Source of the DNA: Isurus oxyrinchus
Taxonomy: Eukaryota
DNA: 64,000 bases
Reading direction: 5' to 3'
Assembly: GCA_026770705.1 (NCBI GenBank)
Contig: JANJGN010000121.1
Location: 124,001-188,000 of the forward strand
Positions 1-64,000 of the stretch are shown here, one piece after another (the first letter of the stretch is position 1; every line of letters begins with the position of its first letter). The notes beneath the pieces are model-generated. The model was not told the DNA's origin. It ran no database searches and saw only the letters and a program-made list of their open reading frames with translations. The translations under genes were made by a program, and so were the position numbers.

Positions 1-394
1 GACTTGAGTCTCACACCCAGATCTCAATAATCAGTAGAAATCTTTCAAAGGCATCAATCATTGGAATCTGTCTTTATAAAGTCACAACATCAACAAAGGA
101 CGGTGTTGGTCGTGGAAGTGAATTCCAATCGTTCCGTTACTTACCCAGGACCTGTCCGACTGCTCGCCTGGGGAGGAACTGCCCACACACTCTGCTTGGG
201 CTGAATGACCTCTTCCTGTGCTGCTCCCTCTGTGTGTTTAATTAGAAAGGGTTGATGTGTCACTGTGAGACAAAATGAGGAAGTGGTTAGTACCAAGTGA
301 GAAAGCAGCTCTTTGCCTCGCACAGTTAGAAAACTGTTAACCCTTTGCGTGCCAAGAATGTGGCTGAAGGGCCATCGACTGTTCACATGCAACA

Positions 395-1025
395 AGCTCG
401 AGGGGGTTGAACGGGCCTCCTCCTGTTCCTGTGTAACAGGCTTGAGGGGCTGAATGGACCTCCTCCTGTTCCTGTGTAAGAGGCTTGTGTGGCTGAATGG
501 GCCTCCTCCTGTTCCTTTATAATTGCCTCGAGGGACTGAATGAACCTCCTCCTCCGCTTCTTGTGTAACATGCTTGAGGGGCTGTTTGGGCCCCCTCATG
601 TTCTTATATAAGATGCTCGTGTGGCTGAATGAGACTTCTCCTGTTCCTATGTAACTGACTTGAGGGGCTTAATGGACCTCCTCCTGTTCCTGTTCATCAA
701 GCTCATGGGGCTGAAATGACCTCATTCCGTTCTGGTGTTAGAGGCTTGAAGGTCTGAATGGGCCTCCTCCTGTTCCTGTGTAACAGGCTCGAGGGGCTGA
801 ATGGGCCTCCTCCTGTTGCTGTGTAACAGGCTCGAGGGGCTGAATGGGCCTCCTCCTGTTCCTGTGTAACAGGCTTGAGGGGCTGAATGGCCTCCTCCTT
901 TTCCTGTATAACAGGCTTATGGGGCTGAATGGCCTCCTCCTGTTCCTGTGTAACAGGCTTGAGGGGGCTGAATGGCCTCCTCCTGTTCCTGCGTAACAGG
1001 GTCGAGGGGCTGAATGTCCTCCTCT
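395..1025. repeat. ~42-bp tandem repeat (GGGCTGAATGGGCCTCCTCCTGTTCCTGTGTAACAGGCTCGAG) resembling a CR1/SINE 3' tail
   Basis: Visible tandem units; also at 12655-12790, 35775-36045 (inverted), 52720-53115 and 53975-54650. Confidence 0.9.
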
Positions 1026-2359
1026 CATTAAAAATAAATACTGCAGATGGTGTAAATCTTAAATAAAAACGGAAAATGCTGCCTTAACTCAGCAGGTCTG
1101 GCAGCAGCTGTGAAGAGAGAAACAGAGTTTTTGCTTTGAGACTCTGAAGAAGGGTCATACGGACTCAAAATGCTAATTCTGTTTATCTCTGCACAGATGC
1201 TGCCAGACCTACTCAGTTTCTCCAGCATTTTCTGTTTTTATTTCAGGTACTCTCTTGTTCCTGTGTAGCAGGTTCGAGGGGGCTGAATGGCCTCCTCCTG
1301 TTCCTATTCAATGGGCAGTGAAAGCATGTGTATGATTTGGACCTCAAACCCAATTCTGTCCTCAGGACATTGACAGATGGAGAGACCAGTTACAGATCAA
1401 TGCAGGAGGATTATTTATTTTCCCAATCTTTTATCCAAGAATGTCATCAAACATAGAGCAGAACCAGGATCAAGGATGTTGGTCTCTGTAATCTGTAACA
1501 GATCGAACAGTCCACCCATCCACTCACCATCAGGATGGATGCAAATTGTACTCTCCAAGTGTGAAAGACTAAAATGGTGGTTTATTGCAGCTATATCTCA
1601 TTCTGTTATCAAAGCTGTCTCATCCATCCATGACATATTGAAGAAGATAAACCTGCAACCAATTTTTCACATCATAATTTCCAATGTTCATTGGCAACAT
1701 CAATGTAAACATGTCACGCTGAAATGATGTCCTCCTACCAGTGGTGGCACTGTAGCACATCTGTTATCCTCTGAGCTGCAGAGAATTTCTCAAATCTCCA
1801 AACAAATTGTTTCCCTGTTTCTGGGATTGCAGTTAGTTTTGCTGTTTAACGATGAAGTGTAAAATCCAAATATATATCTGAAAATACATTTGATTACAAA
1901 ATGCTGAGTAAATTATGCCAATCTCCTCTGCTCCAATTATCCACCGATCCTGCATTTCCTGAAGTCTACACTGGCTGATGAATATTCTGTAAACACTGAC
2001 AGACAGGAAGGTGAATAACAGAATGAAAATTAACTCATAATCAAGGACACGGGATTGAATTTGTCCGTTCTGTCCTGCTACATCATCGAACGATATCTAA
2101 AGACATTTACAATCAGAATGGAGAGAAGGATGTTTCCAACAGGGAGGGACAATTCTGAAGGAGGATGTTCAAATTGAAACCCACAGACAATCATCCTGGA
2201 TAGATCATTCCAAAGAAATTCCATCAGATTGTAACAAGAGGTTTAAATCTACTTCCTGGGAGTGAGTTCCTGTGGATATTAGGAAGGTAAGTTAGAGTTT
2301 TGAATGATTCTCCCGTTCTGTATTCTCCCCACACTGTGTGTGTCTCATTCTTGCTCAGT

Positions 2360-2476
2360 TTATAAATTCCCATAAACAGAATCCTCAGCAAATTCACAGT
2401 TTGCGTAAAGATCATCATCTGTATCAGGATTGACTCCGTGGTTAGATTTCATTTCCAGATCCTTCTCATCTTTCTT
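2360..2476 (-). CDS. Gene A terminal exon (KKDEK...DDDLYANCEFAEDSVYGNL*)
   Basis: ttacag acceptor, 38 codons then TAA; two Tyr motifs in acidic context; conserved in gene D. Confidence 0.8.
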   Translation of the reverse strand, partial: KKDEKDLEMKSNHGVNPDTDDDLYANCEFAEDSVYGNL

Positions 2477-5400
2477 CTGTAATAGAAACAGAAATGATCA
2501 GAGTGACAATCAGAGTGATCAGTGTTTAGTATTATTGATCCAAATTGAAAATTCCACCCACAATAGATACATTAGTTATTGACACTGAACAGGGTTTGAT
2601 TATTGATTCTGAACGGGGTTTGATTATTGATTCTGAAGAGGGTTTGATTATTGATTCTGAACGGAGTTTGATTATTGATTCTGAACAGGTTTTGATAATT
2701 GATTCTGAACGGGGTTTGATTATTGATTCTGAATGGGGTTTGATTATTGATACTGAACAGGGTTTGATTATTGATACTGATCGGGGTTTGATTATTGATT
2801 CTGAACGGGGTTTGATTATTGATTCTGAACGGGGTTTGATTATTGATTCTGAACGGTGTTGGGTGTGAGTTTGGTTGGGTTTGGGAGTGACTGTATAAAA
2901 CATTGCAGATACAGGACTGGAGCAGCCATATCAATAACCAGGCTACTGGAGCAGCTGAGAGGCTGGGGATCCTGTGGTGTGTGACTCACCTGATTCCTCA
3001 AAGCCCAACCACGCTCACAGTTTTCATAAACAGGACCTCGATATTCATCAACATGATGGTTCGATTTGATTCCTGCTTTCCCCTCGCCTCTCTTCTGTAA
3101 TAGAGATGGAAATGGACAGTGTGACAATCAACACGATGTGTATTCGGTGTTGGGTTTGATTATTGGGGAGAGAGTTCCAGATTTCCACTCCCCTTTGTGT
3201 GAAGAAGTGCTTCCTGACATCACCCCTGAACGGCCTGGCTCCAATCTGAAGTTCCAGCCCCCTTGTTCTGGACTCCACCCGACCCCCACCACCCACCCCC
3301 ACCCGAGGGAATAGCTTCTCTCTATCGACCCTATCGAGTGTTTAATCAGTTTGAATCTCTCAGTTAGATCCCTCCTTAATCTCCTAGACCTGAGGGAATA
3401 TAATCGTAGACTGTGTGTAACCTGTCTGCACAATTTACCCAGAAAGATGTTCTGTACAACAGACTTGAGTCTCACACCCAGATCTCAATAATCAGTAGAA
3501 ATCTTTCAAAGGCATCAATCATTGGAATCAGTCTTTATAAAGTCACAACATCAACAAAGGATGATGTTGGTTGTGGAAGGAATTCCAATCGTTCCGTTAC
3601 TTACCCAGGACCTTTCCGAATGCTCGCCTGGGGAGGAACTGCCCACACGCTCTGCTTGGGCTGAATGACCTCTTCCTGTGCTGCTCCCTCTGTGTATTTA
3701 ATGAGAAAGGGTTGATGTGTCTCTGTGAGTCAAATCAGGAATTGGGGAACAATTGTGAAAACCGTTTCACTGAAACGTAGGGCCTTAGTGTTGTGTTGTA
3801 AGCAAACTGTTAACCCTTTGTGACCTGAGTGTGTCGTGATTCCTGTGGAAAGCTGAACAGTCGTTGAGCGAGTTTCAATTCACTGCTTACTCCAGGTGTT
3901 GAGGTGTATCTTCTGATGGAGCAGATGTTGCTCAGCGCTCCTTAAAATTGTGAGAGACTGAACAACGTGTAAGAGGACGAGAGAGAGAATGAGAAGGAGA
4001 GCATTAGTGGAGATTGGGGAGAGAGCGAATAAGACAGAGAGAGAATGAGAAGGAGAGCATAAGTGGAGGTAAGAGAGAGAGTGAGTTAGACACTGAAAAT
4101 GGAAAGAGATTGCATTCACTAACAAAAGAAATGTCTTCATTTATATATCCCCTTTCACATCCTCAGGAAGTCACAAGGTATTTTATGGTCCAGATCAACA
4201 CTGCCTGATACAGGACTGAGTTGTGAAACATTGAGTGTTGGATGAGATGTTAAACAATGAGTGAACATCAAAGCTCTTCAGGGGTTGTGAAGGGTTTTGG
4301 GTTGTGAAAGGTGCTATAGAAATGCAAGTTCTTTCTATAAGGAGAGAAGGTTGAAGAAAACATGTTCAAAAACAACCAATTAAACCTTCACACTTACTTT
4401 CTCACACACTTGAAGATGAAGAATCCACTCAGTCCAACACTCAAACAGATTCCAGCTCCAAGCAATCCTGCTTTCCATTCATTGGAATCTCGCCCTGTAA
4501 AATCAGCCAATGAATGACTCCGGTACAGTTTGAGAATGGTTCCCTGTGTACATGTAGTAATTCTGAACTTGTGAAGTGATATTGTCTATGCATGAAAGGT
4601 CTATACAAATAACATATATCTATGTAATATTTATTGATAATATCCATGTACATGCAGGTTTCTATAAGGAGGATTCACATATAACAGAGGTGCCAAGCTG
4701 CTGAGGTGACACACAGGACTACATACACACCAAACAGTGGAAACAACATGCTATAGACAGAGCAAAGCGATCCCACAACCAACGGGTCAGATCTAAGCTC
4801 TGCAGTCCTGCCACATCCAGTCATGAATGGTGATGGACAACTAAAGATCTAACAGGAGGAGGATGTTCCACAAATATCCCCATCCTTAATGATGGGGGAG
4901 CTCAGCACATCAGTGCAAACGACAAGGCTGAAGCATTGGCAACCATGTTCAGCCAGAAGTGCTGAGTGGATGCTCCATCTCGGCCTCCTCCAGAGGGTCC
5001 CAGCATCACAGATGTCAGCTTTCAGACAATTCGATTGACTCCACGTGACATCAGGAATCAGCTGATGATACTGGATACAGCAAAGACTATTGGCCCTGGC
5101 AACATCCCGGCAACAGGAAATAATGTGGCTACAAATGCGGGTAAGAGGCTGGGAACTCTGTGGTGAGTAACTCACCTCCTGACTCCCCAAAGCCTGTCCA
5201 CCATCGGACAAGGCACATTTCAGGAGTGTGATGGAATAATCTCCACTTGGCTGGATAAGTGCAGCTCCAACAACACTCAAGAAGCTCGACACCATCCAGG
5301 AGCAGCTTGTTTGAGCGACAGCCCATCCACCAGCATAAACATTCATACCCTCCACCACTGGCACACAATGGCAGCAGTGTGTGCACCATCTACAAGATGC

Positions 5401-8400
5401 ACTGCAGCAACTCACCAAGGCTCCTTCGACAGCACCTTCCAAACCCTTAACCTCTTCCACCAAGACAGTTCCAAGTCAGTGTGGTGTGTGATTTGGAAGC
5501 GAACGTGAGGTGGTGGTCTGCCCTGGGACTTGGAAATATATCGGCCGTTCCTTCACCATCACTGGGACAAAATCCTGGAACTCCCTCCCTAACAGCACTG
5601 TGGGTGTGCGTACACCACATGGACTGCAGTGGTTAAAGAAGGCAGCTCACCACCACATTCTCAAGGGGCAGTTACAGATGGGCAATAATTTCTGGTCTTG
5701 TCAACACTACCCACATCCCATGAGCTAATAAAAACAGAATGTTTATGAACCCGTCCACTGCTCCATGTTCATTCTCTGCCACACACTGATAATCTCCAGT
5801 GTCCCTGGATATAACGTGAGGAATCACCAACCACAGCTCATTGTTGGAACTTGTTCTGTTCATTGGGACATTAAGATGTCGCCACGTCAGGTTAGAAGCT
5901 GGGAAGCTCTCGACAGAGCAGATTATCACTGCAGAATTCCCCTCAATTATATTGATCCATGAAGTGTTAATCATATCATGAAAAGTAATTGAGAGATTCT
6001 GTGGTGCATCTAAAAACGAATAAAGATCAGTTACTTACATTGACTGTGAAGCACTTTCAGAGACCCTGACAATGTTACAGGTGTAATATCAATCCTTCAC
6101 CACAAAGCACATAATTCAGGCAGACTCTTCAGTTCAGTACTGAGGGAGTGCTGCACTGTTGGAGGGTCAGTACTGAGGGAGTGCTGCACTGTTGGAGGGT
6201 CAGTACTGAGGGAGTGCTGCCCTGTTGGAGGGTGAGTACTGAGGACCTGCTGTACTGATGGTGGGTGGGTACTGTGAAAGCTTCACTGCCGCATAGTCAG
6301 TACTGAGCGAGTACTTCACTGTCGGAGGGTCAGCACTGAGGGAGTGCTGCACTGTTGGAGGGTCAGTATTGAGGCAGTGCTGCACTGTTGGAGGGTCAGT
6401 ATTGAGGCAGTGCTGCACTGTTGGAGGGTCAGTACTTAGGGAATGCTGCACTGTCGGAGGGTCAGTACTGGAAGAGTGCTGCATTGTCGGAGCGTCAGTA
6501 ATTAGGGATCTCTGCACTGTTGGAGGGTCAGTACTGAGGCAATGCTGCACTGTCGAAGGGTCAGTACTGGAAGAGTGCTGCACTGTCGGAGGGTCAGTAA
6601 TTAGGGAGCTCTGCACTGTTGGAGGGTGATAAGACCATAAGACCACAAGACATCAGAGCAGAAGGAGGCCATTCGGCCAATCAACTATGCTCCGCCATTC
6701 AATGACACCATGGCTGATCTGACAATCCTCAACTCCACTTTCCTGCCTCTTCCCCATAGCCTTTGATTCCCTGACTGATTAAAAAACTGTGTATCTCAGC
6801 CTTGAATATAATTAATGACCCAGCCTCTGCAGCTCTCTGCAGTAAAGAATTCCACACATTCACTACCCTCTGAGAGAAGAAACTCCTCATCTCTGTCTTA
6901 AATGGGTGACCCCTTACTCTGAGATTATGCCCTCTGGTCCTAGACTCTCCCACAAGGGGAAACAACCTCTCAGCATCTACCCTGTCAAGCACCCTAAGAA
7001 TCTTATATGTTTCAATAAGGTCACCTCTCATTCTTCTAAACTCCAATGAGTACAGGCCCAGCCTACTCAACCTCTCCTCATATGAAAATCCCTCCATTAC
7101 TGGGATCAACCTAGTGAACCTTCTCTGGACTGCCTCCAATGCCAGTACATCTTTCCTTAGATAAGGGAACCAAAACTGCTCACAGTATTCTAGGTGTGGT
7201 CTAACTAGTGCCTTGTATAGTTTTAGCAAGATTTCCCTATTTTTATACTCCATTCCCTTTGAAATAAAGGTCAGCATTCCAAATACTATGTGCATTTAAG
7301 TAAAGAGCCATTAATTTTGTCTTTTTATCATTTCCCCCCCTCTGACACTATTTGCTGATGTATTTTTATGTTTGGACACTGTGTCCCTTCCTGTCACACA
7401 CTGGGTATCATTGCCAAAACAGCTATCCTGCAATGCTAATAAATCCTTTTGGTTTGTAACTGTACATATACCTTCTCCAGAAACATTCGCCCCACACTCT
7501 ATTTAGTTTAAAGCCAATAGTGAGGTAGTGCAGCACTGTCAAAGGGTCAGAACTGAGGGAGTGCTGCATGTGGGAGGGTCAGTACTGAGGGAGTGCTGCA
7601 CTGTGGGAGGGTCAGTACTGAGGGAGTGCTGCATGTGGGAGGGTCAGTACTGAGGGAGTGCTGCACTGTGGGAGGGTCAGTACTGAGGGAGTGCTGCATG
7701 TGGGAGGGTCAGTACTGAGGGAGTGCTGCACTGTCAGAGGGTCAGTACTGAGGGAGTGCTGCACTGTGGGAGGGTCAGTACTGAGGGAGTGCTGCACTGT
7801 GGGAGGGTCAGTACTGAGGGAGTGCTGCATGTGGGAGGGTCAGTACTGAGGGAGTGCTGCAGGTGGGAGGATCAGTACTGAGGGAGTGCTGCACTGTCAG
7901 AGGTTCAGTACTGTGGAAGTGCTGCACTGTGGGTGGGGGGTAGATTCAGTTCTGTGGAAGTGCTGAACTGTTTGAAGGTCTCGACCGAGGATCTGCTGTA
8001 ATTTCAGAGGGTCAGTCAGGAGGGAGATATGAAATGTTGGATTTTCAGTCCTGAGGGAGCACTGCAGAGTTGGAGGGTCAGCAGTGAAGGAGTGCTGCAC
8101 TGTCGGAGAGTCAGTACTGAGGGATTGTTTCATTATTGGAGGGTCAGTACTGAGGCAGTGCTGCACTGTCAGAGGGTCAGTACTGAGGGAGTGCTGCAAT
8201 GTCAGAGGGTCAGTACTGAGGGAGAGCTGCAATTTCAGCAGGTCAGTACTGAGGGAGTGCTGCACTGTCAGAGGGTCAGTACTGAGGGAGTTCTGCACTG
8301 TTGGAGGGTCAGTACTGAGTGATTGCTGCACTATTGGAGGATCAGTACTGAGGGAGTGCTGCACTGTCAGGCGGTCAGTACTGAGGGAGTGCTGCACTGT

Positions 8401-11400
8401 CAGGCGGTCAGTACTGAGGGAGTGCTGCATTGTCAGGAGGTTAGTATATTGTGAGTGATGCTCTGCTCTATCAGCTTCTTGGATGGAAAAAAAAGCTCCA
8501 GTGTTAATGTTCAGAAACTGTCATTAACTGTTTTCTGGTCAGTGTTTTTCCGTAAATTACAGATGATCTGGTTCTCATCAGAATACCTTTCTGTGGGATC
8601 CTGCTGTGCATAATCTAGACTGTTCCAGCGAATGTATAATGAAGGATGTCCATACTTACCTTGTACAGTTAGTACGAGGGTACGCTCCGATGAAACAGAT
8701 GGATATCTCACTCTGCAGCTGAGTGTGTGTCCGTGGTGTTTGAGTGATGGGATCAGGGTCAGAACAGAAGTATAGGTCAGAGTGACACCATGCTGAGTTA
8801 CAGTGTTTGAGACTGATCCAGGTACATCAGTGGGGATGTCCCAGGTTAAGACAGGTGCTGCTGTTCCATTGCACGTTGTGTTGAAGGTGCAGCTTACATC
8901 CACAGGCTTTCCTGCAATAATTTCAGCAGGGAATATCATGGGTTTATCTGTGAAATCTAACAGACGGAGAATGGATCCTTTTAGAGAAATATAACGTGAA
9001 GCATCAGTTCAAATAGAAATCACAATCCCACAAGAGAAAGCACTTTTACAAGGATGATATCAGAACTGAGAGATTACAATGATCAGGAAATTATTTTAAA
9101 CAGGATTAGAGAGATCGATGAGAGTGGATAACCTGATAACTTTGATGGACACAGTCAATACATTTAATCATTGATATTAAAGTGAGTATTAGAGGTTGCT
9201 TTAGGACTGAACTGGAAGCTATCAGCAGGTTATTGAGAATCAGACATTGTGTTATAATAAGCTGTGTTTTGTGTTAATATGTAAACGTCACAGTTTGTGT
9301 TAATTCCCATTGAGTGTTGAATGTGAATTGTTGAGTAATTATAACACAGCACTTACCAGAAACATGAAGCTGGGTTACAGGGTAATAGTTATGGCTCGGA
9401 CCATTGTCAAATTCTATCCTGAAAAAATAAGGTCCTGCATCTTCCCGTCTGATGTTGTTTATAATCAGGGAACAGTCGCCATCTTTCAGGTCTCCAGACA
9501 GCCGGGTCCGATGGTGGAACCGTGGTAACTCGTGACTGTGATCCTTGGAGTGAAAGGCTATGGGAGCCCAGGGAATCTGTTTCTCGTTATTAAACCAGAC
9601 TCCAACTCGTGGTCGGCTTTCCAAATGTGATGGATAACTGTAATGACATGGAATCTGTACACACGAATCTTCCTGTGCTGTCACCTCTCGTGGAGTGTCA
9701 CCTTTCCACTCTTGTGACAGTCCAACTGGGGAGAGAAATATCAATATTTAACTCTGGATGTTTTTTCGATCCACTAGACTCGATATCCACCCCCTCCATC
9801 ACTGGGGCACAGTGGCTGCAGTGTGGACCATCTACAGGACACACAGGGATCTCCCCAAGGTTTCACAATGGATGGAAGAGAATCCTGGACACAGGAGTGG
9901 ACAAGTTCATTCTACATTGGCTCATGGTCCTCAGGACCCTGTTTAGTGAAACCAGTCTTCCACCCAACACAGTGTCTCCAAGTCATGTGTTTTTCAAATT
10001 ATCCGTTCATGGGATGTGCCCAGCATTTATTACCCATCCCATGTCCATCAGAGGCATTTAAGAATCAATTGTATTGCTGTGGGTTTGGAGTGACATGTAG
10101 GCCAGACTGGGTAAGGGTGGAGATTTCCTTCCCAGAAGGGGATCAGTGAACCAGGCTTTTTAATCCGATTCATCTGCTGTGATGGGATTCATACCCAGGG
10201 CCCCAGAGCATCACCCTGGGCCTCTGGAATACTAGCCCAGTGACAATGCCTCTCTACTGCCGCTTCCCCTTAGTGAAGCCAGTCTTCCACCCAACACAGA
10301 CTCTACAAGACCCACCCATTGAGATCCATTCAGTGCTGATTTACAAGACAGGACAATGGATTAGGAGCCCTCAGAACTCCCCCCATTATCACCGTCATGA
10401 ATCACTAATTAGCCTAACATTCCTGTCTGCTCTTCAACACAGCTGATTGGCTAATCTGATTCAATCTGATTGGTGCACTTTGTATCTTCATTGTCTAAGG
10501 AATCTCTTTGGATCCTCATTGTCTGAGGAATCTCTTTGGATCCTTATTGTTTGAGGAATCACTTTGGACCCTCATTGTCTAAGGAATCTCCTTGGATCCT
10601 CATTGTCTGAGGAATCTCTTTGGATCCTGATTGTTTGAGGAATCACTTTGGACCCTCATTGTCTAAGGAATCTCTTTGGATCCTCATTGTCTGAGGAATC
10701 TCTTTGGATCCTCATTGTCTAAGGAATCTCTTTGGATCCTCATTGTCTAAGGAATCTCTATGGATCCTCATTGTCTAAGGGATTATTTCTGATCCAAACC
10801 CCATATTTTTGTATTGTTGATTCCGATGCAGCATTGTAGACTGACTTGTCCCCAAGCTCAGCACTGACCCTACTCCAGCAGACCCTGTGAAACACACTAA
10901 CAAAGTGCCTCTAGCCTGAGCTCTGCATGTGTCGGAGGTGCCGCTGTGGTGGGTTCATGACTTTCAAAGATGGTGTTGTTTATTTGTTCAAACTGAACTG
11001 GGCCCCACATGAAACGCTGCTACCAGAAACTTCTTGTTCCCTGTACTTCTAAAACATCTGTGATTCAGCAGGATTCTGAAGATTTGCTGACAAGGGTCTT
11101 AAATTGTCTGATTGTTGAATGATACAACACAGGAGGAGCTCATTTGACCCATCGTGCATGTGCTGGCTCTTTCCCAATTCCTCTCCAGCACCTTTCGCAC
11201 ATCCCTGCAAATTTCCCTTCAAGTATTTATCCAGTTCCCCTTCTGAAAGTTCCTGTTGAATCTGCTTCCACCGGCCTTTCAGGCAGTGAGTCAATGGTCT
11301 CTCTCTGAGCTGCAAAGTGCTCAGATTCTGTGAAATTTAAACTGTGCAGCAGGTCAGAGACACTCATGATAACTCAGAATATTTGTCACCTTTACACACG

Positions 11401-11994
11401 GACAGCTTTACCTTCCTTCTCTCTTTCAGTTATCTTGCTCCCTTATTGAAGTATCTAGCATGGTGAGAATGGACAGGAAGTGTGACACTGAACAGCCTGT
11501 CTATTCTAGGAGCTGCTGTGTTGTCTTCATGGGAAATTTTGAATAAAGGCAGCAAAGGACACAAATTTCAGGCCATTGCTATCGGAGACCTTGCAGCAGG
11601 ATAGACTTCATCCCCCAGTTTTTATCTTTGCTTCTCTACTCAACCCATCACTCCCCATCGCTCACTGACCATCGTCCGATAGCACCTGAATTTTAAGATT
11701 CTGCTCTCGCTGCTACAAACCTGCCTATCCCTGTACACTCCTCCAGCCCCTACAACCCTCCAAGGCCTCTGCTCTCCTCCAATTCTGCTGTCAGACAGGG
11801 AGTCAGTGTATATCAGTGAGCACAGGGGTGATGGGTGAATGGGACTTGGTCTGAGTTTGTGCACTGGCTCACTGCTGAATCGATTCCCAATCACAGCTCA
11901 AAAAGAATGATCCTTTACAGAGACTATTAACATTAAATCTGATGATGATATTACCTTGGAGAAGTGACAGGAGGAAGTAAGATTTCCCGATCAT
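2360..11994 (-). CDS. Siglec/MAG/CD22-like receptor gene A (multi-exon span: SP, V-set, C2, Ig, TM, 3 cytoplasmic exons)
   Basis: Exons 11955-11994, 9357-9725, 8660-8956, ~5744-6009, 4398-4494, 3605-3689, 2990-3094 and 2360-2476 have compatible phases and GT-AG borders, except the Ig3 donor, which is deleted. Confidence 0.85.
2575..2855. repeat. 24-bp minisatellite (GGGGTTTGATTATTGATWCTGAAC), ~11-12 units
   Basis: Direct tandem units in the last intron of gene A. Confidence 0.95.
2990..3094 (-). CDS. Gene A cytoplasmic exon 2 (KRGEGK...GPVYENCERGWALRNQ)
   Basis: ttacag acceptor, CAG|GTGAGT donor, 105 nt phase 0-0, YEN motif; conserved in gene D. Confidence 0.7.
3605..3689 (-). CDS. Gene A putative cytoplasmic exon 1 (85-nt repeated cassette)
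   Basis: cacag acceptor, TGG|GTAAGT donor; open in phase 2-0 (GSSTGRGHSAQAERVGSSSPGEHSERSW), the phase needed between the TM and next exon. Confidence 0.6.
4398..4494 (-). CDS. Gene A transmembrane exon (RDSNEWKAGLLGAGICLSVGLSGFFIFKCVRK)
   Basis: ttacag acceptor, AA|GTAAGT donor, 97 nt phase 1-2, uncharged hydrophobic stretch. Confidence 0.9.
4790..5722 (+). mobile_element. Degenerate CR1/L2-type LINE RT fragment
   Basis: IPILNDGGAQH..., RLGTL..VTHLLTPQSLSTI.., APTTLKKLDTIQ motifs with stops; paralog at 59310-60245. Confidence 0.8.
5744..6009 (-). CDS. Gene A membrane-proximal Ig exon, splice donor deleted
   Basis: DAPQNLS...EGNSAVIICSVESFPASNLTW...DTGDYQCVAENEHG; ~34 bp including the GTGAGT donor present in gene D (60271-60297) is missing; read-through stops at 5672. 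Confidence 0.85.
6130..6627. repeat. 33-bp satellite (GAGGGTCAGTACTGAGGGAGTGCTGCACTGTCG), SINE-derived
   Basis: Tandem units; further arrays at 7530-8435, 15080-15370, 24140-24385, 28990-29345, 45800-46350, 52200-52390, 60690-61110 and 62120-63365. Confidence 0.92.
6628..7290 (-). mobile_element. CR1 LINE 3' end (RT C-terminus and 3'UTR)
   Basis: LYKALVRPHLEYC.QFW.PYLRKD...LGLYSLEFRRMRGDLIETYKI...TRGH; short tandem tail near 6630. Confidence 0.93.
7530..8435. repeat. 33-bp satellite array
   Basis: Tandem units giving TVQHSLSTDPP-type ORFs. Confidence 0.92.
8660..8956 (-). CDS. Gene A C2-set Ig exon (Siglec domain 2)
   Basis: 297 nt, phase 1-1; SCTFNTTCNGTAAPVLTW...SVLTLIPSLKHHGHTLSCRV; the extra Cys fits the V-C2 interdomain disulfide; G|GTAAGT donor. 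Confidence 0.93.
9357..9725 (-). CDS. Gene A Siglec-type V-set Ig exon
   Basis: 369 nt, phase 1-1; CVQIPCHY double Cys, GVWF, GDLKDGDCSL (E-strand Cys), DAGPYFFRIEF with the Arg equivalent to the sialic-acid-binding residue and no F-strand Cys. Confidence 0.95.
10488..10780. repeat. 28-bp minisatellite (CTCATTGTCTAAGGAATCTCTTTGGATC), ~10 units
   Basis: Direct tandem units in the SP-V intron of gene A. Confidence 0.92.
11955..11994 (-). CDS. Gene A signal-peptide exon (MIGKSYFLLSLLQ/V)
   Basis: ATG at 11994, hydrophobic core, CAAG|GTAA phase-1 donor; upstream pyrimidine tract and AG at 12037-12038. Confidence 0.85.
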
Positions 11995-12427
11995 TGTCCA
12001 CTCCCAGATATTCCATCCACTTCTCACTCTCAAACTCTGAAAGAGAAAGGAGTTAATGAGACCTCACCTCTTGTCCGACAGCTCTCGAGAGATCAGAACT
12101 GCTTTTAGACAATGTATTCACTGACTAATTTGATTCTCTGTGGGATGATAGGTGCTCTGCAGAGAGATACAAGGCTTTAAGAATGAAAAACAATGAAGGG
12201 CTTGCATTTCTATAGCACCTTTCACCAGCTCAGGGCATCCTATTTTCCTCATCCCTTGAGCTAGAAAGATGTTCTGCACAACAGACTTGAGCCTCACACC
12301 CAGATCTCAATAATCAGTAGAAATCTTTCAAAGGCATCAATCATTGGAATCTGTCTTTATAAAGTCACAACATCAACAAAGGACAGTGTTGGTGGTGGAA
12401 GTGAATTCCAATCGTTCCGTTACTTAC

Positions 12428-12512
12428 CCAGGACCTGTCCGACTGCTCGCCTGGTGAGGAACTGCCCACACGCTCTGCTTGGGCTGAATGACCTCTTCCT
12501 GTGCTCCTCCCA
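12428..12512 (-). other. Putative 5'UTR exon (85-nt cassette) upstream of gene A SP exon
   Basis: AG acceptor and GG|GTAAGT donor, no ATG; same cassette at 145-229, 3605-3689, 51824-51908, ~52472-52556 and 58181-58265. Confidence 0.55.
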
Positions 12513-13744
12513 CTGTGTATTTAATTAGAAAGGGTGAATGTGTCTCTGTGAGTCAAAATGTGAGTTGGTTTGTGTGAATTTGAGAAACCAACTCTTTGTC
12601 TTCCACCGTAAGCAAACTGGTAACCCCTTTGGTGTCAAGAATGTGGTTGAATTGCCTCTTCCTGTTCCTGTGTAACAGTTTCGAGGGGCTGAATGGGCCT
12701 CCTCCTGTTCCTGTGTAACAGGCTCGAGGGGGCTGAATGGCCGCTCCAGTTCCTGTGTAACAGGCTCGAGGGGCTGAATGGCCTCCTTCTGCTCTGTAAA
12801 CTTGTTGTGATTCTGTAACTGCCTCTGTTTTTAAATTCAGCTGAATCGTCAGCTCTTCAGTCTCTTCCTTGTATCTCTGGATTCAGTCCCAAGGGAGTGC
12901 TGCACTGTCAGTGGGTCAGTACTGGGGGAGTGCTGCACTGTCAAAGGGTCAGTACTGAGGAAGTGCTGCACTGTCAGAACTGCCATAGTTCGGATGATGT
13001 TTGAAATTAGCAACATGTCTCGTGTAAAATAAATCATCAGCTCTATATAAATAGATTGTCCTGTACGTTTCACTTTACTGCAAATTGTTCATGGTTTCAT
13101 TTCCTTGTTAACCAGGCTCATGTGATGACTATTTTTAAATAATGTTTGTTATTTGGAACAAGGGGCCATGCCTGAACAGATAACTGTCGGATCAAGCAGC
13201 TGGGATTTTTCTTGAACCTGGCTTCATTCAGATGTTTGCTGCTGGACATGAGATCATTAATGTGTGAATGTAGAATCGGAGTCACCTCAGTGAACAGCAG
13301 CATTGGTTGAACAGCCTGATCTGCAATAAGAACTGCTGAACACAATGTCCATTCAGAACAGCTCGGTCCCCGATCAGAGAAACAGCCTCAGACAGAACCA
13401 ACTGACGCTGGAATCCATACAATTCATCAACGTGTTGGGAGTTAGTTTGATGTCGGAGATGGAGTGTTACTGGGAAGGAGGGAACCCGTCAGGATGAACA
13501 GCTCGATGTACGACAAGGAAAGGATGAGCTAAGAGGGGTTGGTCACGGACCGACGGAGCGTGTGAAGACCCAACAAGCTAATGGCAGGTGAAGAGCTGGA
13601 AAGGTGTCTTTTCAACACAAAGTTTAGACATAGAACTTGATGTTTGATCGGGTATTTCAAACCAGAGAAACTCTTTACAGGGTGAATGGACCTTGTCAAT
13701 AATCCATCCAGCCAACCTCGCCTGGAGATTAGTCCAATATTAGA

Positions 13745-14010
13745 CACTAAACCGAGTCCCCCGTCTGCCCTCTCGGGTGGGTGTGAAAGATCCCACAGCC
13801 ACTATTTGGAGGAAGAGCAAGGGGGAATTCTCCCCGGTGTCCTGGCACCAATATTTATCCCTCAACCAACATCACCAAAAACAGGTGATCACATTGCTGT
13901 TTGTGGGAGCTTGCTGTGCGCTAATTGGCTGCTGCGTTTCCTACATTACAACAGTAACCACACTTCGAAAAAAGGGTGTACTCACTTGTAAAGTGTTCTG
14001 GGACATCCAG
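13745..14010 (+). mobile_element. DeuSINE (SacSINE1-like) core
   Basis: ccccgtctgccctctc...gaagagcaagggggaattctccccggtgtcctgg...attgctgtttgtgggagcttgctgtgcg...ttacaacagt matches the Deu-domain as recalled; inverted copy at ~30380-30645. Confidence 0.7.
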
Positions 14011-14062
14011 AGACCATGCTGTACAGAAGAGATTTGACAGGAGCAGCAAGTGTTTTACTTAC

Positions 14063-14385
14063 AGGAGAATGAGTCCCCAGGGTTGTAGAGTCAATCCTGT
14101 CAGATGAATGTCTAACTGGAGACACTTCAGGGAGCTGATCTAATTCTGGAAATGTTCAGTTTACCAGGATCGGAGGAGAGATGATCTTCCTCTCCTGACT
14201 GCATCGGACACGAGGTGAACTGGCTCTGGGAGGAGGGTCAGTGTTAACCCAGTTTTTCTGTGTTTGAGGGAGATGTGAAACTGGGGAAGTCACGTGGTTT
14301 TTTGGTGTGGTCACTCCATGTCTTTATTTGGTGCAGCACTCATTTAGTTCCTGTCGTTGTTTCAATGCTACAAAACCACAGTGCA
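14063..14385 (-). promoter_or_regulatory. Putative promoter and non-coding first exon of gene A
   Basis: GGGGAAGT (ETS) overlapping TCACGTGG (E-box) at 14283-14297, RUNX-like TGTGGT/AACCACA nearby, CCT|GTAAGT donor at 14062 facing gene A. Confidence 0.45.
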
Positions 14386-15809
14386 TTCTGGACTATTTCT
14401 GCCTGACCTGCTGTCAGATACACACAGTCTGACAGAGAGGCGGAAAAGTGGTCCCTAGCAACGTGTGAAACTGTGAACTCGACTCAGTCAGAATGCACAC
14501 ACATACACACACACACACAAACACACACACACACTCACACACATACACACATACACACATTTTCTCTTGTTCATTCTTTTAAACACACACACTCCCTCTC
14601 AAACACGCACACCCTCTCTCGCACACTCCCTCTCTCAAACACATACACCCTCTCTCTCAAACACACACACACACACTCTCATGCACACGCTCTCTCACAT
14701 ACACACTCTCTCTTTCACACACACACTATCTAACACACACAGATTCTCTCTCTGTCTTTCTCTCTCACACATAAGCTCTCTCTCTAACACAAACATTCCC
14801 TTTCTCTCACACACACTCTCTCTCTCACACAATTCAGCTACCTCTCTCTCTCATGCACACACACACTCTACCTCTCTTTTGCTCTCTCACACATTTTCTC
14901 TTTCTCTCTATCCTTCTCTCGCGCACACATACGCACTGTCACTCTCTCACACACACATTGTCTCTCTTTCTCACACACGCACTCACTCTCTCTCTCTCTC
15001 TCTCTCTCCAAGACAGCAGGTTGGGGTTTTCAAACCATCTCAAGGTTACAGCTCAAAACCAGATGGACTCTCCCCAGTGAGGGAGTGCTGAGGGAGTGCT
15101 GCACTGTTGGAGGGTCAATATTGAGGGAGTGCTGCACTGTCAGAGGGTCAGTACTGAGGGAGTGCTGCACTGTCAGGAGGTCAGTACTGAGGGAGTGCTG
15201 CACTGTCAGGAGGTCAGTACTGAGGGAGACCCTGCTCGATCAAAGGGTCAGTACTGAGGCAGTGCTGAACTGTCGGAGGGTCAGTACTGAGGGAGTGCTG
15301 CACTGTCGGAGGGTCAGTGCTGAGGGAGTGCTGCACTGTCGGAGAGTGAGCGCTGAGGGAAAGCTGCTCTGTCAGACCTGCCATATTTCAGATGATGTTT
15401 GAAATTAACAACATGCCTCATGTATAATTATATATCATCAGCTCAAAATAAATAGATTATTCCTGTACGTTTCACTTTACTGTAAATTGTTGGCAGTTTC
15501 ATTTCCTTAGAAACCAGGCTTGTGTGATCACTATTTTTAAATAACATTAATAATTAAGATGCAACAATACACACGCACACAGATACACACACAGACTCAC
15601 ACACACACACACACACACAAACACCCTCACACACAGACACAGACACACAGACACACACAGACACATAAACACACACACGTTCACACAGACACATAGACTC
15701 ACTCAGACACACACACACACTCACGTATGTTCACACTGACACACGCTCGCGCAGGCAGACACACTCATGCTCACACAGACAGGCAGAGAGACAGCCACAC
15801 ACACACACA

Positions 15810-16620
15810 CATGTCAGAAATAAAAAGTTAGAGTCCAATAAAAATTTAAATGAATATATGATTGATAGCTTTGCTTGTCTTCGCGGTGTAGATTGTTGAA
15901 GTTTGCAAAGTTGATTGGTTTCCTGTGGCATCCTTGTGGTGATTTGATTCAGATTTGGACTTGTTGAAGATGCTCTGTTAGCTTCAGAAAGAGAGAGAGA
16001 GAGAGAGAGAGAATTTCTGCTCTTTTCCAGCAGTGTTTTTGAGTGACTGCCATCTTTCCTTTTCCTCCTACTTTCTCTTATATCTGCTTGACAGAACCTG
16101 TTGTTAAACTCCTGTCTGTATATTCCCAAAGGGAATTCGATCAGCATGTCTTGCATTCATTGTTATAGGCCAAGTAATCCCATTTTTTGATCTTTGCATC
16201 TCTGAAACATTTGATGCATTTCAAGATATAAATCAACAGGAGATGGAGACATTTCATCCTCCACAAGGGGTTTTGAATGATTGATGAATATCTGCATGGT
16301 GAGCAGTTCCCATTACCTTGATAGACCTACAGTGATCAGAGTCCAGCGCTTTGCATTTTTAAGAGAGCCCCTGTTTCAAGTGGACCCTGACACATCTCAG
16401 TGAGAACCTTCATGCAACATGTCTGTAGTGCAATTCATTTGAAGCTTTCCAGAGAAGTGATCAAGTTTGCAGTATCAGCAATCAGGTGACTCGTGACAGC
16501 CATTTTTGATCAGAGCCTAATCTGGTACTTTTGAAAAACAGGTCTCCTTTAAACAGTTCAATACATTTTTGGCTTGTTGGTTAAGTTGAAGGAAGCTCTG
16601 TTATGACATAACAGATGGTA
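15810..16620. repeat. Dispersed repeat, possibly LTR-derived, duplicated at ~18530-19360
   Basis: Collinear similarity between the two segments. Confidence 0.65.
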
Positions 16621-18486
16621 AATGCTGAGCTGTTCAAATCCTGGAGGGAAACTTGAAACAACTGTCACAACTAATTTCCAATTTGTATGTTTTGAGATGT
16701 GGGCTTTGAATTCAGTAGTAATGAGGTTAAGAGGTTTAACAGGTAATTCTGTTCACCTCAACAGGTTCACCACTTGTCTGATACAGTCAGGAGAGGGAGA
16801 TCATCTCTCTTCCGATCCTGGTGAACTGAACATTTCCAGAATTAGATCAGCTCCCTGAAGTGTCTCCAGTTAGTCATTCATCTGACAGGATTGACTCTAC
16901 AACCCTGGGGACTCATTCTCCTGTAAGTAAAACACTTGCTGCTCCTGTCAAATCTCTTCTGTATAGCATGGTCTCTGGATGTCCCAGAACACTTTACAAT
17001 AGAGTTCACCCTTTTTTCAGTGTAAGAGGATTTTATAAAACTAAATTAAACATTGATTAACAAGAAAAAATTATTTTTAAGCATACACATCTGTCTATAA
17101 ATTACTACTATAATAACTTCTAAATCCCTTAATTAATTTAACTTCCATTTACACACGTCAGAATTAAAAAGTTAGAGTCCGACAAAAATTTGAAAGAATA
17201 TATGATTAATACCTTTGCTTGTCTTTGAGGCGTAGATTGCTGAAGTTTGCAGCTGTTCAAAGTTAATTGGTTACCTGTGGCATCCTGGTGGTTATTTGAT
17301 TCAGATTTGCATTTTGTTGAAGACGCTCTGTTATCTCTGTTAAGGCAACAGTAAAAGACAGAGATTTTAAATGTCCCAGGAACAGTAAACGATACGCTGA
17401 ACAGTTGAGTTCAAAGTGAATTCTCTTAACTTCAGTCCCTGGAGGCAGCAGCTTGGTACATGCAGGCTGAAGGCTTTTCATCATTGTAAGATCTTAAAAA
17501 CACCGACCCTTACACACAGTCTTCACTCCTTGATACATATTTTCCCCTTTGAATGCAAATTCCCATTGTTTCACTATGTCTTTGGACTTTATCTTTGTAA
17601 TAATACAAATCTCTCATAGCCCTAAGTTTTACCAGTAATCTTTGGCAAAAATAAACACACTGTTTCTTATCTTCACCTGGCTCGGTGACACATTTCTCTC
17701 CTTCTTTGAAAACAATCTCGTTTGGTTTAACTTAAAATGCAAATTGCCCCCTTTACACTTCACATTCTAAAACTTCCCCATGTTTACCTAATAAACAGTT
17801 CAAACCTAACTTCTCTTCTTCCATCAAAACACCCAGACCAGCTTCCTCTAATTCCAATAAGTCTCACACAAACACATCACAGACACATGTGGACACAGAC
17901 ACATGGACTCTATTTTACAATAAATTCCAATAACATTATGGAGATTATTATATATTCCTGACATGCTGTCACTCAGTCGCAGTTTCCTGTCAGTGGGACA
18001 TTATCTTTGTTTGTGTGTGTTTGTGTGTGGGTAAGTGGATGTGGGTGTGTGTGAATGTGTGTGTGTGAGAGTGTGTGTGTGAGAGTGTGTGTGTGTGTGT
18101 GAATGTTGTTACAACTGGGTGACGGGCAGTGAACTGGCTCCCTTTCTATTCAACCCCCATGGTTGGTTGCAAAAAGGGTTTAAAATATAGTTTCCCCCAA
18201 ATGCAATTTCCATAACAAGTCATACACACGCTCACACACAGGCACACATACACACGCTCACACACAGGCACACATACACACGCTCACACACAGGCACACA
18301 TACACACGCTCACACACAGGCACACATACACACACTCACACACAGGCCCACACACACAGACACACAGGTGCACACGCATACACACACAAACGCACACAAA
18401 CACAGACAAGCACAGACACACACCACACTGACACCCACACACAGACAGGCACAGACACACACACACGCTCACACAGGAAGGTACAC

Positions 18487-18517
<31 letters not shown>

Positions 18518-19457
18518 GATATCAGAGGTAAAATAATTATGGAGCCCAATTAAAAAAAAAATCAAAGAGTTATTATACTGCAGCATAGTTTGTGAAGTTT
18601 GAAGCTGTTTTAAAGTAGTTGGTTTGCTGTAGAATCCTGTATTTCATCTGGCTCAGACTTGCACATGATTGAAGACACTCTGTTAGCTTCAGACAGACAG
18701 AGAGAAAGAAGGTGCGAGAGAGAGAGAGAGACAGGGAGAGAGGGAGAAATCATTTCTGTTCTTTTCTAGCAGGGTTTTTAGATGACTGCCACATTTCTTT
18801 TTCCTCCTCCTTTCTCTTATATCTGCTTGGCAGAACCATTTGTTAAACTCCTGTCTGTATATTCCTGAAGGGAATTCAATCAGCATGTTTTGCATTCATT
18901 GTTAAAGGCCAAGTATTCACGTTTTTTATCTTTGCATCTCCAAAACATTTGATGCATTTCAAGATATAAATCAACAGGAGATGGGGGTATTGCATCCTCC
19001 ACAGGGGGTTTTGAATGGCTGATGATTATCCGCTTGGTGAGCAGTTCCCACTGTTTTGATAGAACTACAGCTGCTCAAAGTCCAGCACTTTGCATTTCAA
19101 TGCTTTCCTTTTAAGAGTGTCCCTGTTTGCAGTGAACCCTGACACACCCCAGGCGTGACCTTCCTGCAACAGGTCTGCAGTGCAATTCATTTGAACTTTT
19201 CCAGAGAAGTGATCAACTTCACAGTATCAGCTATCAGATGACTTGTGTCAGCCATTTTTGATCTGTGTACAATCTTGTATTTCTTTGCAAAACAGGTCAC
19301 TTTTAGACAGTTCAATACATCTTTGGTCAGTTAGTTAAGTTGTAGGAAGCTCTAAATCACAGTTTGCTGTCAGGATATTGTCTTTGGGTGTGTGTTTGGG
19401 TGTGTGTAAGTGAGTGTCTGTGTGTGTGTGAGAATGTGAGTGTGTTTGTGTCTGTCT

Positions 19458-19608
19458 NNNNNNNNNNNNNNNNNNNNNNNNNNNNNNNNNNNNNNNNNNN
19501 NNNNNNNNNNNNNNNNNNNNNNNNNNNNNNNNNNNNNNNNNNNNNNNNNNNNNNNNNNNNNNNNNNNNNNNNNNNNNNNNNNNNNNNNNNNNNNNNNNNN
19601 NNNNNNNN
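19458..19608. other. Assembly gap (N run) within a TG microsatellite
   Basis: Run of N. Confidence 1.
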
Positions 19609-21109
19609 TGTGTCTGTCTGTAAGTGTGTGAGCGTGTGTATGTGTGTTTGTGTATGTGTGTGAGCATGTGTATGTCTGTTTGTGTATGTGTGTGTGCGTG
19701 TCTGTGTGTGTGTGTGAGTGAGTGTGTGTGTCTCTGTATGTGAGTATGTGTGTATGGGTATGTCTGTGTATGTGTCTGTGTGTGTGTGTCTGTGTGTGTT
19801 TTTGTGAGAGAGAGAGAGCAAGCGCTTCACAGAGTGAAACCTCCCTGAGTGTGGCCGCTGTGTTTAACATTTAAGCCACACAGACAGGATGTGGTTAAAA
19901 GGTGAAACCACAAGGAGTGAGTGTGTATTCCAGTGACTGTCTCTCTGTGGGTTTCCTGTTGGTTTCTGTGAACTGCCTGTGGTTTTAAAAAGAATCTTCC
20001 AACCCCACATGCACGGCATCAAATAAGAATTTGGAAGCTGCTGCTCAGAGAGTAACTAGTCCCCCGAGAATTCACAGCCCCTCAAACACAGATTAACAGC
20101 ATTAATCCTGACCGTCAGCCCACTCACTCATTGCCTCTTGTCTCAGACACTAGAAAGTGGAAGTTAAGGCCGGATTTTCACTCCCGGGTCGGGGGACACA
20201 GAGACGGCAGGAAAAAATAACAAAATATGTCTCGAGCACACAGAGCTCCAAGGGAAGGGTCGTGCTGCAGCTAAGGTGTGAGACATGGCACATTCCCCGG
20301 ATGCAGCATTGAGGCTTGTATGTCTACACAGCTGATGTAGGTGCACATGGAACACATGTGAATGAGCACTGTGATGCACACACACCCTGGAGAGTAATAT
20401 CCCTCCATGCACTACATATCAGGCTAACATCAACTCATGTTGTCATTGCTGACTCACAGGGTTGAAGCAGGTCACAGAGACGGCTCATCTTAAACCCCTC
20501 GATTAGATCACCCCTTAATCTTTGAGACTCGAGGGAACACAAGCCTGGTCTGTGCAACCTGTCCTCGGGATTTAACCCTTTCAGCTCCGGGATCATCCTG
20601 GTGACACTGCACAGCAACCCTCCAAGGACAATATATCCTTCCTAAGCCCCTGGACTCAGAACTGAACCCAGTGACACCAGATTGGATGTGAGGGGACCTT
20701 AATAAAACTGTGCCAGACACTTCAAAAATCTCTTCAATTCAACCTTGTAAACGCAGTAGGAAAAATCCCACAGGGCCATTGTATCTTAGCAACATCGTAA
20801 ACTTGGCCAAAAGAATCCCCCTGGTCACTCCTGAGTGTTACTTATATTGTAAACACAACGTTTCCAGCTCCTCCAGTCTCTGAGAAGCAAAACTAGGACA
20901 CTAGAGCACCACCACTGGTAGGAGGCTGTAATTACAGTGTGACATGTTTACATGGGAATGTTCCATTACCAATGACACAGGAATTTAAATAATCAGAAGG
21001 GCATGTGACAACAGGAAGTGGTGCCTTGGAGAATGGAATTATTCACTAGAGTACGTATTTAATTTGATAAAAATGTACAGAAATGTCAGGGCATTTTAAT
21101 TGCTTCTTT

Positions 21110-23175
21110 TTTGTATTCATTCACTGACACTGGCTAGGCCAGAATTTATTGCCCATCCCTAATTGTCCTTGAGAATATGGGGGTGAGCTGCCTTCCTGAG
21201 CTGCTGCAGTCCCTGTGGTGTATGTACACCCACAGAACTGTTTGGGAGGGAGTTGCAGGATTCTGACCCAGCGACAGTGAAGGAACGGTGATATATTTCC
21301 AAGTCAGGATGGTGAGTGACTTGGAGGGGAACTTCCAGGTGGTGGTGTTCCCATGTGTCTGCTGCCCTTGTCCTTCGAGATGGTAGTGATCCTGTGTTTG
21401 GAAGGTGCTGTCTAAGGAGGCTTGGTGACTCACTGCGTTGCATCTTGTAGATGGTACACACACTGCTGCCACTGTGCGTCAGTTGTAGAGGGAGAGAATG
21501 TTTGTGGACGGGGCGCAAATCAAGCGGGGCTGCTTTGTCCTGGACGGTGTCGAGCTTCTTGAGTGTTGTTGGAGCTGCACTCATCTAGGAAAGTGGAGAG
21601 TATTCCATCACTTCTGACCTGTGCCTTGAGGTTGGTGGACAGGCTTTGGGGAGTCAGGAGGTGAGTTACTCACCACAGGATTCCCAGGCTCTGGCCTGCT
21701 CTTATAGTCACAGTGTTTATATGGCTAGTCCAGTTCAGTTTCTAGTCATTGGTAACCCCCAGCGTGTTGATAGTGTGGGATTCAGCAATGGTGATGCTAT
21801 TGGACATTAAGGGAGATGGATATATTCCCTCTGGTTGGAGATGGTCATTGCCTGGCACTTGTGTGGCATGAATGTTACTTGCTACTTGTCAGGCCAAGCC
21901 TGGATATTGTCAAGGTCTTGCTGCATTTGGACATGGACTGCTTCAGCATCTGATGAGTCATGAATGATGTTGAACGTTGTGCAATCATCAGCGACCATCC
22001 ATAATTCTGACCATCTGATAGAATGAATGTCATTGATGAAGCAGCTGAAGATGGTTGGGCCTAGGACACTACACTGAGCAACTCCTGCAGTGATGTCCTG
22101 GAACTGAGATGACTGACCTCCAACAACCACAACCACCTTCCTTTGTACTTGGTATGAATCCAACGAGTGGAGAGTTTTCCCTGTGACATGACATGGCAGA
22201 TGATGTGTGCTTGGTGCTCCAAATCCACAAGGGAAAATTGGTCATGCTATCACAATAGTTTTGCAATTTGTATTTATTACAAGAAGCGTGCACTGAATTC
22301 AGGAGTAATGAGTTGACCACAACCTTTAGAGATTTTAAAAATTCAATTAAGATATTTATTAACAAAATAAAAGATTTCAAGCACAGACATAATACCACGG
22401 TTAGTTACAGCTAAAATATATTCTCAAATTCCTAATTAACCTGACTCCCAGTTACAGAGCCTGTTTAAGGCAACAGTCCAAAATAAGATTTTAGATTAAA
22501 AACAAATCCAGCGAGTTAACACAGCACACACTTGACACTGGAATTCTAAATGGATTTCTCCAACTTTATTTACTGAACATAACAGACTTATGCACAAATG
22601 CCTGGAGGCTTCTTCAAGCCTGTTTCACACACTCCTGTTAGATCTTACATGGCCCCCAACATAGCCTTTCATTCTCCTTTATACATGTTTCTCTCTCTTT
22701 GATGTGTAAATTCTTTGGAACTGTACCTTTCCCATAATATAAACTTTCATGTTGCCAATATTGTCAATGAAGTTTGGGTAAAATTAAAAAAAAACTCCTT
22801 AGCTTTGCTTATTGGGCTTGTCCTAAACAGACCAACATCCCTTTGAAATCTAAACAGCCCCTTCACACCTTACATGCTAAGGCAGCCTCCATGTGTTCTC
22901 AGTAGCATTTCAAGTACATTTCTACATCTAGCTTCTTTTGATAATCTCAAACTTGAAGTCTACCTGACTCCAGATGTAATTAAACCACACAGACAGACCC
23001 ATCTACACTCACACCCATAAACCTAGTTTACAACAAACCAGGAAAATATTAAGCAAATTATTATACTTTCGCACCACCCGATTCCCATTGACTCCAGTTT
23101 TACTCGGGCTCCTAAATGCCACACTCGGTCAAATGCAGACTTGATGTCAAGGGCAGTCACTCTCACCTCACCTTG
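21110..23175 (-). mobile_element. CR1/L2-type LINE fragment split by a solo-LTR-like insertion
   Basis: GVAQCSVLGPTIFSCFIND...ADD RT motifs; the LINE resumes at ~23077 (cccgattcccattgactcc). Confidence 0.85.
22182..23076. mobile_element. Solo-LTR-like element
   Basis: Starts TGTGACA, ends CA and splits the LINE; related sequence at ~17020-17963. Confidence 0.6.
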
Positions 23176-23365
23176 TATTAACAGATGTTAAATTATACAT
23201 AATTCATAAGCTTCTCACAATCTTTTACAGCATGGAAAAAGGTGCAGCATTCAGAAAGCTCAGTTAAAACCAATAAAAAAAAGTTCAGCAACATCATATT
23301 TGTGTTCATTACTATTTGGCCATGTTGGCTGCACACACCCCACAGCCCCGCTCCCTGTTTCACAC

Positions 23366-23614
23366 TCAGTTTTTCTGGAACCTGATCTGTGCGTATTCCG
23401 TGTCCTCGCTCCTGTGCACAGTCCTGTCACCGCCGGGCAGCTTTGAAAAGTTGATGTTGGCGTAGAAAAGCTCGTCGGGTTTGTCGGGGTTCCCATGTCC
23501 AACATCGCCTCCCACTGGACCTTCAGAGAGACCCCGGGGAGCTGGGGTCTCCCCCTCACTAGTTGTGTCTCTGGTTGTGTTCCGGGGCTCAGTAATCAGC
23601 ACGTTCTGTTTACC
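23366..23614 (-). CDS. Gene B terminal exon with ITIM (LFYANI) and ITSM (TEYAQI)
   Basis: ctgtag acceptor, phase 0, ...DELFYANINFSKL...EDTEYAQIRFQKN*, the typical Siglec tail layout. Confidence 0.92.
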   Translation of the reverse strand, partial: GKQNVLITEPRNTTRDTTSEGETPAPRGLSEGPVGGDVGHGNPDKPDELFYANINFSKLPGGDRTVHRSEDTEYAQIRFQKN

Positions 23615-26600
23615 CTACAGAGAAATAGAAACAGAAGACATCCTCACATCATTTACTGGCACTGATAGGGTTAAGTTATTCTGCAGCCTAGTTACTGTCA
23701 CTCATGTCTCAATGGGTTTAACCCTCTTTTTCACTCTCTTTCTCTGTCTCCTTTTTTTCAATCTCTTTCTCTGTCTCTCTTTCTCTCTCTCTCTCTTGCT
23801 TTCTCTCTCTATTTATCATGTAATCTCTCTCGCTATCGCAGACCTGAGTCTTGAAGTCCTATGTTACCATCCCAATCATGAGATTTGTGCCCCATTATTC
23901 ACAAACACAGACACACAAAGAACCTCACGCCAATGAAGGAATTTTATTGAAGGGCGACACTGCTACAGTGTTGGAAATGTGGCCATGGGACCAGATAAGA
24001 TGGTAAACATGGTCAGCATTATACAACTATTCTGAAAGAGGCACCTCGAACACTGCAATGTTCTCTCAGTGCTCTCTGCTGACAGTGCAGCACTCCCTCG
24101 GAACTGCCCCTTCAAGAGGTCAGCACCCCTTGAAAATGGACTCTTTGACAGTGCAGCACTCACTCAGTACTGTCCTCAGTACTGACCATCCGACAGTGCA
24201 GCACTCCCTCAGTACTGACCCTATGACAGCGCAGCACTCCCTCAGTACTGACCCTCTGACAGTCTAGCTCTCCCTCAGTACAGACCCTCTGACAGTGCAA
24301 CACTCCCTCAGTACTGACCTTCTGACACTCCAGCACTCCCTCAGCACAGACCCTAGGACAGTGCAGCACTCCCTCACTACTGACATCAGGTGCCTTGTCA
24401 TTATTGCGTTTAGGTTTCTGGTCAAAGAGCGAGTGATGGAGGGAAGAGGGGGAGGGAGCGAGAGACAATGCTACCTACTGAGCCATATCTGACTCCACAG
24501 GTAGATATCTGTGGGTAACCTGGCTGGGAATCTGGGACATGTGTTGTCTACACACTGAGATAGAAGCTTTGGAGTGAGTGTAAACAGCTCCTGTACCTGG
24601 TGCTTCACAGAGAGTGGACTGGGGGTCAATACAATGTCACTGGTCCCTGAAACTCTCTCCTCCATCGCTGTCTTTCTCCTGCAATAACACAGTATCACAC
24701 TGTGGTTATCATATAGCAGAGAGTCAGTGCAGCACAGACACAGAGCCCAGTGTAACCTTACACCAACGACTGGACTGTCTCTAGTTCCAATAAGGGATAT
24801 CAGCGTGACATCACTATAATGGAAGTGTGTCATGTGATCCAATCTTAGTTTGACTTTTGCTTTGAGCAGAACACACACTCACAGCTCTGATGCCTTCAAT
24901 CTTTCTCCATATGTATAACTGTTCTCGTGCCGAGTCTTGATAAACAAATCATTAACATTCTCACCCAATCCCTGTGAGCGATTGGTGCTTTGTTTCTTGT
25001 ACAATAAATAAGCCTAAGGTATAATATCATTATAATGACACGCCATATCTTTGACCCCCCCTCCACCCCTGCTCTTCCCCCCATAGCCCTTCAAATGTTC
25101 CCCGTTCAAGTATTTATCCAATTCCCCTTTTGAAAGATCCTAATAAATCTGCTTCCAGCGCCCTTTCAGGCAGCACCTTCCAGATCACAGCAACTGATTA
25201 TTATTCATCTGGATAACGGGCAATGAAAAACACTGTCTGGATCGTAAGGGACAAAAGAGACCAGTTACGGAGAGGCATCTAGCGCTTAACACAAGGGAAA
25301 CAATCACCGACTTCAGGAAAGAACATTGAAGCAAATATTTATCCAGGAGTAATCGTGCAGAGTGAGGAATCTCTGGGTCTCGTGATTGTTTACTGGATAT
25401 AGGACAATGAAAGGTTCTTTCCGGATCATAGTGGACACAGGGACCAGTTACGGAGAGGGAGCTGGTGCTGATCCCAAGGGAAACAATCACCGACTTAAGG
25501 AAAGAACATTGAAGCAAATATTTATCCCGGAGTAATCGTGCAGAGTGAGGAATCTCTGGGTCTCGTGATTGTTTACCTGGATACAGGACAATGAAAGGTT
25601 CTCTCCGGATCAGAGTGGACGCAGGGATCACTTACAGAGAGGGACCTGGTGCTGATCCCAAGGGAAACAATCACCGACTTGAGGAAAGAACATTGAAGCA
25701 AATGTTTATATTAAAATCATGTTAAATCTTCAGACTTACTTTCTCACACAGATGAAGATGAAGATTCCAGCCAGGAAAACACTCAACATGATCCCAGCCG
25801 TGAACAATCCTACTGTCCATTTACTGGAGTCTCTACCTGTAAAAACAGCCATTAATTACTGCACTACAGGTTTACAATGATGCTCCGATGTATCTCGAGA
25901 AGCGATACACTCACTCAGTGTTTAAATACTCATTCTCGGGCAATGCTGACATTTATTGTCCATCCCTAGTTTCCCCTTGAGAAGGTGGTGGGGGGTCTTC
26001 CTCCTGAACCACTGGTTTGTCCCAAACTGGGAGACCAGTTCAGAGGGCAGGTAAGAGTTAACCATGTTGGTGTCTGAGACTGGAGTCACATCCACATCAA
26101 GACATGCTTCCCTCCCTAAAGGGTATGTAGTCTCTACACATGTAACAACCAACCTCACTGAAATAATCGACTATCAGGTCATTATCACACGGTGGTTTGC
26201 GGGATCTTGCTGTGCACAAATCAGTACCTGTGTTTCCTACATTACAACAGTGAGCTCACTTCGATAATGCTTCATTGGCTGTTGAATGTTTAGTCATTTC
26301 TAAGCAATTTATGAATACAGGTGTTGCATTTCAAAGTAATCCATGTAACATTTATATATAATATTTATCAATTAAAGAATGAGAAGTTCAGCAATTAAAA
26401 GGGTTGTTCAGGACAGTTAGAGAGAGAAAGGTCGTCAAGTACGGAGATTGGAAACGAAGACCTGACAGCCTTGTCCTCACAACCATTGAAGGAGAAACTG
26501 AGAGCAAAAACAGAAAGGGAGAGGAAAAATTGGATGTGTGGATAACGTGGACTGAGCGAGGATTGAAGAAAACTGGATTAAAAACAACACGATCCCAATG

Positions 26601-28036
26601 GCTCCACGGAGACCACGGAGACAACAAACAAACAAATGTATCTCCACACTCACGTTCCACAGTGATGGTTATGAACCCCTCCACTGCTCCATGTTCATTC
26701 TCTGCCACACACTGATAGTCTCCAGTGTCCCTGGATGTAACGTGAGGAATCACCAACCACAGCTCATTGTTGGAACTTGTTCTGTTCATTGGGACATTAA
26801 GATGTCGCCACGTCAGGTTAGAAGCTGGGAAGCTCTCGACAGAGCAGATTATCACTGCAGAATTCCCCTCAATTATATTGATTGATGAAGCGTAAATCAT
26901 ATTAAGCGAAGTAAATGAGAGATCCTGTGGTGCATCTAAAAACAAATCAAGTGTTTAATGTGAGCAAACCTATTGCACAGCAAGACTCCATGCATCATCT
27001 CTCTGTATCTGATGTCTGAATGCATTTCCAGGTAACTTCCCTCAGGATAACGTCTTATGCCACATTTTTAATGGACACTGCCTATGTAAACTGTCACACT
27101 GCAGTTGCATTCTCCCACCAGTAGAGGTGTTGTCCATCTAGAATGAAAGAAGCTTGCTTTCACATCCTCAGGATTTTGCAAAGGGCTGGACAGGCAATGA
27201 ATTGTATTTGATTGATGGAGCACTGAGGGGTAAATCTACAATTCTCTGTTCAGGAGGTTGCTCATCCAATTCAGGGTCTTGTTGATCTGGAGTTTACCTT
27301 CTTTCAACACAGAATCGGAGCTGATACCAAGACTCCAGTGCGGCACTGAGAGAGGAGAGGGAACTCACGTGTGTGTATCTGTGTGTTTGTGTTTCTGCAC
27401 ATGTGAGTGTGTTTGTGTGTGTATGCACACATGTGTCTGTGTGTGCGCATGCGCATGTGTCTGTGTGTCTAGGTCTGTCCATGAGTGAGAGTATGTGCAT
27501 GTGTGTGTCTATGTGTGGGCATGAATGTGTGTGTGTGTTTGAGATGGGTGTGTATTTTCCTGTGTATATGCTTGTATGTGTATGACTGTGTGTGGATAAT
27601 TATGCATGTGTGNNNNNNNNNNNNNNNNNNNNNNNNNNNNNNNNNNNNNNNNNNNNNNNNNNNNNNNNNNNNNNNNNNNNNNNNNNNNNNNNNNNNNNNN
27701 NNNNNNNNNNNNNNNNNNNNNNNNNNNNNNNNNNNNNNNNNNNNNNTAACTCACGTTCCACAGTGATGGTTATGAACCCCTCCACTGCTCCATGTTCATT
27801 CTCTGCCACACACTGATAGTCTCCAGTGTCCCTGGATGTAACGTGAGGAAACACCAACCACAGCTCATTGTTGGAACTTGTTCTGTTCATTGGGACATTA
27901 AGATGTCGCCACGTCAGGTTAGAAGCTGGGAAGCTCTCGACAGAGCAGATTATCACTGCAGAATTCCCCTCAATTATATTGATCGATGAAGCGTTAATCA
28001 TATCAAGAGAATGAATTGAGAGATTCTGTGGTGCGT
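23366..28036 (-). CDS. Siglec-like inhibitory receptor gene B (3' part: Ig, Ig, TM, cytoplasmic, ITIM/ITSM exon)
   Basis: Phase-compatible exons 27755-28036, 26654-26935, 25740-25836, 24597-24678 and 23366-23614; no adjacent SP/V/C2 exons found. Confidence 0.85.
24597..24678 (-). CDS. Gene B cytoplasmic exon 1 (RKTAMEERVSGTSDIVLTPSPLSVKHQ)
   Basis: ttgcag acceptor, CAG|GTAC donor, 82 nt phase 2-0. Confidence 0.8.
25200..25710. repeat. ~183-bp tandem repeat, ~2.7 units
   Basis: AAGGGAAACAATCACCGACTT recurs at ~25293, 25476 and 25660. Confidence 0.88.
25740..25836 (-). CDS. Gene B transmembrane exon (RDSSKWTVGLFTAGIMLSVFLAGIFIFICVRK)
   Basis: 97 nt phase 1-2, homologous to gene A TM exon, GTAAGT donor. 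Confidence 0.9.
26654..26935 (-). CDS. Gene B Ig exon (membrane-proximal copy)
   Basis: 282 nt phase 1-1, C...W...DTGDYQC Ig signature, C|GTGAGT donor. Confidence 0.92.
27613..27746. other. Assembly gap (N run) between the duplicated Ig exons of gene B
   Basis: Run of N. Confidence 1.
27755..28036 (-). CDS. Gene B Ig exon (tandem duplicate copy)
   Basis: 282 nt phase 1-1, near-identical to 26654-26935; borders an assembly gap. Confidence 0.85.
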
Positions 28037-28787
28037 CTAAAAGAAATAAAGATTTTAATGTGAGCAAGCATAGTGCACAGCAAGACTCCATGCATCATCT
28101 CTCTGTATCTGATGTTGGAATGCTTTTCCAGGTACCTTCCCTCATGAAAAATTACTGTCATATTTATAATGGACACTTCCTATGTAAACTGTCACACTGC
28201 AGTTGCTTCCTCCCACCAGTAGAGTTGCTAACACTCTAGAATGAAAGAAACATCCCTTAACACTCTCAAGATGTCCCCAAGGGCTTGACAGGCAATGAAT
28301 TGTATTTGATCAATGGAGCACTGAGGGCTAAATCTACATTTCTCCGTTCAGGAGGTTGCTCATCCAATTCAGGGTCTTGCTGATCTGGAGTTTACCTTCC
28401 TTCAACACAGAATCGGAGCTGACACCGAGACTCCAGTGCAGCCCTGAGAGAGAAGAGGGACCTCACGCGTGTTTATGTGTATGTGTTTGTGTTTCTACAT
28501 ATGTGAGTATGTTTGTGTGAGTATGCATGCATGTGTCTGTGTGTGCATGTGTGTATGTGTTTGCGCAAATGTGCGTGTGTCTTTGTGTATATTTCTGTGC
28601 ATAAGTGAATGTGTGTACATGTGTATGTGTATGTGTGTGCACCTGTGAGTGTGTGTGTGTGAGTTGAGTGTGTGTATGTTTCTGTGTAGGTTTTTGCACG
28701 TGTATGACTGTGTGTAAATGTGCATGTATGTGCCTACACATGAGTGTGTGTGTATGTGTGTGTGTGTGTGTGTACATGTGTGCATGT

Positions 28788-31052
28788 GGATTGTCGCATC
28801 TTTATTATTAACGTTATTTAAAAATAGTGATCACACAAGCCTGGCTTCTAAGGAGATGAAACTGCAAACAATTTACAGTAAAGTGAAATGTACAGGAATA
28901 ATCTATTTATTTTGAGTTGATGATATATAATTATACATGAGGCATGTTGCTAATTTCAAACATCATCTGAAATATGGCAGGTCTGACAGAGCAGCATTCC
29001 CTCAGTGTCCACCCTCTGACAGTGCAGCACTCCCTCAGCATTGACGCTTTGAGAGTGCAGCACTCCTTCAGTATTGACCCTCTGGAAGTGCAGCACTCCC
29101 TCAGTGCTAACCCTCCAACAGTGCAGCACTCCCTCAGTACTGACCCTCTGACAGTACAGCACTCCCTAAGTACTGACCCTCTGACAGTTCAGCACTGCCT
29201 CTGTACTGACCCTTTGATAGAGCAGGGTTTCCCTCAGTACTGACCTCCTGACAGTGCAGCACTCCCTCAGTACTGACCCTCTGACAGTGCAGCACTCCCT
29301 CAATATTGACCCTCCAACAGTGCAGCACTCCGTCAGCACTCCCTCACTGGGGAGAGTCCATCTGGGTTTTGAGCTGAAACCTTGAGACGGTTTGAAAACC
29401 CCAACCTGCTGTCTTGGAGAGAGAGAGAGAGAGAGTGAGTGCGTGTGTGAGAAAGAGAGAAATTGTGTGTGTGAGAGAGTGACAGTGCGTATGTGTGCGA
29501 GAGAGAAGGATAGAGAGAAAGAGAAAATGTGTGAGAGAGCAAAAGAGAGGTAGAGTGTGTACGCATGAGAGAGTGAGGTAGCTGAATTGTGTGAGAGAGA
29601 GAGTGTGTGTGAGAGAAAGGGAATGTCTGTGTTAGAGAGAGAGCTTATGTGTGAGAGAGAAAGAAAGAGAGAGAATCTGTGGGTGTTAGATAGTGTGTGT
29701 GTGAAAGAGAGAGTGTGTATGTGAGAGAGCGTGTGCGTGAGAGCGTGTGTGTGTGTGTGTTTGAGAGAGAGGGTGTATGTGTTTGAGAGAAGGAGTGTGC
29801 GAGAGAGGGTGTGTGTATTTGAGAGGGAGTGTGTGTGTTTAAAAGAATGAACAAGAGAAAATGTGTGTACGTGTGTGTGTGTGTCTGCGTGTGCATTCTG
29901 ACTGAGCCGAGTTTACAGTTTCACACGTTGCTAGGGACCACTTTTCCACCTCTCTGTCAGACTGTGTGTATCTGACAGCAGGTCAGGCAGAAATAGTCCA
30001 GAATGCGCTGTGCTTTTGTAGCATTGAAACAATGACAGGAACTAAATGAGTGCTGCACCAAATAAAGACATGGAGTGACCACACCAAAAAACCACGTGAC
30101 TTCCCCAGTTTCACATCTCCCTCAAACACAGAAAAACTGGGTTAACACTGACCCTCCTCCCAGAGCCAGTTCACCTCGTGTCCGATGCAGTCAGGAGAGG
30201 AAGGTCATCTCTCCTCCGATCCTGCTAAACTGAACATTTCCAGAATGAGATCAGCTCCCTGAAGTGTCTCCAGTTAGACATTCATCTGACAGGATTGACT
30301 CTACAACCCTGGGGACTCATTCTCCTGTAAGTAAAACACTTGCTGCTCCTGTCAAATCTCTTCTGTACAGCATGGTCTCTGGATGTCCCAGAACACTTTA
30401 CAGTTGAGTACACCCTTTTTTCGAAGTGTGGTTACTGTTGTAATGTAGGAAACGCAGCAGCCAATTAGCGCACAGCAAGCTCCCACAAACAGCAATGTGA
30501 TCACCTGTTTTTGGTGATGTTGGTTGAGGGATAAATACTGGTCCCAGGACACCGGGGAGATCTCCCCCCTGCTCTTCCTCCAAATAGTGGCTGTGGGATC
30601 TTTCACACCCGCCCGAGAGGGCAGACGGGGGACTCGGTTTAGTGTCTAATATTGGACTAATCTCCAGGTGAGGTTGGCTGGATGGATTATTGACAAGGTC
30701 CATTCACCCTGTAAAGAGTTTCTCTGGTTTGAAATACCCAATCAAACATCGAGTTCTGTGTCTAAACCTTGTGTTGAAAAGACACCTTTCCAGCTCTTCA
30801 CCTGCCATTAGCTTGTTGAGTCTTCACACGCTCCGTCTGTCCGTGACCAACCCCTCTTAGCTCATCCTTTCCTTGTCGTACATCAAGCTGTTCATCCTGA
30901 CGGGTTCCATCCTTCCCAGTAACACTCCAACTCCGACATCAAACTAACTCCCAACACGTTGATGAATTGTATGGATTCAGCGTCGGTTGGTTCTGTCTGA
31001 GGCTGTTTCTCTGATCGGGGACCGAGCTGTTCTGAATGGACATTGTGTTCAG
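28788..31052 (-). repeat. Arm 2 of the inverted segmental duplication
   Basis: Reverse complement of 13336-15570. Confidence 0.92.
30000..30326 (+). promoter_or_regulatory. Inverted copy of the putative promoter and first exon, facing gene E
   Basis: Reverse complement of 14063-14385; GTAAGT donor at 30327; next plus-strand SP exon at ~33230. Confidence 0.45.
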
Positions 31053-31639
31053 TACTGATCCTCCGACAGTGCAGCACTCCCTCAGTACTTACCCTCTGAC
31101 AGTGCAGCACGCCCTCAGTACTGATCCTCTGACAGTGCAGCACTCCCTCACCACTCCCTCACTGGGGAGAATCTACCTGGGTTTTGAGCTGAAATCATGA
31201 GCAGGTCTTAAAACATTCTGTATCAGAGAGAGAGAGAGTGTCTGAGAGACAGAGAGAGACAGAGAGACTGTGTGAGAGAGAAAAAGAGATAGAGAGAGTG
31301 TGTGCATGTGTGAGGGAGAGTGTTTGTATATGAGGGAGAGAGTGTGCATGTGAGAATGTGTGAGAGAGAGTGTGTGTGAGAGAGCGTGTGTTTGTGACAG
31401 AGAGTGTGTGTGTGTGCGAGGGAGAGAAAGCGGGAGACAGCAGAAGATCGAGATGAAGAGAAATGTTAAATGTTTGAGAGAGAGAGAATGTGTGTGTCTG
31501 AGAGAGAGAGTGTGTGTGTGTGAGAGAGAGTGTGTGCTTGACAGAAAGAGAGATTGTGTTAGTTTTAGGGAAAGTGTGAGAGTGTGTGAGAGAGTGTTTG
31601 TGTCTGAGAGAGAGAGAGAATGTATTTGAGGGAGGGAGA

Positions 31640-32980
31640 CAGAGAGAATGTGTGTGTGAGAGAGAGAGAGATAGAGCAGAAGAGTGTGATAGAGAGAGAT
31701 TGTGAGTGTTAGAGAGAGAATGTGTGTGTGAGAGAGATAGAGCAAATGAGTGTGATAGAGAGAGATTGTGTTTGTTAGAGAGAGAATGTGTGTGTGTGTG
31801 AGAGAGAGATAGAGCAGAGGAGTGTGATAGAGAGATTGTGAGTGTTAGAGAGAGAATGTGTTTGTGAGAGAGAGAGAGAGCAGAAGAGTGCGATAGAGAG
31901 AGATTGTGAGTGTTGGAGAGAGAATGTGTGTGTGTGTGAGAGAGAGATAGAGCAGAAGAGTGTGATAGAGAGAGATTGTGTTTGTTAGAGAGAGAATGTG
32001 TGTGTGTGTGAGAGAGAGATAGAGCAGAAGAGTGTGATAGAGAGAGATTGTGAGTGTTAGAGAGAGAATGTGTGTGTATGAGAGAGAGAGATAGAGCAGA
32101 AGAGTGTGATAGAGAGAGATTGTGAGTGTTAGAGAGAGAATGTGTGTGTGTGAGAGAGAGAGATAGAGCAGAAGAGTGTTATAGAGAGAGATTGTGAGTG
32201 TTAGAGAGAGAATGTGTGTGTGTGAGAGAGAGAGATATAGAGCAGAAGAGTGTGATAGAGAGAGATTGTGAGTGTTAGAGAGAGAATGTGTGTTTGTGAG
32301 AGTGAGAGAGAGAGCAGTAGAGTGCGATAGAGAGAGATTGTGTTTGTTAGAGAGAGAAGGTGTGTGTGTGAGAGAGATAGAGCAGAAGAGTGTGATAGAG
32401 AGAGATTGTGAGTGTTAGAGAGAGAATGTGTGTGTGTGTGAGAGAGAGATAGAGCAGAAGAGTGTGATAGAGAGAGATTGTGTTTGTTAGAGAGAGAAGG
32501 TGTGTGTGTGAGAGAGATAGAGCAGTAGAGTGTGATAGAGAGAGATTGTGAGTGTTAGAGAGAGAATGTGTGTTTGTGAGAGTGAGAGAGAGAGCAGTAG
32601 AGTGCGATAGAGAGAGATTGTGTTTGTTAGAGAGAGAAGGTGTGTGTGTGAGAGAGATAGAGCAGAAGAGTGTGATAGAGAGAGATTGTGAGTGTTAGAG
32701 AGAGAATGTGTGTGTGTGAGAGAGAGATAGAGCAGATGAGTGTGATAGAGAGAGATTGAGTGTTAGAGAGAGAATGTGTGTGAGTGAACGAGAGATAGAG
32801 CAGAAGAGTGTGATAGAGAGAGATTGTGAGTGTTAGAGAGAGAATGTGTGTGTGTGAGAGAGAGAGAGAGAGAGCAGAAGAGTGCGATAGAGAGAGATTG
32901 TGAGTGTTAGAGAGAGAATGTGTGTGTGAGAGAGAGAGAGAGATAGAGCAGAAGAGTGTGATAGATAGAGATTGTGAGGA
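31640..32980. repeat. ~70-bp GA/GT-rich tandem repeat
   Basis: Unit GATAGAGCAGAAGAGTGTGATAGAGAGAGATTGTGAGTGTTAGAGAGAGAATG(TG)n(AG)n. Confidence 0.92.
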
Positions 32981-33243
32981 CTAAACTCACTGAGAGAAAA
33001 AGCTGGACCCCGAGCAGAGGGAGTGAGGGAACAATGAATTTTTGCCGTGTTTGGTGAATCGGTTTGCGATGTCCCTTCTCAATCTCTCCTTCCTTGTCTT
33101 GACATTAGTTTATTCCCTGGGGCTGTTTAACTCACTGAAAGGTGCCATTTAACCACAAGTTGTTGTTTGAGGAAGAAACACTGGGGACAATTTATGAAAA
33201 AGTCTCTGTCTTTATCATTTTCCATTTAGATGAGGAACTGAAG

Positions 33244-33289
33244 ATGGGAGAGGTCGGTCTGATATTGATCTTCATCAGCTTGCTGCAAG
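33244..33289 (+). CDS. Gene E signal-peptide exon (MGEVGLILIFISLLQ/G)
   Basis: ATG, hydrophobic core ending SLLQ like gene A, CAAG|GTAC phase-1 donor, upstream tttag acceptor. Confidence 0.8.
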
Positions 33290-33619
33290 GTACAAATTCA
33301 TTACTGATCGGAACTCAGGGAATTGGATTCTTTCCTGGAGTGAGGAAGTGAACATTTAATTTTAGAGAACAGGGTTAGTGATCACACAGAGAGTGAGTGA
33401 TTAGCGAGTCAGAGAATTTAGCAAAAGCAAAAGTCTCATACGGACTCGAAACACCAACTCTGTTTCTCTCTCCACAGATGCTGTCAGACCTGCTGTGTTT
33501 TTCCAGCATTTTCTGTTTGTGCATCAGAGAGCTTGTTTCAATAGGAATGACAGTGCATTTATACAGCACATTTAATGCAGTAAAACATCCTTATTGCTTC
33601 ACAGGATTCCCCCACAAGG

Positions 33620-34050
33620 GGTAACATCCCCTCAGCATCCACCCTGTCAAACCCCCCACCACCTCAGAATCTTATATGTTTCAATAAGATCACCTCTCAT
33701 TCTTCTAAACTCCAATGGATACAGGGCCCAACCTGCTCAACATTTCCTCATAAGACAAACCCCCTTCATCCCAGGAATCAGCCCAGTGATCCTCCTCTGA
33801 GCTGCCTCCAATGCAGAGTCTATCCCTCCCTAAGTAAGGAGACCAGAACTGTACACACTGCTCCTGATACAATCTCACCAACGCCCTGTACAGTTGTAGC
33901 AAGACTCCCCTCCTTTTATACTCCATCCCTTTGCAATAAAGGCCAACATTCCACTTGCCTTCCTCATTCCGTGCTGTTCCTGAATGCTGACTTTCTGTGA
34001 TTCATGTACAAGGACACCCAGATCCCTCTGTACCGCATTCTGCTGCCTCT
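33620..34050 (-). mobile_element. CR1 LINE fragment
   Basis: MEYKRRGVLLQLYRALVRL..EQCVQFWSPYL motif. Confidence 0.8.
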
Positions 34051-34109
34051 CTCCATTGAAGTAATATTCTGCTTTTTGATGTTCAGTCCCCTCCCTTGTT
34101 GCCTTTCAG

Positions 34110-34399
34110 GAGTGACGTCAGAGGGATGGTCTATGAAGGCGCTGCCTCGGAGGGCCATCAGCAGCTCTTGTGTGGTTATTCCGTGTAGCTTTGACTTTCC
34201 TTCCCACTCTTACACAGCACTGCACGGAGCTTGGTATAAATATTGGTATAGATGGAAATATACCATCACATACACCAAAGATCCCAATTATGGGGTGGCC
34301 ACATTCGTGGGACGTGCTAAAATAATCGGCGACTTGGAAGGGAAGAATTGTTTGGTGAGGATTGACAGTCTCAGAGCTGAAGACAGTGACGTGTATTGC
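34110..34399 (+). pseudogene. Gene E divergent Siglec/MAG-like V-set exon, truncated in the F strand by Gypsy sequence
   Basis: GWSMKAL...SSCVVIPCSFDFP...HGAWYK...GRAKIIGDLEGKNCLVRIDSLRAEDSDVY, then an abrupt switch to gag-like sequence and a stop at 34411. Confidence 0.85.
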
Positions 34400-35500
34400 A
34401 CCCAATTCTAAATCTTTTCACCAATTAGTCGACCTCATGAAGATGTATTTTCAGCTGAAGCCGTGGGTAATAATGAAAAGGTTTAAGTTTAACTCCAGAG
34501 TAAGGGCCCAGGGAGAGTCCATCGCAACCTGTACAGTGAAGTGGAAGCAGGTGACTGAGCACTGGGACCTCGGAGACACACTCAATGACGTGTTGCAGGG
34601 CTGATTGGTTTGTGTCGTTCACCCCAACGCCATTCAGAGCCGTTTACTCGCAGAAGCCGACATCGATTTGAAGCGCACCATGGAAATAGCGCCAGGCATG
34701 GAAAGTGCTGGGAGAGACTGGCGGGATTTACAGGATGTACAACATGGCACCAGTCCTCAGCTGGGACAGGAAACAACCACCGGGCGTGAGGCTCAAACTG
34801 GAGATAGAGAGAGAGAGAGAGAGACAGCCGCCAAGCGAGAGACAGTCTCTGCCGCTCCAGAAACTAAAAGGCTTCGTGGGAGTATTTCAGCAGCAACTCC
34901 GAAGTTGGCCTGTTCTCGATGTGGGGGGGAGTGAGCTCGTACCGGACACCTGCAGGTTCAAGGGGGCAGAATGCCATCACTGCCACAAGAAAGGGGCGGG
35001 TAATAAAGCAATGCAGGGTGAAATCGAGACAGCCCATCAGACAGTGCACCAACATGATGGAAGTGAATAATATCACAGAGCCTGAAGCTGCTGATACCGA
35101 TGTCTATTCCCTGTCCAATGTCACAGTGGTAAAAACTGAACCTATAACCATCACAACCCAAGTGAATGGGCAGCCACTAGTAATGGGGCAGATACGGGAG
35201 CCTCAGACACAGTGGTGGAAGAGCCCACATTCAAACAGCTAAATGAAGGAACCCAGACGCTGAATTTAGAGCCAACAATGGATCAGCTGAAGACACACAC
35301 TGGAGAATCCATACAGGGAAAGGACCTCATCCCAGTACCTGTGTCCTACAGGCAGCAGACAGCCCAGCTTCCAGTGATCATAGCGACAGGTGAGGGCCCT
35401 AGTCTTCTGGGCCGAGACTGGTTCCAGAAAACCAAGCTCAGCTGCTCTGAAATGTTTCACTGGAGGAGTTGCTGAGTTGCTGGGGGAATATGAGAGTGTA
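34397..35500 (+). mobile_element. Degenerate Ty3/Gypsy gag-protease fragment
   Basis: KRFKFNSRVRAQGESIA...GDTLND..LVC....IQSRLLAE (gag), CSRCGG/CHHCHKKG knuckles, VNGQPLVM-(D)TGAS...GEGPSLLGRDW (protease); stops and frameshifts. Confidence 0.88.
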
Positions 35501-36434
35501 TCTCGGAATGAGTTTGAAGAATTGAAGCATCCTCACAGGCTGCAAGTGTCCCTCAGGTCAGAGTTGGTTCCACTGGAAAATCCTGAAGAGAAAGAAAGCG
35601 AATTCTGTGCCGCTCTGAGCAAACTGAAGAAACAGTTGGCAGGGAAGACCCAACCATGTCCAATGTTCCAGGAGGAAGGCAAGAGATACAAGGAAGAGAC
35701 TGAAGAGCTGAAGATTCAGCTGAATGAAACCAAAGAGGCAGTTACAGTATCACAACAAGTTTACAGTGCAGAAGGAGGCCATTCAGCCTCTTGAGCCTGT
35801 TACACAGGAACAGGAGGAGGCCATTCAGCCCCCTCAAGCCTGTTACACAGGAACAGGAGGAGGCCATTCAGTCCCCTCGAGCCTGTTACACAGGAACAGG
35901 AGGAGGCCATTCAGCCCCCTCAAGACTGTTACACAGAAACAGGAGGAGGCCATTCTGCCACTTATGTCCGTTATACAGGAACAGGAGGAGGCCATTCAGC
36001 CACTGAAGCCCATTACACAGGAACAGGAGGAGGCCATTCAGCCCCTTGTAGGGTGTGGTGGTGTGTGTCAGCTTCACCTGCGACTTCTGAGCCGTCTGAA
36101 TCACTCCCACTCCCTGGGTTCTAGACCTTGGACTTATTCGGGGCTTGTCACAAAGTGCAGCAGACAACTGGTTTTGGTGCAAGACAAAAACTGAGTTTAC
36201 TGAAGTCACAGATGAACTTCTAACATTAGGATGACACTGAGATTATACAGACTTACAAAGTACACTGAGTTAAGAATAGGGAACACATGGCATAACGAGG
36301 GAGAATCACGCTACTAATGCCCTTACCCTTGTCCCACCCCCAAACCCTAACTAAATTGCACTAGGAGAGGTCAGGGGTCACGCTCACCAACCCAGGGTTC
36401 CTTGACAGTTGGAAATTTTGAGAACCCTTCAAGA

Positions 36435-37050
36435 GATGGGGAGGGTTACAGGGGCTGGAGGAGGTTACAGAGATAGGGAGGGTTGTAGGGGCTGGAGGAG
36501 GTTACAGAGATAAGGAGTGTTGTAGGGGCTGGAGGAGGTTACATAGATAGGGAGGGTTGTAGGTGCTGGAAGCTGTTCCAGAGATAGGGAGGGTTGTAGG
36601 GGCTGGAGGCGGTTACAGGTATAGGGAGGGTTGTAGGGGCTGGAGGATGACACAGAGATAGAGCGAGTTGCAGGGGGTGGAGCAGGTTGTAGAGATAGGG
36701 AGGGTTGTAGGGACTGGAAGAGATTACAGAAATAGGGAGGGTTGTGGTGGTTGGAGGATGTTACAGAGATGGGCAGGATTGTCAAGGCTGGTGGAGGCTT
36801 GGGAGATTATTAGGGTTACAGTTGCTAGAGGAGGTGACATGTATAGGGGTGTTGTCGGGCTGGAGGTTGTTACAGGGATAGGGAGGATTGTATGGGCTTG
36901 TGGAGGAGGTTACAGATATAGGGAGGGTTGTGGGAGGTGGAGGAGGTTACAGAGATGGGGAGGATTGTAGGGGATGGTGGAGGTTACAGAGATAGGGAGG
37001 GTTGTAGGGGCTGGAGGAAAGGGAGAGAGAGAGGAGGTTACAGATATAGG
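36435..37050 (+). repeat. 37-bp satellite (GGAGGGTTGTAGGGGCTGGAGGAGGTTACAGAGATAG)
   Basis: Tandem units; inverted array at 39700-40090. Confidence 0.9.
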
Positions 37051-38139
37051 GAGGGAGACAGTCAGAGAGAGAGCGACAGGGAGAGAGAGAGCGATAGAGA
37101 GATTGAGAGACAGACAGAGACTGAGAGAGGGGGAAGAGAGAAGGAGAGTGAGAGAGAGAGAGAACAAGTGTGAAAGATGGTGGAAGGGAAGAGTGGGGAG
37201 GTGTTGGCCTGTTGGTATTTTCACTGGACCAGTAATCCAGAGACCCAGTGTAATGCTCCTGGGACCCTGGTTAGAATCTCACCACAGCAGTTGGTGGAAT
37301 TTCAATTCAATAAAAACCTGGAATTAAAAGTCCGATGATGACCAGGAAACCATTGCCGATTCTTGTATTTGGGTCACAAATGCCCTTTAGGGAGGGAAAT
37401 CTGCTGTCCTTACCTGGTCTGGCCTACATGTGACTCCAGACCCACAGCAATGTGGTTCACTTTTAAAAAGTGGCCTCTGAACAAGGGCAATTAGGGTTGG
37501 GCAATAAATGCTGGCCTAGGCAGTGATGTCCACATCACATGAAAGAATGAAATAAAAGGACAGAGAGGGACAGACAGAGTCGAGAGACACCCAGAATGAA
37601 AAAAACACAGTAAACACTGGAAAATAAACATTCTGGTCTGATCTGGTCTTGTATACCTTCAAATGGAACACCAGTAAAACAGGGAAATAAGAGTACTGGG
37701 CCAAACTGTTAGAGAGGGGCACATTTAGAGAGAGAGAGAGAGAGAGAAAGAGGGAGACACTGAAAGAGATCAGGACAAGGAAAGAAAGAGTGAGAGAGAG
37801 AGACAGACAGAGACACACAAAGAAGTAGAAAGAAGGTGATAGAGATGAAGCAGGAGAGAATGAGGAGAAAGATAGATAGATAGAGAGAGAGGATGGTAGA
37901 GAAAGAGAACGAGAGGAAAAGAGACAAAGGCAGAATGTGATGGAACACTGAATCCTTGTCTATGCGTTTTGAAATCCAGCCCAGAACTATCATTGGAAGA
38001 TTCAGCGAGTGTCCAGTACAGGGGACCCAGCCCAACCTTCTCATCCTGACCTTCCCAGTGGGGCTGAAGAGGGCAGAGAGGAAACCTTCCTCTGTTATTC
38101 TGTTGTCGAATAAACACAACAATTCTGGAACTCTGCCCT

Positions 38140-38730
38140 TTCTATCTCACGGATTAGAATATAAGGGGGCAGAGGTCATGCTTCAGTCTACATAAAGCCC
38201 TGGCTAGACCACACCTGGAGTCACTGTGAGACATTCTGGGCCCCACACCTTAGGAAGGATATATTGACCTCGGAGGGAGAGCAGTGTCAGTTTACCAGAA
38301 TGAGACCGGGACTCCAAGGGTTAAATCACAAGGAGAGATTAAACACAAACTCGGCTTGTATTCCCTGGAAGTTAGAATGTTAAGCAGGAGATTTGATGAA
38401 AGTTCGCATGATATTAAGGGGAACAGATCGGGGGCGATAAAGAGAAACCATTTCCCCTGGTTGGGGGGAGTCTGGGACTCGGGGTCAGAGCCTAAAAAGG
38501 AATTAAATTAGGAAGTACAAAGGGTGGGAGAAATTTGGAACTCTCTTCCCCAAACAGGAACTGATGCACGATCAAGTTGTTCATTTTAAACCTGTGAGAC
38601 TGATAGATTTTTGTTATCCAAAGGTATTAAAGGAGATGGGACAAAGGCATAATGGGCTAGTTTGCAGATCAGCCATGAACTCTTTGAATGGTGGAGCAGG
38701 CTCGAGGGGCCAAATGGCCTCCTCCTACCC
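38140..38730 (+). mobile_element. Degenerate CR1 3' fragment
   Basis: GLEYKGAEVMLQ / LGLYSLE motifs and a gggccaaatggcctcctcct tail. Confidence 0.75.
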
Positions 38731-39699
38731 TTATGTAATAGAAACTTACCTGTCAGAAGCCAGTTTATGTTGATGTGAGTCTGAGTCGATGACTGAACCC
38801 AGTTGGTGACTTGTTCCATACAAAGCAAGAACGTTCATGCCCTTCAATGTTCCTGGATAAACCATGAACAAAGCTGGTGACAGTCTCCACATGGTAAACA
38901 CTGACCGATCAACACATGACATGGCTGTTAACCCCTAAACCTCAGCGTAAATCAGTTCCCCCTCGAGGCCCCTTGTCCGAAATAAAAGCAACGCACACAA
39001 TTTGTAAAATAGTAAGTGTCTGGCAGGAAGGAGGAGCAATGAGAGGAGTAAGGGGTTAGGGGGCGTGCGGTTCACCTGATTTGCCGACATAAGAACCAGC
39101 CCCTATGTTTTTGCTATGTTGTGTTGCGTCAATATGAACACATATTTGCACAAGGTGAAGGGCGTTGCGGAGGGACTGATAGTTCTCGGCGCCAGACAGT
39201 CAATGTCCCAGTGACCTTACTGCTGGTCCCAGGCCAGTGGGACAGGGAACATCGACACTGCAATATCCAGAAATGGGTGTGATACCACACAGCTACCCAC
39301 CCGCGGCTGTCCCCTTCAAGTGTTTCAGGTATAAGAGCAGGAAGCTCCTCTAATTACAAACCAAAGCATCAAAGCAGAGCCAGAAGATCAGAAGAGACAG
39401 GCAGAGATGGGAAGCTCCCAGATGAAATGGCGACTTGTCTTGTTCACTCTGACTTTGCTGCTCTCCCTGCAGCTGAGTCACTTCTTCTCCTTGTCGAGGT
39501 TAAGCTAAGAGATGTCCCTCTGGGTGAGGTGTTTCTTGCACATGACTCTACGTCTACCACCCAGATAGACTGGTCTCTTCCGCAGTTTGATATTATTATG
39601 TTCGTGCCTTTAATATTGTCGCCCTCCATGAATTTAACATCATTTCCTTCTGTCACTTCCCCTGAAATTCTCATTCTTGTTTTCAATCCCTCCTCAGCG

Positions 39700-40090
39700 A
39701 CTCCCTATCTCTGTAACCTCCTCCAGCCCGTACAACCCTCCCTATCTCTGTAAACTCCTCCAGCCCCTACAACCCTCCCTATCTCTGTAACCTCCACCAG
39801 GCCTTACAACCCTCCCTATCTCTGTAACCTCCTCCAGCCCCTACACCCCTCCCTATCTCTGTAACCTCCTCCAGCCCCTACAACCCTCCCTATCTCTGTA
39901 ACTTCCTCCAGCCCCTACAACCCTCCCTATCTCTGTAACCTCCTCCAGCCCGTACAACTCTCCCTATCTCTGTAACCTCCTCCAGCCCCTACAACCCTCC
40001 CTATCTCTGTAACCTCCTCCAGCCCCTACAACCCTCCCTATCTCTGTAACATCCTCCAGCCCCTACAACAATCCCTATCTCTGTAACATC
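39700..40090 (-). repeat. 37-bp satellite, inverted orientation
   Basis: CCCTCCCTATCTCTGTAACCTCCTCCAGCCCCTACAA units. Confidence 0.9.
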
Positions 40091-42349
40091 TTAAATACAT
40101 CGACACTATTCACCTCACGTGACTGTGTTTGTGTCTGTCTTTATGAGCGTGTGTGTGTGACTGTCAATATGTGTGTGTCAATGTGAATGTGTGTGATTGT
40201 GTCAGCGTGTGTGTGTGTATGTGTGACTGTCAGTGCGTGTCAATGTGAATGTGTGTGATTGTGTCAGTGTGTGTGTGTGTGTGTATGTGTGTGTGTGACT
40301 GTGTCAGTGTGTGTCAATGTGAATGAGTGAGTGTGTCAGTGTGTCTGTGTGGGTGTGTGTGACTGTGTCAGTGTGTGTCAATGTGAATGAGTGAGTGTGT
40401 CAGTGTGTCTGTGTGGGTGTGTGTGACTGTGTCAGTGTGTGTCAATGTGAATGAGTGAGTGTGTCAGTGTGTCTGTGTGGGTGTGGGTGTGTGAGTGTGC
40501 AAGTGAATGTGTGAGGAATCTTATGACTAAGTCATTTGAATGGATGTTACTGGGGTTAATGATAGTTAAAATTCAGAGAGATGTAAAGCGGGCTCCTGAT
40601 TTTGCTGCTTTATGCTCCCGGGGACAGATTCACGCCGACAATGTGTTCATGATTCACCATTATCTTGTCGGGACTTTAATTGTAAATATTGTGCTTTGTA
40701 AAAAAAAATGAATAAACTACTTTTGTCTTCACAAAGTGTCTGGCTTGGTATTTCAGGCTACTTGTCTCTCCCTCACCCTCCCCCCCCACCATGCCCCCCA
40801 CACCAGGGAACAATTGTCCCCCCTTCCTCTGAAGTTCTGGGTAAAGATCAGTTTTGTTCAATGCAAGCTGTTCCGACATCGAGAACGTTGTTACAAATAT
40901 CACACAAAGGCCACACGCCATGATAGCCCACTTTCAACAGATTTTACCAGTTGACCAGGTTGAAAACCTTTTCATAAACCACAACGTAGGTGTTCAATTC
41001 TTGCTGCTGTTTGCTTAATGCTCTCATAACTGCTATAACCTCTCTAGTTCCACTACATAACAACACAAACATAAATAAACAGAAGCAGGAGTAGGCCTTT
41101 TGGCCTCCCAAGCCAGCTTGTCCATTCAATTTGAACCTGGCTCCTGCTGAAAGTTATTTAAGTTGAAGCGATAAAGCCATCAGGTGCAGGGATTAAAATG
41201 TAAGCAAAGGAAAAATAATACTTAGAGATGAGATTTAAAATCAGTTTCTGTGAAGAATCATACTGAGGCCATTGCTCTGGATTCCTTCTTTCCAGAGTGA
41301 AGGGTTTAAAACTAGGAGTCACATTCAGCAGCTGCGTTGTCTTCTCTAGTTGACTATTTGGAGGTTGCCTGTAGATGTGAATCAGCAGGTCAGCAGCTTT
41401 GGGGAGTGAGTGAAGGTCCCTTTTATTTACAGGATCTGCCACAGGGTGTGCAGGAATATTCCTGCTGAATTCTGCATCCTTGCATTCATGAAGGGTTTGA
41501 AACTGGAAGTCATATTCAGCAGCTGCAATGGCCTCTGTAGCCAACTGTCTGGAGGTTGCCTGTACAGGTGGACTCAGCAGGTCAACAGCTTTGTAGGGCG
41601 GGGGACACGGGTAGTGAAGGTCCCTTTACTTTAAAGGCTCTGCCAGTGCAACACTTGATGATCCTGGGTCAAAATCATGTATCACCCTCCCCAACAGCAC
41701 TGTGGATGTGCCCTATGGAGGTTCCTTGGCTTCGACAAGCAGCCTACCAGCTCTACTCTCAATTCCTCTTCGCACTTGCTTCCTTCCTCCTCTGGTCTTT
41801 ACTTTGTTATAGTGTTAGTGTCCGCTCTGCCTTTTTTGTTGCTTTCCCAATTCTTCCCACCAACTCTCTCTGGCTTGATCCTTCTCTGTGCTCATCTCAT
41901 TGGTTTGGGTTTCTATCCGTTCATTGACCTGGTGTCATCTGAAACTGGTGCAATCAGGTAGGGGTGGGGGGGTTGGCGCTGGCCGTGGGTGGTGATACAC
42001 GGCTACCTTTTTACCAAAATTCTTTCACGGGATGTGGACAGCGTTTGTTACCTGTTCCTGACTGATCCCTTGAGAAGGGGGTGCTGAGCTGCCTTTTCGA
42101 AGTGCTGCAGTTCGCCTGGTTTGACTGGTCTGTGGCGGGTTTTGATATAACTCAGTGGCTTGCTCGGCCATTTCAGGGGCCAGTTAAGATTCAACCACAT
42201 TGCTGTGGGTCAGGAGTCACACGTAGGCCAGAATGGGTAAGGACGGCAGGTTTCCTTCCCCAAAGGGCATTAGTGACCCAGATGGGTTTTTGCAACAATT
42301 GGCCTTAGTTTCATGGTCACCATTACTGAGACTAGCTTCGCATTCCAGA

Positions 42350-44310
42350 TGTCACATCCAGTCGTGGACAATTAAACAACTCACTGGAGGAGGAGTCTCC
42401 ACAAATATCCCCATCCTCAATGATGGAGGAGCCCAGCACATCGGTGCAAAAGACAAGACTGAAGCATGCGCAACAATCTTCAGCCAGAAGTGCTGAGTGG
42501 CTGATCCATCTCGGCCTCCTCCTGAGGTCCCCAGCATCAGAGATGCCAATCTTTAGCCAATTCGATTAATTCCACGTGACATCAAGAAAGGGCTGAAGGC
42601 ACTGGATATTGCAAAGGCTCCAGGCCCTGACAATATTCTGGCAATAGTACTGAAGACTTGTGCTCCAGAACTTGCTGCGCCCCTAGCCAAGCTTTTCTGG
42701 AATTTTCTAGTACAGCTGCAACACTGGCAACTACCCGGCTATGGGGTACGTCCTGTACACAAAAAGCAGGACAAATCCAACCCAGCCAATTCCCCAGCAG
42801 TCTATTCTTGATCATTACTAAAGTGATGGAAGGGGTCATCAACAGCGCTTGCAAGCAGCACCTGCTTAGCAAGAACCTGCTCACTGACGCTCAGTTTGTG
42901 TTCCACCAGGATCATTCAGCTCCTGGCCTCATTACAGCCTTGGTTCAAACATGCACAAATGAGCTGAACTCCAGAGGTGAGAGGGACTGCCCTTGACATC
43001 AAGGCAGCATTTGACTGAGTGTGGCAAATCAAGGAGCCCGAGCAAAACTGGAGTCAATGGGAATCGGGGGAAAACTCTCCGCTGCTTGGAGTCATACCCA
43101 GCACAAAGGACGATGGTTGTGATTATTGGGGGTCAATCATCTCAGTTCCAGGACATCACTGCAGGAGTTACTCAGGGTAGTGTCCTAGGCTCAAACATCT
43201 TCAACTGCTTCATCAATGACCTTCCTTCCATCATAAGGTCAGAAGTGGGGATGTTTGCTGATATTTGCACAATGTTCAGCACCATTCACAGCTCCTCAGA
43301 TACTGAAGCAAGTTATGTCCAAATGCAGCAAGACCTGGACAACATCCAGGCTTGGGCTGACAGGTGACAAGTAACATTCATGCCACACAAGTACCAGGCA
43401 ATGACCAGCTCCAACAAGAGAGAATCTAATTGAAGGTGCAGAAAATTTGGATTTATGTTCAAGAGCCAGCCAGGACCAGCAGCTAGGGCGCCAAAGCGTA
43501 CACATCCTTACGTGAAAACTTAAAAACCTGTACTAAGGGCTCAGTTGGAAATTTGCAATGAGGAAATGGGAGACACACACACAAGGACACTGGGTGACTT
43601 AATCAAGAAATGGGGAAGGTTATTTCACACCGTCCGATGGCTTTGAACCACATCCAGTCAGCCCCCAGAAACCTTTTGTATCGAACAAACATAGATTCTT
43701 TGCTGTCTCAAAAGGACAATAGCCAGTCTCTGCCCTGTAATTACTGTACAAGAACACAATTATCAGCCCACCGGAGGGTCATTGTGCTGTGGCCTTTGTC
43801 TAACTAATACCATTACCTTGTAACTGAGAGTAAAAATATATAAACTGTGCTCATTTGAACCTCGATGGAGAAGCACCTGGACTGCCCAGCGTTTGCTCCC
43901 CACATGCCTAATAAAGGAACCACTTGAATATTGCATCTGGAGTCCGAGTGTTGAAATTTTGTACCAGAGTATTCCACAGACCATTCATAACCATAGCCCC
44001 TTGACATTCAATGGCATTACCATCAATGAATCCCCCAATATCAACATCCTGGGAGTTACCATTGAGCAGAAACTGAACTGGACCAGCCATATAAACACTG
44101 TGGCTGCAAGAGCAGGTCAGAGGCTGGGAACCCTGCAGACAGTAACTCACCTCCTGACTCCCCAAAGCCTGTCCACCATCTACAACGCACAAGTCAGGAG
44201 TGTGATGGAATACTCTCCACATGCCTGGATGAGTGCAGCTCCAACAACACTCAAGAAGCTCGACACCATCCAGGACAAAGCAGCCCGATTGATTGGCTCC
44301 CCTTCCACAG
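42350..44310 (+). mobile_element. CR1/L2-type LINE RT region interrupted by a solo LTR
   Basis: KAPGPDNI, QFVF..DHSAP, GVTQGSVLG..IF.CFINDL..FADI, NILGVTI.QKLNWTSHI motifs. Confidence 0.88.
43431..43987 (+). mobile_element. ERV-like solo LTR (557 bp)
   Basis: TGAA...TTCA termini, 4-bp TSD TAAT/TAAC, TATATAAA at ~43837, AATAAA at ~43910; splits the LINE. Confidence 0.75.
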
Positions 44311-47049
44311 AGCTAGATAGATTCTTGATTAACAAGGGGGTGAAAGGTCATTGGGGTTAGGCAGGAATGTGAGGTTGAGGTGACAATCAGATCAGCCATG
44401 ATCTTACTGAATGGCGGAGCAGGTTCGAGGGACTGAGTGACCTACTCCTGATCCTAACTCAGATATCCAGATGTTCTCAAAGGCAATTGGGGATGGGCAA
44501 CAAATACTGGCCTAGTCAGCGACACCAACATCCCTGAAATGAATAAGAAAAAAATGTATCAATCAATTAAATTTATTGATTAATCGAATTGAAATTCCTC
44601 CAGCTGCCGTGGTGGGATTTGAACCCGTGCCTTCAAAGCATTCACCTGGGCCTCTGGATCACTGGCCTAGTGCTATTCCCATTGTGCGACTGTCTGCTAT
44701 CATCATGGCTCTTTCACATCGATGTGGAAGTCCTGATAACAGAAGCATTGGACGAGGTACAGAAAGGTGACAAATCAGGAGCTCCATTGCTCAATATGAA
44801 CGGATAATAAAGATAAATGAACATAAACCTTCCAGTCGCTAATTAGGGAGTCACTGTGGAGCCCATGAGTCCCTCGCAGCGCTATTGCAACCTTCTGGAT
44901 CCCCAGTAGGGGACTCGGGGTGCAGCTGTGTCTTCCTCATCATTTGGAAAAGCCGGAATTGTTCGGGTGCCCCTTCAAACAGGCCGAAGATGCAGTGGGT
45001 GATGTCTCCCACAGGCCCTGGGAGACCTCCCCTGCCAATTTGTTTTGTAGCTTATTCTTCAACTGCGACATTGGATCAGCTTGAAAAAGGGTGAGGCTGA
45101 GGCAATACCACCAGGTAAGCTTCTATCCCCTCCCACTTCACCCCCCCACCCCCGTAACCATCACAGTCCCTCCCATCGTGCTGGAGGAGCATAATGTGCA
45201 CATTCCCCTCCTTCCAATCAGTCTCCTCCCTTCCTCTCTAATCCTTGATCTTATTGTGTTCGGGGTTGACATCCCAGTCCTCCTCCCTAGACTGTCTGAT
45301 GTTGACATCCCAATGCCCCATGTAGACCTGACCTCTCTCCAACTAGAGGCCCATTGTACTGTGACTTACAGAGACCACCGGCCCCCCTCGATTCCCACCC
45401 CCACCCCTACTCTCTATATTACCTGCTCCCCACTGACAGGCTGCAGATGCCTCCCCTGACTGGGATTGTGCCACCTGCGGCCTAGTATCAAGCCACCCAC
45501 CCCCAGGACCGACGTGTGTGAGGGACTGACCACGTCCTGCACACCATGCTGGGCACCACCAACCCAGGACTGCCAGGCTCTCCCCACCACACTGGACTGG
45601 GACTAGAATAGGCGTGCCAAGCACAGCTCTCTAAATCGTGGCGCAGACCCACAGCACTCGCAATGTTTTGTGGCCCGAATCCTTGCTGAGGAACTGCCCA
45701 GCACTAAAAGCAAAAAAACTGCAGATGCTGGAAATTCAAAACAGAAACAGAAACAGAAATACCTGGAAAAACTCAGCAGGTCTGGCAGCATCGGCGGAGA
45801 AGTACTGAGGTAGTGCGGCACAGTCGGAGGTTCAGTACTGAGGGAGTGCTGCACTGTCGGAGGGTCTGAGCTGAGGGAGTGCTGCACTGTCGGAGGCTCT
45901 GAACTGAGGGAGTGCTGCACTGTCGGAGGCTCTGAAATGAGGGAGTGCTGCACTGTCGGAGGGTTTGAACTGAGGGAGTGCTGCACTGTCGGAGGGTCTG
46001 AACTGAAGGAGTGCTGCACTGTCGGAGGGTCTGAACTGAGGGAGTGCTGCACTGTTGGAGGGTCTGAAATGAGGGAGTGCTGCACTGATGGAGGGTCTGA
46101 ACTGAGAGAGTGCTGCACTGTCGGAGGTTCTGAACTGAGGGAGTGCTGCACTGTCTGAGGGTTTGGACTGAGGGAGTGCTGCACAGTCGGAGGGTCTGAA
46201 CTGAGGGAGTGCTGCACTGTCGGAGGGTTTGAACTGAGGGAGTGCTGCATTGTCGGAGGGTCTGATCTGAAGGAGTGCTGCACTGTAGGAGGGTCTAATC
46301 TGAGGGAGTGCTGCGCTGTTGGAGGGTCAGTACTGAGGGAGTGCTGCGCTGTCTAAAGAACATTGTACAAATTGCACAAAATTGCATCTGATGCCTGTGT
46401 CTCATGCTAACATGAAGTTCATGCACACATCAGGAATATTTCTCGCTGTTTCTCGACAGCAAGACTGCTTTGATATCACACCAGCCACTGGCAAGTTTGT
46501 GCAGCTACAATGTGACATGTTTACATTGGAAATTTCTATTATAAAGATGGACAGAGGAATTCATCTGATTGGAAAATGTGACAACATGAAGTAATGTCTT
46601 TGAGCCAAGAATTTTGCAGCAAAACAAGAATTTTAATCTTTAAATATCTACAGAACAGCCTGAACATTTTAATCACTTGTGTTAATCAATGTAATTTTAT
46701 TCATAAGCCAAATGCTTCTTACAATCTATCGCAGCATGAAAAAGGTGCAGCATTCAGAAAGCACATTCCAATCAGAGAACAGAGTTTAGCAACGTCACAT
46801 TTCTGTTCATTCCTATTCGACCATGTTGGCTGCACACAGCCAGACAATGCCGTGGTTATGATGTGTCCACACAGCAGGACTGGGGAGCACCAGGTATAAG
46901 GAGAAGTTTCAGCTTGCTGAGGAGAAGAAGGAGAATCTCTCGTTCCAGGTTTCTCTCCGTACATTAAGAAGCAGGCATGCCGATGTTTCATTGCACTCTG
47001 TCTGCTGATGGGAGTCCGCTTGGAAATTGCTGTTTGTGCTGATGGAAAG

Positions 47050-47650
47050 AATAAGCTTTTCATAAATCGAAGGATTGAGTACAAACACAGGGAGGTTATG
47101 CTGAACATTTATAAAGCTCTGGTTAGGTCACAGCTAGAGCATTGTGTCCAGTTCTGGTCTCCTCACTTTGGGAAGGAAGTGAGGGTCCTTGAGAGGGTGG
47201 GGAGGAGATTGAGCAGAATGGGTCCAGGGATGAGGGATTTTAGCTACAAGGTTGGGTTGGAGAAGCTGGGGTTGTTCTCCTTGGAGCAAAGGAGATTGAG
47301 GGGGGATCTGATCGAGGTGTACAAGATGATGATGGGTTTAGATCAGGTAGACAAAGAGAAGCTGTTGCCATTAGCTGATGGGACAAGGACTGGGGGACAC
47401 AGATTGAAGATTTTGGGCAGAGGGGGGATGTGAGGAGGAACTTTTTTACACAGCGAGTGGTAATGAGCTGGAACTCGCTGCCTACGAGGATGGTGGAAGC
47501 GGAGACGATGAACAATTTCAAAAAGAAATTGGATGGACACTTGAGGGGAAATAAACTTGCAGGGATACGGGGATAGAGCGGGGGAATGGGACTGAGTGGA
47601 TTGCTCTACAGAGAGACAACATGGACTCAATGGGCTGAATGGTCTCCCAC
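47050..47650 (+). mobile_element. CR1 LINE 3' fragment
   Basis: IYKALVRSQLEHCVQFWSPH...LGLFSLEQRRLRGDLIEVYK...TGGH. Confidence 0.9.
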
Positions 47651-47777
47651 TGTCCTGGAATGCCTCTCTGATACGAAGGTGATTCTAACCAGGACACTGA
47701 CCTGTTTCATTACACTTAACCCAACATCACACGTTATTTGTCCGCACTGACTGACCAGATTGTTGCTGTACAAAGCT

Positions 47778-47917
47778 TCAAACAGTCTGTCGACTTCCTT
47801 TCACTGTTTGTCTCTCCCAGACACAGACTCCAGCGATAGTGATAACCACAGCCACAAGGAATATCACAGCTCGTATTCCCAGGATCAGGATCACGTGCAG
47901 AATCTCTCCTCCACTGT
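47778..47917 (-). CDS. Gene C TM/terminal exon with intramembrane Arg (SGGEILHVILILGIRAVIFLVAVVITIAGVCVWERQTVKGSRQTV*)
   Basis: ttctctag acceptor, phase 1 matching the Ig donor at 49582; Arg codon at 47871-47873; stop after a ~13-aa tyrosine-free tail. Confidence 0.85.
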
Positions 47918-49581
47918 CTAGAGAACACACAGAAAGAAATCATCACTGACTCTCCGCTTTCAATCTCTCACTCTGGCTGAACAATCAAGCTTCATATCAC
48001 TGCAACATTTGCTGTAATATTGACCCATCCACTGGGATTCAATGTGGAATGAATGTTTTCATTGTCAACACTCTAAGAGTGGACAATCGGAACTTTCCCC
48101 TTAGCGTAGAACATTGGTGAGAATGGATCATTGTGCTGTTGGACTCCCTGTCCAATGTTTCTCTCCATCACTGTGTACAGGATTGTGCTGTAGAAAATTC
48201 TGGAAACGTTTAGTGCAGGGTTGAAATCCATCTCGGACGTGTGTGCGAATCAGGGAGGATCGAGATGGACTCCCCCACGGACTTACACCCCCCGCTTAAT
48301 AAACAGTTCCAATCTTTACCCAGAGAGAGGGGAGAATGTGGAACTCACTCCCACAGGGAGTGGTTGAGGTGAACAGTATCGATGTATTTAAGGGGCAGGA
48401 GGGTCGGTAACCAGAGGGACACAGATTGACGAACCGGAGGGGGAGATGAGGAGAATTTGTTTTGACAGAGCGAGTTGTTGTCATCTGGAAGGTGCTGCCT
48501 GAAAGGGCAGCGGAAGCAGATTCAATAGGAACTTTCAAAAGGGAAATTGGATAAACACTTGAAGGAGGAAGATGGGGGCAAAGTGGAGTGGTGGTTAGTG
48601 GATCTGATTGGATAGAACATTGAAAGACCTGGCACAGGCTCAATGGGCTGAATGGCCTCCTCCTGTGCTGTATCATTCTCCGCTTCCATGATCTCTCCCC
48701 CAGTCAGTAACCACTCCAGATCCCTCTTGAAGGTGACAGAGAAACAGCAACCACCACACCCACTGACAGCACATTCCCGAGGATCACTGCTCTCTGGGAA
48801 AAGATGAACTCCCCAACATCCAGCCTATTCCTGCTTCCTGGAGAGTGTAAACACTTCAGGGAGGCGCTGAGGAAGTTTTCAATAAAATGAATTATCAAAT
48901 CTACCGTTTGAGAAATAATTGAATTCCGATGAACTCCCAGCTTGTGTAGCAAACTGGGAAGTAGATTTGCTTGAAAAGCTGGGAAACACAAGGATTAAGT
49001 GCTACAATGCCACCACTGGTGGGAGGCTGTAACTACAGTGTGACGTTTACATAGGCAGTCATCACTATAAACAGGGGCTTTGGACATAATGGGCACGGAA
49101 ATAGTGAGAACAGGATGTAAGCTTTTCATCAGCAGGAATTCTCTTACTAAACCTCTCCACCTCTCTCTTACTCTCAGATTCACAAAAAAAATCACATAAT
49201 CAGATAAAGAGGAGTTGGGACTAGTTATTCGTCAAAGGGTTAGGTTTCAGGTAGCTCCTTAAAGGGAGAGAGAGAGTTGGAGAAGCAGAGAGTATCTATG
49301 AGTGCCTCTATGCATCTGAGTGTTTGTACGAGTAATTTCCATATTCTTCCATAAATATGAATGGGAACACAAATCCCAGAATTCAGCCCACGCTCCAGTG
49401 CAGTACTGAGGGAGGTCAGGTAACCCATGAGGGAGTATTGTGCTAGTGTGTTTGTTTGTGAGTGTGTCTTTGTGTGTGGTCATATATGTGTGTCTGCACG
49501 TGTCTATTTAGGTCTGTACGTTTGAGGGTGTTTGTGTAGTATTCGAATCTGAGAGAGATGTTGAAGTCTGTGTACACTCAC

Positions 49582-49734
49582 ATTCCACAGTAATGGTTAT
49601 GAACCCCTCCACTGCTCCATGTTCATTCTCTGCCACACACTGATAGTCACCAGTGTCCCTGGATGTAACGTGAGGAATCACCAACCACAGCTCATTGTTG
49701 GAACTTCTTCTGTTCATTGGGACATTAAGATGTC
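49582..49734 (-). pseudogene. Gene C 3' half of the membrane-proximal Ig exon
   Basis: HLNVPMNRRSSNNELWLVIPHVTSRDTGDYQCVAENEHGAVEGFITITVE with intact GTGAGT donor; 5' half replaced by unrelated sequence. Confidence 0.85.
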
Positions 49735-50257
49735 AGGGAGGGAATCAAGAACCCCATATGCACAATTACCAACAGAAAGTGAACAACAATTTATACTTAA
49801 TGGGAAGACAGTGCTGATTGGTTGGCAAGTGGTCTCTGATAGGTGGAGGTGTTGCCGTGGAGAATGGTGTGTGCGAGATGTAAAGTTTAGACAGCTTGTC
49901 TCTTCATTCAGCAATAATCAAATAAAGATCAATTAACTTCTATCGACTGTGAAGCACTTTGAGAGGACTGAGAATGTGGATACTGAGAATGGGCTGCACT
50001 GTCAGAGGGTCAGCGCTGAGGGAGTGCTGATGTAGAATGAAAGATGTCGGTACTATTAATGCTTTTCATCATTGATATTAAAGTGATTTTTAGAGGTTGC
50101 TTTAGGACTGAACTGGAAGCTATCACCAGGTTATTGAGAATCAGACAGTGTGTTATAATAAGCTGTGTTTTGTGTTATTATGTAAACGTCACAGTTTGTG
50201 TTATTTCCCATTGAGTGTTGAATGTGAATTGTTGAGTAATTATAACACAGCACTTAC

Positions 50258-50631
50258 CAGAAACGTCAAGCTGGGTTACAGGATAGTAGCTGTAACTATT
50301 CCTGCTGTCAAACTCTAATCTGAAAAAATAAGGTCCTGCATCTTCCCGTCTGATGTTGTTTATAATCAGGGAACAGTCGCCATCTTTCAGGTCTCCAGAC
50401 AGCCGGGTCCGATGGCGGAATCTTTGATCCCTGTGACTGTGACCCTCGGAGTGAAAGGCTATAGACCATTTAGGCTGTGGGTTCCCATCTATTCCTTTCA
50501 ACCAGATTCCGCACGTGATCTCCCTACGAAATTTGATAAGTAACTGTAATGACATGGAATCGGTACACATGAACCTTCCTGTGCTGTCACCTCTCGTGGA
50601 GTGTCACCTTTCCACTCTTGTGACAGTCCAA
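50258..50631 (-). pseudogene. Gene C V-set exon with frameshift
   Basis: 374 nt (not 3n); CVPIPCHY in one frame, GIWLK...GDCSL...GPYFFRLEF in another; shift near 50511-50515. Confidence 0.88.
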
Positions 50632-51334
50632 CTGGGGAGAGAAATATCAACATTTGACTCTGGATAGTTTGTAGATCCACTAGACTCAATATCCACCCCC
50701 TCCATCACTGGGGCACAGTGGCTGCAGTGTGGACCATCTACAGGACACACAAGGAACTCCCCAAGGTTTCACAACGGATGGAACAGAATCCTGGACACAG
50801 GAGTGGACAATTTCATTCTACATTGGCTCATGGTCCTCAGGACCCTGTTTAGTGAAGCCAGTCTTCCACCCAACACAGTGTCCACAAGACACACAGGGAA
50901 ACTGTGTAAATATCTCATCTCTCAACACTGAATGGGCTGAGCTTCAATTTAACTTTCAGTATTGTTAAATTTCCTTATTGTGGTTGCTATGGTGAAACTG
51001 TGCAGGAAGTGTGAGGGCTGGACTCTCTGTCTATTCTCACTGCAGCTGTGATGTGGTCGTGGTGATTCTCAGTAAAATGAAACCCTCTGATCTCCTCAAT
51101 CCCCGAGGTTTAGGGAGTGAATTCCAGAGCTCAGGCCCCAGGCAGCTGAAGGCACGGCCGCCAGTATTGGAGTGATGGGAATCGGGGGATGGTCAAGAGG
51201 CCAGAATTGCAGTAACACAGAGATCTGGGAAGTTGATTGGTTGCGTTGCAGGAGGTTACAGAGATAAAGAGATAAGAATGATCTTTTACAAAGACTGTTA
51301 AATATATATCTGTCCAAGCTGACGATGATATTAC

Positions 51335-51395
51335 CTTGGAGAAGTGACAAGAGGAAGTAGATTTCCCGATCATTGTCCACTCCCAGATATTCCAT
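51335..51395 (-). CDS. Gene C signal-peptide exon (in frame only from upstream ATG: MEYLGVDNDREIYFLLSLLQ)
   Basis: Paralog of 11955-12036, 1 nt shorter; the ATG used in gene A (here 51373) is out of frame. Confidence 0.65.
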
Positions 51396-51823
51396 CCACT
51401 TCTCACTCTCAAGCTGTGAAAGAGAAAGGAGTTAATGAGACCTCACCTCTTGTCCAGCACCTTTCGAGAGATCAGAACTGCTTTTAGACAATGTCTTCAC
51501 AGACTAATTTGATTCTCTGTGGGATGATAGGTGCTCTGCAGAGAGTTACAAGGCTTTAAGAAAGACAAACAATGAAGGATTTGCATTTCTATAGCACCTT
51601 TCACCACCTCAGGACATCCCAAAGCTCATGTCCCTGCACTTCCCTCATCCATTGAGCTAGAAAGATGTTCTGTACAACAGACTTGAGCCTCACACCCAGA
51701 TCTCAATAATCAGTAGAAATCTTTCAAAGACATCATTCATTGGAATCTCTCTTTATAAAGTCACAACATCAACAAAGGACGGTGTTGGTGGTGGAAGTGA
51801 ATTCCAATCATTCCGTTACTTAC

Positions 51824-51965
51824 CCAGGACCTGTCCGACTGCTCGCCTGGGGAGGAACTGCCCACACGCTCTGCTTGGGCTGAATGACCTCTTCCTGTGC
51901 TGCTCCCTCTGTGTATTTAATGAGAAAGGGTTGATGTGTCTCTGTGAGTCAAAATGAGGAAGTTG
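51824..51965 (-). promoter_or_regulatory. 85-nt cassette exon with adjacent AP-1 (TGAGTCA) and PU.1/ETS (GAGGAAGT) motifs upstream of gene C
   Basis: TGAGTCAAAATGAGGAAGT at 51945-51963; also at ~52593-52611; ETS motif alone at 272-285. Confidence 0.45.
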
Positions 51966-53144
51966 GATCAAAGTGACAGACCAGCTCATGTTTTGAGATG
52001 TTGGTGAACTGTTAACCCTTTGTGTCCTGACCCTGTGTTGATATTTCTGCTCACAGGTGGACAGTCATTGACCAGGAGTTTCTCCTGTGGGTCAGTGGGT
52101 TTCACAGCCAAATTCAGGGGGTCAGAATGTTGTGGGATTCAAGACCCCATTCAGGGGACGTCTGCCCCACAGAGTAGACTGAAACTGCCCAGTGTCAGTC
52201 CTGAGGGAGTGCTGCACTGTCGGATGGTCATTACTGCACTATTGTATGGTCAGTACTGAGGGAGATCTCCACTGTTTGAGGGTGAGTACTGAGGGAGTGC
52301 TGCACTGTCAGAGGGACATTAATCAGGGAGTGCTGCAATGTTGGAGGATCAGTACTGAGGGAGTGCCGCACTGTTGAAGGGTCAGTATTAAGGTGCTGAT
52401 TTACAAGACAGGACAATGGATTAGGAGCCCTCAGAACTCCCCCCGTGATTTCCAATCATTCCGTTACTTACCCCGGACCTGTCCGACTGCTCGCCTGGGG
52501 AGGAACTGCCCACACGCTCTGCTTGGGCTGAATGACCTCTTCCTGTGCTGCTCCCTATTTGTGTTTAATTAGAAAGGGTGGATGTGTCACTGTGAGTCAA
52601 AATGAGGAAGTGCTTGGTACCAAGTGAGAAAGATGCTCTTTGCCTCGCACTGTTAGAAAACTGTTAACCCTTTGCGTGCCAAGAATGTTTTTGAGGGGCA
52701 TTGACTGTTCACATGCAACAAGCTCGAGGGGTTGACTGGGCCTCCTCCTGTTCCTGTGTAACAGGCACGAGGAGGGTGAATAGGCCTCCTCCTGTTCCTG
52801 TGTGACAGGCTCGAGGGGCTGAATAGGCCTCCTCCTGTTTCTGTGTAACAGGCTCATGGGGCACAATGGGTCTCCTCCTCTTTCTGTGTAACAAGCTTGA
52901 GGGGCTGAATGGGCCTCCTCCTGTTCCTGTGTAAAAGGCTCGAGGGGCTGAATGGGCCTCCTCCTGTTCCTGTGTAACAGGCTCATGGGGGCTGAATGGC
53001 CTCCTTCTCTCACTGTGTACCAGGCTCGAGGGGCTGAGTGGGCCTCCTCCTGTTCCTGTGTAAAAGGCTAAAGGGGCTGAATTGGCCTTCCCCAGTTCCT
53101 GTGTACCAGGCTCGAGTACATTAGGAGCATCATTGGAAGCAGCA

Positions 53145-53970
53145 TTTCACTTGCACTTTCCTCAATTTAATCTACTGCATTCACTGCTCCCAATGTGGTC
53201 TCCTCTACATGGGACAGACCAAACACAGACTGGGTGATCGCTCTGATGAACACCTTCGGTCTGTCCACAAGCATGACCCAGACCTCCCTGTCGCTTGCCA
53301 TTTTAACACCCCACCCTGCTCTCATGCCCACATGTCTGTCCTTGGCCTGCTGCATTGTTCCAGTGAAGCCCAACACAAACTGGAGGAACAGCACCTCATC
53401 TTCCGACCTGGCACTTTACAGCCTTCCCGACTGAATATTGAGTTCAACAATTTCAGATCATGAACTCTCTCCTCCATCCCCACCCCCTTTCCAATCTCCC
53501 TTTTTCCAATAATTTATCATTTTTAATATTTTTTTTTATTTATATATTTTTCTTTTCCCGCCTATTTCCATTATTTTTAAATGTTTTACATCTGTTGTTG
53601 TATCTCTACCTTTTAGCCTATTTCAATCCTTTCCCCCACCCCACCCCCACTAGGACTATCTGTCTCTTGCTCATCCTGCTTTCTACCCTTAATGTCCCCA
53701 TTAGCACATTCCTCAGATAATATCACCACCGTCAACACCCCTTTGTCCTTTTGTCTATCACATCTTTGGCAACCTCTTCTTTACCTCCACCTATCACTGG
53801 CCCACAATCCAGCTCTACCTGTCCCACCCCCTCTACCAGCTAAAACGTCACCTCATTTCTCGATTCCTTTAGTTCTGATGAAGAGTCATACAGACCCAAA
53901 ACGTCAAGTGTGTTCCTCTCCGCAGATCCTGTCAGACCTGCTGAGTTTTTCCAGCTATTTTTGTTTTTGC
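53145..53970 (+). mobile_element. Penelope-like element 3' fragment (GIY-YIG endonuclease)
   Basis: CSQCGLLYMGQTKHRLGDR..EHLRSV...PVACHFN...LEEQHLIFR.GTLQP..LNIEF; terminal ctgatgaagagtcat...aaacgt; short terminal pieces also at 1030-1245 and 54655-54870. Confidence 0.85.
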
Positions 53971-55974
53971 TCCTGTTCTTGTGGAACAGGCTTGAGTGGC
54001 TGAATGGAGCCCCTAAAGTTCCTGTGTAACAAGCTTGTGGAGGCTGAATGGGTCTCCTGTACCTGTGAAACAGGCTCAAGGGGACAGAATGGGCCTCCTC
54101 CTGTTCCTGTGTAACAGGCTCGAGGAGGGTGAATGGGCCTCCTCCTCTTCCTGTGTAACAGGCTCAAGGGGACAGAATGGGCCTCCTCCTCTTCCTGTGT
54201 AACAGGCTCGAGGGGGCTGAATGGGCCTCCTCCTCTTCCTGTGTAACAGGCTCAAGGGGCTGAATGGGTTTCCTATTCCTGTGTAAGAGGGTTGAGAGAC
54301 TGAATGTGCTCTTCCTGTTCCTGGATAACAGGCTAATGTGACTGAATGGCCTCCTCTTGTTCCTGTGTTACAGGTTCTATGGGGCTGAATAGGACTCCTC
54401 CTTTTCCTGTGTAACAGGCTCGAGGGGCTGAGAGTCTCTCCTGTTCCTGTTGAAGGGTGTTGAGAGACTGAATGGCCTCTTCCTGTTCCTGTGTAATAGG
54501 CTCATGAGGCTGATGGGCCTTCTCCTGTTCCTGTGTAACAGGCTCAAGTGCTGAATGGGCCTCCTGCTGTTCCTGTGTAACAGGCCCAAGGAGGCTGAAT
54601 GGGCCTCCTCCTGTTCCTCTGTAACAGGCTCAGGTGCTGAATGTCCTCCTCTCATTAAAAATAAATACTGCAGATGCTGTAAATCTGAAATAAAAACAGG
54701 AAATGCTGCATTAACTCAGCAGGTGTGGCAGCAGCTGTGGAGAGAGAAACAGAGTTTTTGCTTATAGACTCTGAAGAATGGTCATACGGACTCGAAATGT
54801 TAATTCTGTTTATCTCTGCACAGATGCTGCCAAACCTACTCAGTTTCTCCAGCATTTTCTGTTTTTATTTCAGGTGCTCTCTTGTTCCTGTGTAGCAGGC
54901 TCGAGGGGGCTGAATGACCTCCTCCTGTTCCTATTCAATGGGCAGTCAAAGCATGTGTCTGATTTTGGACATCGAACCCAATTCTGTCCTCAGGACACTG
55001 ATAGAGGGAGAGACCAGTTATAGATCAATGCAGGAGGATTATTTATTTTCCCAATCTTTGATCCAAGCATCTCATCAAACATAGAGCAGAACCAGGATCG
55101 AGTATGTTGGTCTCTGTGATCTGTAACACATCGCACAGTCCACCCATCCACTCAGCCTTCAGAATGGATGCTAATTGTACTCTCCAAGTGTGAAGGACTA
55201 AAATTGTGGTTTATTGCAGCTATATCTCATTCTGTTATCAAAGCTGTCTCATCCATCCATGACATATTGAAGAAGATAAACCTGCAACCAATTTTTCACA
55301 TCATAATTTCCAATGTTCATTGGCTATATCAATGTAAACATGTCACGTTGTACTGATGAACTCCCATCATTGCTGGCACTGTAGCACATGTTATCCTCTA
55401 AGCTGCAGAGAATTTCTCAAATCTCCAATCAAATTGTATCCCAGATTGTTGTTCGTTTCGCTGTTTAACAATGAAGTGTAAAATCCAAATATATTTCTGA
55501 AAATACATTTGACTACAAAATGGTGTAAATTTTACCAATCTCCTCTGTTCCAATTATCCACCGATCCTGCATTTCCTGAAGTCTGCACTGGCTGATGAAT
55601 ATTCTAAACACTGACAGACAGGAAGGTGAATAACAGAATGAAAATTAACTCTTAATCGCGGACACGGGATTGAATTTGTCCGTTATGTCCTGGTACATCA
55701 TCGAACGATATCTAAAGACATTTACAATCAGAATGGAGAGAAGGATGTTTCCAACAGTGAGGGACAATTCTGAAGGAGGATGTTCGAATTGAAACCCACA
55801 GACAATCATCCTGGATAGATCATTCCGAAGAAATTCCATCAGATTGTAACAAGAGGTTTAAATCTATTTCCTGGGAGTGAGTTCCTGTGGATATTAGGAA
55901 GGTAAATTGGAGTTTTGAATGATTCTCCCATTCTGTATTCTCCCCACACTGTGTGTGTCTCATTCTTGCTCAGT

Positions 55975-56091
55975 TTATAAATTCCCATAAACAGAATCCT
56001 TGGCAAAATCACAGTTTGCGTAAAGATCATCATCTGTATCAGGACTGACTCCGCGGTTAGATTTCATTTCCAGATCCTTCTCATCTTTCTT
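55975..56091 (-). CDS. Gene D terminal exon (…DDDLYANCDFAKDSVYGNL*)
   Basis: 117 nt, paralog of 2360-2476 with Tyr motifs conserved. Confidence 0.8.
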   Translation of the reverse strand, partial: KKDEKDLEMKSNRGVSPDTDDDLYANCDFAKDSVYGNL

Positions 56092-59000
56092 CTGTAATAG
56101 AAACAGAAATGATCAGAGTGACAATCAGAGTGATCAGTGTTTAGTATTATTGATCCAAATCGAAAATTGCACCCACAATACATACATTAATTATTGACAC
56201 TGAACAGGGTTTGATTATTGATACTGAACGGGGTTTGATTATTGATTCTGAACGGGGTTTGATTATTGATACTGAACGGGGTTCGATTATTGATACTGAA
56301 CGGGGTTTGATTATTGATACTGAACGGGGTTTGATTATTGATACTGATGGGATTTGTTTATTGATTCTGAACGGGGTTCGATTATTGATACTGAACGGGG
56401 TTTGATTATTGATACTGAATGGGGTTTGATTATTGATACTGAACGGGGTTTGATTATTGTTACTGAACGGGGTTTGATTATTGACACTGAACGGGGGTTG
56501 ATTATTGATACTGAACGGGGTTTGATTATTGATACTGAACGGGGTTTGATTATTGATACTGAATGGGGTTTGATTATTGATTCTGAATGGTGTTTGATTA
56601 TTGATACTGAACGGGGTTTGATTATTGTTACTGAACGGGGGTTGATTATTGACACTGAACGGGGGTTGATTATTGATACTGAACGGGGTTTGAATATTGA
56701 TACTGAACGGGGGTTGATTATTGATACTGATCGGGGGTTGATTATTGATACTGAACGGGGGTTGATTATTGACACTGAACGGGGTTTGATTATTGATTCT
56801 GAACGGGGTTTGATTATTGATTATGAACGGGTTTTGATTATTGATACTGAACGGGGTTTGATTATTGACACTGAACGGGGTTTGATTATTGATTCTGAAC
56901 GGGGTTTGATTATTGATACTGTACGGGGTTTGATTATTGATTATGAACGGGTTTTGATTATTGATACTGAACGGGGTTTGATTATTGATTATGAACAGGT
57001 TTTGATTATTGACACTGAACAGGGTTTGATTATTTATACTGAACGGGGTTTGATTATTGATCCTGAACGGAGTTTGATTATTGATCCTGAAAGGGGTTTG
57101 ATTATTGATACTGAACTGGGTTTGATTATTGACATTGAACGGGGTTTGATTATTGATTCTAAACGGTGTTTGATTATTGAACCTGAACGCAGTTTGATTA
57201 TTGATACTGAACGGGGTTTGTTTATTGATTCTGAACAGTGTTTGATTATTGATTCTGAAAGGGGTTTGATTATTGATACTGAACGGGGTTTGATTATTGA
57301 TTCTGAACGGTGTTTGATTATTGATTCTGATCGGGGTTTGATTATTGATACTGAACGAGGTTTGATTATTGATACTGAACGGGGTTTGATTATTGATTCT
57401 GATCGGGGTTTGATTATTGATTCTGAACGGTGTTGGCTGTGAGTTTGGTTGGGTTTGGGAGTGACTGTATAAAACATTGCAGATACAGGACTGGAGCAGC
57501 CATATCAATAACCAGGCTACTGGAGCAGCTGAGAGGCTGGGGATCCTGTGGTGTGTGACTCACCTGATTCCTCAAAGCCCAACCACGCTCACAGTTTTCA
57601 TAAACAGGACCTCGATATTCATCAACACGATGGTTCGATTTGATTCCTGCTTTCCCCTCGCCTCTCTTCTGTAATAGAGATGGAAATGGACAGAGTGACT
57701 ATCAACATGATGTGTATTCGGTGTTGGGTTTGATTATTGGGGAGAGAGTTCCAGATTTCCACTCCCCTTTGTGTGAAGAAGTGCTTCCTGACATCACTCC
57801 TGAACGGCCTGGCTCCAATCTGAAGTTCCAGCCCCCTTGTTCTGGACTCCACCCGACCCCCACCACCCACCCCCACCCGAGGGAATAGCTTCTCTCTATC
57901 GACCCTATCGAGTGTTTAATCAGTTTGAACCCCTCAGTTACATCACTCCTTTAATCTTCTAGACCTGAGGGAATATAATCGTAGACTGTGTGTAACCTGT
58001 CTGCATAATTTAACCAGAAAGATGTTCTGTACAACAGACCTGAGCCTCACACCCAGATCTCAATAATCTGTAGAAATCTTTCAAAGGCATCAATCATTGG
58101 AATCTGTCTTTATAAAGTCACAACATTAACAAAGGACGGTGTTGGTGGTGGAAGTGAATTCCAATCGTTCCGTTACTTACCCAGGACCTGTCCGACTGCT
58201 CGCCTGGGGAGGAACTGCCCATACGCTCTGCTTGGGCTGAATGACCTCTTCCTGTGCTGCTCCCTCTGTGTGTTTAATGAGAAAGGGTTGATGTGTCTCT
58301 GTGAATCAAATCAGGAATTGGGGAACAATTGTGAAAACCCTTTCATTGAAACGTAGGGCCTTAGTGTTGTGTTGTAAGCAAACTGTTAACCCTTTGTGTC
58401 CTGACTCTGTGTCGTGATTCCTGTGTAAAGCTGAGCAGTCGTTGAGCGAGTTTCAATTCACTGCTCAATCCAGCTGTTGAGGTGGATCTTCTGAAGGAGC
58501 AGATGTTGCTCAGCGCTCCTTAAAAATGTGAGAGACTGAACAACGTGTAGGAGGATGAGAGAGAGAATGAGAAGGAGAGCATTAGTGGAGATAAGAGAGA
58601 GTGAATGAAACATGGAAAGAGGAAAGAGATGGCATTCACTAACAAAAGAAAGGTTTTCATTTATATAGCTCCTTTCACATCCTCAGTAGGTCACAAGGTA
58701 TCTTATGGTCCGAGTCAACACTGCCAGTTACAGGACTGAGTTGTGAAACAGTGAGTGTTGGATGAGATGTTAAACAGTAGGTGAACATCAAAACTCTTCA
58801 GGGGCTGTGAAGGGTTTTGGGTTGTGAAAGGTGCTATAGAAATGCAAGTTCTTTCTATAAGGAGAGAAGTTTGAAGAAAACATTTTCAAAAACAACCAAT
58901 TAAACCTTCACACTTACTTTCTCACACACTTGAAGATGAAGAATCCACTCAGTCCAACACTCAAACAGATTCCAGCTCCAAGCAATCCTGCTTTCCATTC

Positions 59001-60562
59001 ATTGGAATCTCGCCCTGTAAAATCAGCCAATGAATGACTCCGGTACAGTTTGAGAATGGTTCCCTATGTACATGTAGTAATTCTGAACTTGTGAAGTGAT
59101 ATTGTCTATGCATGAAAGGTCTATACAAATAACATTTATCTATGTAATATTTATTGATAATATCCATGTACATGCAGGTTTCTATAAGGAGGATTCACAT
59201 ATAACAGAGGTGCCAAGCTGCTGAGGTGACACACAGGACTACATACACACCAAACAGCGGAAACAACATGCTATAGACAGAGCAAAGCGATCCCACAACC
59301 AACGGGTCAGATCTAAGCTCTGCAGTCCTGCCACATCCAGTCATGAATGGTGATGGACAATTAAAGATCTAACAGGAGGAGGATGTTCCACAAATATCCC
59401 CATCCTTAATGATGGGGGAGCTCAGCACATCAGTGCAAACGACAAGGCTGAAGCATTGGCAACCATGTTCAGCCAGAAGTGCTGAGTGGATGATCCATCT
59501 CGGCCTCCTCCAGAGGGTCCCAGCATCACAGATGTCAGCTTTCAGACAATTCGATTGACTCCACGTGACATCAGCAATTAGCTGATGATACTGGGTACAG
59601 CAAAGGCTATTGGCCCTGGCAACAACCCAGCAACAGGAAATAATGTGGCTACAAGAGCGGGTAAGAGGCTGGGAACTCTGCGGTGAGTAACTCACCTCCT
59701 GACCCCCCAAAGCCTGTCCACCATCGACAAGGCACAAGTCAGGAGTGTGATGGAATAATCTCCAATTGCCTGAATAAGTGCAGCTCCAACAACACTCAAG
59801 AAGCTCCACACCATCCAGGAGCAGCTTGTTTGATCGACAGCCCATCCACCAGCATAAACATTCATACCCTCCACCACTGGCACACAATGGCAGCAGTGTG
59901 TGCACCATCTACAAGATGCACTGCAGCAACTCACCAAGGCTCCTTCGACAGCACCTTCCAAACTCTTAACCTCTTCCACCAAGACAGTTCCAAGTCAGTG
60001 AGGTGTGTGATTTGGAAGCGAACTTGAGGTGGTGGTCTGCCCTGGGACTTGGAAATATATTGGCCGTTCTTTCACCATCACTGGGACAAAATCCTGGAAC
60101 TCCCACCCTAACAGCACTGAGGGTGTACCTACACCACAGGGAATGTAGTGGTTAAAGGAGGCAGCTCACCACCACCTTCTCAAGGGGCAGTTACAGATGG
60201 GTAATAATTTCTGGTCTTGTCAACAATGCCCACATCCCATGAGCTAACAACAAGAGAACGTTCAATTCTGTGTAACTCACGTTCCACAGTGATGGTTATG
60301 AACCCCTCCACTGCTCCATGTTCATTCACTGCCACACACTGATAGTCTCCAGTGTCCCTGGATGTAAGGTGAGGAATCACCAACCACAGCTCATTGTTGG
60401 AACTTGTTCTGTTCATTGGGACATTAAGATGTCGCCACGTCAGGTTAGAAGCTGGGAAGCTCTCGACAGAGCAGATTATCACTGCAGAATTCCCCTCAAT
60501 TATATTGATCGATGAAGCGTTAATCATATCAAGAGAATTAATTGAGAGATTCTGTGGTGTGT
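55975..60562 (-). CDS. Siglec-like gene D, duplicate of gene A (3' part; 5' exons presumably beyond the window)
   Basis: Exons 60281-60562 (Ig, intact donor), 58918-59014 (TM), 58181-58265, 57564-57668 (YENC) and 55975-56091 (LYANC/SVYGNL*) are all open and phase-compatible. Confidence 0.87.
56190..57430. repeat. 24-bp minisatellite, ~50 units
   Basis: Same unit as 2575-2855; source of the 453- and 362-aa repetitive ORFs. Confidence 0.95.
57564..57668 (-). CDS. Gene D cytoplasmic exon 2 (YENC motif)
   Basis: 105 nt, paralog of 2990-3094. Confidence 0.7.
58181..58265 (-). CDS. Gene D putative cytoplasmic exon 1 (85-nt cassette)
   Basis: Open in phase 2-0: GSSTGRGHSAQAERMGSSSPGEQSDRSW. Confidence 0.6.
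58918..59014 (-). CDS. Gene D transmembrane exon
   Basis: Same sequence as 4398-4494. Confidence 0.9.
60281..60562 (-). CDS. Gene D membrane-proximal Ig exon
   Basis: 282 nt phase 1-1, tttcag acceptor, C|GTGAGT donor. Confidence 0.92.
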
Positions 60563-62119
60563 CTGAAAACAAATAAAGATCATTACTTACATTGACTGTG
60601 AAACGCTTTGAGACACCCTGAAAATGTGAAAGGTGTGATATCAATGTAGGTTCCTTCACCACAAAGCACTTAATTCAGGCAGACACTTCAGTTCAGTACT
60701 GAGGGAGTGCTGTATTGTTGGAGGGTCAGTACTGATGGAGTGCTGCACTGTTGGAGGGTCAGTACTGAGGTAGTGCTGCACTGTGGGAGGGTCAGTACTG
60801 AGGGAGAGCTGCCCTCTTGGCGCGTGAGTACTGATGACCTGCTGCACTGTTGGAGGGCAGGTACTGTGAAAGCTGCACTGCCACATAGTCAGTACTGAGC
60901 AAGTACTTCACTGTCAGAGAAGCAGTACTGAGGGAGTGCTGAACTGTTGGAGGATCAGTACTGAGGGAGTGCTGCACTGTTGGAGGATCAGAACCGCTTC
61001 ACTGAGTTTCGGTTAAAACTGAACTGGAACACACACTGTCAGAGGGTCAGTACTGAGGGAGTGCTGCACTGTTGGAGAATCAGTACTGAGGGAGTGCTGC
61101 ACTGTCAGAGGATCAAATTATTTCTGATCCAAACCCCATATTGTTGTATTGTTGATTCCGATGCAGCATTGTAGACTGACTTGTCCCCAAGCTCAGCACT
61201 GACCCTACTCCAGCAGACACTGTGAAACACACTAACAAAGCTCCTCTAGCCTGAGCTCTGCATGTGTTGGAGGTGCCGCTGTGGTGGGTTCATGACCTTC
61301 ACCATCCGCTTCACTGAGTTTCGGTTAAAACTGAACTGGAACACACACTAAACGCTGATGGAAACCATCACTTCCTCTTCTCCAACATGAAGAGTTTCAG
61401 CAGAAGAGGTAAACTGTTGCTGAAAAGGAACTTTCTTCATCATATCACAGAATCATATAGAATAGCAGGAGGCCATTCATGCCATCTTGGCTGTGCTAGC
61501 TCTTTAAAAGAAGCACACAATTGGTTTCAATCCACCTCTCTTCCCCCATCGTCCTTCAAATTCTTCCTGTTCCAGATTGAATCCAAATTCATGAATATAA
61601 ATCCCCTCAGATGGGAGTAACCATCACTGAGCAGGCAGGTTAGGTTTTATTGTACACAGCGAGTTGCTGTGATCTGGAAGGTGCTGCCTGAAAGGGCGGT
61701 GGAAGCAGATTCAATAGGATCTTTCAAAATACTTGCAGAGTGTGAGAGAATGGGAGATTGGGACCAATTGGATATCTGTCCCAGGAGACCAGGACAGGGA
61801 CAATGGGCTGAGTGGCCTCTTTCTGTGCTGTTTGATTCTGTGGTTTTCTAATATTTATCTGCACTGCAGATCAGAGACAAACAGGAAACAATAAACTTCT
61901 GACCTTTCCACCCAGGCTGAATTGTCATCTCTTTATTTTCAGCCAGTTTGCTTAATTCTTGTGGTTTGGTGGTGAAACTGTGCAGCAAGTGTGAGTGTTG
62001 GGTTGTAGATCTGTCTATTCTGACTGCTGCTGTGCTCATGGTGACTTCTCAATCACATGAGAGTCTCTGAGATCCTCCACACCCAAGGATTAAGGAGAGA
62101 CTTCCAAAGATTCAGGACC

Positions 62120-63365
62120 CTGTACTGAAGAGGTGCTGCACTGTCAGAGGGTCAGTACTGAGGGAGTGCTGCACTGTCAGAGGGTCAGTACTGAGGGAGT
62201 GCTGCACTGTCAGAGGGTCAGTACTGAGGAAGTGCTGCACTGTCAGAGGGTCAGTACTGAGGGAGTGCTGCACTGTCAGAGAGTCAGTACTGAGGGAGTG
62301 CTGCACTGTCAGAGGGTCAGTACTGAGGGAGTGCTGCACTGTCAGAGGGTCAGTACTGAAGCAATGCTGCACTGTCAGAGGGTCAGTATTGAGGGAGTGC
62401 TGCACTGTCAGAGGGTCAGTACTGAGGGAGTGCTGCACTGTAAGAGAGTCAGTACTGAAGCAATGCTGCACTGTCAGAGGGTCAGTACTGAAGAGGGACC
62501 CTGAGAATGTGAAAGGTGTGATATCAATGTAGGTTCCTTCACCACAAAGCACTTAATTCAGGCAGACACTTCAGTTCAGTACTGAGGGAGTGCTGTATTG
62601 TTGGAGGGTCAGTACTGATGGAGTGCTGCACTGTTGGAGGGTCAGTACTGAGGTAGTGCTGCACTGTGGGAGGGTCAGTACTGAGGGAGAGCTGCCCTCT
62701 TGGCGCGTGAGTACTGATGACCTGCTGCACTGTTGGAGGGCAGGTACTGTGAAAGCTGCACTGCCGCATAGTCAGTACTGAGCAAGTACTTCACTGTCAG
62801 AGAATCAGTACTGAGGGAGTGCTGAACTGTTGGAGGATCAGTACTGAGGGAGTGCTGCACTGTTGGAGGATCAGGACTGAGGGAGTGGTGCACTGTCGGA
62901 GGGTCAGTACTGATGGACTGCTGCACTGTTGGAAGATCAGTACTGAGGGAGTGCTGCACTGTCGGAGGGTCAGTACTGATGGAGTGGTGCACTGTCAGAG
63001 GGTCAGTACTGAGGGAGTGCTGCACTGTTGGAGGGTCAGTACTGAGGGAGTGCTGCACTGTTGGAGGGTCAGTACTAGGGGAGTGTTGCACTGTTGGAGG
63101 GCCAGTACTGGAAGAGTGCTGCACTCTCGGAGGGTCAGTACTTAGGGAATGCTGCACTGTCGGAGGGTCAGTACTGAGGGAGTGCTGCACTGTCGGAGGG
63201 TCAGTAATTAGGGAGCTCTGCACTGTTGGAGGGTCAGTACTGAGGGAGTGCTGCACTGTTGGAGGGTCAATACTTAGGGAATGCTGCACTGCCAGAGGGT
63301 CAGTACTGAGGGAGTGCTGCACTGTTGGAGGGTCAGTAATTAGGGAGATCTGCACTGTCGGAGGG
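62120..63365. repeat. 33-bp satellite array
   Basis: Tandem units. Confidence 0.92.
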
Positions 63366-63366
63366 T

Positions 63367-64000
63367 GATAAGACCATAAGACCACAGGACGTCAGAGCAG
63401 AAGGAGGCCATTCGGCCAATCAACTCTGCTCCGCCATTCAATGACACCATGGCTGATCTGACAATCCTCAACTCCACTTTCCTGCCTCTTCCCCATAGCC
63501 TTTGATTCCCTGACTGATTAAAAAACTGTGTATCTCAGCCTTGAATATAATTAATGACCCAGCCTCTGCAGCTCTCTGCAGTAAAGAATTCCACACATTC
63601 ACTACCCTCTGAGAGAAGAAACTCCTCATCTCTGTCTTAAATGGGTGACCCCTTACTCTGAGATTATGCCCTCTGGTCCTAGACTCTCCCACAATGGGAA
63701 ACAACCTCTCAGCATCTACCCTGTCAAGCACCCTAAGAATCTTATATGTTTCAATAAGGTCAGCTCTCATTCTCCTAAACTCCAATGAGTACAGGCCCAT
63801 CCTACTCAACCTCTCCTCATATGAAAATCCCTCCATTACTGGGATCAACTTAGTGAACCTTCTCTGGACTGCCTCCGATGCCAGTACATCTTTACTTAGA
63901 TAAGGGAACCAAAACTGCTCACAGTATTCTAGGTGTGGTCTAACTAGTGCCTTGTATAGTTTTAGCAAGGCTTCCCTATTTTTATACTCCTTTCCCTTTG
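63367..64000 (-). mobile_element. CR1 LINE 3' end (paralog of 6628-7290)
   Basis: ORF 63468-63968 with the same CR1 motifs. Confidence 0.93.

Follow-up and report, generated by a model that had tools for sequence, protein, structure and literature searches.

The 64,000-nucleotide stretch of Isurus oxyrinchus DNA analyzed here (the window) is best explained, with a probability of about 0.75, as part of a large multigene family of Siglec type with rapid turnover; on this reading the window displays the birth-and-death dynamics of the family and no working receptor pair. Its contribution is a clear view of gene birth and decay rather than of a clean working pair. All of the Siglec-like genes in the window lie on the minus strand, and only one of them, gene A, looks complete. 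Unit B would be a headless inhibitory tail, and gene C, of putative activating type, has lost an internal segment; gene D, judged from its sequence, is the 3′ part of a duplicate of gene A to which it is 90% identical. The apparent construction of the family is modular. A leader would be followed by a sialic-acid-type V-set, a Siglec domain-2 C2 exon, anywhere from zero to many copies of one strongly conserved Ig exon, and one of three membrane/tail cassettes. The Ig exons are all of phase 1-1 and the membrane exons all start in phase 1, so that duplication, deletion, unequal crossing-over, and gene conversion can re-pair heads and tails in frame.

Gene Content of the Window

Exons were searched individually, and whole RefSeq relatives were used in place of full-length proteins. 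The public-run data consist of assembled contigs instead of raw reads and were matched at a 93% threshold that lets paralogues cross-map; run X6 is classed as RNA, yet it includes intronic sequence. The window has two gaps, one that is intronic (27613-27746, beginning 8 nt past the donor of exon B2) and one that falls in an intergenic microsatellite (19458-19608). Both are outside coding exons, and therefore no coding exon is interrupted, with the reservation that continuity of the B2-B1 intron is not established across the gap that it contains. No recognizable non-Siglec marker gene was found in the window. Poly(A) signals are located 0.8-1.1 kb 3′ of every last exon and do not tell the rival readings discussed below apart. 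The exons assigned to gene A are as follows.

11955..11994, minus strand: leader exon, coding part (MIGKSYFLLSLLQ plus 1 nt, phase 1)
9357..9725, minus strand: V-set exon (369 nt, phase 1-1, intact)
8660..8956, minus strand: first C2 exon, C2a (297 nt, Siglec domain-2 type; Pfam C2-set_2)
5715..6009, minus strand: copy of the repeated Ig exon, a pseudo-exon (homologous donor out of phase)
4398..4494, minus strand: uncharged transmembrane exon
3605..3689, minus strand: cytoplasmic exon, 85 nt
2990..3094, minus strand: optional cytoplasmic exon, 105 nt, phase 0-0, with VYENC
2360..2476, minus strand: last exon (LYANC, seven residues, VYGNL, stop; ITAM-like spacing)

By its sequence gene A is complete and is predicted to work as a V-set, a C2 domain, a membrane anchor, and a YxN tail. 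Its leader agrees at 100% with the N-terminal sequence of shark homologues, a leader-to-V splice homologous to its own is present in RNA contigs, and its optional cytoplasmic exon has a homologous stretch in Chiloscyllium P0007. An earlier leader candidate, MQALHCFSFLKP (12171-12207 and 51550-51586), was ruled out by the RNA joint at the exon ending at 51335 and by homologues that match MIGKSYFLLSLLQ. The C2a exon, of which the window has this sole copy, runs in frame into the membrane exon when the repeated Ig exon is skipped, as occurs in Carcharodon XP_041037180. The first-pass annotation of this DNA had gene A using the shared Ig exon. This assignment had to be withdrawn, as 13 nt inserted close to the 3′ end of the gene A copy leave it no usable phase-1 donor.

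Siglec Identity of the Extracellular Domains

Both its sequence and its predicted fold identify the V-set of gene A as that of a Siglec. In a phmmer search against the PDB, the top 18 matches were all Siglecs (Siglec-5, 4.5e-15), and the first non-Siglec followed at 2e-6. An AF2 model of the domain (pLDDT 91) gave a Foldseek ranking in which places 1-46 were all Siglec V-sets (TM 0.80-0.88) with sialoadhesin as the top match. The E-values for Siglec-5, -7, -8, MAG, Siglec-10, and CD33 lie, as pairwise scores, within about 4 orders of magnitude of one another. At the sequence level, the unusual Siglec cysteine pattern, with two cysteines in the B strand, one in the E strand, and none in the F strand, is present as CVQIPC and DCSL in the V exon, and C26 and C84 do not vary among 22 relatives. 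The YFFR arginine of gene A, at the F-strand position that in Siglecs contacts the carboxylate of sialic acid, aligned with the YFFR of Siglec-5 and Siglec-8. Gene C has the arginine as well, and the earlier observation that the V-sets of A and C keep both the Siglec cysteine pattern and the F-strand arginine holds for both genes. In the C2a exon, SCTFNTTC aligns with SCMVPDNC of MAG, and this extra domain-2 cysteine is included in matches of about 1e-5 to domain 2 of MAG and of CD33.

Putative Inhibitory, Activating, and YxN Ends

The three signaling ends that had been proposed for this cluster were each located, beginning with the ITIM/ITSM end of unit B.

27755..28036, minus strand: repeated Ig exon, copy B2 (donor, then 8 nt, then the gap)
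26654..26935, minus strand: repeated Ig exon, copy B1
25740..25836, minus strand: uncharged transmembrane exon
24597..24678, minus strand: cytoplasmic exon
23369..23614, minus strand: last exon (ITIM LFYANI and ITSM TEYAQI, tyrosines 23 residues apart)

These exons bear out the uncharged membrane span with an ITIM and an ITSM that had been ascribed to this gene, and the cassette would mediate inhibition through SHP-type phosphatases, as its motifs suggest. With 82% similarity between their upstream introns, B1 and B2 are genuine tandem duplicates rather than two haplotype versions of one exon. On the minus strand, the 20 kb upstream (28.1-47.7 kb) offers unit B neither a leader nor a V-set nor a C2a exon. 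The spacing from ITIM to ITSM aligns without gaps to a turtle Siglec-like tail (E 0.002); an alignment with a mammalian Siglec tail, from the elephant shrew, was collinear and not significant.

Gene C carries the arginine membrane end.

51335..51395, minus strand: leader exon
50258..50631, minus strand: V-set exon (374 nt in the assembly, with a frameshift; 375 nt and open in run contigs)
49582..49734, minus strand: relic of the repeated Ig exon, 3′ half
47781..47917, minus strand: arginine-bearing transmembrane exon with a 12-aa tail and stop

Relative to gene A, the leader of gene C has a 1-nt deletion that breaks the usual start frame, and an upstream ATG is in frame. Splicing of this leader to the V exon is documented by a GT..AG joint that links 51335 with 50631 (runs X17 and X18) and by a C-specific spliced contig in X6. 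In the assembly the V exon reaches a stop after 44 codons. Both DNA and RNA contigs of public runs have one extra base between 50511 and 50512, which restores the open exon, and all contigs that cover the frameshift disagree with the assembly there. Homology to gene A ends at 50058, from which it follows that a deletion removed C2a together with the 5′ half of the repeated Ig exon. A very high-copy satellite (49978-50111) adjoins the deletion edge. The predicted arginine-bearing span with a short tyrosine-free tail was recovered in exon 47781-47917, whose membrane span has the arginine near residue 11. The exon is 80% identical to the Scyliorhinus torazame Arg-membrane model, and its motifs point to activation through a separate ITAM adaptor that the membrane arginine would retain. 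Direct joining of the V exon to this exon would be in frame with almost no stalk. Contigs of presumed-RNA runs stop at the acceptor of the Arg-membrane exon, and one is joined in frame to the end of a C2a-type exon. This spliced contig of a C2 exon and the arginine membrane exon indicates that an intact activating copy probably exists elsewhere.

Gene D begins beyond the window, as its head lies past 64000.

60281..60562, minus strand: repeated Ig exon, intact
58918..59014, minus strand: transmembrane exon, identical to that of gene A in the stretch shown
58181-58265, 57564-57668, and 55975-56091, minus strand: tail exons (YEN, YAN, YGN)

Genes A and D thus both have the uncharged span and three YxN motifs (YEN, YAN, and YGN) that were attributed to them. 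From these motifs, the tandem YxN cassette may be self-contained, its ITAM-like spacing offering docking of Grb2 or Syk type.

The proposal of an inhibitory/activating pair with a shared binding head in the window was not supported by this inventory. Unit B has no V-set and gene C lacks both C2 domains; unit B shares with the other genes only the membrane-proximal Ig exon and not a near-identical ligand-binding domain.

The Repeated Ig Exon

The membrane-proximal Ig exon had been reported to occur five times. Four copies (A, B1, B2, and D) are full and near-identical, as described, and the fifth, in gene C, amounts to the 3′ half only, with no acceptor and without the first Ig cysteine. A blastn search of the window with positions 5700-6020 matched 26665-26946, 27766-28042, and 60292-60573 at 94.7-95.7% identity (E ~1e-126), along with a partial match at 49587-49734 in gene C. 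The B1, B2, and D copies are each 282 nt long and of phase 1-1, with an AG acceptor and a GTGAGT donor; the A copy, though full, cannot be spliced in frame. Between copies, 5-13 of 267 nt differ, and only 0-2 of the differences are synonymous, while the introns of A and D do not align with those of B. The A and D copies have 1 synonymous difference against about 6.5 expected, the expectation being a hand estimate from about 65 synonymous sites and about 10% divergence of the A/D flanks. Because so few synonymous changes separate copies whose introns do not align, the copies have likely been homogenized by gene conversion, and at this strength the suggested sharing of ectodomain sequence through gene conversion is upheld. 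The V exons of A and C, which match at 93-100% outside two patches, also speak for homogenization.

Competing Explanations for the Incomplete Genes

The places where parts of B and C are absent are rich in repeats and adjoin gaps, and assembly faults could be responsible. Taken to its full extent, this explanation holds that the real genes are intact and that satellites and gaps caused the assembly to drop or scramble the head of B, the C2 exons of C, and the V-exon frame. The contradiction of the V-exon frameshift by every covering contig speaks for such errors, as do the two gaps in the window, the satellite beside the deletion edge, and the position of B2 next to a gap. Yet that gap is downstream of B2 and not on the head side, where 20 kb of gap-free assembly contains retroelements and an antisense V relic. 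Moreover, the 1-nt deletion in the C leader matches most of the DNA contig depth, and the 13-nt insertion of gene A is not homopolymer-like. We consider it unlikely that assembly error accounts for the defects as a whole. A more elaborate alternative has heads and tails joined at the RNA level, with the leader and V exon of C spliced to the Arg-membrane exon in some transcripts and, across 22 kb, to the Ig, membrane, and ITIM exons of B in others, and with the head of D perhaps also reaching the Arg-membrane exon. If true, one putative sialic-acid-binding head would yield activating and inhibitory products from a single locus, which would make a switchable receptor instead of a gene pair. The exons of B are intact, in frame, and headless with good splice sites, the head of C is the sole one upstream on the same strand, and every junction would be in frame. 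A 27-nt piece in X6 on the Arg-membrane exon is 2 positions off the end of gene A's C2a exon, which is the divergence expected for the C2a exon of D. In contrast, among the joints listed (15 of 78) none runs from the V exon of C into B2 or the Arg-membrane exon, and the models of other sharks have a separate head for each tail type, which leaves RNA-level joining a distinctly improbable account.

The function of the head can also be questioned. The genes may encode Ig receptors of Siglec ancestry that do not bind sialic acid and instead serve as paired receptors for proteins or pathogens. The arginine column is variable across the family (K, S, G, or E in some relatives), and the V exons of A and C, 93-100% identical otherwise, diverge in two short patches at 50-70% identity, as expected under pathogen pressure. 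Against this stands the retention by A and C of the arginine and the full Siglec cysteine pattern, and we give the loss of sialic acid binding very little credence.

Relatives in Other Species and Known Siglec Systems

HMMER searches returned 1177 matches, 30 of them below 1e-30. The nearest proteins are RefSeq entries from sharks and rays that were automatically named Siglec, CD33-like, or MAG-like, in agreement with the cartilaginous-fish source proposed by the first-pass annotation. In a set of 36 representatives each of the three tail types was again found, which extends the proposed set of signaling ends to the family. When the Arg-membrane region of P0006 was used as a query for homologues, 2 proteins from 7 candidates were obtained, a result that is not a census. 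Models from Carcharodon carcharias (CD33-like XP_041037177-180), S. torazame (XP_072325011 and XP_072326180), and Chiloscyllium punctatum (XP_072409577) belong to the same family, with V-set identities of 55-90% and the same three tail classes; they are automatic predictions without published analysis, and none is identical to a window gene. The Carcharodon ITIM and YxN models are on the same contig. The family is therefore already labeled in databases under automatic names, and a literature search for shark or ray Siglec clusters found no paper and no published account.

Primate Siglec-5/Siglec-14 and Siglec-11/Siglec-16 are the closest studied systems. In common with the shark family, they have a Siglec V-set with the key arginine, one form whose tail bears an ITIM and a distal ITIM-like or ITSM motif, a second form with a short tail and a basic residue in the membrane, and ectodomain exons kept alike through gene conversion. 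The shark family differs in its lineage, in an independent origin of pairing, in its many more genes, and in its third class of YxN tail; in the window, a V-set is missing from the inhibitory unit and the C2 exons from the activating gene. The primate pairs are recent, and the claim that the system evolved independently can be kept for the pairing on this ground and not for the family, whose relatives in gar, bony-tongue fishes, frogs, turtles, and mammals bear Siglec names. Given these relatives and the gap-free alignment with the turtle tail, an old shared lineage seems more likely than a fresh invention. Gene A has the two-Ig V-C2 layout of CD33 (Siglec-3) and CD33-related Siglecs but YxN motifs in place of their ITIM, and unit B has their ITIM and distal TEY-type motif. 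The V-set is about equally like those of Siglec-5, -7, -8, MAG, and sialoadhesin, a similarity that does not single out the CD33-related group over the MAG-like or Siglec-1-like ones.

The tandem YxN tail at ITAM-like spacing is kept from rays to sharks, and to our knowledge it has no studied counterpart. The Y828 site of CD22 (Siglec-2) is a YENV motif. This tyrosine in the CD22 tail recruits Grb2 (PMC3342095), and a YxN-type candidate Grb2 tyrosine in a Siglec cytoplasmic tail is a shared feature. CD22 pairs its Grb2 site with ITIMs, whereas the shark YxN motifs stand alone, in tandem and seven residues apart with ITAM-like spacing, and the gene A V-set is only distantly like that of CD22 (E 6e-4).

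The existence in sharks and rays of a large Siglec-type family with ITIM/ITSM, arginine-membrane, and YxN endings means that the inhibitory/activating Siglec design dates back to cartilaginous fish or arose there again, and it provides a natural experiment on the reshuffling of heads and tails. Fish genomes have been said to lack CD33-related ITIM-bearing Siglecs and to have only Siglec-1, CD22, MAG, and Siglec-15 (PMC7226832). That statement is based on teleosts.

Exon Map and State of the Receptor Units

Exons were mapped from tblastn matches to relatives and from splice sites, which placed all receptor exons of units A-D on the minus strand of a window with 46% G+C. In the list below, the repeated exon is the near-identical membrane-proximal Ig exon, with B1 and B2 as its two copies in unit B.

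Receptor exons and assembly gaps in the window
11955-11994, minus: A leader
9357-9725, minus: A V exon
8660-8956, minus: A first C2 exon
5715-6009, minus: A pseudo-exon (repeated-exon copy)
4398-4494, minus: A membrane exon
3605-3689, 2990-3094, 2360-2476, minus: A tail exons
27755-28036, minus: B2 repeated exon
26654-26935, minus: B1 repeated exon
25740-25836, minus: B membrane exon
24597-24678, minus: B tail exon
23369-23614, minus: B last exon
51335-51395, minus: C leader
50258-50631, minus: C V exon
49582-49734, minus: C half exon (repeated-exon copy)
47781-47917, minus: C Arg-membrane exon
60281-60562, 58918-59014, 58181-58265, 57564-57668, 55975-56091, minus: D, 3′ part only
19458-19608 and 27613-27746: assembly gaps

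The window has only two leader exons and two V exons on the minus strand, and a single copy each of the first-C2, Arg-membrane, and ITIM exons. Neither gap breaks into a coding exon: one sits within an intergenic microsatellite, and the other starts 8 nt past the B2 donor and is therefore inside the B2-B1 intron. The first-pass annotation had proposed a working inhibitory/activating/adaptor set. The window does not show one: A is complete, D is cut by the window edge, B is a tail without a head (leader, V-set, and first C2 exons), and C has an internal deletion.

A Siglec-like Family with Three Signalling Ends

The receptor family in the window is Siglec-like with three signalling ends, and its sequence features are real. 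The A V exon matches V-set and Ig_CD22 in Pfam, and its best 18 matches among PDB sequences are all Siglecs (Siglec-5, 4.5e-15, with YFFR aligned on YFFR). An AlphaFold model of this exon built with 21 relatives has a pLDDT of 91, and Foldseek with the model returned only Siglec V-sets at ranks 1-46, the first non-Siglec being rank 47. The A first C2 exon resembles domain 2 of MAG and CD33, extra cysteine included. HMMER against 1.84 billion proteins gave 1177 matches, 30 of them below 1e-30. The named relatives are RefSeq predictions titled Siglec-10, -12 or -13, CD33-like or MAG-like from basking, great white, cat, bamboo, and zebra sharks, smooth-hound, sawfish, and stingrays; remoter ones are Siglec-named proteins in gar, arowana, arapaima, frogs, turtles, and mammals.

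The three ends proposed in the first pass are borne out: LFYANI and TEYAQI in the B last exon, the Arg-membrane exon of C, and VYENC, LYANC, and VYGNL in the A tail, where the latter two motifs stand seven residues apart in an ITAM-like manner. All three recur among 36 cartilaginous-fish representatives (Arg anchor with short tail, 4; ITIM-type, about 11; tandem YxN, about 7). The primate Siglec-5/14 and 11/16 pairs share this family design. The ITIM and distal motif of B, at 23-residue spacing, align without gaps to a turtle Siglec-like tail (pair E 0.002); the match of the B tail to an elephant-shrew tail was not significant. Arapaima, gar, and turtle relatives have YxN tails too. A tandem YxN tail lacking an ITIM is not among the Siglec tails known to have been studied. 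CD22 has a Grb2-recruiting tyrosine (PMC3342095). Fish genomes have been stated to lack CD33-related Siglecs in work dealing with teleosts (PMC7226832), and no publication on Siglec clusters in sharks or rays turned up in our literature search.

Units A, D, and B

In A, the direct join of first C2 exon to membrane exon is in frame, and great white shark model XP_041037180 has the same structure with the same direct join. D belongs to a segmental duplicate of A (90% identical), and its head is outside the window. The intron before the last exon holds a 24-bp tandem array in both (2576-2860 in A, ~285 bp; 56187-57434 in D, ~1250 bp). Relics of the A/D 85-nt cytoplasmic exon occur at 145-231, 12428-12505, 51809-51916, and 52457-52552. 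Because two of these lie ~450 bp upstream of the A and C leader exons, an old duplication unit seems to have run from the mid-tail of one gene into the next.

The B exons are intact and in frame, yet without a head, and the 20 kb upstream contain microsatellites, retroelement pieces, and an antisense V relic. This relic (34100-34408, plus strand) derives from a different Siglec V-set (best PDB match sialoadhesin, 5.5e-10), with Q in place of the key arginine and a stop after the next codon; immediately after it come retroelement-like ORFs, with a weak match to a gag aspartyl protease at 35140-35472.

Likely Homogenisation of the Repeated Exon

The repeated exon, a generic I-set/Ig_3 domain whose matches include MAG and Siglec-8, had been counted five times. 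With the first copy as blastn query, three full copies (94.7-95.7% identity) and one half copy were found in the window. The full copies, B1, B2, and D, were fixed by alignment at 282 nt each, phase 1-1, with a good acceptor and a GTGAGT donor. The other two are defective: the C copy begins mid-exon, without acceptor or first Ig cysteine, and the A copy has a 13-nt insertion close to its end that puts the homologous donor out of phase, its sole other in-phase GT falling within the second Ig cysteine codon. B1 and B2 are true tandem duplicates, because their upstream introns are no more than 82% alike. Full copies differ at 5-13 of 267 nt, with only 0-2 of the differing codons synonymous, while A/D and B introns cannot be aligned past ~20 nt and the A/D flanks diverge by about 10%. 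This pattern speaks for gene conversion or exon exchange followed by amino-acid change at the exon start.

Gene C

Homology of C to A spans the leader and V blocks and ends at 50058; C has therefore lost the first C2 exon and the 5′ half of the repeated exon by deletion. Outside two patches at 50-70%, identity between the A and C V exons, together with ~100 nt of intron at either end, is 93-100%. Divergence between the two exons (9357-9725 versus 50258-50631) is confined to these short patches, which carry indels, and the exon and intron around them hardly differ; such a pattern fits either selection acting on the binding site or patchy conversion with a third copy as donor.

In the assembly, the C V exon (374 nt) meets a stop after 44 codons. 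Public sequencing runs were compared with 47700-51700 as assembled contigs only, at 93% likeness, so that contigs of paralogues can map here as well and depth is of little informative value. The X2 DNA contig covering the site has one more base than the assembly, between 50511 and 50512, as does a contig of X6, a run taken as RNA. With this base the exon is 375 nt, open throughout, and has all Siglec features; a consensus error or an allelic difference probably accounts for the frameshift.

In an X6 contig with C-specific letters, the leader donor 51335 is spliced to a cryptic AG within the V exon (50524), and gene C is therefore transcribed. Use of this acceptor (50523-50631), seen in one X6 spliced contig, removes 36 codons, both B-strand cysteines among them; a great white shark RefSeq isoform likewise splices into its own V exon near the homologous position. 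The joint in runs X17 and X18 (organism B) is the normal one, 51335 to 50631; since the leader sequence in these runs is A-type, they may derive from an A-like gene.

Over the Arg-membrane exon, contigs of X17, X18, and X6 end at its acceptor, and one X6 contig runs 27 nt past it. The 27-nt piece matches the 3′ end of the A first C2 exon with 2 mismatches, and the junction would be in frame (...TVQ, then D, then SGGEIL...). No matching C2 exon occurs between the C V and Arg-membrane exons, so this transcript is from another copy, either D's unseen head or a paralogue elsewhere. Scyliorhinus model XP_072325011 has the same junction.

In the C leader (51335-51395), a 1-nt deletion brings an upstream ATG into frame and takes the usual one out of it; a near-identical upstream ATG is the start in the great white shark "isoform X2" model. 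In A (11955-12016), the upstream ATG (MEYLGVDNDRE...) and the signal peptide are in different frames.

Repeats around the Receptor Genes

Arrays of a ~33-bp satellite, which in one frame reads as GSVLRECCTV repeats, fill many introns and intergenic stretches (6130-6630, 7510-8470, 45800-46350, 60690-61115, 62120-63370, and others). A short piece at 49981-50029 lies at the edge of the gene C deletion, where DNA contig depth is extreme. Reverse-transcriptase fragments and repeated pieces of LINE-like ORFs are found between the receptor genes and inside them, at 42981-43364 (plus; a weak RVT_1 match), 6732-7295 (minus), and 63471-63998 (minus).
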